In this document: positions 1-40,580 of the stretch, piece after piece
Layout: each line of letters begins with the position of its first letter
Position numbering within the stretch: the first letter of the stretch is position 1
Virus record (IMG/VR): IMGVR_UViG_3300033066_001354
Source of the DNA: an uncultured virus (IMG/VR IMGVR_UViG_3300033066_001354)
Taxonomy: Duplodnaviria > Heunggongvirae > Uroviricota > Caudoviricetes
DNA length: 40,580 nt
Reading direction: 5' to 3' (one strand)
Notes under the pieces: generated by a model
What the model saw: the letters and a program-made list of their open reading frames with translations, nothing else
Database searches by the model: none
Told to the model about the DNA's origin: nothing
Made by a program: the position numbers and the translations under genes

Positions 1-11
1 GAGCCAGAACT

Positions 12-638
12 ATGAGTTTTAACGTTTCAGAGTTTATAAGCGAGTCTAATTTAATCGACCCGCAACCTTCGTTCGACGAGACTTACATCATTCCTGGTTC
101 CAAACCTGGAGAACCGTTGTACGACAACCACTTAAGGGCATATGAACTGGCTCTTGAAAAAATCGTCACACTTTTGACGGCATCTGACGTTCTCGACATC
201 CATAGGGAGCTTACACGTGGGATTGATTTTTTTGAGTATACAGGCATGTCTGGTCGCTGGCGCAAAGTGAACGTCCACATCAGGAACACTGACATCACTT
301 TTGCACCGTCCTACATGGTACACTGGCTGATGAACGATGTTTGGACACCGTTTTACGCAGACTGCATCAAAGAGGCTGAAAACGCGGACGATGAGACAAA
401 AGAGCGGTTGGCGTATGAAATCCACGACGTGTTCGAATGTATCCATCCTTTCATTGACGGAAACGGCCGAACAGGGCGTGTTCTTTTGAACGCGGCAAGA
501 GTAAAAATGGGACTAAAACCAATCGTAATCTTGTATAAAGAAAGGCAGGAGTATTACTCTAAAATCAATGCCTTTAGAGCATCAAAATATGACACCATTG
601 TGTCCAAATACAACAAACATAAAGAGGCTTCGACATGA
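12..638 (+). CDS. Fic-domain protein (AMPylase family)
   Basis: Intact canonical Fic motif HPFIDGNGRTGR. Confidence 0.93.
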   Translation: MSFNVSEFISESNLIDPQPSFDETYIIPGSKPGEPLYDNHLRAYELALEKIVTLLTASDVLDIHRELTRGIDFFEYTGMSGRWRKVNVHIRNTDITFAPSYMVHWLMNDVWTPFYADCIKEAENADDETKERLAYEIHDVFECIHPFIDGNGRTGRVLLNAARVKMGLKPIVILYKERQEYYSKINAFRASKYDTIVSKYNKHKEAST

Positions 639-1339
639 CAACATATTACGTAACACCGTCCGACATTACGTTCCTTTGGAGCGACTGTCCCAAATGTTTC
701 TATCAGAAAGTCGTTCAAAAACGACCGCGCCCTGCTGGAATCTTTCCAAAAGTTTTCAACAAAATCGACAATGCGATGAAAAATTGCTACGTCGATAAAA
801 ACCTTCGAGAAATCAGCCCGGGTTTCCCAGACGCTGTGTTCAAATATCCAGAACAATGGGTACAGAGCAAACCACTAGTAATTACTGGCAAAGACATCCA
901 AATCGTTTTTCGCGGCAAGGTGGACGGCATTCTGGAGTATGCTGAGCTTGGTAGCGACGGGAAGCCTGTGTGTGGCGTGCCAGACCTAAAAACTGCAATC
1001 GTAGACGATTCTGTCCTGCAACTTTATGGACTCGCGCTCCATACTTATTGCTACTGTCTTGAAAACCCAGCGCCTGGAGAATTTGCCGCCTCCAATGTCG
1101 AAAAACTTGGACTTATCGTCTTCGAACCCAATGACTTTGAGCACAACCCTGGAGAAGAACCCATGCTTCACGGAGAGCATCATTGGATTGAATTTGAAAA
1201 AGACATGGAATCGTTCAAGTCATGGATGAAGACTTTGGCCAAAGTTCTTAGTCAAGAGTCTCCGCCAGAAGCAACTGAAAGCTGCGCGTATTGCAACTAT
1301 TTCAACACGCCGACAGTGAATCAGTTGGTGAACGCCTAA
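635..1339 (+). CDS. PD-(D/E)xK nuclease, Cas4/RecB-like
   Basis: N-terminal CPKC, GKVD...DLKT catalytic pattern, QLY helix and C-terminal CAYC; ATGA overlap with the Fic gene. Confidence 0.8.
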   Translation: MTTYYVTPSDITFLWSDCPKCFYQKVVQKRPRPAGIFPKVFNKIDNAMKNCYVDKNLREISPGFPDAVFKYPEQWVQSKPLVITGKDIQIVFRGKVDGILEYAELGSDGKPVCGVPDLKTAIVDDSVLQLYGLALHTYCYCLENPAPGEFAASNVEKLGLIVFEPNDFEHNPGEEPMLHGEHHWIEFEKDMESFKSWMKTLAKVLSQESPPEATESCAYCNYFNTPTVNQLVNA

Positions 1340-1341
1340 CG

Positions 1342-1869
1342 ATGGAACGAAAAATCTATCGTGGCGAGAATATGTCGCTCTTGGTGTTGGGACGGGCACA
1401 CGTCAAGACCCAAGAGCACACCCCAGACGAGCCACACGTCCTTATTTCGATAACCGACCCTTATAACGGACAGGTGAGAGACGATTGCGGCCCAGCAGAG
1501 CTTTATCCGTCAGAACAAAGGCTTGACACTTTGAGGTTGGAATTTTTTGACATTGACGAACCTATCGGTAATTTGCCAATGATGACTGAAGAACAAGCTG
1601 AATCTGTCGTGGGCTTCATTAAAAAATGGCAGGACAAAATTAGTCTTATTGTCGTCCATTGTGAAGCTGGAATAGCGCGTTCGGCGGGCGTGGCGGCAGG
1701 GCTGTCTAAATGGCTTAACGGCGAAGATTCGTACTTTTACACAACTTTCAATCCGAACTCATGGGTGTACCACAAGGTTCTTTTCGCCGTTTATGGCGAC
1801 CCGTGGGTTGAATACAGGACAGAACAGACACAAGAAGATGAACATATCGAACCGCCATTTTTTTCTTGA
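1342..1869 (+). CDS. Protein-tyrosine/dual-specificity phosphatase family protein
   Basis: CX5R P-loop VHCEAGIARS; ATG 1342 follows the upstream stop (1372 is an alternative start). Confidence 0.85.
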   Translation: MERKIYRGENMSLLVLGRAHVKTQEHTPDEPHVLISITDPYNGQVRDDCGPAELYPSEQRLDTLRLEFFDIDEPIGNLPMMTEEQAESVVGFIKKWQDKISLIVVHCEAGIARSAGVAAGLSKWLNGEDSYFYTTFNPNSWVYHKVLFAVYGDPWVEYRTEQTQEDEHIEPPFFS

Positions 1870-2428
1870 CAACACAATACTTGAAAAAGCTGGAGCTTTA
1901 CAGTATGGTCATTTTCTGCTGACAAGCGGAAGGCACAGTGACAGGTACATAGAAAAATTCAGGCTTTTAGAACAACCAGAACTTGTAAAGCAAGCCTGTC
2001 GCTTTTTGACTGCAAAATCCTCTTTTTGTCACAGACTTGATTTTGACTTAGTTGTGGGGCCAGCCACAGGAGGCATGATTGTGGCTTTCGCTATGGCAGA
2101 GCACAATTCGAAGAGCGCTGTGTATGTAGAACGAGAAAACGGACAAATGAAATTACGTCGCGGTGCTATGATACCGGAAAATTCCAAAGTTATGATTGTG
2201 GACGATGTTCTCACGACCGGGCTGTCTCTTCAAGAGGTCGAAAAAGTCGCCCTCGATTGTGGCGCTACAGTCGTAGGTGCCAGCGTACTTGTGGACAGGA
2301 GTGAAAAACCGATAGAGTTCTCCTTTCCGTATTTTTCCGCGTACCGTGTCGAAGCCGAATCTTTTGACGAGTCGGAGACACCAGAATGGCTTTTGAGCAC
2401 GCCAGTCACAAAGCCTGGAACAAGATGA
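1838..2428 (+). CDS. pyrE: Orotate phosphoribosyltransferase
   Basis: GHFLLTSGRHS N-terminal motif and PRPP-binding loop VMIVDDVLTTG; start uncertain (1793 or 1838). Confidence 0.92.
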   Translation: MNISNRHFFLDNTILEKAGALQYGHFLLTSGRHSDRYIEKFRLLEQPELVKQACRFLTAKSSFCHRLDFDLVVGPATGGMIVAFAMAEHNSKSAVYVERENGQMKLRRGAMIPENSKVMIVDDVLTTGLSLQEVEKVALDCGATVVGASVLVDRSEKPIEFSFPYFSAYRVEAESFDESETPEWLLSTPVTKPGTR

Positions 2429-2946
2429 GTCTTCTTTTCTTAGACATAGACGGCGTTCTGAACGACCACAGGACTTTGCCGAACGGTTACGCACAAATGA
2501 AGTACAAGTGCGTAAAAGAGTTTTGTAGAATTTTGGACACTTGCCCTGACACTGAAGTAATAGTGTCCTCGGCTTGGCGATACATGATGATTTCAGACCC
2601 ACCGTGCATCAATGAAAGAGGGTTGGAATATTTGATGTGCCTGTTCGGTGCTCCATACGGGTCTGTCAACGGTCGTATATGCGGCACTACGGCGTCTGAC
2701 GAAGAAGCGTGTCTGACGCTCGGCATTATGGATGACGGCGCTGAGTTGGACTATGAATGGCTTAAAGACAATGGCTGTCTTCTTCGACGAGAACAAATTG
2801 TCTCTTATGCCGATGGACGACCGTTCGTCGTGCTTGACGACCTGGACTTAAAAATGCCAGAACTCGTAAAGACTGACGGCAACGTGGGATTGACAAAAGC
2901 ACTCGCAGACAGGGTGATAAAAGCTTTACAGTCTATTCAAGACTAG
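2425..2946 (+). CDS. HAD-superfamily protein (phage RNA-repair-associated HAD type)
   Basis: LFLDIDGVLN motif I, SSAWR, and FVVLDD motif; ATGA overlap with pyrE. Confidence 0.82.
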   Translation: MSLLFLDIDGVLNDHRTLPNGYAQMKYKCVKEFCRILDTCPDTEVIVSSAWRYMMISDPPCINERGLEYLMCLFGAPYGSVNGRICGTTASDEEACLTLGIMDDGAELDYEWLKDNGCLLRREQIVSYADGRPFVVLDDLDLKMPELVKTDGNVGLTKALADRVIKALQSIQD

Positions 2947-3118
2947 GGCTAGATTTCTTGATTGGGACTGCTTTTTCAGCGTTTTTGAGTTCTATCGCCT
3001 TCATTGCATATTGATGGGCTTCGAGAGCAAGCCTTCCTGAAGCAATGTGTTCATGACGCACTTCTAGGAATTTCACCACAAGTCTGTCGTACAATTTTTC
3101 GTCTTGTTTATTCAACAT
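2933..3118 (-). CDS. Hypothetical protein
   Basis: Small ORF (MLNKQDEK...) coupled to the upstream minus-strand gene. Confidence 0.5.
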   Translation of the reverse strand: MLNKQDEKLYDRLVVKFLEVRHEHIASGRLALEAHQYAMKAIELKNAEKAVPIKKSSPSLE

Positions 3119-3386
3119 TGAGTTCTCCGTGCATGTTTGTGAAGGCTGGAGTCCCGTCGCCCATCCAAGCACCAAGACAGTTGAAGCTTAAATACTCCTC
3201 TGCCTCCTCTCGGTCGGCGCAACCTTTGGCAATCAAGATGTCGATACACTTTTGCCAATCATAGAGCAAGACCGAGTTCATGCCGAAACGCTCGACAATA
3301 CCTACCACGGCATTGTCAAAGTTGTCCATTTTTAGAGCCTCGTGGTTGATTTCTTCAATCAACTCTATGATTTCGCCTGACTTCAC
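3108..3386 (-). CDS. Conserved phage hypothetical protein
   Basis: MDNFDNAVVG...EEAEEYLSFNCLGAWMGDGTP resembles a widespread small phage protein; preceded by the TCCTCA-type promoter. Confidence 0.7.
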   Translation of the reverse strand: MKSGEIIELIEEINHEALKMDNFDNAVVGIVERFGMNSVLLYDWQKCIDILIAKGCADREEAEEYLSFNCLGAWMGDGTPAFTNMHGELNVE

Positions 3387-3422
3387 AGAAGTATAGCGGT
3401 TGAAACTTCGGTTTTGAGGATA

Positions 3423-4310
3423 TTATCCCACTTCAATGTCAGCGACAATGACTTCTTCATGGCTTGTGCTCCTACTCATGTGCGTCACTTGTCCGTTACC
3501 ATCAACAATGTTAGTCCTACCGTCAAAGTACATCCCTGGCTCAACCCACCCACACTGATACGGTCGCACTATAGAAAGCCCCGATTCTCTGGCGCGTTCT
3601 TTCTGCGGCATGTCTTTCACAATGTCGAACGGATATCCAGGGAAAGGTCTCCAGCCGCCAGAAGGAGCGCACACAAATTCTGCACCCTTCTCTTTTAAAG
3701 TTTTCACAACGTCTGTAAAATTCAAGTCGTAACAGACACAAACCCCTATGACGCCCTCAGATGTCGTTACAGGCTCGATAGTCTTTGAAGCCGAAAACCC
3801 CCAACTTTGCTCAATCGGCATCAAATGTGTCTTACCGGGCTCTCCAACAAGACTTCCGTCTTTGTCAAATACCATACTAATGTTTTCAAACCCGTTAGAA
3901 GTCCTTGTGTAAAGACTGCCAGCCACAATAACGACATCCAACTCTTTTGCGACTTTGGCAAATGTACGCTTCATTATCCGCTTATATTTAGATTGGGACA
4001 TCCATTCTCCCATTTTGTTCAACTTCACGACAGAGAAAAACCACTCGGTCAACTGGTCAATCCAGCTTCGCACGCCCATAGTCGCTACTACGCGGTGACG
4101 GGCGTTACCCCAGTACAAAGCCTCGACACGAGGTGCCTCTTTACACCATGACAGCCACATGCTAAGTCCTTCAGGGAACACTATGACTTTCGCGCCAGAC
4201 TGCTTGGCAATGTGACTAAGGTGGAAAACCTTTTTGTAAAAGTGAGACTCTGAGGCGCAAGACTCAGCGTTAGGCTGTATCGCCGCAACAGTAATCGAAC
4301 GTTTCATCAA
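3423..4310 (-). CDS. Carbon-nitrogen hydrolase (nitrilase superfamily)
   Basis: Glu-Lys-Cys triad contexts VIVFPE, GKTHL and VCVCYD. Confidence 0.88.
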   Translation of the reverse strand: MMKRSITVAAIQPNAESCASESHFYKKVFHLSHIAKQSGAKVIVFPEGLSMWLSWCKEAPRVEALYWGNARHRVVATMGVRSWIDQLTEWFFSVVKLNKMGEWMSQSKYKRIMKRTFAKVAKELDVVIVAGSLYTRTSNGFENISMVFDKDGSLVGEPGKTHLMPIEQSWGFSASKTIEPVTTSEGVIGVCVCYDLNFTDVVKTLKEKGAEFVCAPSGGWRPFPGYPFDIVKDMPQKERARESGLSIVRPYQCGWVEPGMYFDGRTNIVDGNGQVTHMSRSTSHEEVIVADIEVG

Positions 4311-4414
4311 AATTCACCGTCGTTACATTGTAACTTAAAATTCATTTTGTCCACACCAGTCAATACACCTGCTTTTGAAGGTGTACAACACTTAAGTACA
4401 GCACAGAATTATAT

Positions 4415-5710
4415 ATGAAAGTCTGCATCATAGGCGCTGGATATATTGGATTGACGACAGCGGCTTGTCTGGCTGAAATCGGGCATGAAGTCGTTTGTTG
4501 CGATAAAGACGAGCAAAGGATATCTCTTTTAAAAAAGGGGATAGTGCCAATACACGAGCCAGGGCTGGCAGAATTGGTAAAAAAGCACACCAAAAAAGAA
4601 AAAGAAAGCCTGTTCTTTTCACCTCATATCAAAGAGGCTGTCACATACTGCGATGTTGTTTACATGTGCGTCAACACCCCGGTATTGCCAGACGGCTCTC
4701 TGAACATGGCGAATATTTGGAACGTTTCACAGACGATTGGCGAGAACTTAAACGACTATAAGGTCATCGTGCAAAAATCCACAGTACCAATGGGGACTGC
4801 AAAAAAAGTAAGACAAATCATTGCCGCACACTGTCCAGAAAGCGTAGAGTTCGACGTGGCCGCTAACCCGGAGTTCCTTCGAGAAGGAAACGCCATCTTG
4901 GACTTTTTAAACGGAGACCGCATCGTAATCGGTTGCGAGTCTTGGCGCGGAAGTGAAAAACTTATCGAACTGTACGCCGCTTTACCGTCCAGGGTGATAC
5001 TCACAACGCTGGAATCGGCCGAAATGATTAAGTATGCCTCTAACGCGTTTCTAGCAATGAAAATTTCGTATATCAACTCGATTGCCAGAATATGTGAAAA
5101 AACTGGCGCAGACGTGAAAGAAGTGGCTATAGGAATGGGATGTGACCACAGGATAGGAGAAGAATTCCTTAACGCAGGGCTTGGATATGGCGGCAGTTGT
5201 TTCGGCAAAGACAATAACGCCTTGATTCACTTGTCCAGCAAACTTGGCTTTGATTTTGAAATTCTGAAAGCTGTCGAATCAATCAACAACCAGCAACCGA
5301 TTTACTTTGTTGAAAAATTGAAACAACGCCTTAAAGGGTTGAAGAAAAGGCGCATAGGCGTGCTGGGGCTTGCCTTCAAGCCGAACACAGACGACATCAG
5401 AGACGCAAGGGCCACCAGGCTGATACAAATTCTCAAACAAGAAGGTGCTATCGTCCAAGCCTATGACCCAAAAGCCATGAAAAACATGTCAGCCGTACAT
5501 TACGACATCACTTACTGCGGCTCGGCATATGAGGCGGCAAAAGATGCACACGCAGTTATCCTGGTGACAGAATGGAGCGAGTTTTTAAGCCTTGATTTTG
5601 AAATGCTCAAGGCTGTCATGAAATCACCAATCCTGTTTGACGGCAGAAACCTCTACGACCCAATAGAAATGAAGTCAAGCGGAATTGAATACTATGGACT
5701 TGGGCGCTGA
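4415..5710 (+). CDS. ugd: UDP-glucose/GDP-mannose dehydrogenase family (UDP-glucose 6-dehydrogenase)
   Basis: GAGYIG Rossmann motif, KSTVP, NPEFLREG, GYGGSCFGKD catalytic Cys, GLAFKPNTDD, DGRN. Confidence 0.96.
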   Translation: MKVCIIGAGYIGLTTAACLAEIGHEVVCCDKDEQRISLLKKGIVPIHEPGLAELVKKHTKKEKESLFFSPHIKEAVTYCDVVYMCVNTPVLPDGSLNMANIWNVSQTIGENLNDYKVIVQKSTVPMGTAKKVRQIIAAHCPESVEFDVAANPEFLREGNAILDFLNGDRIVIGCESWRGSEKLIELYAALPSRVILTTLESAEMIKYASNAFLAMKISYINSIARICEKTGADVKEVAIGMGCDHRIGEEFLNAGLGYGGSCFGKDNNALIHLSSKLGFDFEILKAVESINNQQPIYFVEKLKQRLKGLKKRRIGVLGLAFKPNTDDIRDARATRLIQILKQEGAIVQAYDPKAMKNMSAVHYDITYCGSAYEAAKDAHAVILVTEWSEFLSLDFEMLKAVMKSPILFDGRNLYDPIEMKSSGIEYYGLGR

Positions 5711-6034
5711 CTACTGTTGAGCGGGGGTTTGTTGTTGTTGTTGCACAGGCTGTGCGATAGAATTTTGTGCCGCCAATTGGTCAATTAAAGCTCTGCGTTC
5801 TTGATATTTGGCTTCAAGTTCTCCAAGAAGCCTGTTGTAAGCATTGACCGCAGCAGGCGACCAGTATTGCATGTTGCCAGGTTGTTGATACCTCAAATCG
5901 CCTATTTGCGTTTCAACAGAGCGGATTGTCTGCTGTTGTGCGTTCAACAGTTGCTCCCTTCGTGCGTATTCTGCGTCGTAGTGGCTACAACCAATCGCCA
6001 GTAAAGCCAATAACACCAATATAAGTTTCTTCAT
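5711..6034 (-). CDS. Putative lipoprotein, coiled-coil
   Basis: MKK + hydrophobic stretch + lipobox LAIGC; Q-rich tail. Confidence 0.7.
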   Translation of the reverse strand: MKKLILVLLALLAIGCSHYDAEYARREQLLNAQQQTIRSVETQIGDLRYQQPGNMQYWSPAAVNAYNRLLGELEAKYQERRALIDQLAAQNSIAQPVQQQQQTPAQQ

Positions 6035-6615
6035 TCTGTCTCTCCGTCAATTTCTTCGACAGGTTTTCGCACTCCAAGCGTGCCTGTCTGACTTTTGTCT
6101 ACTTGTGTAGCGACGACCAAACCCTTGTCGCCATTGAACACATATTCTACATGCTGCAACGCAGGCACATTAATTGTGTATTGCCCAGTGGCTTCATCTA
6201 TTCCAATAATGCGACCTTGATGTGTCCTCTCACCAAAATCAACATTTACAAAGTCACCAATGTTCTTTTTGGGAATAATACTGTTCTTCAACACCCATTC
6301 CTTGACCGCATCTCTGTGGGCTTGACTTAGGAACGAATAGTAAGAGTCTAACACACTTACCAAGTCCGAGTCGGACTCCCACATACAGGATTCCTCCAAA
6401 AGCCTAGCTAGCCTGTATCCGTCATAATCAAAGATGCTTCGTCGCTTGAACACTTTAATAAGTTCTTCAAGGACAGTCTCTCTTTCGTCGTACTCTCCAG
6501 AATCGGAAGAGGACGCTGTTATCCAGTCCCACACTGACGGGAACAAAAGTTTTACAGCAGCTTCAATAACCTCCGGGTCTCGGTCAGTGGGTCGTTTAAG
6601 CATGGTGAGTTTCAT
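6031..6615 (-). CDS. Hypothetical protein
   Basis: Long ORF in a coupled minus-strand operon. Confidence 0.65.
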   Translation of the reverse strand: MKLTMLKRPTDRDPEVIEAAVKLLFPSVWDWITASSSDSGEYDERETVLEELIKVFKRRSIFDYDGYRLARLLEESCMWESDSDLVSVLDSYYSFLSQAHRDAVKEWVLKNSIIPKKNIGDFVNVDFGERTHQGRIIGIDEATGQYTINVPALQHVEYVFNGDKGLVVATQVDKSQTGTLGVRKPVEEIDGETE

Positions 6616-7396
6616 ATTGTTTCTTTGCGTTGAGCAAGGCGTCGTACCCAAAAGAAGCTTTCAAATAGTCGAAAGCTTGAGTAGGCAAAAATTCGTCGTT
6701 TTCATCGCGGAGACCGCCTTCGGCGTCCCAGAACAGATGAGGCACTTTTGACAACACTGGAACCAAGTTCCCTATCGTACTTGCCTTTAAACCCCCAGCA
6801 ACTCCGACGCCATATGCCTTTTGTGACAAATGGGGCGTCAATGTCTCGACGGTCGTATCCGCGTCAAAAGCCTTTCCTCTGCCGCCAGACGGGTCGATAA
6901 GCAAATAGTCTATGACGCCAGCCTTTTGATACTCAGCCACCAAAGTTTTCAAAAGACCAGCGGTGGCTGCGGCAGAAGAATTTTCAAACCTGCGCATGGC
7001 ACTGCCGCTGCATTGAATCACAAACTTATAGCCCGGAAGCTCTTTCTTCACTTCTTTAAGCATCTCGATGTCTGGCCAGACCACGTTCAGTTGAAAACCG
7101 TGACAATGTTTTCCACCAATCTCGGCGGCGTCCAAAAGCTGTTTGGTCAATGTAGACTTATCGTCGGTGACATAGTGAATCATGTTCAAACAACGTTCGT
7201 CATCGACGAAAATGTCTTTGATTTTGTTATAACGAGGATAGCGGACTGGATATTTGTTAGTGCCGCCGTTAATCGTCTTCGAGGACAACAACACGCCCAC
7301 CATGAACAGGCGCTCGGCATCGCCAGGAACTGCCCGTAGACAATTCACAACTTGTGCCTGTTCTGTGAACCCTGTCACTCCAATGTACGGTTTCAT
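6596..7396 (-). CDS. TrpF-like (phosphoribosylanthranilate isomerase-like) TIM-barrel protein
   Basis: LLIDPSGGRG, GVAGGL and WDAEGGLRD resemble TrpF-type barrel motifs; true activity unknown. Confidence 0.6.
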   Translation of the reverse strand: MKPYIGVTGFTEQAQVVNCLRAVPGDAERLFMVGVLLSSKTINGGTNKYPVRYPRYNKIKDIFVDDERCLNMIHYVTDDKSTLTKQLLDAAEIGGKHCHGFQLNVVWPDIEMLKEVKKELPGYKFVIQCSGSAMRRFENSSAAATAGLLKTLVAEYQKAGVIDYLLIDPSGGRGKAFDADTTVETLTPHLSQKAYGVGVAGGLKASTIGNLVPVLSKVPHLFWDAEGGLRDENDEFLPTQAFDYLKASFGYDALLNAKKQYETHHA

Positions 7397-7434
7397 AAGC
7401 TTGTTATCATTCTACCTTATAAACGAAGTTTCGT

Positions 7435-8097
7435 CTACTTCTTCATGACCTCTGAGTCTTCAGGCTCTTCTTCTTCTTCTTCGTCACCAAGCGGCACGCG
7501 TATATTGTTGCAATACATCAGTTCTTGCAATTTTTGCATAGCCTCGGCAGCAAGCGAAGGACTGCCCATAAACTCCGCGTCTATGATTTCCCTTACGAGC
7601 AGAACAACTTTGTCGCCCACGTCGCTTTCCACACCGTCGTCACGGATACCATACTTCTTTAAGTCAATTTTGCTGAAGTCGATGCTGTCCAGATTCACGA
7701 CGTGTGTGCTGACGACTCTCGGTCGGCGGCAAAGCGTCACTTCAACAAGACTCTGCTTGTCCTTGGCGATTCCGACAGACCATCCGCAACCCATGTGCTT
7801 TTCTTTATAATCGTAAAGCGCCTCGGCACCATAGCGCGTGAGAGCGATATCGCCACATAAATTTTCACCGTCAACATCCAACTTGAACACATATCCGAAA
7901 AACGGCCAAGTGATAGGCTGATGCTCCAACAGTATCGGGATATAGTCAGAAAAATTGTGAGCCCATTGAAAAAACTGGTGTCGGTGGATAGCACCGAATT
8001 TGTCAGTGTAGTTACCCGTCTCGCAGATTTTTACATCACGCAAGGTCACAACAATCGGAGCCAAAAGTCCACAGGGTGGGACGGGTGTCAATTTCAT
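7435..8097 (-). CDS. Prohead-protease-like protein (HK97/Mu-I clan), tentative
   Basis: IPILLEH...GWSVGI...LVEVTLCRRP resembles the His/Ser motifs of phage maturation proteases. Confidence 0.45.
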   Translation of the reverse strand: MKLTPVPPCGLLAPIVVTLRDVKICETGNYTDKFGAIHRHQFFQWAHNFSDYIPILLEHQPITWPFFGYVFKLDVDGENLCGDIALTRYGAEALYDYKEKHMGCGWSVGIAKDKQSLVEVTLCRRPRVVSTHVVNLDSIDFSKIDLKKYGIRDDGVESDVGDKVVLLVREIIDAEFMGSPSLAAEAMQKLQELMYCNNIRVPLGDEEEEEEPEDSEVMKK

Positions 8098-8426
8098 ACT
8101 TTTAAGTGTCCAAGCGGTTGTTTAATGCTTTCAGAAAGAAGGTGCAAGTAGCGAAGGTTCTCTGTTTTAGCGATGACGGATGCCTCAGCCCGTGTCATTT
8201 CGACCAATTGTAGGGCGTCCTTCTTAGGGACGCTGAACCATGACTTACTGTCGTGGTGGGACAAGAAGCATGCGAGTCCCAAACCAGTGTCAGAGTAAGA
8301 AATTTTAGCCCACGACCCGTTAGAACACCTTGCCACAAAAAACTTGTCCGGGAATTGTTGTATCTCATCGACAATAGTGTCGTGGTCTCTTTTTAGCTTG
8401 CTGGTGATTTCAAAAGCATTGTTCAT
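8094..8426 (-). CDS. Hypothetical protein
   Basis: ORF with 4-nt overlaps on both sides. Confidence 0.6.
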   Translation of the reverse strand: MNNAFEITSKLKRDHDTIVDEIQQFPDKFFVARCSNGSWAKISYSDTGLGLACFLSHHDSKSWFSVPKKDALQLVEMTRAEASVIAKTENLRYLHLLSESIKQPLGHLKV

Positions 8427-9661
8427 TCTGCAACGTCCTTGACTAACTTAGCAAACCGTCTTTTACCGACTTTGATGTGTTTGCCAACAAGACTGCCTAC
8501 AGGCACGAAAGACATAGGGTCTTCTATCCTCGACCCGTCTATTTCAACCGCGCCCTCTCTTATTAGACGACGAGCCTCGCTGTTCGTTCGAGCCATGCCC
8601 AATTGTACCATCATCGCAGCCACACTTACATCTCCCTCGCCTAAAACAGACAAGTCTTTTTCGGGCGCGTGAAGTTTCCAGTCACGATTGGAAAAAGTCT
8701 CGCGAAAAGTCATTTCAGCGATGCACGCGGCAGTCTTGTTAAAGCATAGTTCTACAATTTTGGAAGCCAAGTCGTTTTTCTTGTCTTTGTTGTGAATTGA
8801 GGAAAAGGCAGGCACAAGACTAAAGGCGTCAAACCAATCGTCCATCGCTTCGTCAGAAATAGACATGACCTTGCCGAAAATGTCGGACGGACTGTCGCGC
8901 ACAGATATGAAATTGCCCAACGACTGAGACATCTTTTTTACACCGTCCAAACCAACGAGCAAGGGTGTGAGCACGACAGTCTGAGGCTTCATGCCTTGCG
9001 AAGACATGACGCTTCGCCCTAGCAAGCAGTTCAATCGCTGGTCGTTGCCGCCAAGCTCAACGTCACAATCCACGAACACAGAGTCACGAGCCTGTAAAAT
9101 TGGGTAGAGAGCTTCATGCGCACCGACAGGAACACCGCTCTTCAAACGAGACGAGAAGTCTCCGCGCTCCAAAATTTGAGCCACAGTGACAGTGGAGCAC
9201 ATAGAAATAAAATCGACGGCGGACATTTTGTCCCACCAAGATGAGTTCCACCTTACTTCAGTCTTGTCATTGTCCAAAAACTGCATAATTTGTGACAGGA
9301 CTTCATTGGCGTTTTTCTTCACTTCTTCGCGGGAAAGCTGTTTCCGAGTAGATGATTTGCCGCTTGGGTCGCCAATAGTGGCAGTCGCGTCACCAATCAC
9401 AAGAACGACAGTGTGACCAAGCGATTGAAGCTTTTTCAGGCGCAACAATGGTACCATCCACCCTAAATGGACTTCTGTGGCGGTGGGGTCGATACCGAAC
9501 TTGACGCGCAAGCTTTTGTCGGGGCGTGCCAAAGTTTTACTGAGCAACTCCTCCACTGGGCTGGCAGAGTCTGTCACGATAACACAATCGCTGAACACCT
9601 TCAAAAACTCACGCGCACGCTCTACTTCACTGGCGGCAACGCTGATTGAACTCACACCCAT
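8423..9661 (-). CDS. tyrS: Tyrosyl-tRNA synthetase
   Basis: VKFGIDPTA, HIGH-equivalent HLGW, YPILQARD, ELGGNDQ, KMSQS, and C-terminal S4 domain (SEARRLIREGAV...KVGKRRF). Confidence 0.96.
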   Translation of the reverse strand: MGVSSISVAASEVERAREFLKVFSDCVIVTDSASPVEELLSKTLARPDKSLRVKFGIDPTATEVHLGWMVPLLRLKKLQSLGHTVVLVIGDATATIGDPSGKSSTRKQLSREEVKKNANEVLSQIMQFLDNDKTEVRWNSSWWDKMSAVDFISMCSTVTVAQILERGDFSSRLKSGVPVGAHEALYPILQARDSVFVDCDVELGGNDQRLNCLLGRSVMSSQGMKPQTVVLTPLLVGLDGVKKMSQSLGNFISVRDSPSDIFGKVMSISDEAMDDWFDAFSLVPAFSSIHNKDKKNDLASKIVELCFNKTAACIAEMTFRETFSNRDWKLHAPEKDLSVLGEGDVSVAAMMVQLGMARTNSEARRLIREGAVEIDGSRIEDPMSFVPVGSLVGKHIKVGKRRFAKLVKDVAE

Positions 9662-9695
9662 CTATAGCGGGACAAAACAGTTTTGAGGAAAACAA

Positions 9696-10274
9696 TCACT
9701 TCCAGGCAATATTACGGAACTCTGGACTCTGACCGATAGACTTGTCTTCTTCGATATACTCATAGTCAACAATATCTTTTATGTTTTTTCTGGTGTAAGG
9801 CACCTTTTGACAAACGTCCACGATTGGAACGGCATATCCAACAGAATGGTACTGAGAATTTTCGGCAATGTTGCGTACTCTTTTTTTTGTATAGAACTTA
9901 TAGGATTTCTTGATATAAGCCCTGCACTCTTGGAGGGGGAAGATGTACAAATCGCCGCTTTGTGGGACAAAACTTATCCAATAGTCAGCCTCTGAGTAAA
10001 GAAAGCACCCCTCTGTACCATATTCTTCGTTACTAAGAAATTCAAAGAACAAATTTTTTGTCTTGTGAGCAGTGGGTTCAGTCTTAAGCTCGTAGTACAA
10101 AATATCACCTTTTAAAGTATGGACGATAAAATCAACGTCGATTTTACGATACTCGGGAGCAGCGGACACGTCTTCGGCTTGCGCAACAGATGACAATGAC
10201 CTGATGAACGCTAAAACAAGCGCCTCGCCACCAGCGCCGACTTCAAGGCTTTGAGCAAAGCGGTGGTCTTTCAT
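9696..10274 (-). CDS. Restriction-endonuclease-fold (PD-(D/E)xK) phage protein
   Basis: GEA...DVDF...YELKTE...NLFFE pattern. Confidence 0.6.
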   Translation of the reverse strand: MKDHRFAQSLEVGAGGEALVLAFIRSLSSVAQAEDVSAAPEYRKIDVDFIVHTLKGDILYYELKTEPTAHKTKNLFFEFLSNEEYGTEGCFLYSEADYWISFVPQSGDLYIFPLQECRAYIKKSYKFYTKKRVRNIAENSQYHSVGYAVPIVDVCQKVPYTRKNIKDIVDYEYIEEDKSIGQSPEFRNIAWK

Positions 10275-10818
10275 ATTCCTCCAACTGTCGCAAGTAAATA
10301 GCCCTTTCGTCGGTTTGTGACAAAAATGTGACAATAGCCGATTGTACCCTCCATCTGCCCAAACAATATGTGATAAAGGACTTGGACATATCTTCTATGT
10401 TAGAAAAATCAGGTATTTCTTTGCTGTCTTTAATTATGGCGCACCTCAACTTAGCTTCAGTACACAATTTTAGCGAACCATTAAAGCTGTACGACTCTTT
10501 ATAAAGACTAATTGTGAACAGGTCGAGATTGCACCCGTTTTTACTCCAGCCCAAAAACCAAAGCTCGTTGATTTCGTCAAATATGCAATAAGGCAGCACA
10601 CATAAGTCAGCGCAGTATTGACTCAAGTCAATAAAACTTGACACGATTTTTGACAACATCTCGTCCTTCGCGTCCGAAAAACCCTCGATTGACTCAATGG
10701 CTTTTTCCACCATCGCCTTATAAGGGTCTTCGGGAACGGAGAAAGTCGTACTGTCAACAGCCTTTAAAAAAAGGGCTTGACTCTCGTTCGTTTTCGTATT
10801 CTTTTTGAACAACGGCAT
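10243..10818 (-). CDS. Hypothetical protein
   Basis: 191-aa ORF in operon. Confidence 0.6.
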   Translation of the reverse strand: MPLFKKNTKTNESQALFLKAVDSTTFSVPEDPYKAMVEKAIESIEGFSDAKDEMLSKIVSSFIDLSQYCADLCVLPYCIFDEINELWFLGWSKNGCNLDLFTISLYKESYSFNGSLKLCTEAKLRCAIIKDSKEIPDFSNIEDMSKSFITYCLGRWRVQSAIVTFLSQTDERAIYLRQLEEYERPPLCSKP

Positions 10819-11468
10819 TATTCTGGCTCAATGGTTTGAAAATGTACAGGAAGTCCGTGAGACCCAAAGTCGTCCAAAACGCTTTGCGGAATCGCAAGAG
10901 CGTCTTTGCACTTGACAGTCATTATACCCTGCTCGACAATTATGTCTGCAATACCGTGGTGACCGATATAAACGCGCTCGTGCTCAGCCCTGAATTTTCG
11001 TTTAACTCTGCGAGCGTTTTCTGTCTCAAGCAAATGCAGGGACAAAGTGGCAAAGTCACCGGGTTTGTAATAACGCGAAACACGGTAGTATTCGTCCGAT
11101 GGCTGAAACGCAGCGTCACGCATCGCACGTTGATGGTGGATGAAATGGAGCATGGACAAAGCAGCTTCCATAGAACTGGACTGTCCGCCCAAAAGCGCAA
11201 CAAAAGTAGCAATATCGTCTTCTGCGCACACCGATGGACTGAACATTTGAGTGTGATAGGGAGACGGATGGTATGTGACTATGCCATTGTCCAGCGTCTC
11301 AAAAAACGGATAAGAGCTTGCAGGAAGAACATGGTTGTGAAAATCAATTTCTAAACCGTCATCCAAACGTCGCCATCCCATTACTTCTTGTGCGACACGG
11401 ACATCAAAGCTTTTCTGCTCGTCAGTCAAAACAGGAACATTCGATTGTTTCATGTACGATTTATACAC
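10818..11468 (-). CDS. Hypothetical protein, possible phage ABA-sandwich (BC1872-like) N-terminus
   Basis: DVRVAQEVMGW...FSPS pattern. Confidence 0.5.
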   Translation of the reverse strand: MYKSYMKQSNVPVLTDEQKSFDVRVAQEVMGWRRLDDGLEIDFHNHVLPASSYPFFETLDNGIVTYHPSPYHTQMFSPSVCAEDDIATFVALLGGQSSSMEAALSMLHFIHHQRAMRDAAFQPSDEYYRVSRYYKPGDFATLSLHLLETENARRVKRKFRAEHERVYIGHHGIADIIVEQGIMTVKCKDALAIPQSVLDDFGSHGLPVHFQTIEPE

Positions 11469-11850
11469 TACTCGGCTGGTCGAAAGTCTTGTTCAATTGC
11501 TCGAACATTTCGGCAGCCCTTTTATTAATGTCATCAATTTGCTCTTTGCTCCACTTGCAATATTGCCCAAAGCAAGGACTGAAAGCGTATTGCCCGGACA
11601 CGTTGTTCACCGCGCACAAGAATTCTACACCGGGCTCGACTGGAGTCTTTACGCCCATCTCCTCAATCGGCATCTCTAAAGTGAACGAAGGGCGTCCGTC
11701 GCCGCCGTTACGCAAAAGTCCAAAAGCGACACCGTTTTCAACTTCTGTGACTTCAAAAATAAAAGCATGCACAATGTCGTCAATTAAGACATACCGACCT
11801 CGGCTGTCCTCAATCATATGTCCGTTTTTTCCAGGTTTGTAGCGTTTCAT
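11461..11850 (-). CDS. Hypothetical protein
   Basis: ORF coupled to neighbours. Confidence 0.6.
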   Translation of the reverse strand: MKRYKPGKNGHMIEDSRGRYVLIDDIVHAFIFEVTEVENGVAFGLLRNGGDGRPSFTLEMPIEEMGVKTPVEPGVEFLCAVNNVSGQYAFSPCFGQYCKWSKEQIDDINKRAAEMFEQLNKTFDQPSSV

Positions 11851-12401
11851 TTTTGATTCCTGTGCAAACTTGATGCACGCTTCTTGTCTTTTTCTGTGGC
11901 AGTTCGAGTATAGGTGTCTTTTGCCTCGTCTGGAAAAAGACCACTGAGTATTTTACCGTAGTCCTTGCCGAATGAAGTAAAAATAGTCGAATAACTTCCT
12001 TCTTCTCTTAGTCCGCATTGAAGACACTGGTGAAAACCACAGTAGGCTTCTTCGTAATTCAGATAATACCATTTGACCACTTTTTGCGGAGGATGGGGAC
12101 ACAATAAAGTAGCCTCAAACACACACTCCTGTGCCTTTTCGACAAGATGCGAGGCACGCAAGCGATACTTGCCCGCCTCTTTCATCTTGTCGCGCACTGC
12201 TTTTAACGCAATGTCTTGAGGCGTGGGGTTGGACTTTCGTCTCTTAAGCTCGTTTTTGACACAATTCATCTCGTCTTTATAAGCCCATTCGCGAGAAATT
12301 GGGATGTTCCCCAACCACTCTTTAAGCTCATCTCCCGTTGCTTTGTCAACCCATTTGGAAAAAGTCTCCCACTTAGCGCCCCACGTAAGAGTGTCGCTCA
12401 T
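11847..12401 (-). CDS. Hypothetical protein with Cys/His cluster
   Basis: ATGA-coupled start at 12401; CPH...C...CLQC. Confidence 0.6.
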   Translation of the reverse strand: MSDTLTWGAKWETFSKWVDKATGDELKEWLGNIPISREWAYKDEMNCVKNELKRRKSNPTPQDIALKAVRDKMKEAGKYRLRASHLVEKAQECVFEATLLCPHPPQKVVKWYYLNYEEAYCGFHQCLQCGLREEGSYSTIFTSFGKDYGKILSGLFPDEAKDTYTRTATEKDKKRASSLHRNQK

Positions 12402-13066
12402 TTTTTCCTCTCCAAAACGTGCCAAGCACCAGCACCGTGCAAATCTAACAATTCGTGCATCGTCTTCCAACCACCCTTGTCCCGTGAACAGACAACGTGA
12501 GCCTCGCCGTATATGGTTGCAGCCCAATCTTCAAAAGGCACCGTGTGCTCCCTTACGCCATCAATCAACACAACGTGGTCTGTATGGTTCCACCTACCGT
12601 TTTTCCACGGCCCTTCGCCGTTCATGTTGATTGATATGTAAACTATGCCGCCACACCTTAAGTCTTCGTCGAGTTTGTCCCAATACTTTCTGTACTGTGA
12701 ATGGTCGCGGTTCCAATTACCCTCGTCACAGCCCCAATCGGTAAAAGTAGGATGACACGAATTTTTTCTATGACTGAGAGAATCTAAATTCAACTTCTTG
12801 GCAAGGTTGTCGAACACGTCTGAATAATGCGGCCAAGCGTTCCCTAAAAAAGAACTTTCCTCACCTGTCTCAGTCCTGACGTGAGGTAACAAAAAGCCTT
12901 CCCAAATTTCGTCAAAAGTGAATTCTCTTTCTGGATAAAGCCACCTTAAAGCCGCTAAAGCTGCACAAGCAAAACAGTCCCCACCTTTGTTCCTCGTCGG
13001 CTCGGGTTGTGGAAACATTGGAATTTCGTGGCAGAACACTTTTTCAATCTTTTCCGCTATCGCCAT
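12398..13066 (-). CDS. Papain-like (C39-like) cysteine peptidase-fold protein, tentative
   Basis: GGDCFACAALAAL helix-start Cys and a later DHVVLIDG His strand. Confidence 0.5.
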   Translation of the reverse strand: MAIAEKIEKVFCHEIPMFPQPEPTRNKGGDCFACAALAALRWLYPEREFTFDEIWEGFLLPHVRTETGEESSFLGNAWPHYSDVFDNLAKKLNLDSLSHRKNSCHPTFTDWGCDEGNWNRDHSQYRKYWDKLDEDLRCGGIVYISINMNGEGPWKNGRWNHTDHVVLIDGVREHTVPFEDWAATIYGEAHVVCSRDKGGWKTMHELLDLHGAGAWHVLERKK

Positions 13067-13871
13067 CTTCTTCCACCCCAAAAGCTTTCAAAAAGTCTTG
13101 CTCCACCTCACCAAACCCAAACATTGAACTCCTTATTTCTTCGTCTTCGGCGTCCTTCTTTTTCAAGGCTTCTCTCGCACTCACTGCGTCTGGATGATTG
13201 TAAGGAACGAACTCGACACCTAATTCTTTGCACAAAGCTTCGTCCTCTGCATCGCCAGCAGCGGGATTCTTGCGGAGAGCCTTTTCCCGAGCGGCTCTCC
13301 ACTTCACACCCGCGCTGCTGTCGCCAAAACGGTGGGAGTTTTTCACGACGTTCTTGCGCACAAGACGAGTGGCACGCTCTGTCATGCCACCCTTTGAAAC
13401 ACTGTCGCCCCAGTCCTTGTGGACGGACAAGTCGGCCCAGCCGAAAAAGCCAGCCCGATGCAAAAATTCCAACGGCCTGAAACCGAAATCCGCGCACATC
13501 AGCTTCACCACCGCATCGTGCAAATTCTGATAAGTGAGACTGGCGGCACGGTTGAAGCGGGCGTCACGGACGTTCATCAGATAAATGCCTTCGTCGCCTT
13601 TAAGACGCCATTTCATCGCGTCTTCCAACTCCCTCACCCTGCCAGCCTTAATCTCCCTGTCGGGATTCACCGCCCATTCGTAGTCATAGCCAGAAGCATA
13701 GTCCTCAGCCCAACGACGCTCGTTGTGGAAGTGCTCTTCCTTAGCCGCCTTCACAGTACAGCGCAGCACCATGTCCTCAAATTGCTTTTGAGAGAACTTC
13801 TTGTCATGCACCAGTTGCGCAAAAGCACTCTCTTCGTAACTCCCGTACCCTAATTCGTAAAAATACGTCAT
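13044..13871 (-). CDS. Hypothetical protein
   Basis: 275-aa ORF in operon. Confidence 0.65.
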   Translation of the reverse strand: MTYFYELGYGSYEESAFAQLVHDKKFSQKQFEDMVLRCTVKAAKEEHFHNERRWAEDYASGYDYEWAVNPDREIKAGRVRELEDAMKWRLKGDEGIYLMNVRDARFNRAASLTYQNLHDAVVKLMCADFGFRPLEFLHRAGFFGWADLSVHKDWGDSVSKGGMTERATRLVRKNVVKNSHRFGDSSAGVKWRAAREKALRKNPAAGDAEDEALCKELGVEFVPYNHPDAVSAREALKKKDAEDEEIRSSMFGFGEVEQDFLKAFGVEEDGDSGKD

Positions 13872-14215
13872 TCTGTCCTTCTAGACTCCATTTCGGCCGC
13901 CACCACGCCACGCCACCATTTTCGCACAGGACGCATGACAGCGCTCCACACTGTCACACTAAGCCACACAACGCCAAACATGACCAATATGACACCCGCG
14001 AGAACTAACGGGAAAAGCCAAAAAGTGCGCCAAAAATCATTGAAAAAACCTTTTTCGACAAGAACGTAAGCCATCATCCACCAACAAAAAACACCGATGA
14101 CCAAAGTGGACAGACAACCCCATCCGTCCCAGGAAACAGCGTTCACCAAAAAAGTCCGTAGCCTCATAAAAACAAGTATATCACGAACGGCGTGATTTTT
14201 TCTTTTTCTTCTCAA
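13868..14215 (-). CDS. Hypothetical membrane protein
   Basis: Two hydrophobic segments; start uncertain. Confidence 0.55.
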   Translation of the reverse strand: MRRKRKNHAVRDILVFMRLRTFLVNAVSWDGWGCLSTLVIGVFCWWMMAYVLVEKGFFNDFWRTFWLFPLVLAGVILVMFGVVWLSVTVWSAVMRPVRKWWRGVVAAEMESRRTE

Positions 14216-14498
14216 TTTTCTTATAAAGCCTGTCTAGGTTTGCGACAGACTCTTTCCATTCTTGAAAAGCAATTTTCCCTATGTGGTTGGCGATAAGAGG
14301 GTTGACGGCAAAACGCGTTTCCATAGCTTGAAAACTTTCTTCGACTTTGCCCACTGCCGTATGAAAGTCATGGACTAACATCGCGTCTTCGACGACGCGG
14401 AGCGCCGCCTCGATGTCGTCGTTGGGCAAGGCACGTTCCAAACGCTCGTACAAGTCCTTCTTTTCACGAAGCGTGCTGTTAAACAGAGTCCTTCCCAT
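14181..14498 (-). CDS. Hypothetical protein, tandem paralog family member
   Basis: Shares N-terminal pattern LYERLERAL...IEAALRVVED with neighbours. Confidence 0.65.
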   Translation of the reverse strand: MGRTLFNSTLREKKDLYERLERALPNDDIEAALRVVEDAMLVHDFHTAVGKVEESFQAMETRFAVNPLIANHIGKIAFQEWKESVANLDRLYKKIEKKKKKSRRS

Positions 14499-14536
14499 CT
14501 ATCGACCAATTATACCACAACACTTGACTGGCTTGT

Positions 14537-15469
14537 TCAACCACCGTAAAAGACATCCAACAGACTGTCACCAATTTTTTGCCACAAATTCTTCTTTTTC
14601 TTCGAAGCCACATTAAGAGAATTCGCAGACTGTTTTTGCAAAGCTTGTTGCAGTTGTAAAGCTTGGTTGACCAATTGGTTTTTTGCAAAGCAATTGGCGC
14701 AATAGTCTTTGTCGCCCCCGTTCTTCATGTCGTACTGGCGTCCGCAAGTGACACAAGCCCTTGAAGCTGCCACGGCAATACAAGTGTCGCAAAGACTGTT
14801 TCCGCCGTTCAATCCCACCGTGTAAGTCATAGAACACCCGGTGCAACGCTGTGAGACAGGATGTTTCTTTGAGAAGGCATGACAAGCGTTACAAGTGTCT
14901 GGCTCTGTGTCCTTCACGGTGAGAGCGTTTTGGCACACTTTACAAGAGCTAAGAGTTGGCGGGACAAGTTGCATCAACTTGGCGACTTGAGCCTGAGAAG
15001 CCTGCATCGCCTGAGAAGCGCCCGGGGAAAGTTGCTGTGCATACTTTTGTTGACTGCTGCACCAAGACTGCGTGGAAGCTGACTGAGACTGTTTCGTCGT
15101 GAAAACCACGCCTTTGCCACGGACGATGGCGGCTTGTCCGCTGGAGGCTTTCCTCACTTCGTCGTCAGAAGCCCTTCTAGCACGCTGGACTTCTGGATGG
15201 TTGCTGAACAAATCGCCAAGCTTGTTGAAAGCCCTGAAAAACTCTTCTTTCATCTTTTCGTACTTGCTACTGCCAGAATGCTCGTAGTGGTATTCTTCGA
15301 CAAGCACGTTTTCGTACATCTTGTAAAGACTGACGAACAAAGCCTCGAAATCGTCAAAGTCTTCCAGAGCGTCCAAAGTGTCGCGAATGTCCGTGTTCGG
15401 CGTCACTTTCAAGGCGTCTCTAAGACGGGCCTCGATAGCCATTCTTGATACTTTGGCTGATTTAATCAT
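14537..15469 (-). CDS. Hypothetical protein, paralog family member with C-terminal multi-CxxC zinc region
   Basis: IEARLRDAL...IRDTLDALEDFD; six CxxC pairs; Q/S/A-rich linker. Confidence 0.7.
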   Translation of the reverse strand: MIKSAKVSRMAIEARLRDALKVTPNTDIRDTLDALEDFDDFEALFVSLYKMYENVLVEEYHYEHSGSSKYEKMKEEFFRAFNKLGDLFSNHPEVQRARRASDDEVRKASSGQAAIVRGKGVVFTTKQSQSASTQSWCSSQQKYAQQLSPGASQAMQASQAQVAKLMQLVPPTLSSCKVCQNALTVKDTEPDTCNACHAFSKKHPVSQRCTGCSMTYTVGLNGGNSLCDTCIAVAASRACVTCGRQYDMKNGGDKDYCANCFAKNQLVNQALQLQQALQKQSANSLNVASKKKKNLWQKIGDSLLDVFYGG

Positions 15470-15473
15470 GGTG

Positions 15474-15776
15474 TTAGTAAAGGTTGCGGGACAAAATGTT
15501 GTAAGACATACGCTCTACTTCGTAAAAAACGTCCTCCAAAATTTGACCGTTTTTGTAGACACTGCCGTTAGAAGACTTGAAGACAGCCTTGCCCAGCTTG
15601 TTGAGTCCCACCCTGTCGTCAATCCGCCTCCAAAAATCGGCGGCGTCTTGAACGTCGCACACAATGTCTAGAAAGTCTTGCAGACGCTTTTTGTCAGCTT
15701 CGTCCAAAGTGTTCGAAGCCAAAAAGGCACCAATGGTCGCCGCTGCTTCGTTCCTTGTCCTCGCTGTGGACTTCAA
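15474..15776 (-). CDS. Hypothetical protein, paralog family member
   Basis: TTG start overlapping the upstream TGA; MKSTARTR...LQDFLDIVCDVQD. Confidence 0.55.
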   Translation of the reverse strand: MKSTARTRNEAAATIGAFLASNTLDEADKKRLQDFLDIVCDVQDAADFWRRIDDRVGLNKLGKAVFKSSNGSVYKNGQILEDVFYEVERMSYNILSRNLY

Positions 15777-16531
15777 TGCAGCACACCCTTGAGACACTGG
15801 ACGATACCGTCGATGTCCGTTTCTTTGAAAGTCCTCACCTTCTTCCTGCCAGAGTCCTTGATTGTCACGGTGCGAGGAACGTAAGAATGGCACAAATAGG
15901 CAGTGTGACCGCCATACTTCATCTCAAAGTCGCCGCACGTCTTGAGCGTGACTGTGACAAGAGAAGGGTTGCCTGAAGTCAGCTTGTTCACAATGTCCTT
16001 CATCTCGTCCAAATACTGCGACACGGGAGCGGCAGGCTTAGGAGGCGTCTGTGGAGTCAAATTGATTTGCCCGATGCGAGGGTGCGAGACGACGAACGGG
16101 TTGGAGGATGCTGGAGCCGCTGGACGTTTAATTTTGTTCTGCATGAACGGCATGCCAGCGTTCTCCGCCGCCTGTCTCAATTTATCGACTTGGACGGCAA
16201 TCCAGTGCTGGGAGTTCTTCCAAAGCCCTCCGTGGACGCCAAGCCCTAAGAACAAGTCCATGCGGTGGACGACGTACTCTTTCAATTTCTTGACGTTCAC
16301 CCCGTCGTGGACACTGCCGTAATCGTCATAGTCGTCATAATCGTAGTCTTCGACACGTGAGAGGTTGGAGTGGTAGAAATATTCTGCCGTCACAGCCTGT
16401 ATCTCGACAAGCTCGTCCAAGTCTTCGACAATCCCTAACGCCTCAGTGAGTTCGTCAGAGTCCGAAACTACGCCAAGCGCCTCTGTAATTCGCTCTTTAA
16501 AGCGTTTTCGCGTCTCTTCGTTGGATTTCAT
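15773..16531 (-). CDS. Hypothetical protein, paralog family member
   Basis: FKERITEAL...LTEALGIVEDLDE. Confidence 0.7.
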   Translation of the reverse strand: MKSNEETRKRFKERITEALGVVSDSDELTEALGIVEDLDELVEIQAVTAEYFYHSNLSRVEDYDYDDYDDYGSVHDGVNVKKLKEYVVHRMDLFLGLGVHGGLWKNSQHWIAVQVDKLRQAAENAGMPFMQNKIKRPAAPASSNPFVVSHPRIGQINLTPQTPPKPAAPVSQYLDEMKDIVNKLTSGNPSLVTVTLKTCGDFEMKYGGHTAYLCHSYVPRTVTIKDSGRKKVRTFKETDIDGIVQCLKGVLH

Positions 16532-16815
16532 AAATGTGCCTTCACCATTATACCTAAGTCGGTGTAGTCTGTGTCATTGTCGATTTCGCCCAATTCTGTC
16601 AGAGTGGAAGGATGGACGAAACAAATCTTGCCACCCTTCGCCACAACCATGACTCCGTTCAAATTTGCGTAAGAATCGTAAGCGTCCAGGTCGTCAATCA
16701 TGTCCAGGACGCGAATGATGCTGTGCTCGCCAGGATGGGACTTTAACGCTTCTAAAAGACGTTTTTTCAATATTTGTCTAGTGCCTGGGTGGGATTTCAT
16801 CATAATTCTTTCCAT
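16528..16815 (-). CDS. Hypothetical protein, paralog family member
   Basis: LKKRLLEAL...IIRVLDMIDDLD. Confidence 0.65.
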   Translation of the reverse strand: MERIMMKSHPGTRQILKKRLLEALKSHPGEHSIIRVLDMIDDLDAYDSYANLNGVMVVAKGGKICFVHPSTLTELGEIDNDTDYTDLGIMVKAHL

Positions 16816-17150
16816 CCGCTCTCATAGCTGTCATCGTCGTCCCAGTCCCAGTCGGTGTCATTGCTATAAAACGCCTTGAATTTTTGCAAGCGTGTGTTCT
16901 CGCGCAATTCGTCTATGAATTTGACGAAAGGACGCATCTCGTTATGAACCCAACCTTGCTCCACCACCTTTTCAAAAGAGTCTGGGACACCCTGGACTTC
17001 GAACATCTTCAACACCAAGTCACGAAGCTCTGCATATTCCACAGCCTCTTCGACAATACGTATGGCGCTCTTCACTTCTTCAGTGCTGGGCGCACCGTAA
17101 AGCTTCTGTAAAAGCTCTGTGCGTTGCTTGGCGGTGGAAAGGACTCTCAT
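16800..17150 (-). CDS. Hypothetical protein, paralog family member
   Basis: LLQKLYGA...VKSAIRIVEEA; acidic C-terminus. Confidence 0.65.
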   Translation of the reverse strand: MRVLSTAKQRTELLQKLYGAPSTEEVKSAIRIVEEAVEYAELRDLVLKMFEVQGVPDSFEKVVEQGWVHNEMRPFVKFIDELRENTRLQKFKAFYSNDTDWDWDDDDSYESGWKEL

Positions 17151-17156
17151 GCCGTT

Positions 17157-18152
17157 TTAAACTGTTCCTAAAGCCTGTACTGAAACCTCAGACATCTCTT
17201 TTTGCGCGGACTGGTAGGAGTCGAGCGTGGACTTTACTTCGCCAAGTGCGCTCATGGCGATTTCAGAATAACTCGCAAGGACGCTTATCGCGTTCCCTCG
17301 TTCCAGGTTCTTCACTTCTGCCGTGTCTAAGAAACTGACAGCCTCACGGACTGAGCGGATGTCGTCGGCCACTTGCAAGTAAGAACGAAGGTCGTTGGCC
17401 ATCTTTTGTATCGGAGCAATGATTTCGTTCGTGTGCTTGTGCTGTGCCTCAAGTTCCGTCACAAGCCTCTCAAGACGCTCGATGGACGAATCGACTTCGC
17501 CAACGTGAGAGGCGTAAAGCTCTTTAACGACAGGGTGCTGGTTGGGACTGACGCCCATCTGCCTGTTCTGGTTGACTTTGATTTCTGTCCACTCTCTTAC
17601 AATGTAAGAACGAACAGCGTCAGTCAACTCTTCAACACTGCCTTTTGTGAGAGAGTTGATGAAAGGCTTTATGTTCAACATTACGAGCCTTTTAGTGCGT
17701 TCGTCGCTCGTGTCCACTTTGTTGGAAGAGGAAACAGCCCCCCTACAGTCGTCGTTGACATAATACTGTCCTCTTGGACTATTGTTCACAAGAACTTCCC
17801 TTGCACGCATTGCGATGTCTTTCTTCACCTCACCGACAAGCTCTTCGACGACAGCCTCCGTGGGAGATGGGTCGATTTTTTGACGCACAGTCCTTAAAGT
17901 GTCCAAGTGCTTCTGCGCTTCTTTAATGTCGCTGTTGATTGAATTGCGAATACGCTGGGCCTCGTCAATCGGGCGTTTCACTAAATGCGTGGACACAGCC
18001 TCAAGGACTTGAACGTCGGACAGGTCGATTTTTTTAAACCTGCTGATTGTGACTTCTTTGAGCCACTTCCACCCAGTGTAACTTTCGAGCCTTGATTGTC
18101 TGGCTATGTTCATAAGCTCAGAGTCAGACATGGGCACAATCGGACTTTTCAT
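17157..18152 (-). CDS. Coiled-coil hypothetical protein
   Basis: Long helical/heptad-rich ORF; ATG at 18152. Confidence 0.7.
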   Translation of the reverse strand: MKSPIVPMSDSELMNIARQSRLESYTGWKWLKEVTISRFKKIDLSDVQVLEAVSTHLVKRPIDEAQRIRNSINSDIKEAQKHLDTLRTVRQKIDPSPTEAVVEELVGEVKKDIAMRAREVLVNNSPRGQYYVNDDCRGAVSSSNKVDTSDERTKRLVMLNIKPFINSLTKGSVEELTDAVRSYIVREWTEIKVNQNRQMGVSPNQHPVVKELYASHVGEVDSSIERLERLVTELEAQHKHTNEIIAPIQKMANDLRSYLQVADDIRSVREAVSFLDTAEVKNLERGNAISVLASYSEIAMSALGEVKSTLDSYQSAQKEMSEVSVQALGTV

Positions 18153-18189
18153 CGACTTTTTACGATGCGTAAGAGCGTTTTTGAGGAAA

Positions 18190-18405
18190 TCACGGGTAGA
18201 TGAGTTCTCCGCCACGGACGACTTCAAATTTTTCTTGAGCAAGGCGCAAATCAAGGCACTTTCGGGAAATTGAGCTTCCGTCGCTGAAAATGACACTGCG
18301 CAAAGTGACGCTTTGCACAGTCCTTGTGAGCACGGGGCAATCGACATACAACAAAACGTCACCCTCCATTACGTCCTGCGATGTGAATTCCCGTGGTGTC
18401 TTCAT
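18190..18405 (-). CDS. Hypothetical protein
   Basis: 71-aa ORF with ATGA coupling. Confidence 0.55.
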   Translation of the reverse strand: MKTPREFTSQDVMEGDVLLYVDCPVLTRTVQSVTLRSVIFSDGSSISRKCLDLRLAQEKFEVVRGGELIYP

Positions 18406-18974
18406 TCTACTTTCTCAACTTCTCTCACCCATTTGATTTTTGTCGTTTCCCTAGCCGACAGGTAACGCACGAACCCGACCTTGAACAAGAAGTGCCAAAG
18501 ACAAGTGACATAACTTTGGACGCGGTGGTCGAAATCGTTGTCCTTACACATGTCCGTGTACTGTCTACCGTGGTTGTAAAGGACGGTGACGAACGACTCC
18601 CAGTCACAAGCGGCTAAATTAGAAGGTCGGTCAATGAAGCCCGCGCCACTATATCCCATTTCTTGCATGTGGAAAACATAGTCGCACAAAATCTTGTAAT
18701 GCTCGTCCCTGTTCACTCCGTTCTGTTGCAAGATGCAGTCAAGAAGCACTTGGAAAGACGATGTGACAAAATCGTACACGCTCAAATTTTTGTTAGCATT
18801 GTACCAAGCCTTCGTCTCGTAGGACAAACCGTCGTATGTCTTCGTGTCCACTGTCTCAAAAAGCGACCCATATGCGATGTTTTCCGACGACATGAGCGCC
18901 CCGTCTTCAGCGCACAGACGGTGGACTGGGTTAAGAAGTCTTCTGTGCAACGCGTCGAAATATTGTTCAGGCAT
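18402..18974 (-). CDS. Hypothetical protein
   Basis: ORF coupled to neighbours. Confidence 0.6.
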   Translation of the reverse strand: MPEQYFDALHRRLLNPVHRLCAEDGALMSSENIAYGSLFETVDTKTYDGLSYETKAWYNANKNLSVYDFVTSSFQVLLDCILQQNGVNRDEHYKILCDYVFHMQEMGYSGAGFIDRPSNLAACDWESFVTVLYNHGRQYTDMCKDNDFDHRVQSYVTCLWHFLFKVGFVRYLSARETTKIKWVREVEKVE

Positions 18975-19347
18975 TTTCCGCCGCCTGCTTGAAGATGTCT
19001 TCAAACTTAATGTACCTGTGGGGCTCCCCCTCTTTCCAAAGCGCAAGGGAAGTGGGCGCTAAAATCCCGATTTTAGTGGGCACCAAGACACTCCACTTTT
19101 GGACGAAAAGCACGACTTGTTCAATGCTGCCAAACTCTATGACGCCGACACCCCAGTGCCCGTCTTCTTTCGCCATGTACTCTTCTGTGAAGTGCTGGGC
19201 ACGCGAGTTCTCAATTTGCTCGAAAGCGAAGTCTTTTTCCGTGCAAAAACACACGGCGAGCCTTTGTCCGTCGAAAGCGTAGTAGAAAGGCGACTGGAGG
19301 CTCTTTTCGGCAGTGTCGGAGTGTATGAGAAGGGGCAGGTAGTGCAT
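18967..19347 (-). CDS. Hypothetical protein
   Basis: ORF coupled to neighbours. Confidence 0.6.
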   Translation of the reverse strand: MHYLPLLIHSDTAEKSLQSPFYYAFDGQRLAVCFCTEKDFAFEQIENSRAQHFTEEYMAKEDGHWGVGVIEFGSIEQVVLFVQKWSVLVPTKIGILAPTSLALWKEGEPHRYIKFEDIFKQAAENA

Positions 19348-19535
19348 TAGTCTTTTCCTCTTTCTATTTCTGAACGCTCACGGTAGCCTTCTGTTATTGC
19401 TTCCTGGCGACCACGCTCAAAAGACTTGCCAACGTTATGCACGCAAGACTGACCAAAGAGCCCTATCGCCAACAAGACGGCCAATAAAACCACACAGCCG
19501 CAACAACTACAACCTTCGTCTTCAATGTCTGCCAT
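19347..19535 (-). CDS. Small membrane protein
   Basis: GCSCCGC followed by one TM helix. Confidence 0.55.
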   Translation of the reverse strand: MADIEDEGCSCCGCVVLLAVLLAIGLFGQSCVHNVGKSFERGRQEAITEGYRERSEIERGKD

Positions 19536-19722
19536 CTTTAACCTCTGCGTAAATTTTCGAACTTTGGACGTTTTTTGTCTTTGGTGAGAAGGACGACACC
19601 AACAACAACACCATGAACACTATGAAACATATAAAGAGAAAAGCGCCGCACAACGAATTCAATTCCCAGGAAGTGTGCTTTTCGTCTGGCGGCAAAATGT
19701 ACTTGTTGAAAAACTGGCTCAT
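19522..19722 (-). CDS. Small membrane protein
   Basis: Single hydrophobic helix. Confidence 0.5.
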   Translation of the reverse strand: MSQFFNKYILPPDEKHTSWELNSLCGAFLFICFIVFMVLLLVSSFSPKTKNVQSSKIYAEVKDGRH

Positions 19723-20015
19723 CGCCCCGCTCCTGTGACATAAGAAAGGAAGCGACTGTCTTTACGGACGATGTAAACGTCGTTCGCGACATCATAGTCC
19801 ACGACAAGCGACAAAGCCTTTTCCCATGCTTCTTTGGAAGACACTGCCGAAGACATCACGTTAGTGTCCTTCTTGGCGTCCTCTTTGCTCGGATAGACGA
19901 AATAACCAGTCAGACGATATTGCGCGTTCGTCATTCTTTGACAAACAGCCCCGGGGACGAAATTAAGCAATTCTGTCTTTGGTGAATATCCTGGCGTCGG
20001 CCCTTTTGCCCACAT
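19719..20015 (-). CDS. Hypothetical protein
   Basis: ATG 7 nt after a TATAAT box. Confidence 0.6.
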   Translation of the reverse strand: MWAKGPTPGYSPKTELLNFVPGAVCQRMTNAQYRLTGYFVYPSKEDAKKDTNVMSSAVSSKEAWEKALSLVVDYDVANDVYIVRKDSRFLSYVTGAGR

Positions 20016-20041
20016 GTCGTCTATTATACTCTAAAGTCCTT

Positions 20042-20073
20042 GCCCGACGCCAGCTTTTCTGCAAGCGTCGGGC
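20042..20073. terminator. Stem-loop downstream of the beta-barrel gene
   Basis: GCCCGACGC...GCGTCGGGC 9-bp inverted repeat in intergenic space; no clear U-tract. Confidence 0.5.
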
Positions 20074-20082
20074 GTCGTTTCG

Positions 20083-20616
20083 TTACTTGCCGATTCCCTT
20101 GACAGGAAACGCGAAAGTCACTCCGGTAGTCCACTGAGGGACACCCCGGTCGCGGAAAGGCCAGTCGTTCACCATGCCAGCATTGAGCAGCACTGAATAA
20201 TTGTCAGTCTTGTAAAGACTGGTTTTAACGCCAGTCTCCATCACCCAATTTCCATTGAGGTCGGTGACTGACTTGGAGTAAGCCATCCACTTGTCGTTGA
20301 ACTGATAGCCGAAAGTAACACCGTAAGTCCAACCGTCAGCGTTGCCGTTGAGCGGGTCTCGCTCGAAAGCAGTCTTGTGGAAACGTCGGGCGCTGAAATT
20401 CTCAACGTCCTTCGTGTAGGCGACGTTCATGCCGACACTGAAATTCCCGCTCTTCATCACAGGCGCGTAAACACCGAACTCGGTGCCGACGTTGCCGTTC
20501 AAATCCGTGACGAGCTTGCCGTAGACTGACGAGTCGTTCAACGAATAAGTCTTCACTGGAGCCTGCGCAAAAGCCATCACTGGCACAAGAGCAAGCATGA
20601 TTAGAATGTTCTTCAT
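20083..20616 (-). CDS. Exported outer-membrane beta-barrel-like protein
   Basis: Signal peptide MKNILIMLALVPVMAFA; alternating amphipathic strands; internal repeat KxVTDLNGN; C-terminal strand WTTGVTFAF. Confidence 0.65.
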   Translation of the reverse strand: MKNILIMLALVPVMAFAQAPVKTYSLNDSSVYGKLVTDLNGNVGTEFGVYAPVMKSGNFSVGMNVAYTKDVENFSARRFHKTAFERDPLNGNADGWTYGVTFGYQFNDKWMAYSKSVTDLNGNWVMETGVKTSLYKTDNYSVLLNAGMVNDWPFRDRGVPQWTTGVTFAFPVKGIGK

Positions 20617-20776
20617 CACAAGGCTTACAACGCCCAATTCTAATTTTGAGGAAAATCCAGACTTATAAAAGAGTGTTCCTAAAAATCAAGTGGATTATCG
20701 CGCAAAATTGTCCATTTTGAACCTAAAAGCTTATTTCAGAGTGTTCCTTGAAACAAGAAAGCTGTAGAACAAAAGG

Positions 20777-21187
20777 ATGAAGGACTATACACCTTTTGGG
20801 CGAGACGTGCTGGTGTCAAAGGGCGTCACACTGACGGAAGCACATTGGCGGAGCGACCTTGACACGGTGAAAGCATTGAACGAAGCAGTGGTGCCTGAAA
20901 ATTGTACGAACGTCAAACAAAGTGTGTCGCAGTCAGACTTGCTCGGTTGTGTCGCGCTGCTCGAAAAACTAGGGCACAAAGCCGTGAACATAGTGACGCA
21001 CCCAGACAGGGTTAAGAAAGACGGGATAAAGGACTTTCAAGGCATAAAGGTGTGGGAGACAGTGGTGTGCCCGCCGTTTGTGCTGTTCGTGCTGTCATCG
21101 CCAGAAAAAGTAGGAAAATTCGACAAAAAGACTTCAAGACCGTTAGTGACTGACAGAAGCGCCATAGCAAGAATTTTGGTATTGTGA
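20777..21187 (+). CDS. Truncated capsid-protein-like paralog
   Basis: Collinear motifs with the next gene (YTPFGRDVL/YVPIGRELL, NIVTHP/NVVMHP, FVLSSPEKVG/YVLADPKYVG, AIARILV/ALVRILL). Confidence 0.55.
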   Translation: MKDYTPFGRDVLVSKGVTLTEAHWRSDLDTVKALNEAVVPENCTNVKQSVSQSDLLGCVALLEKLGHKAVNIVTHPDRVKKDGIKDFQGIKVWETVVCPPFVLFVLSSPEKVGKFDKKTSRPLVTDRSAIARILVL

Positions 21188-21326
21188 CAACGTTTGTATA
21201 ACTGAAACGACACACGCCCCGACATAAACATCGGACGGACGAAGGCGCTAAAGAGAACATCACTCTTTGTCTTCGCGAGACATATCCGAGACAGACGGAC
21301 GTGAGCAGTCAAGAAAGGAAAAACAA

Positions 21327-22286
21327 ATGAGTAAAAAAATCCCGATGTTCGAAACAACTGAACCTTACGTGCCGATTGGCAGGGAATTGCTTCTTGAAGA
21401 CACTCCAGACCCAGACACTGGACTTTCGCTTTACCACAGAGACGTGGGCTGTAAAGCTTATGCCATATCAAGAAGAGGACAAATCCCTCTTCATGTTGTC
21501 GAGCCAGAGTCGATTATGGTGCCCTCCTATGAAATTGGATGCAGACCTTCAATTAAAAGGAACGAAAAAAGAAGTTGCCCCTACAATTTAGAAGAGCGGG
21601 CGGACTTCAGGGCCCGCGACTCAATTGGTAGACTTGAAGACAGCGAGGTGTTAAAAGTTATCAACGCCGCTATACCTTCCGACCACCAGATTTCTGTAAG
21701 TGGTTTTTTGCAACCCGAAAACGTTCTGACCGCTTTCGGACTGATTGAGTCACACGACCTTACACCGCGCAACGTGGTCATGCACCCAATGAGATATGCA
21801 GAAATGAGAATGTGGGAGCATGACGAGTTTTATGAATATCCTAGTAAATCTGAGAAGAAACACCGAGCAGCGTTTTACGACGCGAAAGTGTTCACATCCA
21901 CCATGTGCCCTAAAAACGCTGTGTACGTTTTGGCAGACCCTAAATACGTCGGGGTGATTGTTGACCACAGCGATGTTGAAACATCGCAGTACGCCGAGGA
22001 CGAAAAACAAAGAGATGTCAACGTCTTGTCAAAAACACTTGGGATTGCAGTTGTGAACAATTATGCACTAGTAAGAATTTTACTAGAGGGAATAAAGTTC
22101 CAGGGCTGGGGGACGGAAGAGACACCAAAGCCTGACAACGAACATTTAAGAGAGCAGGCTGTTGCGAGGATTGAATCATTTGAGTCACAAAAGACAAATC
22201 CTAAAGAACAAGCTCCCAAGAAAAAGAAGTCTTGGTGGCAAAGGTGGAAAGAGTTCAGGGAGTACGACCTGAAACAACACCGCTAA
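21327..22286 (+). CDS. Diverged major-capsid-protein (HK97-fold) paralog
   Basis: Y.RDV...ISRRG...VPSYEI...RARDSI...EDSEVLKVI...LQPEN...VMHP..Y recalls large-phage MCPs; SD-like AAGGAA upstream; charged C-terminal extension. Confidence 0.65.
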   Translation: MSKKIPMFETTEPYVPIGRELLLEDTPDPDTGLSLYHRDVGCKAYAISRRGQIPLHVVEPESIMVPSYEIGCRPSIKRNEKRSCPYNLEERADFRARDSIGRLEDSEVLKVINAAIPSDHQISVSGFLQPENVLTAFGLIESHDLTPRNVVMHPMRYAEMRMWEHDEFYEYPSKSEKKHRAAFYDAKVFTSTMCPKNAVYVLADPKYVGVIVDHSDVETSQYAEDEKQRDVNVLSKTLGIAVVNNYALVRILLEGIKFQGWGTEETPKPDNEHLREQAVARIESFESQKTNPKEQAPKKKKSWWQRWKEFREYDLKQHR

Positions 22287-22292
22287 ACTTAA

Positions 22293-22988
22293 TCAACGCA
22301 ACACAGTCACTTGGGACGGAGACTTACGGAGAACTTCGTCCCAAGCACTGAATTTGTCGCGCAAATTTTGTGCGAAAGCCTCTTCTCCTTCTTTTTCCAA
22401 ACCTACGAGCATCTTGTGCTCGACTGGGAACAAGTCTTTGGATGTCACGGGGTCGCCCATGATGTATTTTGTGTATGCGGCGTGAGTGTCGCCAACAAAC
22501 TTCTTGTTCAAAGGCGACACTTGAGCGTCGATGATTCCGTACACAACTTCTGGCGCAGACTTTACAGACATTCGGGCGATTCTTGTCACAGCGTCAATGG
22601 GGACTGTGCCACGGTGGGCGACGTTACCAAGAAAGGACAAAGACTCTTTCCAAAATTCTTGATAGTCGTGGATGTGTCCCTTCACCCATTCGTGCTTGTC
22701 AACGCCCTCGGGAACATCTTTGGCGGCATAGACGATGAAATCCTCGTCAGGGAAAAGACGAGACTCGTCAAGTAAGGACAAGTCCACTTCCACCACCATT
22801 AAAACGTCTTCTTCTAAAAGTGACGCAGCGTTGTAGGCGAAGTATCCAGCGTAACAGTCAGTGAGGTAGACGTGCTCGGGGACACTTGCGTTCTTGTCCC
22901 AACAACCAGCCTCGTTCTCTCTGGGAAAAATCCCACTCTCTATGATTGAGTCGTAGTGACTCGCGGCAGTGCCGTGATAAACAAACAT
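22293..22988 (-). CDS. ADP-ribosyltransferase-fold protein, tentative
   Basis: N-terminal YHGT...SIIESGI...VYLT pattern; own TCCTCA promoter. Confidence 0.55.
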   Translation of the reverse strand: MFVYHGTAASHYDSIIESGIFPRENEAGCWDKNASVPEHVYLTDCYAGYFAYNAASLLEEDVLMVVEVDLSLLDESRLFPDEDFIVYAAKDVPEGVDKHEWVKGHIHDYQEFWKESLSFLGNVAHRGTVPIDAVTRIARMSVKSAPEVVYGIIDAQVSPLNKKFVGDTHAAYTKYIMGDPVTSKDLFPVEHKMLVGLEKEGEEAFAQNLRDKFSAWDEVLRKSPSQVTVLR

Positions 22989-23024
22989 GCCGATATACCA
23001 AAAAAGGCAGGATTGTGAGGAAAA

Positions 23025-23516
23025 TCAACCTTTCAGCCAGCGCAGCTTGGCTTCTTCCAAATATACTTTTGTGCAGTCAGAGGACTGTAGCATTTTTTGG
23101 AAGCTCAACACTTCTTTCAAGTCACCGAGAGCGTTTTCAACACGCCTCATTCCTCTGTTCGCGCACACGTAGTAGTCTTTTCGAACATTTGGGCGTTCGC
23201 ACAATGGGTAGAACTCCACTGTTTTCAACAAATCGACAGTCCTGTCCAAAGCAATGAGCGTGTCAATTTCGGCCGTTGTGAGCACAGCAAGGGCGCTCCG
23301 TGGGTCGTTGAAACGAAGTTTCCACCATTGTTTCTGCCATACGCGAGATTTTGACCGACTCTTTTCATAAAGGGCGAACTGTTCTTTTTTTGAAGCGTCG
23401 TCCTGTTGAACACTGTCGATAGTCTTGGACAACTTGTCCGAACAAGACAATAGTTTCCTGTAGACAAGCATAAGGCAAGCCTCTTTGGTGAATTCGAAAT
23501 AAGCGGACTTCTCCAT
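23025..23516 (-). CDS. Hypothetical protein
   Basis: 163-aa ORF ending just before the next promoter. Confidence 0.6.
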   Translation of the reverse strand: MEKSAYFEFTKEACLMLVYRKLLSCSDKLSKTIDSVQQDDASKKEQFALYEKSRSKSRVWQKQWWKLRFNDPRSALAVLTTAEIDTLIALDRTVDLLKTVEFYPLCERPNVRKDYYVCANRGMRRVENALGDLKEVLSFQKMLQSSDCTKVYLEEAKLRWLKG

Positions 23517-23577
23517 CCTTTACGCAGTATACCATGTCCAGGAGAATATTGAACAATCTCCTGGACATTAATCACAA

Positions 23578-24990
23578 TCACATTTGGGCTGAAGCTTGAT
23601 TGCTTTGGTACGCCTGAAAAGCCGACGAAGCTTTGAACCTGTCCAGTTCCCAGCTTTTCAACTGATTCTCGTGTTCTTCAGACATCTCATACCAGAACTC
23701 TTGGTCTTTGAACATGTCTTCGACGCCACGAAAACGCTCATAACGCCAAGCCTCTGGTTTCAGACTGTCTTTTCGACCAGATATTGGGCGATATGTCTTT
23801 TTGAAAAAGAGTTTGGCAAATTCTTTTCCAAGATAATCGTCCCAATACGCCTTGATAGTTTGCGGTGATTCTTTTAATTCTAGTCCGTGTTGAGTCTTAG
23901 TGACGAAACTACGCAAAAGGTACATCGCGGACATCCACAGAGTCTTGCGTACTTTATAGTAGTAAGCCCCTGTGATTGGAGAACTGACCTGATGCTCGGT
24001 CTTGCCGACCACATCCCAGAACTTCCTCGATTGCGAATCGGTCATTTCCAGAGGTTTCTTACCGGGATTGCGCAAACTGTCTTCCAGAACAGACTCAAAC
24101 TGCTTCGAGAGAGACGCCTCGACATGCTCACGTAAGTCAAGGTAGTCCATCAAAAGAGGACGCCATTCTCTTTGAATCTCGTCAGCGTTCGACATATAGT
24201 AATCGTACAGACTTGCCTGTGAACTATATGCGCCAGTTGGATACTTGCCTCCATCCTCTGGAGCGACAGGAGACACATATGGACGTGTAAAATACCACAT
24301 GCCTTGAACGACGATTTCCGAGACATTCAGAGTGTAATTACCCCCACTATTGTTCTTGTCGTTTTGGCTGAAACGCATGACGTTCGTCAAGTTGTTCTTC
24401 GCAAGCTCTTCTTTGATGAAGTCAAATTTACCCAACAAGTTGATGAACGATTCAGTCTTTTGTGGTTTTGTATTCTCTTGAGCCTGAATGACAGAGATAA
24501 TTTCTTGCTCGTTCAAGCCTTGATGAAGTTCGATATTCACATAGTGAGGACAAGACGGCGTAAGTGCGCCTTCAGTGAAAGCTTGAAGAAAACGGTAGTG
24601 ATTGTGCCCACCACCAAAGATACTGTCCTTGTTCTTCGCAGTCAATACCACTGTGACAGAGCCGTTACTGTTCTTGGTGATTGAAGTGCAAAGCCAATGG
24701 CACCCACCGTTACTCGACTCGAACAAGGATTTATCGTCCCTGATTGATTCGATTATAGACTTAGTGGTGGATTGATTGACCCCGCCTATGTCAGTATTGC
24801 GAGGATTGCGCCCAACCCATCTTTCTGAATTCTCACCTGTCGGGATACGTTTGTGGAAAGTCGCCTGGACATAATCCCAGAGCCTCATTCTAAGTTGCAT
24901 ACCAGCATGTTTTTCCATGATGGACTCAGGACGGAAAGTGACCGCAATAGTTTGGTCTGCGTTGTTGTCGTCGTTTGATAATTGACTCAT
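23578..24990 (-). CDS. AIPR-like (ParB/DGQHR-related) protein
   Basis: NPR...IIESI...FESSNGG...IFGGGHN...SFINLLGKFDFIK resembles the AIPR family. Confidence 0.55.
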   Translation of the reverse strand: MSQLSNDDNNADQTIAVTFRPESIMEKHAGMQLRMRLWDYVQATFHKRIPTGENSERWVGRNPRNTDIGGVNQSTTKSIIESIRDDKSLFESSNGGCHWLCTSITKNSNGSVTVVLTAKNKDSIFGGGHNHYRFLQAFTEGALTPSCPHYVNIELHQGLNEQEIISVIQAQENTKPQKTESFINLLGKFDFIKEELAKNNLTNVMRFSQNDKNNSGGNYTLNVSEIVVQGMWYFTRPYVSPVAPEDGGKYPTGAYSSQASLYDYYMSNADEIQREWRPLLMDYLDLREHVEASLSKQFESVLEDSLRNPGKKPLEMTDSQSRKFWDVVGKTEHQVSSPITGAYYYKVRKTLWMSAMYLLRSFVTKTQHGLELKESPQTIKAYWDDYLGKEFAKLFFKKTYRPISGRKDSLKPEAWRYERFRGVEDMFKDQEFWYEMSEEHENQLKSWELDRFKASSAFQAYQSNQASAQM

Positions 24991-25150
24991 GTTAACTCCG
25001 GGAGAAAAGCTCTGTCGAGCTATCCATCCTCACAGAGAACATCATACCTCCTTGTAGCAAGCACTTGTCAAGGCTTTTTTGAAAAATCTAAGCACATGAG
25101 TGATTTTTATGGGGAGCGCGACGCGCACAGTGTGTATAAGCATCTTGTAA

Positions 25151-25507
25151 ATGAGTCGAAAATGTCAATTTTGCTATAATGCTACTAAGGGAGTTATGTG
25201 CTCAGGATGCAACAAGAGGTTGACTGTCTTGAAAATGAGACTCAAAATCCTCTCCGCTCTAGGGTGGGAATGTCGCTCTTGCGGATTGAAAGCCTCTCAG
25301 AACAATCTAAACTGTTTTGACGTACACCATGTCGGCACTAAGACCATCGACATGAAAGATGCTTACAAGCACTCGTGGGACAAGGTGTCCAAAGAGCTAG
25401 AGTGTTGCGAACTTCTCTGTGCGGTCTGTCATAGATTGCAGCATAAAAACATAATCGGGCAAGAGATGTACTCGGTGGCTCTTAGAGCTATAGAAAAATC
25501 TCTGTAG
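25151..25507 (+). CDS. HNH endonuclease-like protein
   Basis: CxxC pairs, FDVHH, ELECCELLCAVCHRLQH. Confidence 0.8.
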   Translation: MSRKCQFCYNATKGVMCSGCNKRLTVLKMRLKILSALGWECRSCGLKASQNNLNCFDVHHVGTKTIDMKDAYKHSWDKVSKELECCELLCAVCHRLQHKNIIGQEMYSVALRAIEKSL

Positions 25508-25515
25508 TATGGGTT

Positions 25516-25683
25516 AGGGAAGTACGCCTTTTTCAAATAGGGTACCGCGATTTTTAGACCCCCGGGTAGGCCCGTATACATCTACCCAGGGAAGTACGCG
25601 AATTTTCAATAGGGTACCGTGAAAATTAAGCCCCCCCCCGGGGGGGGCTAATGCTCGTAGATTCAGTACGGCTAATGCTCGTA
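25516..25683. repeat. Repeat/palindrome island (possible origin or genome-end signal)
   Basis: AGGGAAGTACGC...AATAGGGTACCG repeated at 25516 and 25588 (72-bp period); AG-C9-G8-CT near-palindrome 25629-25649; GGCTAATGCTCGTA at 25646 and 25670. Confidence 0.8.
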
Positions 25684-25911
25684 AATGTGGAACGCCCATA
25701 GTTTAATGCTGTGCGAAAGTCATAAGACTGTGCTGTGACTGAAACAATCGCGCACAGTCAGGATGTGGGACTCCGACAATTTTTTCGAAAGGAAGGGGGT
25801 TGCGGTGGGACTCCTAAATATTTGCCCCACCCGGGGGTACCTTCTCTCTGTGCTGCCTGCCCTGCGTATGTGCCTTTGCCTATACCTGCACATACACTAA
25901 AGCCCATATAT

Positions 25912-25990
25912 CAAGAAAGGACGGGGCATAGCAGTCCGTCCTATCCTGTCTTCCGAGAAGGAGGCGACTCCTTCCATTGTGTTTTCGTCC
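25912..25990 (-). ncRNA. Candidate ~80-nt small RNA
   Basis: Consensus promoter (TCCTCA 26024-26019, GTATA from 26000) with no start codon at +1; hairpin GAAGGAG/CTCCTTC, then terminator-like AGGACGG/CCGTCCT-TTCTT. Confidence 0.45.
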
Positions 25991-26012
25991 TGTTATATAC
26001 GTTGCGCCTGCA

Positions 26013-26258
26013 TCAAGTTGAGGATTTTCCGTGCCGCCAGTTGCCCGCTATCAATTCACCGCCTGGGTAGACCGCCATCTCGTCGCCAAGCGTGCAGAGG
26101 ACAGAATCGCCCGGGTGCGTGTCCGATTCGACAAAGTAAACCTGTCTCTTCTTGTAGTCTGGCTGGTTCGTGGCTTCCACGGCTTCGTACACCTGCCCTT
26201 CGTTAAGAACGATGTCAGTCCCGCTGAGCTTCACCGTCTGGAGCATTATGACTCTCAT
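26013..26258 (-). CDS. Hypothetical protein
   Basis: ATG 10 nt after the GTATA box. Confidence 0.75.
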   Translation of the reverse strand: MRVIMLQTVKLSGTDIVLNEGQVYEAVEATNQPDYKKRQVYFVESDTHPGDSVLCTLGDEMAVYPGGELIAGNWRHGKSST

Positions 26259-26277
26259 GTGTTTATACGCGTGTCAG

Positions 26278-26451
26278 TCAGGAATTTGAGGAATGTGCCC
26301 GCGCCATGTCAAATTCGTTGACTTCCAAAAGCCCACGTTTCGCCAGCGATTGAATCACTCGGCGGACGCTGGAATGGTACGTTTGCCAACGCCCCGCATA
26401 TCGTGTGAAGAAGTCCATAGCGTGCCGCTGTCGCCGTCCTAAGCCTTTCAT
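26278..26451 (-). CDS. Small basic hypothetical protein
   Basis: GGAGG upstream and ATGA coupling; MKGLGRRQ... Confidence 0.6.
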   Translation of the reverse strand: MKGLGRRQRHAMDFFTRYAGRWQTYHSSVRRVIQSLAKRGLLEVNEFDMARAHSSNS

Positions 26452-26618
26452 AACGCCTCCCAGGTGTAGCCTTCGCCGTTGTAAGGCACCGTTTTGTGAG
26501 CCCTGCCGTTGACGACTTGCCAATGACTGCCGTCTTCATGGACTTGGACGGTATGAGTCGTGATTTTGGAAGTGTTCCAGTAAGCGGTGAACGAAACTTT
26601 GTAAGTTCCTGGCTTCAT
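26448..26618 (-). CDS. Hypothetical 56-aa protein (not in ORF track)
   Basis: MKPGTYKVSFTAYW...YTWEAL; ATGA overlaps at both ends. Confidence 0.65.
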   Translation of the reverse strand: MKPGTYKVSFTAYWNTSKITTHTVQVHEDGSHWQVVNGRAHKTVPYNGEGYTWEAL

Positions 26619-26989
26619 GGATATATACGCTTCTTGAATTTGTTTTGAGGAAGATTGTCGTAAACGTCAACTGGGACGAAGAAAACTTCGGACAAGCCGC
26701 CAGGTAGAAAAACGTGAGTAGGTGATTCTGTCTCTTTGAACCAGTCCAGCCATTCTTGGCTTTTCAATCCGCCGTAGAACTCGGATTTGTTGGCTTCATA
26801 ATACGCCCTGATGTCCTCTGGAGCGTCGAACGGTTTAGACGTGACACACCAAATACCCTTGCTGTTCTCTCCGTCGTCATAGAGTCTGAACGGGAGGCGG
26901 CTGGACGATGCTTCCCATTTTCTGTGCGCGTCCTCTTTGATTTTTTTCAGTCCTGCTTCCGTCCAACGAGCCACTAGGTAGAACGCCAT
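26615..26989 (-). CDS. Hypothetical protein
   Basis: ATG 13 nt after the GTATA box. Confidence 0.75.
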   Translation of the reverse strand: MAFYLVARWTEAGLKKIKEDAHRKWEASSSRLPFRLYDDGENSKGIWCVTSKPFDAPEDIRAYYEANKSEFYGGLKSQEWLDWFKETESPTHVFLPGGLSEVFFVPVDVYDNLPQNKFKKRIYP

Positions 26990-27032
26990 GATAAATATAT
27001 ACTGGCATAGGTGGGAAAGATGAGGAAAAATC

Positions 27033-27062
27033 CGTGCGCCCTTATTTGTCCAAGCATTAAAT
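27033..27062 (+). repeat. dif/cer-like 30-bp site 1
   Basis: CGTGCGCCCTT ATTTGTCC AAGCATTAAAT. Confidence 0.9.
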
Positions 27063-27065
27063 TAC

Positions 27066-27347
27066 AGACGACGGCGAAGGGCTTTTCTGCGCCGTCCGCC
27101 GTCGTGATACATTTATGTCGCTGTGAGCTTTGAGTCGGTCAGAGTCGCCTTTGACTCTTACGTTTTTGGTCGTAGGACGCTTTTTCGTTCGCGTCAGTTG
27201 TGTTCCTTGGACGGGTCGCGTATCCGTCTGTCGGTGTTTGCCGTTGTTTGAGATTAAAGGGGTTGCTCACAGTTTACGCTTTAGCTCGTCTTCATGGCAC
27301 CCCTCCTGTTTTCTGTCTTGCCTGTCCTCTCTGCGATTGTCCCGCAC
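27066..27347 (-). ncRNA. Candidate structured RNA (may include micro-ORFs)
   Basis: Own promoter; CTGTGAGC/GCTCACAG closing stem enclosing four short hairpins; terminal hairpin 27068-27105. Confidence 0.5.
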
Positions 27348-27435
27348 TCTTATATACGGGGTTCGTCCGTTGGTTTGAGGAATGAGCCGCTTGCGTCAGT
27401 CGAGTCCTTTGCTTTTCTTTCGTTTCGCGTCCCAT
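27292..27435 (-). CDS. Small basic hypothetical protein (47 aa)
   Basis: ATG 10 nt after GTATA box; reads through the next promoter. Confidence 0.45.
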   Translation of the reverse strand: MGRETKEKQRTRLTQAAHSSNQRTNPVYKSAGQSQRGQARQKTGGVP

Positions 27436-27531
27436 GACAGTATACGCCGCCAGGATTATGGCTTGAGGAAAATTTCCTGAAAACGGCTGTTTTCCCATTT
27501 AGGAAACATAGTAAAAACAGGAAACATTTCG

Positions 27532-27561
27532 CGTGCCCCCTTATTTGACCAAGCGTTAAAC
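27532..27561 (+). repeat. dif/cer-like 30-bp site 2
   Basis: CGTGCCCCCTT ATTTGACC AAGCGTTAAAC. Confidence 0.9.
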
Positions 27562-27586
27562 TCCAGGATTTTCACCCTGGAGTTTT
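27558..27586. terminator. Intrinsic terminator (bidirectional-type)
   Basis: AAACTCCAGG...CCTGGAGTTTT abutting site 2, downstream of the 27599-28078 gene. Confidence 0.7.
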
Positions 27587-27598
27587 AGGTCGAAAGCC

Positions 27599-28078
27599 CT
27601 AGCGGACTTCCAGGACGTTTTCGAGCGAGATTCCGAAGAACCGCACCTGTCCCTTTTCTTCAAGGTCTTCCTTTTCGACCTTTTTTGGCGATTCCGAAGC
27701 CATTAGAAACGGGGCAACGTCCTCTTTTTTGCACGGTTCTCCGCCCAGGTACCATTGTGCCTTGGGTTCGTTGCCAGTGGCGACCACGCAAAGGTACACC
27801 TTGCCGTTTTTTCCCTGCCAAAACTTGACGTTGCCGATTTTGAAAGCATGGTCAATATGCACAGGGAGTTCGGGCTCGTCGCGCATTCCGTCTTCGACGG
27901 CGTTCTTGACAGGAGCGCGGTTGGCATAGTCACAGAGAATGCCTTGCATGACCGATTCTTTTTCGATGACCGCTCCGTCGTAGGATTTGTAGGTCTTGGC
28001 TTCGCGTCGGACAAGGACTGTGAAAAACTGTCCTGGCTTCTTGTCTGCGAGTTGGCTGGCGATTGTTTGCGCGTCCAT
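27599..28078 (-). CDS. Hypothetical protein
   Basis: 159 aa; ATG 10 nt after GTATA. Confidence 0.8.
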   Translation of the reverse strand: MDAQTIASQLADKKPGQFFTVLVRREAKTYKSYDGAVIEKESVMQGILCDYANRAPVKNAVEDGMRDEPELPVHIDHAFKIGNVKFWQGKNGKVYLCVVATGNEPKAQWYLGGEPCKKEDVAPFLMASESPKKVEKEDLEEKGQVRFFGISLENVLEVR

Positions 28079-28114
28079 GAATATATACCTGTCTGGCTGA
28101 AAACTTTGAGGAAA

Positions 28115-28372
28115 ACTGAAGCGACCGTCTATCTAACTACCTGTCTGTGCCTACTGACTAGCTTTCAGCGCAGACAACCACTGACCTTACCTTACCAGAC
28201 CTAGCGTACTATCAAAAGTTTCGCCCTCCGAGCTTCAATTCACGAAGTCTATAGGTCACCTCGTCTCTCATCCAGTGTCTGCTGGAACCAAGACGGTCGC
28301 TTTTAGTCAGTCAAAGCTACCTTTCCTATCATCACCGCAAGCGGTGGTTACTCAGCGGGCTTCTCGACTGAC
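28115..28372 (-). ncRNA. Candidate ~255-nt highly structured RNA
   Basis: Predicted +1 coincides with the first base of a 5' stem GTCAGTC/GACTGAC; 12-bp long-range helix AAGCGACCGTCT/AGACGGTCGCTT (28291-28302 with 28119-28130); no minus-strand ORF in the track. Confidence 0.7.
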
Positions 28373-28407
28373 AATAGTATATTGTCATAGGCGGAAGTTT
28401 TGAGGAA

Positions 28408-28437
28408 GTTTAGGACTTGGGCAAATAAGGCGGCACG
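28408..28437 (-). repeat. dif/cer-like 30-bp site 3 (inverted)
   Basis: Reverse complement CGTGCCGCCTT ATTTGCCC AAGTCCTAAAC. Confidence 0.88.
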
Positions 28438-28494
28438 TCCCATGTTTCCTCAAAAGTGGACGCCAGACAAGTATAGTCCTGTCTGGCGTTTTTG

Positions 28495-28662
28495 TCACCG
28501 TCTTCCCATTCTTCGTTGCTTCTTGCTGAGGTGTTTTTGGGGAGGTCGGAACTTTTGCTGTCTGTCGCTCCGTTTGAGGTCTTCCATCATTTTGATGTCG
28601 CTGGGATTGATTCCGAGTCCGCCGAGCATTCCGAGTGTGAGCAAAAGTGTGTTCCTTGCCAT
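28495..28662 (-). CDS. Hypothetical 55-aa protein (not in ORF track)
   Basis: MARNTLLLTLGMLGGLGINP...KKQRRMGRR; ATG 10 nt after GTATA. Confidence 0.7.
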   Translation of the reverse strand: MARNTLLLTLGMLGGLGINPSDIKMMEDLKRSDRQQKFRPPQKHLSKKQRRMGRR

Positions 28663-28678
28663 GTCTATATACTAAATT

Positions 28679-28975
28679 TCAGGATGGTTTTGAGGATTTC
28701 GACGGGAGTTTTACTCCCTTCAGGTGTTTTTTTGCACAGTCTGCGCCAACTTCGTACATACTGTAAACATCTTCGTCGGCGTTTTTGTCAAAGTCCACAA
28801 TTTCGCCGTCAATATGGTTGAGCATCACACTGAGCGCAGTCTTTAGGTTGACTTCTCGACCACAACAAATGCAATAGTTCAACGGTGTTCCTATTTCCGT
28901 CCTTTTGTTCCACCCTGTCTTTTTGCGGACTTCTTGAAGTAGTCCAGTGTGTTCTTTCATGTCCGGGTAGTTCAT
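28679..28975 (-). CDS. Hypothetical zinc-binding protein
   Basis: CICCGR...VGADC. Confidence 0.7.
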   Translation of the reverse strand: MNYPDMKEHTGLLQEVRKKTGWNKRTEIGTPLNYCICCGREVNLKTALSVMLNHIDGEIVDFDKNADEDVYSMYEVGADCAKKHLKGVKLPSKSSKPS

Positions 28976-29130
28976 TTGAGCACCTTGGGCGGCGAGACTC
29001 CGATGACACCTTCAATATGGACGACATTGCCGCATTTTTTGCAGTCGAACAAAATTCCGTATCTCAAACCTCGCGGTTTTCCTTTCGGGACTTCTCTGAC
29101 TGCTGGTGCGCTACAGTGTGGGCATCGCAT
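28972..29130 (-). CDS. Zinc-ribbon micro-protein, 52 aa (not in ORF track)
   Basis: MRCPHC...DCKKCG; ATG 10 nt after GTATA. Confidence 0.7.
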   Translation of the reverse strand: MRCPHCSAPAVREVPKGKPRGLRYGILFDCKKCGNVVHIEGVIGVSPPKVLK

Positions 29131-29167
29131 GGATATATACGCCTCTCAGCGGGTAATTTGAGGATTC

Positions 29168-29608
29168 TTAGACGAACCCGTAGTTTTTGCGGAGTTTCTT
29201 TGCATCGACCCGTGCCATGAGGTCTTTCTTCGTCACGTCGTCAGACGCGTAGAAAGTCAGTCCGAACGCCGAACGGATATAACCAATCTCCCTTCCAGTT
29301 TCGAGGTATTTGACAGCAAAGCCATAAAGCGCGTCCTCTGCCTTTTTGTTGCAAGCGATGACGCAACGGGTCTCGCCGCCGTCTCTGTTGAGTTGGTCAA
29401 CAATCATCACGTCAGAACCAAGAAAGAGGACTCCCATCGGTGCTGTCGCTTTAGGATTGATGACTTTACTGGCGTCTTCAAGAGCCTCGTCCACTTTGGC
29501 GACGACTTCGTTATAGTCGTTAACCTGGTCGATGCTTCCGATGGACAGTCCCCAATTTCGGGCTTCGAGCAGAGCGTCGGCTAGTTTGGCTTCGAGAGCG
29601 GTAGGCAT
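29168..29608 (-). CDS. Hypothetical protein
   Basis: ATG 10 nt after GTATA. Confidence 0.8.
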   Translation of the reverse strand: MPTALEAKLADALLEARNWGLSIGSIDQVNDYNEVVAKVDEALEDASKVINPKATAPMGVLFLGSDVMIVDQLNRDGGETRCVIACNKKAEDALYGFAVKYLETGREIGYIRSAFGLTFYASDDVTKKDLMARVDAKKLRKNYGFV

Positions 29609-29648
29609 GTTTTTATACTCTGGTGGATGGAAAATTTGAGGAAAAATC

Positions 29649-29678
29649 TGTGCGCCCTTTTTTCACCAAGCGTTAAAT
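29649..29678 (+). repeat. dif/cer-like 30-bp site 4
   Basis: TGTGCGCCCTT TTTTCACC AAGCGTTAAAT. Confidence 0.88.
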
Positions 29679-29681
29679 TGC

Positions 29682-30029
29682 AAAAAAGAAGAAGCCCAGC
29701 GCCGTTTCTGACACTGGACTTCTCATAGCGCTTCGGGGCGACCGCATCCCTACAGTTTCCTCTGTTAACCTGTCCAAGCCTTCCCTCTACGGTGGAGTTC
29801 TTTTTAACGGCTATTGATACCAGGGTCTTTGAGGACTCCACTACTAAGCCACAGAGTCAGTTTGGTGGACTTCGCTTCGGTTACCAGCCTCTACCGCACT
29901 ATTGTGTGCGCTCTGTGGTGATTTTGTTTTCTGTCTTGAGGCTGTCCGAGTCCGTTTGGTAAGACTTCGCCAGGGTTACCAGTCCTGACCGCGATATCTC
30001 ACAATTTCGCGCTCTTCTTTCCTCTCTTC
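29682..30029 (-). ncRNA. Candidate ~350-nt RNA with tandem kissing-loop motif
   Basis: Promoter without a start codon at +1; two covarying units (29948-30015 and 29849-29918); ends in GAAGTCCAGTGTC/GGCGCTGGGCTTC hairpin plus U-tract. Confidence 0.75.
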
Positions 30030-30067
30030 TCCTATATACGCACCTTGTTCGGAGGTTTGAGGAAAAG

Positions 30068-30304
30068 TCAGTTGACTGTCTGGGCGTTCGGGTCGCGTCC
30101 GTTCACCATGAACAACTCATAAGCGAACAAGCGGGACTCTGGCAGTTCGCCTGTAGCCCACTGTTTGTACCTGTCAGACACGCCGTCCTTACGCTTCCAC
30201 ATTTTGCCGCCACAAAGGTAGTGATGACGAAGGGCGCGGTCTTTCTCAGCGTTGGTGTAGTAACGGGGAGTCTCATCAACTAGCTGGATGATTGCAGTAG
30301 GCAT
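30068..30304 (-). CDS. Hypothetical protein
   Basis: Promoter-linked leaderless ATG. Confidence 0.75.
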   Translation of the reverse strand: MPTAIIQLVDETPRYYTNAEKDRALRHHYLCGGKMWKRKDGVSDRYKQWATGELPESRLFAYELFMVNGRDPNAQTVN

Positions 30305-30308
30305 GAGT

Positions 30309-30578
30309 TTATATCAAGCTGTCTGGAGAATTTGAGGAAACGAAGTCGTGCAAGTGTTGCAACTGTAAAGACCTGTCCCGCTCTCTTATGTCTTTGACGA
30401 CTAAAAGCCTGTCCATTTCGTGCCAAGAAACCAAGTCCCAAAGAGTCTCCACTCTTGCCCATCTTTTGCCCTCAGTCTCCCATGTTGGGGTAGTGACATA
30501 TCGGACTACTCCGTAGAACTTTCCAGTGACTCCCCACTCTACGATGTTTCCAGCTTTTACTGGGTCATTATGCCGCAT
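30309..30578 (-). CDS. Hypothetical protein (SH3/KOW-like beta pattern)
   Basis: VKAGNIVEW...GVV; coupled to the upstream gene. Confidence 0.6.
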   Translation of the reverse strand: MRHNDPVKAGNIVEWGVTGKFYGVVRYVTTPTWETEGKRWARVETLWDLVSWHEMDRLLVVKDIRERDRSLQLQHLHDFVSSNSPDSLI

Positions 30579-30843
30579 CGTCAAGCTTCGCCCTTTCAAA
30601 CGCTTCCCAGGTTTCGACGTAGCCCTTGCCGTTCACCCAGATTTTGTCAAAATCGTAATCGTCGGCACAGACTTCAGTGACATTGTTGCCAGTCGTGTCC
30701 ACAGACTTTTCGATGGCTTTCACGACGGCGGTGATAATTTCGTCCAAGTGTGAGTGTTTACTGTCGTAAATCTTGAAGCCGTTGAAATAGACCGCATTGT
30801 AATCGCAGTCCCCACCGTTCACTACAATAATATCGTTAGCCAT
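30568..30843 (-). CDS. Hypothetical protein
   Basis: Promoter-linked leaderless ATG. Confidence 0.75.
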   Translation of the reverse strand: MANDIIVVNGGDCDYNAVYFNGFKIYDSKHSHLDEIITAVVKAIEKSVDTTGNNVTEVCADDYDFDKIWVNGKGYVETWEAFERAKLDDAA

Positions 30844-30883
30844 GATTTTATACTATACCACAATTAAGTCTTGAGGAAAAATC

Positions 30884-30913
30884 CGTGCGGCCTTATTTGT
30901 CCAAGCGTTAAAT
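30884..30913 (+). repeat. dif/cer-like 30-bp site 5
   Basis: CGTGCGGCCTT ATTTGTCC AAGCGTTAAAT. Confidence 0.9.
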
Positions 30914-30920
30914 TATAGAC

Positions 30921-30947
30921 AAAAAACGCCCCGCTTTTGGCGGGGCG
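30921..30947 (-). terminator. Intrinsic terminator
   Basis: CGCCCCGC/GCGGGGCG stem followed by T6 on the minus strand. Confidence 0.85.
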
Positions 30948-30976
30948 ACTGTCATAAGGAGACAGAACTAAAACTG

Positions 30977-31288
30977 TCAGTTGATTCCGTGCGTCTTACC
31001 TGTTCTGTCCGTCGCGCCTTTCGACTGTGTGCGGCGCGGAGGGTCGTCATCAAGCGGGAAGGCAGTTTTGAGTGCATGGACAAAACCCGCCCATAGAAGG
31101 ATAAAACCAAAGGCTCCCTCCACGATGTATATGGCGTAAATCATCCCTTTGCCGAGCCAGAGGAAGTTTCCGTTCGAGTCGTAAGAAAAGAACGGGTCTA
31201 ACACTTTCTGCGTCAGAACGAATGCGAGTGCGACCAAAGCCATCAAACCGACGAGCTTCAATCTGTCCTGGTTGGTTTTGCTAACCAT
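30977..31288 (-). CDS. Membrane protein (2 TM)
   Basis: Start re-assigned to the ATG 10 nt after GTATA; two hydrophobic helices. Confidence 0.75.
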   Translation of the reverse strand: MVSKTNQDRLKLVGLMALVALAFVLTQKVLDPFFSYDSNGNFLWLGKGMIYAIYIVEGAFGFILLWAGFVHALKTAFPLDDDPPRRTQSKGATDRTGKTHGIN

Positions 31289-31325
31289 GTATTTATACCG
31301 TCCTGTGTGGAAAACTTGAGGAAAT

Positions 31326-31595
31326 TCAGGAGAAGTACGCATATTCGACCCGGGCGGTAGTGACAGTGTGCCAGCCCATTGTCAGATAAATTTCGTAGTC
31401 GAACCCTTCGACTTGTTCGTGAATTCGTCCTTCGTGCCCGCAGTACATTCCATCAAGCGCTTTTGATACGTTCGGGTTGATTTTGGCAGCTTTGTCCAGC
31501 CATTCTTGCAATGGGACGTTAGCGCCGATGCCTGTCAATTCCCTGTTGAGACTGTTCAACAACGACCGTTTTGTCTGTCGTTTCGGATTGTCCAT
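31326..31595 (-). CDS. Hypothetical protein
   Basis: Promoter-linked leaderless ATG. Confidence 0.75.
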   Translation of the reverse strand: MDNPKRQTKRSLLNSLNRELTGIGANVPLQEWLDKAAKINPNVSKALDGMYCGHEGRIHEQVEGFDYEIYLTMGWHTVTTARVEYAYFS

Positions 31596-31599
31596 GAAT

Positions 31600-31884
31600 T
31601 TATACCAAATCGGCTAGAGACTTTGAGGATTCTAGCTTCATGGTTCGAACGTAGTAGCCTTCTCCAAGGTACTTAACGTCGTTCCAGGCCAAACCAGATT
31701 CTTCCGGGGTGTTTGACACCACGGAGGGGCAAACTTCAGTACCGTCCGCCAAACGATAGACGGCAAAATTGCGAACCTTGCCAGGGTCGAGGGCATCGTT
31801 CATCGTTTCATACTTTTCTGACTTCCAAAGGTGGAAGGTCTTGCACTCCATTTTGGCGCTTCGCCACCCAAGGTTAAGACTCAT
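31600..31884 (-). CDS. Hypothetical protein
   Basis: Start re-assigned to the ATG 13 nt after GTATA. Confidence 0.7.
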   Translation of the reverse strand: MSLNLGWRSAKMECKTFHLWKSEKYETMNDALDPGKVRNFAVYRLADGTEVCPSVVSNTPEESGLAWNDVKYLGEGYYVRTMKLESSKSLADLV

Positions 31885-31921
31885 GACACTTTTATACCCG
31901 ACAAGACGTGTTTTTGAGGAT

Positions 31922-32161
31922 TTAATCGTTGAACACCGTCGTCCAATCTTCCTCTTCCACAAAGGACAGGTTTTCGCCGTTGAAGTCTTTCAGCATCAAT
32001 TTCGCGATACCTTGGGCGACTTCGGGCGTGGAGAACAAAATAGTCCTGTCGTCATAGCCCTTGACTTTAACAGTCAGCATTCCTTTGGGCTCTGCGCCGA
32101 CATGGGTAACGTCAGCCACCATCACCGTCACGCCGTTTTTTGCAGTCTCGTTCAAAAGCAT
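31922..32161 (-). CDS. Hypothetical protein
   Basis: Promoter-linked leaderless ATG. Confidence 0.75.
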   Translation of the reverse strand: MLLNETAKNGVTVMVADVTHVGAEPKGMLTVKVKGYDDRTILFSTPEVAQGIAKLMLKDFNGENLSFVEEEDWTTVFND

Positions 32162-32195
32162 GTTTTTATACTCTCCTAGATGTTGAATTTGAGGA

Positions 32196-32411
32196 TTACT
32201 TCCCCGTAGCCTTGACGAAGTTGTCAGGTGTGCAAACTCCTGGCGTCCCGTATCGCCCGCCCATGTTCAAAGCCCAATGTCCAGGAGATTTGATGACAGC
32301 TTTACCACTTGCTTCTTTCCACTCTACACCGTTTCGCCCGCGCCCGTTCGGGACAAGGATTGTCACTCTGTCGCCAAACTTGATTTCGTTGAAACTTGCT
32401 CTGGTAGCCAT
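32196..32411 (-). CDS. Hypothetical protein
   Basis: Promoter-linked leaderless ATG. Confidence 0.75.
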   Translation of the reverse strand: MATRASFNEIKFGDRVTILVPNGRGRNGVEWKEASGKAVIKSPGHWALNMGGRYGTPGVCTPDNFVKATGK

Positions 32412-32446
32412 GACTATATACTGGTGTGGGTAAAAGTTTGAGGATT

Positions 32447-32677
32447 TTACGCCACAACTTTTCTGTCAGTCCAATAGCCAAGAATTGCCACAGGACACGG
32501 GATTTCGTCAATGATGGCGAATTTAGTACCATTACCGTCTCTGCCTCTGTTGACTGCCTCAAGGCTCTTTACCAATTCACGGGCTGTCTCTGGTGTGCCC
32601 ATGTGGTTCTGTATCCAACCGCCGCCCACGTTGCCGTTCTCGCGCACCCTGTCCACGTTGATGATGCTAAATTTCAC
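32447..32677 (-). CDS. Hypothetical protein
   Basis: GTG 10 nt after the GTATG box. Confidence 0.7.
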   Translation of the reverse strand: MKFSIINVDRVRENGNVGGGWIQNHMGTPETARELVKSLEAVNRGRDGNGTKFAIIDEIPCPVAILGYWTDRKVVA

Positions 32678-32687
32678 ACTTTCATAC

Positions 32688-33149
32688 TCAGACAGACGAA
32701 AGTTTTGAGGAAGATGAGAACAGCTTCCCTTTAGAAATGTCTTTGAACAATGCGGCTGGGTCTTCAATCGAAGTAGCACGGTTAAGGTGTCCGCTAGTGC
32801 CAGACAAGCGCACAATTTCATTTTCTTCTGTAAAGAGGTATGCATACTTGTTGGGTACGCCTGTGATGACTAGTGGCTGGTGCGTCTTAATTTGCAGTGT
32901 CTTGAGGTTAGGGTAATACTTCTGCAAACGTGGGAACAATTGGTGACACTCTATGCAATTAATCCAACGTTCTGGAAACACCAAGATTATTTCAGTCGTC
33001 TGGTCATCGACCTTTTGTTCCTTGAACAAATTGCGCAGGTATTTCTGCCCGACGAATTGCTCGTACTCAAAGTCGTCTGCCAAAAAATCTGGACGACGAT
33101 AGATGAACACTTCGCAACGCTCCAGTCCATCAAACCAACTTTCAGCCAT
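32688..33149 (-). CDS. Hypothetical protein (weak resemblance to the C-terminal half of an ABC-type ATPase)
   Basis: IILVFPERWI...IKTHQPLVI; promoter upstream. Confidence 0.65.
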   Translation of the reverse strand: MAESWFDGLERCEVFIYRRPDFLADDFEYEQFVGQKYLRNLFKEQKVDDQTTEIILVFPERWINCIECHQLFPRLQKYYPNLKTLQIKTHQPLVITGVPNKYAYLFTEENEIVRLSGTSGHLNRATSIEDPAALFKDISKGKLFSSSSKLSSV

Positions 33150-33191
33150 ATGCGTACATAACAAGCATGCATTGAGATATGAGGAAAAATC

Positions 33192-33221
33192 CGTACGGTC
33201 TTATTTGTCCAAGCACTAAAA
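33192..33221 (+). repeat. dif/cer-like 30-bp site 6
   Basis: CGTACGGTCTT ATTTGTCC AAGCACTAAAA. Confidence 0.85.
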
Positions 33222-33257
33222 AAGCAGACCGTTTCCAGTCTGCCTTTCGCCGTCCGC

Positions 33258-33404
33258 TTATCGCTTCGGAAGGTTGCCCGCGCCGTTGAAAATCGCGTCT
33301 GCCAAGTTTTGGTAGCTCAGTCGTCGCTTGTCTGCGAGGGTCATCTTTCGAGGTCGTTTGTTGGACTCTTGGTCTCTGTTGCGGATGGACTTAGGTTGTG
33401 CCAT
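33258..33404 (-). CDS. Basic 48-aa protein (not in ORF track)
   Basis: MAQPKSIRNRDQ...NLPKR; ATG 10 nt after GTATA; terminator 33218-33243 downstream. Confidence 0.7.
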   Translation of the reverse strand: MAQPKSIRNRDQESNKRPRKMTLADKRRLSYQNLADAIFNGAGNLPKR

Positions 33405-33423
33405 GAACATATACACTTTTGAC

Positions 33424-33870
33424 TCACACGGTTGAGGAATTTTTGGGCGCGTATGTCCAGCCGCCGTTGCCGTAAGGCACCCAACCCTTAAGCCGTCCCA
33501 TCTTCATACTGACGACTTCAATCAACCTGGCGTCTGGGTGGTCGCGGTGTGGTGTGCCGTCTATCGGACACTTGCGATAGTTAGCCTTTGGTAAAGTTTC
33601 ATTGTGTTCGTTGTCAAAGTATTCGTACACCAGGGTACACCCTATGTTTGACCCGCACGACGTTGTGACGATGAAGACTTCGCCGCTTTCTAAGTAAAAC
33701 CGAAGCCGACAGTCCCCGCGCTTCAAACGTCGCATTGTAACTTTGACGCCGAAGAACTCTTGCATGACTTTAGACAAAAGTTCACAAGTCGATGGCACAT
33801 AGTTATAGATGCCTTCATAAGTAAAGTCTGTCGGGTATGTCCTGTATATAGGGTCGTTGACTGATGCCAT
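33424..33870 (-). CDS. Hypothetical protein
   Basis: Start re-assigned to the ATG 10 nt after GTATA (MASVNDP...). Confidence 0.75.
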   Translation of the reverse strand: MASVNDPIYRTYPTDFTYEGIYNYVPSTCELLSKVMQEFFGVKVTMRRLKRGDCRLRFYLESGEVFIVTTSCGSNIGCTLVYEYFDNEHNETLPKANYRKCPIDGTPHRDHPDARLIEVVSMKMGRLKGWVPYGNGGWTYAPKNSSTV

Positions 33871-33968
33871 GCGTCTATACCCAGCGCCGACAAAGCAATG
33901 AGGAATTTGACCACTTTTATACGCAGCGGCAGCAGCGGTTTGAGGATTTTCGCTGCACAAATTTTTCG

Positions 33969-33998
33969 CGTGCCCCCTTATTTCCCCAAGCCTTAATC
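33969..33998 (+). repeat. dif/cer-like 30-bp site 7
   Basis: CGTGCCCCCTT ATTTCCCC AAGCCTTAATC. Confidence 0.88.
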
Positions 33999-34023
33999 CC
34001 CGTGGCGAACGGGGTGGCTTGCG

Positions 34024-34308
34024 TCACTGACTAAGGAACTGCTGGGCTTCTGCGCCGAGTTGTTGCATTTCGGAGTAAAAGCGTTGTTGCATGTCCCCTA
34101 GTTTGTCCTGTTCCTGTGGGATTCGGCACTCCAAAGACTCAATTTCCTCTTTTTGCGAATCTGTAGGATTACTGAGTTTGTGAAGGTCGTCCAACACTTC
34201 TTGCATACCCAGGACAGTGGAGACTTGAGCATTGAGTCTCACCTCGCGCTCTTTCGCTTCGTTGTCCAAGATTACTTGTGCGACTTGACAGAGATACGTC
34301 GTAGCCAT
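34024..34308 (-). CDS. Coiled-coil hypothetical protein
   Basis: Start re-assigned (MATTYLC...) by promoter position. Confidence 0.7.
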   Translation of the reverse strand: MATTYLCQVAQVILDNEAKEREVRLNAQVSTVLGMQEVLDDLHKLSNPTDSQKEEIESLECRIPQEQDKLGDMQQRFYSEMQQLGAEAQQFLSQ

Positions 34309-34401
34309 GTTCATATATAGACACTGTTCCACAATTTGAGGAAAATCTGTCAGTGTGGATTGTAAATTCCTCATATCAAGCATGATTGGCAGTATATGGA
34401 C

Positions 34402-35055
34402 ATGGTTAACACCATCGAGGGCGATTGGAGCGACGTTGCTTGGCTTACAGTCAGTCAGAACCCAGTCCCTGTCAGCAAAAGCGTCGAATTCCCGGAACAG
34501 CCAGACGGAATGACTTATGGCGAATACCATAAGTTGCATAAAATTTGCACATACCTTGACCCGAACGGCAAACGAAGCGGCTTGCGTTGTGTCGCGTTCT
34601 ACCCTTACGAACACCTGACGGTAGGCGGGGCGTTGCGAATCATGATGTTCCACTTTCCCGATGAGTCGTACTATAACGAGCTTTCAATGGCGTTTATGGC
34701 GCGGCATTGCACGGGCTATGGCGATGCTGGGTTGATGCCCACCCTGGAAGAAGTCAAGAACGGCATTCACAGGGCCTTAAATCCGCCTGTATTCACTCCG
34801 AGGCGCATTATAGCGCAACGTTGTGTCAGAAGCGGTGATTTTCGCGTAGTCATATGGAAGAAGCCAGACGACCCCAAATTCCCACACATCAAACTGGAGG
34901 GGCGTGAATTGTTGCTACTGCCTAAGAAGGCGTTCGGAGTGGAAGAAGAAGGCGAATACCTGTACATCTTTGACGAAACAGACAGCAAAAACGACAGAAT
35001 CACCGAAGTCAAGGATAAATTGGAACGCGGGGTTATTGTACTGAAATACGCTTAA
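34402..35055 (+). CDS. Hypothetical protein
   Basis: Divergent promoter at 34368; ATG 10 nt after GTATA. Confidence 0.75.
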   Translation: MVNTIEGDWSDVAWLTVSQNPVPVSKSVEFPEQPDGMTYGEYHKLHKICTYLDPNGKRSGLRCVAFYPYEHLTVGGALRIMMFHFPDESYYNELSMAFMARHCTGYGDAGLMPTLEEVKNGIHRALNPPVFTPRRIIAQRCVRSGDFRVVIWKKPDDPKFPHIKLEGRELLLLPKKAFGVEEEGEYLYIFDETDSKNDRITEVKDKLERGVIVLKYA

Positions 35056-35065
35056 GCGTATTTCA
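35042..35065. terminator. Perfect 24-bp palindrome over a stop codon (terminator or binding site)
   Basis: TGAAATACGCTTAAGCGTATTTCA. Confidence 0.55.
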
Positions 35066-35082
35066 ATTTGTGGAACATGGGG

Positions 35083-35112
35083 CGTGCCGCCTTATTCTCC
35101 CAAGTCTTATTC
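35083..35112 (+). repeat. dif/cer-like 30-bp site 8
   Basis: CGTGCCGCCTT ATTCTCCC AAGTCTTATTC. Confidence 0.85.
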
Positions 35113-35162
35113 ACACAGGTAAAAATCCTCAAACTTAGCCGGTGATAGGGTATATATCTGTT

Positions 35163-36047
35163 ATGGCGGCAAAGCAGACAGCATACGAAGCAATCACAGC
35201 GACCATCATTGCAGCCCTTGAAGCTGGCGAAGTGGCTTGGCAGAAGCCCTGGAATTCGAAAGCGCCGTGCAACGCAATCACAGGCAAAGCCTACCGTGGC
35301 GTCAATCCGTTTTTGCTCGTCCTTGCGTCAAAGTCGTACACTGACAATCGCTGGTTGACGTTCCCACAAGCTAAAGAACTAGGCGGAAGTGTCAAGTCGG
35401 GCGAAAAGGGAACTTGGATTGTCTACTCATCCCAAATCCCTACCAAAGAAGACCCTAAAAAGTCGTTTTGGCTTATGAGGCGGTACTGTGTTTTCAACAT
35501 CGAACAGTGCGAAAACTTGGAGAAACTTCCGCCGCTTGAAGTCGTCAACCAAGACACTGACCCGAACATTCTAGCCGAAGAATTGGTGGCTAAGTACACA
35601 GACGCGCCGCCCGTGACCTTTGGTGGCGGCATAGCTTGCTACCGACCTTCAACCGATGAAGTGAACATGCCCAACCGCGCCGACTTCAACGGAAACCCAG
35701 AATTTTATTCAACATTGTTCCATGAGTTCGCACATTCTACAGGACATGAGAAACGACTCAACCGAAAGTCACTCACGGAACATGACGGGTTTGGAGGGTA
35801 CAACTACTCTAACGAAGAGTTGGTGGCGGAGTTCGCCGCCGCGTTCATGATGGCAGAATGTGGTATGGACATGCCTGTCAAAGACAATACCGTAGCCTAC
35901 CTGCAAAGTTGGATAAAAGCCTTGAAGAACGACCCGACACTAGTGGTCAAAGCGGCAAGTGCGGCACAAAAGGCGGCTGATTACATGAAGGGCGTGACGG
36001 TCGCCAAGGACGCCGAAGATACCGAGAAAGAAACGGTTGCGGCATAG
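35163..36047 (+). CDS. ardC: ArdC-family antirestriction / ssDNA-binding protein with zincin-like domain
   Basis: WQKPW, N.ITGKAYRGVN, WLTFPQA..LGGSVKSGEKG, VFNIEQ, HEFAHSTGH...RLNR, EELVAE, YLQSWI. Confidence 0.92.
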   Translation: MAAKQTAYEAITATIIAALEAGEVAWQKPWNSKAPCNAITGKAYRGVNPFLLVLASKSYTDNRWLTFPQAKELGGSVKSGEKGTWIVYSSQIPTKEDPKKSFWLMRRYCVFNIEQCENLEKLPPLEVVNQDTDPNILAEELVAKYTDAPPVTFGGGIACYRPSTDEVNMPNRADFNGNPEFYSTLFHEFAHSTGHEKRLNRKSLTEHDGFGGYNYSNEELVAEFAAAFMMAECGMDMPVKDNTVAYLQSWIKALKNDPTLVVKAASAAQKAADYMKGVTVAKDAEDTEKETVAA

Positions 36048-36054
36048 TCAAAAA

Positions 36055-36078
36055 AATCCCAGGCTTCGGTCTGGGATT
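36055..36078. terminator. Intrinsic terminator after ardC
   Basis: AATCCCAGGC-TTCG-GTCTGGGATT hairpin. Confidence 0.75.
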
Positions 36079-36144
36079 AAGACTTGGGAGAATAAGGATG
36101 CACGCAAAATTCCTCAAACATCTCACCGGCATGAGTACATATCT

Positions 36145-36522
36145 ATGAGCGCAACGCTTTATCTGGCAGACGGCACAAAGCAAGAAATCGTGCCTGCCAA
36201 CGGGACGGACTTCAAAGCGGACGAGTTGTACAAGCTTTTGGGCTGTGACACTCTTGAGGTGATTGATACGGGCGACCCTGTGATGATTATGATTGGTGAC
36301 GAGAATTCGCGCCTGGACGACGAGTGTGTCATCAACATGGAGGCTACGCGCATCTACCGCGAAGGTCATGGCATCTTGGGCGACCCTTGGAAGCACAAAG
36401 AAGCCGCTTTAGCACGCATGAAGGAAATGTACGGGGATGCTTTTATCGACTGCTCAGACGGTGGAGAGCCTTACACAATCGTCGGCAACATCGTGTACTG
36501 TCCAACTGGGATGCTAAAGTAG
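36145..36522 (+). CDS. DUF3846-like phage protein
   Basis: ELYKLLGCDTLEVI...IGDENSRL...NMEAT...IVGNIVYC; start set by promoter. Confidence 0.65.
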   Translation: MSATLYLADGTKQEIVPANGTDFKADELYKLLGCDTLEVIDTGDPVMIMIGDENSRLDDECVINMEATRIYREGHGILGDPWKHKEAALARMKEMYGDAFIDCSDGGEPYTIVGNIVYCPTGMLK

Positions 36523-36561
36523 TTTCCTCAAACAATTTGCCAAGGGGAGTACATAAACAAC

Positions 36562-36774
36562 ATGATTTACTTCGTGACAACCAGCGGTGTCGAACACAAC
36601 ACGCACATTCATTGCCCCTGCCCTGTCAAACCCGAAGAAGTGGAAGAAGTGCAGGCAGACGGTGACGAGCTTGAGTACATCAGGAACGAAATGAACGGCA
36701 TCCCCATGTCACGCGGGCGAGTCGTCCGATGGTTCGGTGACTTCGCCAAATTCATCGCCGCCAACTGGGACTGA
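36562..36774 (+). CDS. Hypothetical protein
   Basis: ATG 13 nt after GTACA box; hairpin CCGCACA/TGTGCGG 36781-36797 downstream. Confidence 0.75.
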   Translation: MIYFVTTSGVEHNTHIHCPCPVKPEEVEEVQADGDELEYIRNEMNGIPMSRGRVVRWFGDFAKFIAANWD

Positions 36775-36821
36775 AAACAGCCGCACATTTTGTGCGGTTT
36801 CGTTTTGAGGAAAAGTCAGAC

Positions 36822-36851
36822 CGTGCCCCCTTATTTCTCCAAGCGTTAAAA
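36822..36851 (+). repeat. dif/cer-like 30-bp site 9
   Basis: CGTGCCCCCTT ATTTCTCC AAGCGTTAAAA. Confidence 0.9.
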
Positions 36852-36877
36852 GCCCGGGCTTTTAACCCAGGCTTTTT
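36848..36877. terminator. Intrinsic terminator (bidirectional-type)
   Basis: AAAAGCCCGGG...CCCAGGCTTTTT abutting site 9. Confidence 0.7.
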
Positions 36878-36879
36878 GC

Positions 36880-37107
36880 TTACGCCGTGACTTTACAAAT
36901 CCACGCCTCTTGTGCCACTCGGTCGCGGAAAAAGTGGTTCTCGTTCACAGTTTGTAAAAGGGCGAGGTTTGTGACGAAGAACGAGGGTTCAAAACCGAAA
37001 GCCTTGAGATACTCTGCCAAGACCTTATTGTCGTCCGAAGTGTCGAAGCAGGGATGCTCTGCGTCCTGCATCATTTGAATCATGGCGGCTTTTGTTGCGG
37101 CGTCCAT
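36880..37107 (-). CDS. Hypothetical protein
   Basis: Promoter-linked leaderless ATG. Confidence 0.75.
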   Translation of the reverse strand: MDAATKAAMIQMMQDAEHPCFDTSDDNKVLAEYLKAFGFEPSFFVTNLALLQTVNENHFFRDRVAQEAWICKVTA

Positions 37108-37143
37108 GTGTATGTACTGACACTGGTAAAAGTTTTGAGGAAT

Positions 37144-37581
37144 CTAGCTTATCACTCTGACGGACTTGAACGGTGCGCCCATGACAGCCTCACCGCCTCT
37201 TGAGGCGCGAGTCTTGAGTTCAAGGTGGCATGGCACCCATCCAGTGCTTTTGCCGACGACAAAACGCCTGCGCTCGTCCCACTTGTCCACAACCTCGACG
37301 TGCTTTCCTTCCAAGCCGACAAGTTGGGATGTCAACTCTGTCGGACACTTTTCGCCAGTAGCTTCAAACCTGACCCTGCAAAGTTGGACGAGTTCTTGGA
37401 ACCTGTCATATCCCTGCGTGGTTCCCCAATACGACGAGTTTGGAGGCTCGACACCAAGCCATTCAGCCATCTTCACCGAACGCTCTTGACACACGTCGAA
37501 ACCCAAACAAGTGTATCCAGCATCAAACCCGATGACGAACAAATTGCGAGTGTTGTCAAGGGTGATAGTGTTTTTGCCCAT
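37144..37581 (-). CDS. Hypothetical protein
   Basis: Start re-assigned (MGKNT...); LVGLEG...RRFVVGKSTGWVPCHLE...SRGG. Confidence 0.75.
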   Translation of the reverse strand: MGKNTITLDNTRNLFVIGFDAGYTCLGFDVCQERSVKMAEWLGVEPPNSSYWGTTQGYDRFQELVQLCRVRFEATGEKCPTELTSQLVGLEGKHVEVVDKWDERRRFVVGKSTGWVPCHLELKTRASRGGEAVMGAPFKSVRVIS

Positions 37582-37615
37582 GTATGTATACCTTTTCAAC
37601 CGACCAATTTGAGGA

Positions 37616-37846
37616 TTATGGCACAATCAACGACGTGACATCAATGGGGGTTTTGGTCTTATAGTCCAGGACTGTCGCGACCGGACGACTATTGTCATGA
37701 GACGACACTAGATGACATTCCATGCCAGACACCATAATCGTCCTACCGAGAGGAGACATGTCGGTAGAGAGTATCTTGGTCTCCTCGATTCGTCCGTTTG
37801 GATGTTGCAGACATACGTGCAAACAGGGATTAAAGTAATGGCTCAC
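37616..37846 (-). CDS. Hypothetical protein
   Basis: GTG 12 nt after GTATA. Confidence 0.65.
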   Translation of the reverse strand: MSHYFNPCLHVCLQHPNGRIEETKILSTDMSPLGRTIMVSGMECHLVSSHDNSRPVATVLDYKTKTPIDVTSLIVP

Positions 37847-37995
37847 GGTTTTTTATACACGTGCCATTTTTTTATTTGAGGAAGATAGCTAATTGCCGTC
37901 CTCACCAGGTATAAATGCAAAAAAGTCAAAAAAGTATCGGAGACAGCCTTATTTTTTGGCGTTCTCAGTGGCATATATACATGTAGGGCAAAACA

Positions 37996-38409
37996 ATGAC
38001 TTGGTACTCGGGAAATCTTCGGAAACTCTATCACAAAGAGTTCGGCATTCCAACAGCGGCCGAAACTGTCGTAGGCAAATTGCCTTTGGAATATTCACAG
38101 CACGCGCTTCACGCTGCTCAAGACGACAGATACGGGAACATCATCAATTTACCGAGAATACTCGATACTTCCAAGGCTCAGGTGATTGAAGTAGAGATGG
38201 AGGGCGACCGTACCACTAAAGTCCTTTACAGAGTCCCTTACAACGATACACACGATTTAGTCCTCGCTGTCATGCCTGACGGGTTTGTGAAGACTGTCTG
38301 GCTAAACGCCCATGATGATTTACACAACACGCTTGATGCTTCACGTTACGAAATTCTAAATCCTCCAGCCGAGGAGATTCAGCCAGAGGAAGCAGAACAG
38401 GTCGCCTAG
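37996..38409 (+). CDS. Hypothetical protein, possible RelE/BECR-like fold
   Basis: YSQHAL...DLVLAV...VKTVW pattern. Confidence 0.55.
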   Translation: MTWYSGNLRKLYHKEFGIPTAAETVVGKLPLEYSQHALHAAQDDRYGNIINLPRILDTSKAQVIEVEMEGDRTTKVLYRVPYNDTHDLVLAVMPDGFVKTVWLNAHDDLHNTLDASRYEILNPPAEEIQPEEAEQVA

Positions 38410-38594
38410 TCGTCCCAGTCGCCGTACTTGGCTCTGCGCTCTTCTCGGCGTTTCTGTGAGCGGGAGTACGAATCGTCCTGTTTGTGAACCTCGTTCCGAA
38501 AATGGCGTTGGTCAGAGCCGCTTCGAGTCGAGAAAAGTCCAGGGTTGCGGTCGCGGAGTTCTTTGCCGCGCTTGGTCATTCGCTTTTGTTTCAT
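38406..38594 (-). CDS. Small basic hypothetical protein
   Basis: ATG 13 nt after ATATA box. Confidence 0.65.
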   Translation of the reverse strand: MKQKRMTKRGKELRDRNPGLFSTRSGSDQRHFRNEVHKQDDSYSRSQKRREERRAKYGDWDD

Positions 38595-38644
38595 GACACT
38601 ATTATATCCTTGTCGAACGTGTTTGTGAGGAATTTTCCTTCACG

Positions 38645-38995
38645 TCAGTCGATTTTTCCGTAATGTTCAGTGAAGTTGAGGCTTGCTTTGCTGTCTCGTA
38701 GATGAATCAACACCTCTTCCTTCAATGCTTTCACCATTTCTGACGGAATTTTGATTCCCTTGGATTCATTGGCGTGAAGATATTTTTCCACCTTCTCGAC
38801 TGCAATGTCCACTCCGTTCAAGCCGTAATCAGCGACACTCCAGTTGTTCATAATGGAGTCGAAACCGGGCGCTTCGTCTGTTTCTTCGTCTTCTGGCTCG
38901 TCTTTCAACAACACTTGTGCGAACACATATGACAATGGTCGGTCAACGCCGATGCAAACGGTGTATTTTTCGGTCTCTGCTGTGTGCCGTGACAT
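38645..38995 (-). CDS. Hypothetical protein
   Basis: Promoter-linked leaderless ATG. Confidence 0.75.
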   Translation of the reverse strand: MSRHTAETEKYTVCIGVDRPLSYVFAQVLLKDEPEDEETDEAPGFDSIMNNWSVADYGLNGVDIAVEKVEKYLHANESKGIKIPSEMVKALKEEVLIHLRDSKASLNFTEHYGKID

Positions 38996-39014
38996 GTGTA
39001 TATACCTGTCTGTG

Positions 39015-39338
39015 TCAAAAATTTGAGGAATTTTGCTCTGCTTCCAGCAAATGCTTTGTCGAAATCAGTTCCTTAATTCTGTTTTCACGAGACAGCTTCC
39101 ACGCGTCAAGGTCTTCTAACGCTTTTTCATAAGCGTCTGCGCGTTTGTCGTAATAGTCTTTATTCCAATGCGAGGAATAACAGGAAGTCACCTTGTCGGT
39201 GTCGCGGTCAGAAAACTTCATGACATGAGACAGTTTTTCATCATAACCAATGAACACCAGCTTAGAAATTGATTCTGGTGCGCCGTCGAGCCCGCGCTCT
39301 ATCTTCCAAAACTTTTGACCAATGGTAGGATTGACCAT
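39015..39338 (-). CDS. Hypothetical protein
   Basis: Start re-assigned (MVNPT...) by promoter position. Confidence 0.7.
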   Translation of the reverse strand: MVNPTIGQKFWKIERGLDGAPESISKLVFIGYDEKLSHVMKFSDRDTDKVTSCYSSHWNKDYYDKRADAYEKALEDLDAWKLSRENRIKELISTKHLLEAEQNSSNF

Positions 39339-39390
39339 AACGACATACTTGACACCGCTTGAAATTTGAGGATATCCGATAGAGCGCGGC

Positions 39391-39420
39391 GGGCAGACCT
39401 TATTGTACCAAGTGTTAAAT
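39391..39420 (+). repeat. dif/cer-like 30-bp site 10 (left arm degenerate)
   Basis: GGGCAGACCTT ATTGTACC AAGTGTTAAAT, between divergent promoters. Confidence 0.7.
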
Positions 39421-39457
39421 TTCCTCATTTAACCTAGCTGTCAGGTATATATCTATC

Positions 39458-39751
39458 ATGGTGAAAGTTTATCAAGTCAAGGATTTCGCAATGACTTTTT
39501 GCGCCACTCCTGCGCCAGAACCCTCAAACCTTGTCCTTGTGGCAGAGATTGATGGCGATTTGAACGACGCCTATCATCTGACTCAGAACATCGAAGAGTC
39601 ATGGGCTCAGAACACTGACTCAAAAGTCAAGGCAAAATGCGATGAGTGTCGCTCTACGTCCGTGGGCGACGTAATGGAGAAAGACGGCGTTTTCTACGTC
39701 GTGGCTTCGTTCGGTTTTGACGTGCTGGAAGGTTATTCGGTGACAGCATGA
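39458..39751 (+). CDS. YodL-like phage protein, tentative
   Basis: AYHLTQN...RSTSVGDV...YVVASFGF pattern. Confidence 0.55.
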   Translation: MVKVYQVKDFAMTFCATPAPEPSNLVLVAEIDGDLNDAYHLTQNIEESWAQNTDSKVKAKCDECRSTSVGDVMEKDGVFYVVASFGFDVLEGYSVTA

Positions 39752-40029
39752 CCATCGAACAGATTTGTCTTACAGTGACTGGCAAACCTGTTGGGACGTA
39801 CATTGACAACGGGTTTTATTGCGTCACGTCCGCCCAAGCTACCAAACTGTGCGGAGGCAAACTGCCAAAACCAGGGTATGAAAAAGCCATGATGATTCAA
39901 GACGGCAAGCCAGCGCCCTCGTTCTCTCTCGGCACCGACCAGTACAAAATCTCAAGGACATACGTCAAACACAGGACGGACATTCTAGTAGGCGACCATT
40001 GGTCGATACGGTTGGTTGGCACGCAGTAA
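39748..40029 (+). CDS. Hypothetical protein
   Basis: ATGA-coupled; followed by ACGCAG/CTGCGT hairpin and T-tract (40021-40045). Confidence 0.65.
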   Translation: MTIEQICLTVTGKPVGTYIDNGFYCVTSAQATKLCGGKLPKPGYEKAMMIQDGKPAPSFSLGTDQYKISRTYVKHRTDILVGDHWSIRLVGTQ

Positions 40030-40059
40030 ACGCTGCGTGTTTTTTGGATGTGACTAGGG

Positions 40060-40089
40060 CGTGCCGCCTTATTCCCCCAAGCCTTAAAT
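40060..40089 (+). repeat. dif/cer-like 30-bp site 11
   Basis: CGTGCCGCCTT ATTCCCCC AAGCCTTAAAT. Confidence 0.9.
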
Positions 40090-40096
40090 TTGACGC

Positions 40097-40129
40097 AAAA
40101 AGACGGCGGGACTTTTTGTCCCGCCGTCT
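40097..40129 (-). terminator. Intrinsic terminator
   Basis: AGACGGCGGGAC/GTCCCGCCGTCT 12-bp stem with T-tract on the minus strand. Confidence 0.85.
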
Positions 40130-40151
40130 GGCTTTTGGTCGTGGTCGCTGT

Positions 40152-40580
40152 TTACTTGCCAGCGACGGCGTAGGCTTTCACCTGGTCGTCAGTCAGTCGC
40201 GCCGCCAGGGTCGCAAAGTTCGCCCATTGGCTTGCGATGGCGTCCAGGTCAGCCGTGAGGGACGGTGCGAGGATTTTGCCCGCCGTCTCTTCCATTGTCG
40301 TCCGAGCGTCCCCTACGAAGCCCTGGGCGGCTTTCGTCAGCCCTTGGATTGTGTGGAACACGGTGTCGCCCGGTTCGTCAGCGATGCCAGCAAGCCAAGC
40401 CCGTCCCTGCGGAATGGTCAGCTTGAGGTCACGGCTGAGGCTTGCCACAAGTTTGGTCTGGTCGGTGACTTCGACTTCCTTGGACAAGTCGAACAGGTTC
40501 AGGACTTGCTCGCCCTCGTTCAGCGCAACCCGGATAGCTTGCTCGACTTCGACGCGGATAGCTTCCAGGTCGATGTTGCC
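40152..40580 (-). CDS. Hypothetical helical protein, 5'-truncated by the window edge
   Basis: Frame is open from 40580 to the stop at 40152; visibly GC-richer than its neighbours. Confidence 0.7.
   Translation of the reverse strand, partial: GNIDLEAIRVEVEQAIRVALNEGEQVLNLFDLSKEVEVTDQTKLVASLSRDLKLTIPQGRAWLAGIADEPGDTVFHTIQGLTKAAQGFVGDARTTMEETAGKILAPSLTADLDAIASQWANFATLAARLTDDQVKAYAVAGK

Follow-up and report, generated by a model that had tools for sequence, protein, structure and literature searches.

Small Genes and a Repeated 30-mer

The window analyzed here is a 40,580-nt stretch of an uncultured large phage. Its right part contains small orphan genes and an ArdC-like anti-restriction gene, a content that fits an early, hyperplastic region. 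A repeated 30-mer, referred to as S, is located among these genes (Table 1). In the gene-strand reading, the consensus of S is ATTTAAGRCTTGG-N3-AATAAGG-N2-GCACG. Nine copies (27033, 27532, 28408 on the opposite strand, 29649, 30884, 33969, 35083, 36822, and 40060) match an earlier consensus with three mismatches or fewer, and two more degenerate copies are present at 33192 and 39391. In 100 dinucleotide-preserving shuffles of the window, no match with three mismatches or fewer was found, which sets the chance expectation at zero. A weight matrix was built from these 11 copies, which score 28.0–47.6 bits. It identified a twelfth copy in the opposite orientation at 36075–36104 (31.7 bits) and no site of 18 bits or more left of 27033. 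The consensus and matrix scans confirmed the 11 copies described in the earlier note and the lack of S in the left 27 kb. Ten of the 11 are co-oriented, as had been claimed, but because of the twelfth copy the orientation ratio is 10 to 2 instead of 10 to 1. All 12 copies are intergenic on the ORF map, also in agreement with the earlier note; the copy at 36075 lies inside a mechanically listed ORF (36037–36522), yet upstream of its likely start ATG at 36145.

S has three variable gaps, columns 7–8, 14–16, and 24–25, and the invariant blocks CTTGG, AATAAGG, and GCAC, and is not simply AT-rich. The invariance of columns 9–13, 17–23, and 26–29 in relatives is partly built in, since an exact match across these positions was the criterion by which the relatives were retrieved. 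No covariation suggesting RNA structure was found within S.

Table 1. Copies of S and associated features in the window
Feature	Position	Strand	Neighbouring features
S copy	27033..27062	-	hairpin upstream; CCTCAT-N18-TATATA-N6-ATG of gene 26615-26989 begins 7 nt downstream
S copy	27532..27561	-	hairpin upstream; next core signal (27468) ~64 nt downstream, heading a mostly non-coding interval
S copy, opposite orientation	28408..28437	+	leftward core signal 28405, not followed by an ORF, on one side; CCTCAA box facing right on the other
S copy	29649..29678	-	terminator 29724-29689 upstream; core signal 29641 and ATG 29608 (gene 29168-29608) downstream
S copy	30884..30913	-	terminator 30947-30927 upstream; core signal 30876 and ATG 30843 downstream
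Degenerate S copy, 37.2 bits	33192..33221	-	hairpin and T-run upstream; CCTCAT box 7 nt downstream
S copy	33969..33998	-	hairpin upstream; tandem core signals 33945 and 33903 downstream
S copy, flipped relative to adjoining core signal	35083..35112	-	core signal 35127 (+), ATG 35163, ArdC-like gene
Twelfth S copy	36075..36104	+	after hairpin 36055-36078 behind the ArdC-like gene; before core signal 36112 and ATG 36145
S copy, convergent junction	36822..36851	-	hairpin upstream; CCTCAA box 11 nt downstream, then two-way terminator, no gene
Most degenerate S copy, 28.0 bits	39391..39420	-	between divergent core signals: 39423 (+, ATG 39458) and leftward CCTCAA-N18-TATGTC
S copy, convergent junction	40060..40089	-	between terminator 40129-40101 and + strand terminator 40018-40041; no core signal downstream
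Array of 29 core signals, CCTCA[ATC]-N16-19-TA.A..-N0-8-start codon	26258..39460		found by pattern search
Intrinsic-terminator-like hairpin preceding S (example)	30927..30947	-	others: 40101-40129, 29689-29724, 36055-36078

A Core Signal Accompanies S

A second signal, CCTCAA-N18-TATAWA-N3-ATG, is usually found 6–7 nt downstream of S and also occurs without S. The window contains 32 of these core signals, compared with 0.73 (maximum 3) in 100 block shuffles, and 27 of them have an ORF of at least 40 codons behind (0.09 in shuffles). The spacer between box and TATAWA is 18 nt in 25 of the 32, and in 22 the start codon follows after 3 nt. All but three (29/32) are right of 26 kb; most members of this array lie right against a small gene's start codon, and roughly one third carry S. 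When oriented by gene, most S copies of the window are in the order hairpin, S, box, TATAWA, and ATG. The description of the intervals as self-contained transcription units was borne out. Each unit carries a promoter-like signal of its own. Intervals that lack an ORF can likewise start with S and core signals (27468 and 28405 in the window and a tRNA-like RNA in a relative); S would act at the level of the transcription unit.

The Same Anatomy in Related Contigs

A metagenome scan with the exact pattern yielded 12 related contigs with 75 S copies. One of them, the OFRM contig, contains 24 copies within 21.3 kb, split 18 to 6 between the strands, and its orthologue of the S copy at 33192 is at 22602. 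A [C/A]CTCA box is found 3–16 nt downstream of 58 of the 75 copies and at 6–7 nt in 50; 40 of the 75 in the 12 contigs show the complete pattern, start codon included. The 39 nt upstream of S have a mean folding energy of -10.7 kcal/mol, compared with -4.5 kcal/mol for shuffled sequences, and 46 of 74 are at -8 kcal/mol or below.

We consider it likely that S, rather than serving as a recombinase site, forms the conserved upstream part of a composite transcription cassette that occurs repeatedly. The full cassette consists of the terminator hairpin of the preceding unit, S, 6–7 nt, a (T)TCCTCAA box, 17–18 nt, TATAWA, usually 3 nt, and ATG. The box and TATAWA would be the core promoter, which on its own also precedes most of the region's small genes. 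With this putative core promoter placed directly against the start codon, the messages probably have little or no leader. S would be located at roughly -40 to -70 of one promoter class, the promoters that open a unit after a terminator, where a sequence-specific protein would recognize it and aid or control polymerase recruitment. Candidate readers are a polymerase subunit and a transcription factor of the phage or the host, and the action might resemble that of a UP element or an activator site. We infer promoter activity, early timing, and protein binding to S from sequence.

Several observations count against the cassette reading. The core signal does not match the sigma-70 consensus, and a scan for that consensus found 16 sigma-70-like sites compared with 11.4 ± 3.4 in shuffles. 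TATAWA only 3 nt from ATG does not fit the usual -10 register. In the narrow range searched, 12 of the 75 copies have no box on either side. Many hairpins of the relatives have an A-run before and no T-run after, and thus look better as terminators of the opposite strand. The copies at 36822 (46.3 bits) and 40060 (45.4 bits) are well conserved at convergent junctions without a downstream gene, where decay would be expected of an element that only served upstream of a promoter; the equivalent of 36822 is kept in the OFRM contig at 17847.

Persistence of S at convergent junctions with a terminator and no gene to drive is also what would be expected if S were part of a stop signal, either with a bound protein whose action as roadblock or insulator lets weak, U-poor hairpins stop transcription, or as a nut-like RNA signal. 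The many hairpins without a T-run and the position of 47 of 73 scorable copies behind a hairpin of -8 kcal/mol or lower, whose stem often enters the first two bases of S, are consistent with such a role. However, S is tied more often to the box, which is on one side or the other of 63 of the 75 copies, than to the hairpin (47/73), and 15 copies without a hairpin nevertheless adjoin an inverted box. Moreover, the distance from S to the box is fixed, whereas the hairpins vary in sequence and length, and an RNA signal would be at odds with the lack of covariation. A function of S in termination is therefore quite improbable.

Orientation bears on a further alternative, in which S serves a second polymerase or sigma factor, for example a phage-encoded one, as a promoter in its own right, in tandem with CCTCAA/TATAWA, so that the two would serve two phases of infection. 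S is long and highly conserved, similar to promoters of phage-encoded polymerases, most copies are strictly co-oriented with transcription, and the copies at 36822 and 40060 are kept without a core TATAWA behind. In addition, the 55–64-nt stretch from S to the next box is conserved between the window (27463–27573) and the OFRM contig with 73% identity and might be a transcribed leader. Several copies, however, are flipped beside their boxes. In the window these are the copies at 35083, 28408, and 39391, and in the relatives an inverted box lies upstream of 16 of the 75 copies, with no hairpin partner downstream. S thus may work in either orientation beside the box, which is more readily explained by a factor-binding site than by a core polymerase-recognition element. 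Similarly, its three variable gaps suit a multi-contact binding site more than a compact polymerase promoter. A transcript starting from S would have a leader of ~45 nt without a ribosome-binding motif, and no polymerase or sigma gene was found among the ORFs of the window, a minor part of the genome. We regard an independent promoter as unlikely.

Rearrangements and the Recombination-Site Interpretation

The earlier note proposed that S is a site-specific recombination site (Xer/dif, cer, pdif-like, or integron-like) at which host XerCD or a phage tyrosine recombinase moves the intervals. S is 30 bp long and can be parsed as 11-8-11, the complementarity of its arms averages 5.1 of 11 positions compared with 2.6 ± 1.4 in shuffles, and GTGCGC and GTTAAAT are found at the outer ends of a few window copies. 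These dif-like letters are in variable columns: the C at column 7 required for GTTAAAT is present in 9 of the 75 family copies and the GC at columns 24–25 required for GTGCGC in 7, so neither claimed match to the ends of dif is conserved. The CTT/AAG inner dyad that had been described is always symmetric, but it is the only invariably symmetric triplet, overall dyad symmetry is weak, and the inner ATAA/TTAT that the available text of PMC13141974 gives for pdif arms is absent. Variation is also not concentrated in the 8-bp centre, where only three of eight positions vary and to which two per arm and the outer end must be added. Given that the other five centre positions are invariant, S has no free 6–8-bp spacer. 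Thus, S is not convincingly dif-like.

The arrangement and genomic context of S point in the same direction. Its orientation follows transcription (10 to 2 in the window, 18 to 6 in the OFRM contig), different from the inverse alternation described for pdif modules, and the fixed 6–7-nt distance to the box in 50 of 75 copies is needless for recombination. In line with the earlier note, no integrase or recombinase family match was found among 74 (PHROGs) and 67 (Pfam) window ORFs, nor among 25 ORFs of the OFRM contig. Across 185,579 species genomes, a scan turned up only four single matches, in unrelated taxa and without cassette context, and no host dif candidate was found.

Gene order in the OFRM contig broadly follows that of the window; the departures are insertions the size of a unit, a single inverted gene, and a single pair that has changed places. 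S bounds units that differ between relatives, including S-X-S versus S patterns. For instance, the OFRM contig has ArdC-S-extra gene-S-gene where the window has ArdC-S-gene, and at the place of a single S in the OFRM contig, the window has a block of two + strand genes between 39391 and 40060. Although such patterns would suit a recombination site, one junction has two S copies in the OFRM contig and none in the window. Breakpoints were located for five rearrangements between the OFRM contig and 77–95% identical kin. Three have the repeated core-promoter box at their boundaries, a fourth has TTGCA(C) microhomology there, and the fifth is a replacement; in none of the five is the crossover within the S centre. 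Gain, loss, inversion, and reordering of modules were thus found at or beside cassettes, as the earlier note anticipated, but not at the breakpoints it predicted. Like the breakpoint positions, the anatomy of the cassette, its statistics, and its conservation in relatives were observed directly.

The recombination-site explanation is very improbable; the earlier interpretation as a whole is partly supported, its Xer/dif, cer, pdif, or integron-like mechanism is not. Gene gain and loss at cassettes among the related phages most likely occurred via ordinary repeat recombination and not via a dif/Xer-type enzyme. Because they are repeated dozens of times, the composite cassettes could double as substrates for homologous and microhomology-mediated recombination, which would add, remove, and reorder small genes among related phages.

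Comparison with Known Systems

The attC sites of integrons are imperfect folding palindromes that separate mostly promoterless cassettes beside an intI gene. Similar to attC, most S copies are direct repeats between small gene units. Different from attC, S is not palindromic, each unit has its own promoter-like signal, and no integrase was found among the window or OFRM ORFs scanned.

In large lytic phages, extended early promoters of the T4 kind have a conserved block upstream of -35 at a fixed distance and belong to one temporal class. S resembles these promoters with UP-like or activator elements, as well as the AT-rich region described in the available text on promoter-early stem-loops (PeSLs), in being a conserved block at such a position. 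Different from them, S has its invariant CTTGG, AATAAGG, and GCAC blocks instead of being simply AT-rich, and it can be flipped.

As described in the available text of PMC13141974, the pdif sites of Acinetobacter plasmids have an 11-6-11 structure in which the arms carry ATAA/TTAT on the inner side and the 6-bp spacer is free. Sites of opposite orientation alternate in pdif modules, and crossovers occur within sites and need identical spacers. Both systems have many short sites of similar length between small accessory modules whose content varies among relatives. However, 11-6-11 arms, a free spacer, alternating orientation, and in-site crossovers were not seen for S.

The S cassette is best read as functionally analogous to the PeSLs of T4-type phages, which are composite early-promoter and stem-loop cassettes that mediate gene shuffling (Arbiol et al., 2010, PMC2839356; Comeau et al., 2014, PMC4122927). 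There are differences between the two: the phage studied here may not be T4-like, its capsid protein is nearest to that of Bacillus phage G (34% identity), and its putative promoter is not sigma-70-like. Moreover, S is a highly conserved, G+C-containing 30-bp upstream element, whereas PeSLs have an AT-rich tract, and the core signal abuts ATG without the Shine-Dalgarno sequence with which PeSLs end in the available text of PMC2839356. Similar to PeSLs as these reports portray them, the cassettes appear to be short composites of a terminator stem-loop and a strong promoter, the latter predicted here. They are also repeated by the tens, concentrated among small orphan genes, and usually located right upstream of one. 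Finally, as described for PeSLs, insertions, deletions, and replacements between related phages end in the cassettes, probably via recombination between repeats.

S Copies in the Window and in Related Contigs

The repeated 30-mer S was found where the earlier note had placed it. Nine copies matched the consensus claimed there with at most 3 mismatches, compared with 0 in 100 shuffles, and the copies at 33192 and 39391 were also present, though more degenerate. A weight matrix built from these 11 copies, whose own scores were 28.0–47.6 bits, identified a twelfth copy in opposite orientation (31.7 bits). No site of ≥18 bits was identified left of 27033 and all copies of the window were intergenic, so the absence of S from the left part and from genes was borne out. 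S copies are mostly direct repeats, as had been claimed, but the orientation ratio of 10:1 becomes 10 to 2 with the twelfth copy. The orientation of S tracks gene direction, in the window (10 to 2) as well as in the related metagenome contig OFRM01000049.1 (hereafter OFRM), which has 24 S copies in 21.3 kb, divided 18 to 6 between the strands. The coordinates of these and other features are listed in the table.

Features of the window and of OFRM (positions are those of the window unless OFRM or L055, a related metagenome locus, is named)
Feature	Location	Strand	Remark
Fic/DOC domain	12-638		auxiliary gene cluster
Phosphoribosyltransferase	1793-2428		auxiliary gene cluster
HAD domain of RNA-repair proteins	2386-2946		auxiliary gene cluster
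C-N hydrolase	3423-4310		auxiliary gene cluster
UDP-glucose dehydrogenase	4415-5710		auxiliary gene cluster
Tyrosyl-tRNA synthetase	8423-9661		auxiliary gene cluster
Gene starts of the left 26 kb	14498, 16531, 20015, 23516	-	often TATAAT or TATACT before ATG
Major head protein	21267-22286	+
S copies	27033, 27532, 29649, 30884, 33192, 33969, 39391
S copy	28408		inverted
S copy	35083-35112	-	beside ArdC-like gene
S copy	36075-36104	+	twelfth copy, beside ArdC-like gene
S copy	36822-36851		46.3 bits; counterpart in OFRM at 17847
S copy	40060-40089		45.4 bits
Strong terminator-like hairpins	40129-40101, 30947-30927, 29724-29689, 36078-36055		directly 5' of S
Possible non-coding RNAs	27063-27530 and 28095-28405	-	core signal at start, hairpin at end
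Segments similar to OFRM	28123-28203 and 28259-28301		78-84% identity, above neighboring genes
ArdC-like gene	35163-36047		between two inversely oriented S copies
S copies, inverted ArdC block	OFRM 20453, 17847	+
S copies, inverted ArdC block	OFRM 19450, 18339	-
RNA-like element, 130 nt	L055:5196-5325 (OFRM01000049.1 24805-24934)		between S copy and next core signal

Megablast of 27000-40580 of the window against isolated phages and blastn of one cassette against phages returned no match, and blastn against plasmids returned 4 weak matches, all on the hairpin part of the query and none on S. In the viral contigs of IMG/VR, the strict S pattern had 0 matches, a looser pattern had 9 single matches that were taken as chance, and a 469-aa protein and the capsid protein, used as queries for related loci, yielded no usable locus. 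In metagenomes, the S pattern was found in at least 140 stretches, mostly as single chance matches, and several contigs contained multiple copies. From all sources, 83 S copies of ≥22 bits were collected. After 8 singles in unrelated contigs had been left out, 75 copies remained, in 12 contigs related to the window by common genes or by cassette context.

S and the Core Signal

S is read here on the minus strand, as most genes of the 26–40.5 kb region are on that strand. In this reading, S is ATTTAAGRCTTGG-N3-AATAAGG-N2-GCACG. S is usually preceded by a G+C-rich hairpin, in some cases with a T-run that extends into the first bases of S. The mean folding energy of the 39 nt located 5' of S was -10.7 kcal/mol, compared with -4.5 kcal/mol for shuffled sequences, and was ≤ -8 kcal/mol in 46 of 74 copies. 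On the 3' side of S, typically 7 nt on, are found (T)TTCCTCAA, 18 nt, TATAWA, 3 or 6 nt, and the ATG of the next gene. The combination of the CCTCAA box, N18, and TATAWA just before ATG, referred to as the core signal, also occurs without S.

The core signal, searched as CCTCA[ATC]-N16-19-TA.A..-N0-8-start, was found 32 times in the window, compared with 0.73 times (maximum 3) in 100 block shuffles, and 27 of these signals were followed by at least 40 open codons, compared with 0.09 in the shuffles. The spacer was 18 nt in 25 of the 32 signals and the gap to the start codon was 3 nt in 22. All 12 S copies and 29 of the 32 core signals were right of 26 kb, among small ORFs that mostly had no family match. 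Thus, nearly all small genes here have a start signal of their own directly before the ATG. About one third of these signals, those after a terminator, additionally bear S. An SD-like tetramer was found for 5 of 26 core-signal genes and for 15 of 52 other ORFs of ≥80 aa, a contrast that, with its rough ORF calls and starts, is weak support for leaderless starts.

Among the 75 S copies, a [C/A]CTCA box was located 3–16 nt 3' of S in 58, at 6–7 nt in 50, and on one or the other side of S in 63; the whole cassette pattern through to the start codon was found for 40. In 8 of the 58 copies, ACTCAT(AG) replaces CCTCAA(A) as the box, and S and TATATAATCATG are unchanged. The loci concerned are L096, L116, L117, L121, L122, and L002 (ERZ761597 contigs), and the box may co-vary with a phage-specific reader.

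Sigma-70-type promoters were not enriched in a consensus scan of the window, with 16 sites compared with 11.4 ± 3.4 in shuffles. Two sigma-factor readings of S itself were rejected by inspection. For sigma-54, whose promoters have GG and GC elements, the spacing from GG to the conserved GC of S is 12 instead of 10 and the positions after GG are variable; for sigma-70, S has no -10-like hexamer 16–18 nt from TTGG. The TATAAT or TATACT of gene starts in the left 26 kb lies 7–13 nt before ATG, in some cases with TGn ahead. These genes lack the CCTCAA box, and their signals are possibly a second promoter class.

Rearrangements of Units

The window and OFRM have about 20 genes in common, whose protein identities ranged from 28 to 73%. 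Between 40.5 and 30 kb, the two are largely collinear. The exceptions are unit-sized insertions, one moved and inverted gene, and one swapped pair. In the window, the ArdC gene, S, and a gene follow each other, where OFRM has the ArdC gene, S, an extra gene, another S, and the gene, which looks like S-X-S against S. Similarly, a two-gene block on the plus strand between the S copies at 40060 and 39391 of the window corresponds to a single S in OFRM. At one junction, OFRM has two S copies where the window lacks S, which is not what site-dependent insertion predicts.

Five events were read at base level from short contigs that are 77–95% identical to OFRM. The first is a 69-bp indel that takes away most of one S; at its borders is a TTGCA(C) microhomology, of which the 3' end of S is a part. 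In the second, one small gene between two core promoters is lost and a hybrid promoter is left. The third is the insertion or loss of a 157-nt unit bounded by a repeated ttcctcaaac box, and the fourth is a 220-bp indel that carries a tRNA-like RNA and has the 3' flank of S on one side and the next box on the other. In the fifth, a terminator with a direct S is replaced by a core signal, about 240 nt of non-coding DNA, and an inverted S. The repeated box bounds three of these events and microhomology including the 3' end of S bounds one. Thus, relatives do differ by gain, loss, inversion, and reordering of units, as the earlier note had expected, but the breakpoints predicted for the S center were found in none of the five. 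Such a pattern is what exchange between repeated regulatory sequences, by homology or microhomology, leaves behind, and not the mark of a site-specific enzyme; judging from the seams, the units are most likely shuffled in this way.

In comparisons between contigs, homology was one-sided at S in 29 pairs, some of which share the hairpin type only, and two-sided in 9. Contigs of four public runs, which are from two studies and one of which is possibly the source of the window, were collinear with the window, although assembled contigs drop rare forms and stretches that they leave uncovered carry no weight; one contig of 9,207 bases spans seven S copies. Four joints in the run contigs had 20–28 fitting letters on the shorter side only and were rejected as recombination junctions, since they are repeat artefacts in which relatives from the same samples match by the motif only. 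As contigs cannot show rare circles, this check of junctions is of little power.

Comparison of S with dif, pdif, and attC Sites

The earlier note had described S as a dif/cer-like site in which two 11-bp arms flank an 8-bp center where variation is concentrated. Complementarity between the arms was on average 5.1 of 11 positions, compared with 2.6 ± 1.4 for shuffled ones, so that the dyad symmetry is weak, and CTT/AAG is the only arm part complementary in all 75 copies. Five center positions are invariant and three are variable, and more variable positions are found in both arms; since the relatives were retrieved by exact match to S columns 9-13, 17-23, and 26-29, the invariance of these columns is partly by construction. 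The dif-like outer strings fared no better. C at column 7, without which there is no GTTAAAT, is found in 9 of the 75 copies, and GC at columns 24-25, without which there is no GTGCGC, in 7. Hence S resembles dif through letters that are not conserved and that only a few copies of the window have, and a tempting false lead is removed.

For pdif sites, ATAA/TTAT in the inner arms and a free spacer of 6 bp are described; their orientation is alternately inverted, and crossovers occur within the site (PMC13141974). The inner ATAA/TTAT of pdif and Xer sites is absent from S. Whereas pdif modules are bounded by alternating inverse sites, the orientation of S follows the genes (10 to 2, and 18 to 6 in OFRM). 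Xer crossovers fall in the spacer of the site, whereas none of the five rearrangements between close relatives crosses over in the S center. S therefore differs from Xer-type recombination sites in its arms, the conservation of its arms, its orientation, and the place of crossover. A scan of 185,579 species genomes yielded four single matches, which were in unrelated taxa and without cassette context, and no candidate host dif.

The earlier note had also proposed an integron-like arrangement. attC sites are imperfect palindromes that fold, their array is flanked by an intI gene and attI, and the cassettes are mostly promoterless. Different from attC, S has no internal pairing and no long-range covariation, and each unit has its own core signal. 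No integrase or other recombinase was found among the 25 ORFs of the OFRM stretch (21 kb), nor did family scans of the window ORFs identify any, in agreement with the claim that the window has no recombinase gene.

Possible Functions of S

On the basis of sequence, S is most likely an upstream element, at about -40 to -70, of one putative phage promoter class whose core would consist of the box and TATAWA. S would be fused to the terminator of the preceding unit, and a protein specific for its sequence would bind it and recruit or control the polymerase. This reading is suggested because the distance from S to the box is fixed, because S is used in either orientation beside the box (35083, 28408, 39391, and relatives), because S precedes non-coding units as well as genes, and because S is restricted to an orphan-rich region with an anti-restriction gene, which fits early expression. 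The ArdC-like gene and its S copies, which have in common an unusual GA[AT]TAAGACTTGGGAGAATAAGG form, are also found as an inverted block in OFRM.

Three observations fit this reading poorly. A TATAWA at 3 nt from ATG does not have the register expected of a sigma-70 -10 element. The S copies at 36822 and 40060 are at convergent junctions with no downstream gene, yet they are among the best conserved; one has the box without TATAWA and the other has neither, and a promoter leaves such copies, which have no gene to drive, unexplained. Moreover, many hairpins of the relatives have an A-run before and no T-run after them, a misfit to the cassette as described. For these reasons, two alternatives are retained beside the upstream element, which the fixed distance from S to the box favors. 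S might be a separate promoter for a second polymerase, which is unlikely, or part of an insulator or termination device, which is quite improbable.

It is very improbable, but conceivable, that S is recognized by a dedicated protein of the phage itself, with its gene elsewhere in the genome, that would organize early transcription and promote the exchange of units between co-infecting relatives. If so, the array would be a true cassette-exchange system instead of passive repeat recombination. A milder form is likelier: S, the box, and TATAWA at 3 nt from ATG would together be a new promoter class, read in a phage G-related lineage by a polymerase or factor specific to the phage.

The two S-associated intervals of about 300–470 nt without a convincing ORF are possibly non-coding RNAs. 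Folding of 28095-28375 gave z = -0.71, which does not support a structure. Rfam returned no match at gathering scores for the window and 5 OFRM loci, and none at E ≤ 1 for 27040-28480, and ARAGORN identified no gene in the window and 10 loci. In the 130-nt element of OFRM, an acceptor-like stem of 9 bp is found along with a T arm that looks canonical (GGTTCGATTCC); the fold z is -3.99, and ARAGORN did not call the element. A close relative, L075, lacks the whole 220-bp unit holding this element.

Gene Content and Lineage of the Phage

In addition to the auxiliary gene cluster, family matches in the window were a major head protein, an HNH endonuclease, and an anti-restriction protein similar to ArdC; the remaining ORFs are mostly orphans. 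The closest relative of the head protein is gp27 of Bacillus phage G (34.1% identity over 72% of length, E 2e-37), followed by head proteins of an uncultured 485-kb phage and a 309-kb Tunturiibacter phage. Given these matches to large phages, the window is part of an uncultured phage that is probably large as well. The phage is present in river and wastewater samples. Only 2 homologs of the head protein were found in the protein database, and sampling of the lineage is sparse. In the window, no hallmark gene of T4-like phages was identified.

Comparison with PeSLs of T4-Type Phages

The promoter-early stem-loop (PeSL) of T4-type phages is described as a composite cassette of early promoter and stem-loop, repeated about 50 times, that is concentrated before orphan genes in hyperplastic regions and mediates modular shuffling and mini-circle formation (PMC2839356; PMC4122927). 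PeSL is the closest known system. Similar to PeSLs, the cassettes identified here are predicted composites of promoter and stem-loop, with a hairpin 5' of S in 46 of 74 copies and a promoter-like box 3' of it in 58 of 75. They are also placed in a plastic, orphan-rich region, and they serve as seams, the ends of three of the five events being in the repeated box. Different from PeSLs, which have a host sigma-70 consensus and an AT-rich upstream region, the core here is CCTCAA-N18-TATAWA and the upstream element is the G+C-containing S, a specific 30-bp element. Moreover, the putative promoter abuts ATG without a ribosome-binding site. Finally, PeSLs are carried by T4-type myoviruses, and the carrier here has its best capsid match in phage G.

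The terminator hairpin, the 30-bp upstream element, the CCTCAA box, and TATAWA against ATG would constitute a testable promoter grammar for an uncultured large-phage lineage. With it, gene starts and transcription units could be predicted in regions rich in orphans, for which homology is of no help. The idea behind PeSLs, that regulatory repeats act as seams for shuffling, would thereby be extended beyond T4-like phages, to another phage group and another type of promoter.

Follow-up and report, generated by a model that had tools for sequence, protein, structure and literature searches.

A probable structured RNA gene of two separable modules in the promoter array of an uncultured large phage

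A slot of about 255 nucleotides between two promoters of an uncultured phage (Caudoviricetes; IMG/VR record IMGVR_UViG_3300033066_001354) very probably holds a real structured RNA gene. It lies on the minus strand of a 40,580-nt stretch of DNA, called the window below, and had been predicted from the letters of that stretch to encode a single two-domain structured RNA. Comparison with related phages bears out that both domains are folded and conserved; the idea of one fixed RNA does not survive it. Judged from sequence, the domains are two separable, separately conserved modules that belong to no catalogued family, and we refer to them as RNA-C (the 5' domain, 67 nt) and RNA-A (the 3' domain, 180 nt). 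In our preferred reading, to which we assign a probability of about 0.6, these are two non-coding RNA modules under an early promoter, and RNA-A would be a clamped, dimeric, trans-acting molecule that holds a protein or a small ligand. The case is built on sequence, namely the promoter motif, the missing gene-sized open reading frame (ORF), conservation, covariation, strand and modularity, and from these we infer transcription, the RNA ends, dimerisation and the target.

Results

The slot lies in an array of phage promoters

The phage is large: the contig that carries the neighbouring gene measures 164,580 bases. Genes in the window include those for a tyrosyl-tRNA synthetase, a UDP-glucose dehydrogenase, an ArdC-type anti-restriction protein and a major head protein, and among cultured phages the closest capsid protein, 34% identical, belongs to Bacillus phage G. 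An array of small genes fills the minus strand between about 26 kb and 39.4 kb, and before each of them stands one common signal that consists of (T/A)TCCTCAAA, 16-17 bases, (G)TATAnA, three bases and ATG. Written as TCCTCAA-N17-19-TAYA, this signal gives 32 matches at 30 distinct sites in the 40.6-kb window against 0.07 expected, and none of 100 shuffles reached that count. The promoter rule invoked in the original prediction is thus real. An ATG begins exactly 5 nt past TAYA at 19 of the 30 sites and 8 nt past it at three; the ORFs opened by these 22 promoters are 47-294 aa long. GTG is the start at four sites, and three have no start codon. Because the ATG sits 5 nt past TAYA, the mRNAs are read as leaderless, with +1 presumably at the first base of the ATG. 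Inspection of the sequence before 16 of the genes revealed no Shine-Dalgarno motif.

One of the 30 sites is the promoter of the RNA slot (28376-28407, minus strand), made up of the box TTCCTCAAA (28407-28399), a 17-nt spacer and the -10 element TATACT (28381-28376). This site, at 28406, has no start codon at +1 and offers only a TTG that opens 8 codons. By the leaderless ATG rule, +1 of the slot would be G 28372. As originally predicted, this is the first base of the 5' domain, where the helix GTCAGTC.../...GACTGAC starts. The claim that the slot ends just before the next promoter is equally sound: a second box TTCCTCAAA starts at 28113 (28113-28105) and is followed by TATATA (28087-28082). 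This promoter (28082-28113, minus strand) sets the 3' limit of the slot and serves the 159-aa gene read as leaderless from ATG 28078 (27599-28078, minus strand). Neither strand of the slot holds a gene-sized ORF, and in the sense direction the longest ORF has 19 codons. A generic scan of 27400-28800 for sigma-70 promoters and terminators located no terminator past RNA-A and was uninformative for this promoter type. Several promoters of the array are preceded by a hairpin and a T-run, as at 28489-28460 and 27585-27555. In one sequencing run (X5), a diverged relative covers 28314-28451 with 17 differing letters and one gap; it does not enter the covariation count.

RNA-A is conserved in related phages

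Relatives of the slot were reached through the protein of the neighbouring 159-aa gene, for which we collected 10 homologues of 45-69% identity (11 proteins at E<=0.001 among 32 candidates, itself included). A metagenome scan with the alignment of this family returned 87 pattern matches, of which 8 were confirmed, representing six distinct loci (L001-L006). Permissive blastn of the RNA against these loci located RNA-A in L002 (667-851; 70% identity over 203 nt, E 3e-27), L001 (2489-2678; 68% over 196 nt, E 2e-17) and L004 (183-366; 64% over 197 nt, E 1e-12), together with its 3' end in L006, where the contig end cuts it (4-49; 79% over 48 nt, E 2e-4). In L002, L004 and L001 the common promoter stands before RNA-A, and its +1 falls at most 2 nt from the first base of the closing helix. 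An alignment (A5) and a covariance model (R1) were made with the four full copies (window, L002, L001 and L004), all from related phages. The model scores these copies at 167-211 bits and everything else in 72,372 bases at 11.4 bits or less, so each phage piece has one copy of RNA-A.

We counted covariation on A5 for a consensus made of the RNAalifold structure plus a loop hexamer described below. Of its 38 base pairs, 21 show change on both sides, and 94.0% of the 151 cells are paired, a result that none of 500 shuffles reached. Since there are just four full sequences and these come from related phages, the shuffle control is generous and overstates significance. The number of double changes and a control in which the structure was slid along the alignment are better guides, and both are clear: slid structures pair 29-42% of cells and have at most 7 pairs with both-sided change. 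G-U pairs account for 18 of the 142 paired cells, because of which the opposite strand would pair only 82%; the resulting strand preference agrees with a promoter on the minus strand. Collecting homologues for covariation, the check suggested alongside the original prediction, thus supports a novel phage non-coding RNA, conserved in L002, L001 and L004 (and as a 3' piece in L006), strongly covarying and without an Rfam family.

RNA-A is a multibranched molecule (28121-28300, minus strand) closed by the 10-bp helix P1, in which 28300-28291 pairs with 28130-28121 and 7 of 10 pairs show both-sided change. It is joined to RNA-C by a linker, UAAAA (28301-28305), whose last two A can extend the closing helix to 12 bp. 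The perfect 12-bp helix of the original prediction (28302-28291 with 28130-28119) is therefore present. P2 is the hairpin UCCAG-CAGACA-CUGGA (28271-28286), with 5 pairs, all cells paired and both-sided change in 3 of 5; L002 and L004 have this stem the other way round, as CUGG/CCAG, and the loop sequence CAGA(C/A)A is conserved. Next comes the first of three invariant unpaired blocks, AGACGAGG (28259-28266), identical in all four sequences. The stretch that follows (28258-28226) is variable, and a common helix could not be aligned reliably there. A central hairpin, helix 3 (28203-28225), pairs GGCG.AAC with AGU.CGCU in 7 pairs, with 89% of cells paired and both-sided change in 5 of 7. A possible helix 4 (28201-28197 with 28187-28183) is 94.7% paired and has both-sided change in none of its 5 pairs; it partly overlaps invariant block 2, AAGGUAAGGU (28184-28193). 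The P5 hairpin (28142-28176; UGUCUGCGCU / GGCACAGACA) has 8 pairs, 87.5% of cells paired, both-sided change in 4 of 8 and an apical loop of 15 nt. Invariant block 3, AGGUAGUUAGA (28132-28142), the same in all four sequences, lies just 5' of the 3' strand of P1, and the spacing from AAGGUAAGGU to AGGUAGUUAGA is a constant 41 bases in the RNA-A copies. The three blocks are purine-rich. Across A5, 52 of 115 unpaired columns are invariant, compared with 26 of 76 paired ones.

Two of the internal stems named in the original prediction, CCAG/CTGG and TGTCTG/CAGACA, correspond to P2 and P5 and are kept by compensatory change in the relatives. A third, TGACCT/AGGTCA, can be drawn in the window but fails the comparison, with 75% of cells paired and 249 of 500 shuffles as good.

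RNA-C is a second, separable module

RNA-C (28306-28372, minus strand) was recognised from its homologues and its fold. Its closing helix, GUCAGUCGA/UUUGACUGAC, is paired in 29 of 29 cells, with both-sided change in 4 of 10 pairs, and 10 of 500 shuffles did as well. An invariant GAGAAG follows the closing helix, and the inner hairpin, CACCGC-UU-GCGGUG, which is the CACCGC/GCGGTG hairpin seen at the outset, holds a conserved CUUGC. In L001, an RNA-C homologue lies 3' of RNA-A (2687-2767) and is followed by UUUCAUUU. In L002, RNA-C (3879-3954) has a promoter to itself and no RNA-A beside it, with the 159-aa gene just downstream, and in L006 a copy is truncated at the next promoter (55-95). RNA-C is absent beside RNA-A in L002 and L004. 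Because the two occur in either order or apart, the 255-nt unit of the window is best described as a junction of two modules.

A self-complementary hexamer in the P5 loop

Within the 15-nt loop closed by the covarying P5 helix lies GCUAGU (28157-28162, minus strand), a self-complementary hexamer that we propose as a kissing-loop site from a comparison of the four copies. The corresponding sequences are GCGCGU in L002, AUGCAU in L004 and AGCGCU in L001. All four differ and all four are self-complementary, with terminal G-U pairs required in two; both-sided change is found at 2 of the 3 pair positions. Among the 153 ungapped six-column stretches of A5, self-complementarity in all four copies occurs in two, the hexamer and the invariant UAGUUA. 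A six-base palindrome cannot fold on itself, and the hexamer has no conserved partner elsewhere in the RNA-A molecule. The local pairing of GCU with AGU in the minimum free energy (MFE) fold of the window fails in the other three copies on inspection of A5. These observations suggest a loop-loop kissing contact between two copies of RNA-A. That RNA-A does dimerise through the hexamer we put somewhat below an even chance. The contact would be short, at 4-6 bp.

Folding energy and searches for known families

Folding energy alone is weak evidence for this RNA; the strong evidence is comparative. The whole 258 nt fold at an MFE of -86.7 kcal/mol against -76.9 +/- 5.2 kcal/mol for shuffled sequences (z -1.89), and 8 of 200 shuffles were as good. 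Folded alone, the 3' domain (RNA-A) has z -2.12 (3 of 200 shuffles as good) and the 5' domain (RNA-C) z -3.14 (1 of 200). Two of the four RNA-A copies have unremarkable folding energies (z -0.78 in L002, z -0.68 in L001).

The original prediction also saw in the slot no hallmarks of tmRNA, RNase P RNA, SRP helix 8 or tRNA, and our searches matched it to no known family. Rfam 15 (4227 models) has no match at gathering score across the whole window, and ARAGORN finds no tRNA or tmRNA gene there or in L001-L006. With the threshold relaxed to E<=10 over 27900-28700, four Rfam matches appear, all on the plus strand at 28390-28637, outside the RNA, and with at most 16.9 bits against cut-offs of 45-80. 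At E<=1, L001-L006 yield five matches, none at the positions of RNA-A, RNA-C or the candidate RNA-B. We considered a hammerhead ribozyme and rejected it; neither CUGAGUA...GAAA in RNA-C nor GAUGAG in RNA-A agrees with the hammerhead core, and no Rfam match supports one. Rfam and literature word searches found no published description of the RNA, although such searches are indirect and one may exist in print.

Searches of wider collections were likewise negative. GenBank phages gave no blastn match to 27000-30000 and no tblastn match to the 159-aa neighbour. Protein patterns run on IMG/VR produced 21 and then 16 candidate stretches, none of which was confirmed, and neither an exact 22-mer of RNA-C nor the promoter-upstream element occurs in IMG/VR. 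A strict three-block pattern of RNA-A has no match in IMG/VR or in GTDB genomes. A relaxed two-block pattern matched 8 + 27 loci, and none of the 35 rises above noise by model R1 (best 9.2 bits, E 0.12).

Three routes to a partner or target of RNA-A gave no candidate that we retain. As antisense sequences against the 40-kb window, the P2 loop and the three invariant blocks do no better, by their best duplexes, than shuffled versions. A role as an anti-Shine-Dalgarno sponge was dropped because the genes here show no Shine-Dalgarno motif. The 159-aa neighbour was rejected as an RNA partner, its linkage to RNA-A not being conserved; its AlphaFold model has a pLDDT of 82, Foldseek finds no match in the PDB at E<=0.001, and it has no Pfam or PHROG match.

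Discussion

We envisage the following course of events. RNA-C (28372-28306) and RNA-A (28300-28121) would be transcribed from the minus strand by the phage's own strong early-type promoter. The terminal helix of each module would bring its 5' and 3' ends together, which may protect these ends and mark them for processing. RNA-A would then accumulate early in infection as an abundant, free, trans-acting RNA and form a symmetric homodimer through the loop-loop contact of its hexamer. Its invariant unpaired blocks may hold a protein or a small ligand, so that RNA-A, working as a scaffold or decoy, could help the phage to take over the host or to counter its defences. Narrowing this role to protein binding or a decoy is a guess that we think unlikely to prove right.

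A trans-acting RNA has to be weighed against a cis-acting leader, that is, RNA-A, with or without RNA-C, acting as a riboswitch, attenuator or processive antiterminator on a read-through transcript. Neither in the window nor in L002 or L004 do we find an intrinsic terminator or terminator-like site past RNA-A, and its closing helix has its 3' strand directly against the next promoter. Since no terminator follows, RNA-A may be the 5' part of a longer transcript; to become a free RNA it would have to be processed, or transcription would have to stop at the closing helix. A ligand pocket could be formed by the long invariant unpaired blocks. However, the downstream unit differs in each phage: the 159-aa gene in the window, a Zn-ribbon gene in L004, a small hydrophobic ORF in L002, and in L001 RNA-C and then a Zn-ribbon gene. 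Because neighbouring genes differ between phages, we read RNA-A as trans-acting rather than as a leader of the 159-aa gene. The specific possibility that the slot is only an unconserved leader of the 27599-28078 gene, named with the original prediction as its refutation, is ruled out, as RNA-A in the relatives lies 1.3-3.8 kb away and beside other genes. The downstream genes also have their own promoters, each with its ATG at +1, and no Shine-Dalgarno motif, so that a long-leader copy of such a message would be poorly translated. In L001 the unit closes with RNA-C and a U-rich tail without reaching a gene, and no Rfam riboswitch or leader family matches. We therefore judge a leader improbable.

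A peptide product is less probable still. The 19-codon ORF (ATG 28271, MRDEV...) has counterparts of 18 and 26 codons in L002 and L004, so that an ATG ORF starts at one alignment column in three of the four RNA-A copies, and the frame shared by L002 and L004 survives two indels, of -1 and +1, that offset each other. If the unit were a micropeptide mRNA, however, one would have to account for L001, which has ACG in place of the ATG and unrelated sequence downstream, and for codon differences between the window and L002 that are nearly all non-synonymous (counted by hand on A5). In the block AGACGAGG none of the three codon positions varies, and the ATG has its A engaged in a P2 pair. This start codon is 30-100 nt away from +1 and has no ribosome-binding motif, whereas 22 of the 30 promoters put an ATG at the transcript start. 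No more probable, in our estimate, is a unit devoid of RNA function, such as a decayed gene cassette or a DNA-level recombination or replication element with inverted repeats, and we give it the lowest standing of all. Its MFE z-scores are modest, and cassettes are shuffled at promoters between relatives in a way that resembles the PeSL-type recombination described in PMC2839356. Such a unit would hardly preserve 21 of 38 pairs by change on both sides, nor would it conserve invariant unpaired blocks better than stems. With its 18 G-U cells the structure is specific to one strand, unlike a feature of double-stranded DNA, and two of the four hexamers are self-complementary only with G-U pairs and hence are not DNA palindromes.

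The preferred reading of RNA-A and RNA-C as trans-acting non-coding modules places them among known phage RNAs without assigning them to any one family. By their conservation and the family searches, the two families are new members of a known general kind, the structured non-coding RNAs of phages. To our knowledge, phage-encoded structured RNAs that neither code nor act by base pairing are few, and none has a settled function. Closest in kind are RNAC and RNAD of phage T4, described as small stable RNAs of the T4 tRNA region with unknown roles (PMC3014915). They share with RNA-A that they are phage-encoded, small, stable-looking and non-coding and lack a base-pairing target. In contrast to the T4 pair, which lies in a tRNA cluster, RNA-A and RNA-C have no tRNA genes around them in 40.6 kb or in the six related loci; they stand under their own promoters amid small early-type genes, no sequence similarity to the T4 RNAs was detected, and no Rfam model matched.

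The pRNA of phage phi29 has two domains. It is reported to be 174 nt long and to form multimers by loop-loop pairing (PMC2241910, PMC4201828). pRNA and RNA-A share a size of about 170-180 nt and a proposed loop pairing between like molecules, in which the loop sequences differ among relatives yet remain complementary. In pRNA, two different loops (CE and D) join hand in hand to form a ring on the portal, whereas RNA-A has one self-complementary hexamer, for which a symmetric dimer is predicted. A pairing of the CE/D type is absent from RNA-A: the complement of the P2 loop CAGACA is found in P5 in the window only and not in the relatives. Unlike phi29, a small podovirus, the phage studied here is large (contig of at least 164 kb), has a capsid protein that most resembles the one of Bacillus phage G (34%), and is not phi29-like.

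The dimerisation initiation site (DIS) of HIV-1 is a six-base self-complementary apical-loop sequence, flanked by purines, that varies between variants and stays self-complementary. The RNA-A hexamer shows the same features, with an apical-loop position, purine flanks and self-complementarity maintained through sequence change in all four copies. The molecule and its biology are entirely different, the RNA-A loop has 15 nt, and its dimer is a prediction only. RNA dimerisation in general is reviewed in PMC7357161.

RNA-A may also be compared with larger assemblies. ROOL, GOLLD and OLE are described as phage-associated RNAs that form RNA-only homo-oligomers (PMC12286853), and the manA and EGFOA motifs, at less than 200 nt, as assembling through RNA-RNA contacts (bioRxiv 10.64898/2026.07.01.735769). 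All are structured RNAs that assemble by RNA-RNA contacts, including kissing loops, as is predicted for the RNA-A dimer. RNA-A differs from these RNAs in having one candidate interface only. Rfam includes the ROOL, GOLLD, OLE, manA and EGFOA families; for the RNA-A region it gave no match. 6S RNA is another RNA of similar length, a rod of about 180 nt that is largely double-stranded, with a central bubble that mimics an open promoter. RNA-A is not 6S-like: its consensus has several branches, made of five helices and connected by long unpaired strands, and the Rfam search returned no match.

The arrangement of the slot recalls the PeSL units of T4-type phages, in which near-identical strong promoters are described as heading small units that related phages gain, lose and reorder at these repeats (PMC2839356, PMC4122927). 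Here, too, the window has 30 promoter sites, and RNA-A, RNA-C and their neighbours are reordered among the window, L001, L002, L004 and L006. PeSL units consist of a sigma-70-like promoter and a terminator hairpin that flank protein ORFans, whereas the array studied here has the unusual upstream box TTCCTCAAA and apparently leaderless mRNAs. In the slot the cargo is an RNA, and no canonical terminator was found after RNA-A in the window.

At 180 nt, RNA-A is short enough to suit direct structural work, covariation supports P1, P2, helix 3 and P5 among its five helices, and the prediction that it dimerises through one hexamer is falsifiable. RNA genes, besides protein ORFans, appear to travel as promoter-headed cassettes that can be joined in either order, and such modular RNA cassettes matter for the evolution of phage early regions and for the annotation of their 'empty' slots. 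We also raise, as a doubtful extension, the idea that RNA-A founds a class of sub-200-nt phage RNAs that use a covarying palindromic kissing loop to build a symmetric dimer, or a larger body, from RNA alone, and that at least four unrelated RNA genes (A, B, C and D) are permutable early promoter cassettes of an uncultured lineage of large phages with leaderless mRNAs. If this were true, the RNA set would be a toolkit for host takeover or counter-defence rather than a collection of scattered oddities.

A third RNA module next to the 159-aa gene

In two of six related metagenome loci, which were found with an alignment of the 159-aa protein family, the position directly upstream of the 159-aa gene is occupied by a promoter-driven module of about 180 nt that is unrelated to the other RNA modules. 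We refer to this module, found at L001:3735-3916 and L004:3741-3913, as RNA-B; it is absent from the window and has no match in Rfam. Its fold scores z = -4.36 in L001 and -3.75 in L004, with none of 200 shuffles as good for either copy. Compensatory changes distinguish the L001 and L004 copies in the closing helix of 16-17 bp and in one hairpin, and one loop contains UCUAGA.

The 159-aa protein itself (window 27599-28078 (-)) is a member of an 11-protein family and has no Pfam or PHROG match. Its AlphaFold model, with a mean pLDDT of 82, has no fold match in the PDB at E ≤ 0.001. Elsewhere in L001, at 1216-1277 (+), the Rfam tmRNA model gives a weak match of 18.6 bits (E 9e-4), below its gathering score of 47, and ARAGORN finds no tmRNA in this locus.

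Flank and internal reading frame of RNA-A

AACCA lies immediately 3' of the closing helix of RNA-B (L001:3917-3921, L004:3914-3918) and of the 180-nt structured module RNA-A in two relatives (L002:852-856, L004:367-371). Combined with a 5' end that is flush with the helix, this sequence resembles the N-CCA end of a tRNA. The resemblance does not extend to every copy: the corresponding position after RNA-A reads UUCAG in the window and GCCCA in L001. RNA-A of the window also encloses a 19-codon ORF, MRDEVTYRLRELKLGGRNF (28212-28271 (-)), with counterparts of 18 codons in L002 and 26 codons in L004; L001, where ACG replaces ATG, has none.

Further slots without a gene-sized ORF

Downstream of a promoter box at 30064, a slot of about 340 nt without a start codon (window 29688-30029 (-)) holds RNA-D. 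This module consists of two copies of a unit of about 65 nt (a GCGC-hairpin, GUAGAGG, ...GCGAAG... and CAAAC.GACUC), and a terminator hairpin of 15 bp with its U-run stands at the 3' end. The fold scores z = -2.27, and one shuffle in 100 folds as well. A homologous pair of units, with its own promoter, is present at about 150-335 of L002 (72% over 78 nt, E 5e-7). Window 27060-27347 (-) is possibly a further RNA slot: nothing follows its promoter, at 27382, except a 26-codon GTG ORF and an A-rich stretch of about 200 nt with a GC-rich hairpin at the end. No homologue was found among the six loci.

Promoter type and associated element

The opposite strand carries a complete promoter-like site (window 28447-28475 (+)) whose -10 lies inside the loop of a hairpin (28489-28460) that is terminator-like in both directions. 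RNA from this putative promoter would be antisense to a 55-codon gene (28495-28662).

Many promoter boxes are preceded, by some 10-25 nt, by a conserved element, CTTGG-N-AAATAAGGNGGCACG, which occurs in either orientation and usually right after a terminator hairpin. The window contains 12 matches with at most three mismatches, where 0.85 are expected; four of these are at 28423-28437 (-), 27532-27546 (+), 33969-33983 (+) and 36822-36836 (+). The element also occurs in L001, L004, L005 and L006.

Across window 26000-39400 (-), ATG stands at the inferred +1 for 22 of 30 promoter sites, and none of 16 inspected genes has an upstream Shine-Dalgarno motif. As judged from sequence, the genes of this region are leaderless. 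The upstream promoter box, TTCCTCAAA, is unlike the sigma-70 -35 hexamer, and these promoters may thus be read by a phage factor or by an unusual host sigma.

Follow-up and report, generated by a model that had tools for sequence, protein, structure and literature searches.

A transcription unit between two genes

The stretch of DNA analyzed here (the window) covers 40,580 nucleotides of an uncultured virus of the Caudoviricetes (IMG/VR record IMGVR_UViG_3300033066_001354). On its minus strand, a gene ends at position 30068 and the next one opens with an ATG at 29608, and the 460 nt between them contain no credible open reading frame. The signals read from the sequence delimit, from 30029 down to 29682, a separate transcription unit that goes from a promoter to a terminator (Table 1). 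Around the unit are small leaderless genes that form a block with an ArdC-like antirestriction gene, a composition that would fit an early, host-takeover setting. In the phage collection, the head protein of the window came closest to the major head protein of Bacillus phage G, at 34% identity, and the 146-aa protein encoded next to the unit is also found on a contig of 164,580 nt, so a large phage is indicated.

The dominant signal of the window is a two-box motif, TCCTCAAA-N16-GTATA. Scanning with up to two mismatches detected 37 sites against 0.68 expected, a number that none of 100 shuffled windows reached; 31 sites are on the minus strand and 15 are perfect. A start codon opening an ORF of at least 40 codons appears 2 to 8 nt past GTATA at 31 of the 37, and at 23 the distance is exactly 5 nt. 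As the start codons stand right after GTATA, these sites are probably the promoters of leaderless genes. The phage group is thus predicted to have this promoter code and near-universal leaderless early genes. The site that precedes the RNA (30035-30063, minus strand) is perfect and belongs to the six at which no start codon opens an ORF of that size. This is in keeping with the preliminary description of the locus, made from the sequence alone, which had remarked that there was no start codon at the predicted +1; the position, 30029, fits the spacing of the promoter family.

At the other end, the U-tailed terminator that had been proposed is a 15-pair hairpin running into CTTTTTT. Past the U run, a conserved upstream element leads to another perfect promoter of this family, which is followed by a 146-codon gene whose start lies 74 nt beyond the U run. 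The preliminary description missed this gene when it stated that there was none downstream, but its conclusion of independence stands, since the gene has a promoter of its own. The encoded protein has few relatives and no family match in Pfam, PADLOC or NCBIfam. Its structural model, of moderate confidence (pLDDT 71.1), gave no PDB match at an E value of ≤0.001 with Foldseek, only weak and non-significant likenesses. No sense-strand ORF of 20 codons or more runs across the units described below, either in the window or in the related contig L012, and the non-coding, promoter-to-terminator nature of the unit is supported. An 86-codon frame with a GTG start (29841-29581, minus strand) begins downstream of the units and continues, past the terminator and the promoter after it, into the next gene; it is not conserved in L012.

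Table 1. Features of the RNA locus in the window and of its counterpart in contig OFQZ01000568.1 (L012)
Feature	Position	Strand or contig	Basis or remark
Upstream promoter box TTTTCCTCAAA	30066-30056	minus	exact match
Downstream promoter box GTATA	30039-30035	minus	16 nt after the upstream box
Putative transcription start (G), no start codon	30029	minus	promoter-family spacing
Possible outer P1 of unit 1	GAGG 30024-30021 with CCTC 29941-29938	minus	minimum-energy fold
Unit 1	30015-29947	minus	model R2: 59.4 bits, E 7e-17
Unit 1 P1	GAG 30014-30012 with CTC 29950-29948	minus	pair listing
Unit 1 P2, CGCGA[12]TCGCG	30011-30007 with 29994-29990	minus	pair listing
Unit 1 P3	CAGG 29987-29984 with CCTG 29974-29971	minus	pair listing
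Unit 1 pseudoknot, 6 bp	loop TGGTAA 29981-29976 with TTACCA 29962-29957	minus	pair listing
A-rich linker between units	29946-29919	minus	sequence
Linker string CAAGACAGAAAACA, 14 nt	29938-29925	minus	repeated at 27320-27307
Unit 2	29918-29849	minus	model R2: 81.4 bits, E 2e-24
Unit 2 P1, 8 bp	CCACAGAG 29918-29911 with CTCTGTGG 29856-29849	minus	fold and pair listing
Unit 2 P2, CGCAC[6]GTGCG	29910-29906 with 29899-29895	minus	fold and pair listing
Unit 2 P3	GAGG 29891-29888 with CCGA 29880-29877	minus	two G-C pairs plus G.A and A.G
Unit 2 pseudoknot, 4 bp	TGGT 29886-29883 with ACCA 29866-29863	minus	pair listing
Third structured domain	29845-29725	minus	separate module
Intrinsic-terminator-like hairpin, 15 pairs, loop of 6	29724-29689	minus	stem covaries with the OFRM01000049.1 copy
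U run (CTTTTTT) after the hairpin	29688-29682	minus	sequence
Next promoter, same family	29614-29645	minus	perfect two-box site at 29614-29642; precedes the leaderless 146-codon gene 29608-29168
L012 putative start	7484	L012	predicted from a family promoter with one mismatch
L012 unit 1	7495-7557	L012	followed by an A-rich linker
L012 unit 2	7603-7665	L012	11-bp P1 abuts a U5 run

Tandem units and their relatives

The RNA carries two units of ca. 65-70 nt that share one architecture, in which a closing stem (P1) is followed by two hairpins (P2 and P3) and the 7-nt loop of P3 pairs with a strand located downstream. All the strings quoted in the preliminary description are present on the minus strand. 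The units form a direct repeat of 35 nt, 74% identical and spaced 95 nt, and have in common a 20-nt core that occurs twice in the window versus 0.12 occurrences expected; in their alignment, 43 of 72 columns are identical. The whole RNA folds with an energy of -112.3 kcal/mol, versus -98.2 ± 5.6 for shuffled versions (z = -2.5), and two of 100 shuffles were as good. Two paralogues in a single genome are weak evidence for a fold, and therefore relatives were sought.

No close relatives were found in the phage collection, either of the RNA (blastn) or of 20 kb of the window (megablast). Within IMG/VR, the promoter pattern had no matches, while the neighboring proteins and the head protein retrieved nothing but one weak 37-residue match (L010), devoid of the motifs. 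The exact core pattern hit nine loci there, all by chance and within unrelated sequence, and a looser unit pattern hit 16, also attributable to chance (top model score, 14.6 bits). A strict three-block pattern of the RNA did not match anything in the metagenomes. In species genomes, the looser unit pattern appeared at least 120 times, and the best of the 80 loci scored reached 21.6 bits versus 59 to 81 for the true units, again a chance level; given that 80 of at least 120 loci were scored, absence from bacteria holds only for the exact pattern and for this subset.

The promoter followed by a leaderless CATG was more productive as a search pattern, with 35 loci on 28 metagenome contigs, one of which (OFRM01000049.1) has more than 10 distinct sites. 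Proteins from the early region of the window matched those of the metagenome contigs at 28 to 72% identity and in a partly equivalent order, and the contigs must thus come from related phages. A covariance model built from unit 2 of the window alone (R1) recovered the three remaining units with E values from 2e-11 to 3e-4. Once rebuilt from all four (R2), it scored them at 59 to 81 bits and found nothing else at an E value of ≤10 in the 199,740 nt of the window and its relatives. The next-best match of R1 (L044, 17 bits) was rejected, as it lies inside a coding gene, which from reading it by eye we take to be ParD-like. A covariance model had been suggested in the preliminary description; those built here recovered the L012 pair among the metagenome relatives, and covariation is present.

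This second tandem pair, on contig OFQZ01000568.1 (L012, covered up to position 7744), was established by blastn and by reading the sequence. Its placement is roughly that of the window, downstream of homologues of genes 31595-31326 and 31342-30977. From the family promoter to the U5 run, the L012 RNA contains nothing but the two units, and after it comes the conserved upstream element that belongs to the next promoter; as this minimal RNA is made of the units alone, they would be the functional core. Unit 2 is closest to unit 2 of the other phage (47 of 63 columns identical), which indicates that the duplication predates the split of the two phages. The two kinds of unit also correspond across phages. 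P3 is Watson-Crick paired in unit 1, and in unit 2 its strands, GUAGAGG and CCGAAGC, are identical in both phages. As a correction to the preliminary description, the latter is no Watson-Crick stem, since it combines two G-C pairs with G.A and A.G mismatches (Table 1).

All the helices, P1, P2, P3 and the loop pairing, are maintained in L012 by way of compensatory changes, and the covarying two-unit fold advanced for the window is confirmed in this respect. P1 varies from 3 to 11 bp over the four units, and an outer stem extends the unit 1 copies. P2 consists of CGC plus two variable pairs (CGCGA/TCGCG, CGCAC/GTGCG twice, and CGCCC/GGGCG) and is followed in every unit by the junction bases G-U-(A/C). 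Positions 2 to 6 of the P3 loop pair with a strand 9 to 10 nt downstream, with a sequence that differs per unit (TGGTAA/TTACCA, TGGT/ACCA, TGGCT/AGCCA and TTGACA/TGTCAA). Position 2 is U-A and position 3 is G-C in all four units; position 4 is G-C in three and A-U in one, position 5 is U-A in two and C-G in two, and position 6 is A-U in two, U-A in one and unpaired in one.

In the model-made alignment, 84.7% of the 72 cells are paired, versus 73.5% in shuffles, and 9 of 18 pairs are changed on both sides, versus 2.9; none of 500 shuffles attained either value. It should be kept in mind that the set comprises four units, two per genome, apart from near-identical variants, and hence few independent events, and that the alignment of P1 to P3 was fitted by a model of the same structure. 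As controls, partners slid out of place were paired in 30 to 47% of the cells, with zero or one two-sided change. The loop-pairing helix scores 75% in the model alignment because L012 unit 1 is one column off register; with the register corrected, this unit pairs throughout the helix.

The complementarity of the loop TGGT(AA) to (TT)ACCA in both units, already noticed in the preliminary description, is real. Over the four units, each loop forms 6, 4, 5 and 6 bp with the strand of its own unit and 4 bp at most with the strands of other units, with one exception: the two loops of the window are identical, and both reach 6 bp with the strand of unit 1. Cross-pairing of the two L012 units amounts to only 3 bp, and the pairing is therefore within the unit. 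Taken unit by unit, the match is not rare, and shuffles of the 3' junction equal it in 394, 4057, 2087 and 13 of 5000 cases; the weight of the loop pairing comes from its position and its co-change. The geometry, with 0 to 1 nt from the first stem to the second and then a third loop of 9 to 10 nt, corresponds to a classical H-type pseudoknot. The preliminary description had instead proposed two kissing hairpins. Of these, the second (GAAGTC...GACTC) is possible in three of the four units, always at the cost of P1, whose 3' strand it takes, and L012 unit 2 does not have it. For these two reasons, an H-type pseudoknot in the junction seems to describe all four units better. Among the invariant columns are 12 of the 26 paired ones and 15 of the 33 that are unpaired and ungapped. 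The invariant unpaired blocks (GCGGU, GCGA.G and AAC.GACU) are at the junctions, placed as they would be in a binding pocket or an active site.

Third domain, linker and modularity

In the window, a third structured domain lies between the units and the terminator. Its homologue is a portion of another non-coding RNA, also promoter-to-terminator, on OFRM01000049.1 (L020, 582-405, minus strand), with 75% identity over 116 nt (blastn, E 3e-14). With nhmmer, the two copies scored 175.6 and 161.1 bits, and no further copy was found. The third domain is an RNA module swapped between phage RNAs. The consensus of the domain plus the terminator has 27 pairs, eight of them changed on both sides, and six of these eight belong to the terminator hairpin. 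Two long-range helices show two-sided changes, UCCUC/GAGGA to UCUUC/GAAGA and CCUG/CAGG to CCUU/AAGG. A stem between GTGGAGT (29841-29835) and ACTCCAC had been proposed for this region; the strings are there, but the compensatory changes lie in the long-range helices instead, and the stem itself, which would cross them, has one one-sided change and one break.

Model R2 did not detect the units within positions 3950-33827 of OFRM01000049.1, and thus they must be dispensable in the phage group. The third domain, in turn, is missing from L012. One contig without the domain and another without the units imply that the RNA is modular and that the tandem pair is its core.

The 14-nt string of the linker turns up again in another predicted non-coding transcript, and within the window we found no antisense target for it. 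At least two further non-coding transcripts are predicted in the window. Aligned to each other, its three non-coding stretches had no family likeness. We also recovered from one public run, on low-depth contigs (<5), a variant that is 95 to 99% alike. It had three differences over the 296 nt of positions 29655-29950, which take in most of the RNA, and in adjoining stretches 4 of 183, 7 of 165, 8 of 190 and 35 of 288.

Novelty and possible role of the RNA

The locus very probably holds a genuine structured RNA gene, and its promoter and terminator suggest that the RNA is expressed with its ends at the predicted positions. The preliminary description could not assign it to a known family, and the Rfam search that it recommended agrees: none of the 4227 families of Rfam 15 matched at the gathering threshold anywhere in the window. 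With the threshold relaxed to an E value of ≤10, positions 29500-30200 matched a human lncRNA model on the plus strand (15.5 bits versus a threshold of 50), a chance hit. ARAGORN found no tRNA or tmRNA genes in the window, and literature searches retrieved no description of the RNA. The RNA family is new, belonging to none of the catalogued families, and is carried so far by two related uncultured phages.

Several known RNAs resemble it in part. GOLLD and ROOL are orphan structured phage RNAs, conserved and covarying. The RNA described here is likewise conserved and covarying, but it does not match those families in Rfam, its size is much smaller and its architecture is a tandem one. The packaging RNA (pRNA) of phi29-like phages has an early promoter and a junction, with two loop segments that are complementary to each other and covary from one relative to another. 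Our RNA has equivalent traits, being phage encoded, with an early-type promoter, a junction and covarying complementary segments. In contrast to pRNA, the L012 units are unable to cross-pair and the geometry fits pairing within the unit; the carrier also differs, with a head protein nearest to that of Bacillus phage G and not phi29-like, and there is no similarity in Rfam. The exonuclease-resistant and dumbbell RNAs of the flavivirus 3' UTR are tandem duplicated junction-plus-pseudoknot modules. The likeness lies in having such modules in tandem in a viral RNA; however, they come from another kingdom and have no sequence relation, whereas here the modules are at the 5' end of a short RNA and the pseudoknot strand is inside P1.

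We favor the explanation that the phage has here a gene whose product is a structured, non-coding RNA of about 340 nt, with its own early-type promoter and an intrinsic terminator. Its core would be a single uncatalogued fold, present twice in tandem as a result of an ancient duplication, in which P1 would enclose the 5-bp P2 and the H-type pseudoknot, with the invariant unpaired nucleotides tying the helices together. A portable third domain and the terminator would complete the RNA 3' of the units. The RNA may act in trans early in infection, each unit being a pre-formed pocket or surface that, as a decoy or sponge, would bind a protein or small molecule of the host or the phage. To this tentative proposal of a trans-acting RNA, abundant early in infection and with a factor bound to each unit, we would give slightly less than an even chance. 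It is suggested by the isolation of the RNA, flanked in both phages by a promoter and a terminator of its own, by the minimal version being only two units and by the location among small early genes, beside one of antirestriction type. Against it, tandem aptamers and invariant junctions are equally typical of cis-acting riboswitches, the U run directly after P1 of L012 unit 2 would also suit a ligand-controlled terminator, and the related contig OFRM01000049.1 (3950-33827) lacks the units.

Control in cis, either by tandem aptamers that gate terminator read-through or by a promoter-proximal RNA that confers processive antitermination, as the put RNAs of phage HK022 do, is unlikely but deserves to be weighed. 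The glycine riboswitch is a two-aptamer example. The units are like tandem riboswitch aptamers in being two similar, anciently duplicated domains, each with its own P1, covarying stems and invariant junction nucleotides, that is to say, a conserved aptamer-type fold backed by covariation. Tandem aptamers are an established riboswitch architecture (PMC9481103). Besides, in both phages the element begins a few nt from the putative start, and a terminator follows the units, in the window after the third domain and in L012 as the 11-bp P1 of unit 2 abutting the U5 run. However, the RNA is outside any gene leader and without a match in Rfam; in both phages, the next gene has a perfect promoter of its own right behind the terminator, so it does not depend on read-through. 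Neither did we find between the two phages a conserved alternative pairing that could act as an expression platform or antiterminator. The window has 120 extra nt of domain between the units and the terminator that L012 does not have, and the motif was not found before bacterial genes in the 80 testable species-genome loci.

A catalytic RNA, with each unit a new type of ribozyme that would process the transcript, looks very unlikely. The compact junction with a pseudoknot, the invariant unpaired nucleotides and the tandem units in a phage genome would suit it, and several small self-cleaving ribozyme classes are common in phage genomes. Nevertheless, the ribozyme models of Rfam had no match in positions 29500-30200 even at an E value of ≤10, by eye we recognized no core of a known ribozyme class, and cleavage would have nothing to release, since a dedicated promoter and terminator already delimit the RNA.

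As a special case of the decoy idea, the RNA might be a mimic or relative of a type III antitoxin that neutralizes a host RNA-binding toxin of abortive infection, which we consider very improbable. Type III loci have a promoter, tandem repeats, a Rho-independent terminator and a gene in that order (PMC5086642). Here too the units are pseudoknots, as in the ToxI, CptI and TenpI arrays, and a Rho-independent terminator stands between the repeats and the downstream gene. There is also a precedent for a phage RNA that neutralizes a host protein, since phages evolve antitoxin RNA mimics and the pseudo-ToxI repeats of phage PhiTE neutralize a type III toxin (PMC3475682 and PMC5086642). The arrays of these systems are nevertheless made of near-identical short repeats, whereas the phage RNA has only two, diverged (43 of 72 columns) and 65 to 70 nt long with a junction. 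No neighbor of the ToxN, AbiQ, CptN or TenpN type was detected, and the 146-aa protein next to it is under its own promoter, with no match in the family databases (Pfam, PADLOC and NCBIfam) or, a weak negative given the confidence of the model (pLDDT 71), in the PDB at an E value of ≤0.001.

The units could also be 5' modules that stabilize the transcript against 5'-end-dependent decay, the linker or the third domain being the working part. Unit 1 starts 3 to 5 nt from the putative 5' end in both phages, and the 14-nt string of the linker is shared with another non-coding transcript of the window; yet L012 keeps the two units without the third domain and with a linker that is not conserved, and the invariant unpaired nucleotides exceed the needs of a stability element, all of which makes this highly improbable. 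Finally, that there is no RNA at all, and that the 86-codon frame is the real gene or the direct repeats are DNA sites for a binding protein, is hardly credible, as the frame starts only after the units, overlaps the terminator and the promoter beyond it, has no Pfam match and is absent in L012, and the compensatory changes in four helices imply selection on RNA pairing and not on codons or a DNA site.

The boldest version of the favored, trans-acting reading is a new class of natural aptamer acting apart from any gene and made in bulk early in infection, as a sponge for a host immune effector or small signaling molecule; together with the alternative of a new class of self-cleaving ribozyme, it strikes us as quite unlikely. 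Phages use protein sponges against nucleotide-based defence, and such an aptamer, if true, would be their RNA counterpart. To our knowledge, free-standing tandem aptamer-like RNAs are rare. If real, the locus would add a new family of RNA folds, encoded by a dedicated gene of a large uncultured phage and marked by an ancient duplication and a covarying pseudoknot. The partner of the two candidate pockets could reveal an RNA-based mechanism of takeover or anti-defence, and the promoter code, the leaderless early genes and the further non-coding transcripts would make up an early program open to experiment.

Two-box promoters and apparently leaderless genes

The two-box motif TCCTCAAA-N16-GTATA is found at 37 sites in the window (0.68 expected), and searching metagenomes with this pattern retrieved related phages. 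Because a start codon follows the motif so closely (2 to 8 nt at 31 of the 37 sites), the phage's early genes look leaderless almost without exception, judging from the sequence. The spacing is exactly 5 nt at 23 of the 37, with CATG in most cases. Behind two further good matches no ORF is present; of these, the plus-strand one overlaps a hairpin with a T run after it (about 28459-28495). A conserved element of ca. 35 nt is located immediately upstream of some promoters of the family, directly 3' of terminators; it may serve the promoter as an upstream element or be bound by a protein.

Features of the phage window and of the related contig OFRM01000049.1
Feature	Position	Strand	Remarks
Example promoter sites	29614-29645, 28084-28115, 39001-39032	minus	two-box motif
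Example promoter site	35126-35154	plus	two-box motif
Good promoter match, no ORF behind	25996-26024	minus	two-box motif
Good promoter match, no ORF behind	28447-28475	plus	two-box motif
Conserved ~35-nt element	27033-27067, 27532-27566, 29649-29683	minus-strand sense	copies 80-86% identical
~35-nt element, inverted copy	28407-28450
Second promoter-driven stretch, no ORF	27065-27352	minus	hairpin at end
Third promoter-driven non-coding stretch	28116-28378	minus	homologue at OFRM01000049.1, locus L024 4341-4640
Predicted ~400-nt promoter-to-terminator transcript	OFRM01000049.1, locus L020 405-860	minus
Tyrosyl-tRNA synthetase	8423-9661	minus	TIGR00234, 302 bits
UDP-glucose dehydrogenase-like protein	4415-5710	plus
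ArdC-like antirestriction protein	35142-36047	plus
Major head protein	21267-22286	plus	34% identity to the Bacillus phage G major head protein

Neighboring gene and sequence variants

The next gene downstream of the tandem pseudoknot RNA (29168-29608, minus strand) codes for a 146-aa protein with a conserved C-terminal beta-alpha domain of ca. 90 residues. Its sole fold likenesses, to the ribosomal-processing protease Prp and to eIF1/SUI1/YciH-type proteins, are weak and not significant (E, 0.013 to 0.12), yet curious given the leaderless genes of the phage. Comparison of window positions 28800-30800 with public runs X3-X6 recovered matching contigs in two kinds of sample: those from a run with the label riverine metagenome are at least 99% alike, those from one with the label wastewater metagenome 95 to 99%. 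In the latter variant, diverged or different sequence takes the place of a short stretch near 30247-30324 and of another near 30395-30541.

Other predicted non-coding transcripts

The predicted transcript of the related phage contig OFRM01000049.1 ends at its 3' side in the same third domain, the structured module preceding the terminator, as the tandem pseudoknot RNA; its 5' part differs and contains a possible 44-codon ORF that begins 8 nt past the inferred start. The second stretch folds better than shuffled sequences (z = -2.9), resembles the tandem pseudoknot RNA at its 5' start and has an exact 14-nt string, CAAGACAGAAAACA, in common with it; no homologue was found among the related phage contigs retrieved. 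The third stretch matches OFRM01000049.1 (78% over 82 nt and 84% over 43 nt), where the homologue is also preceded by a promoter of the family, and is probably a further conserved phage RNA.
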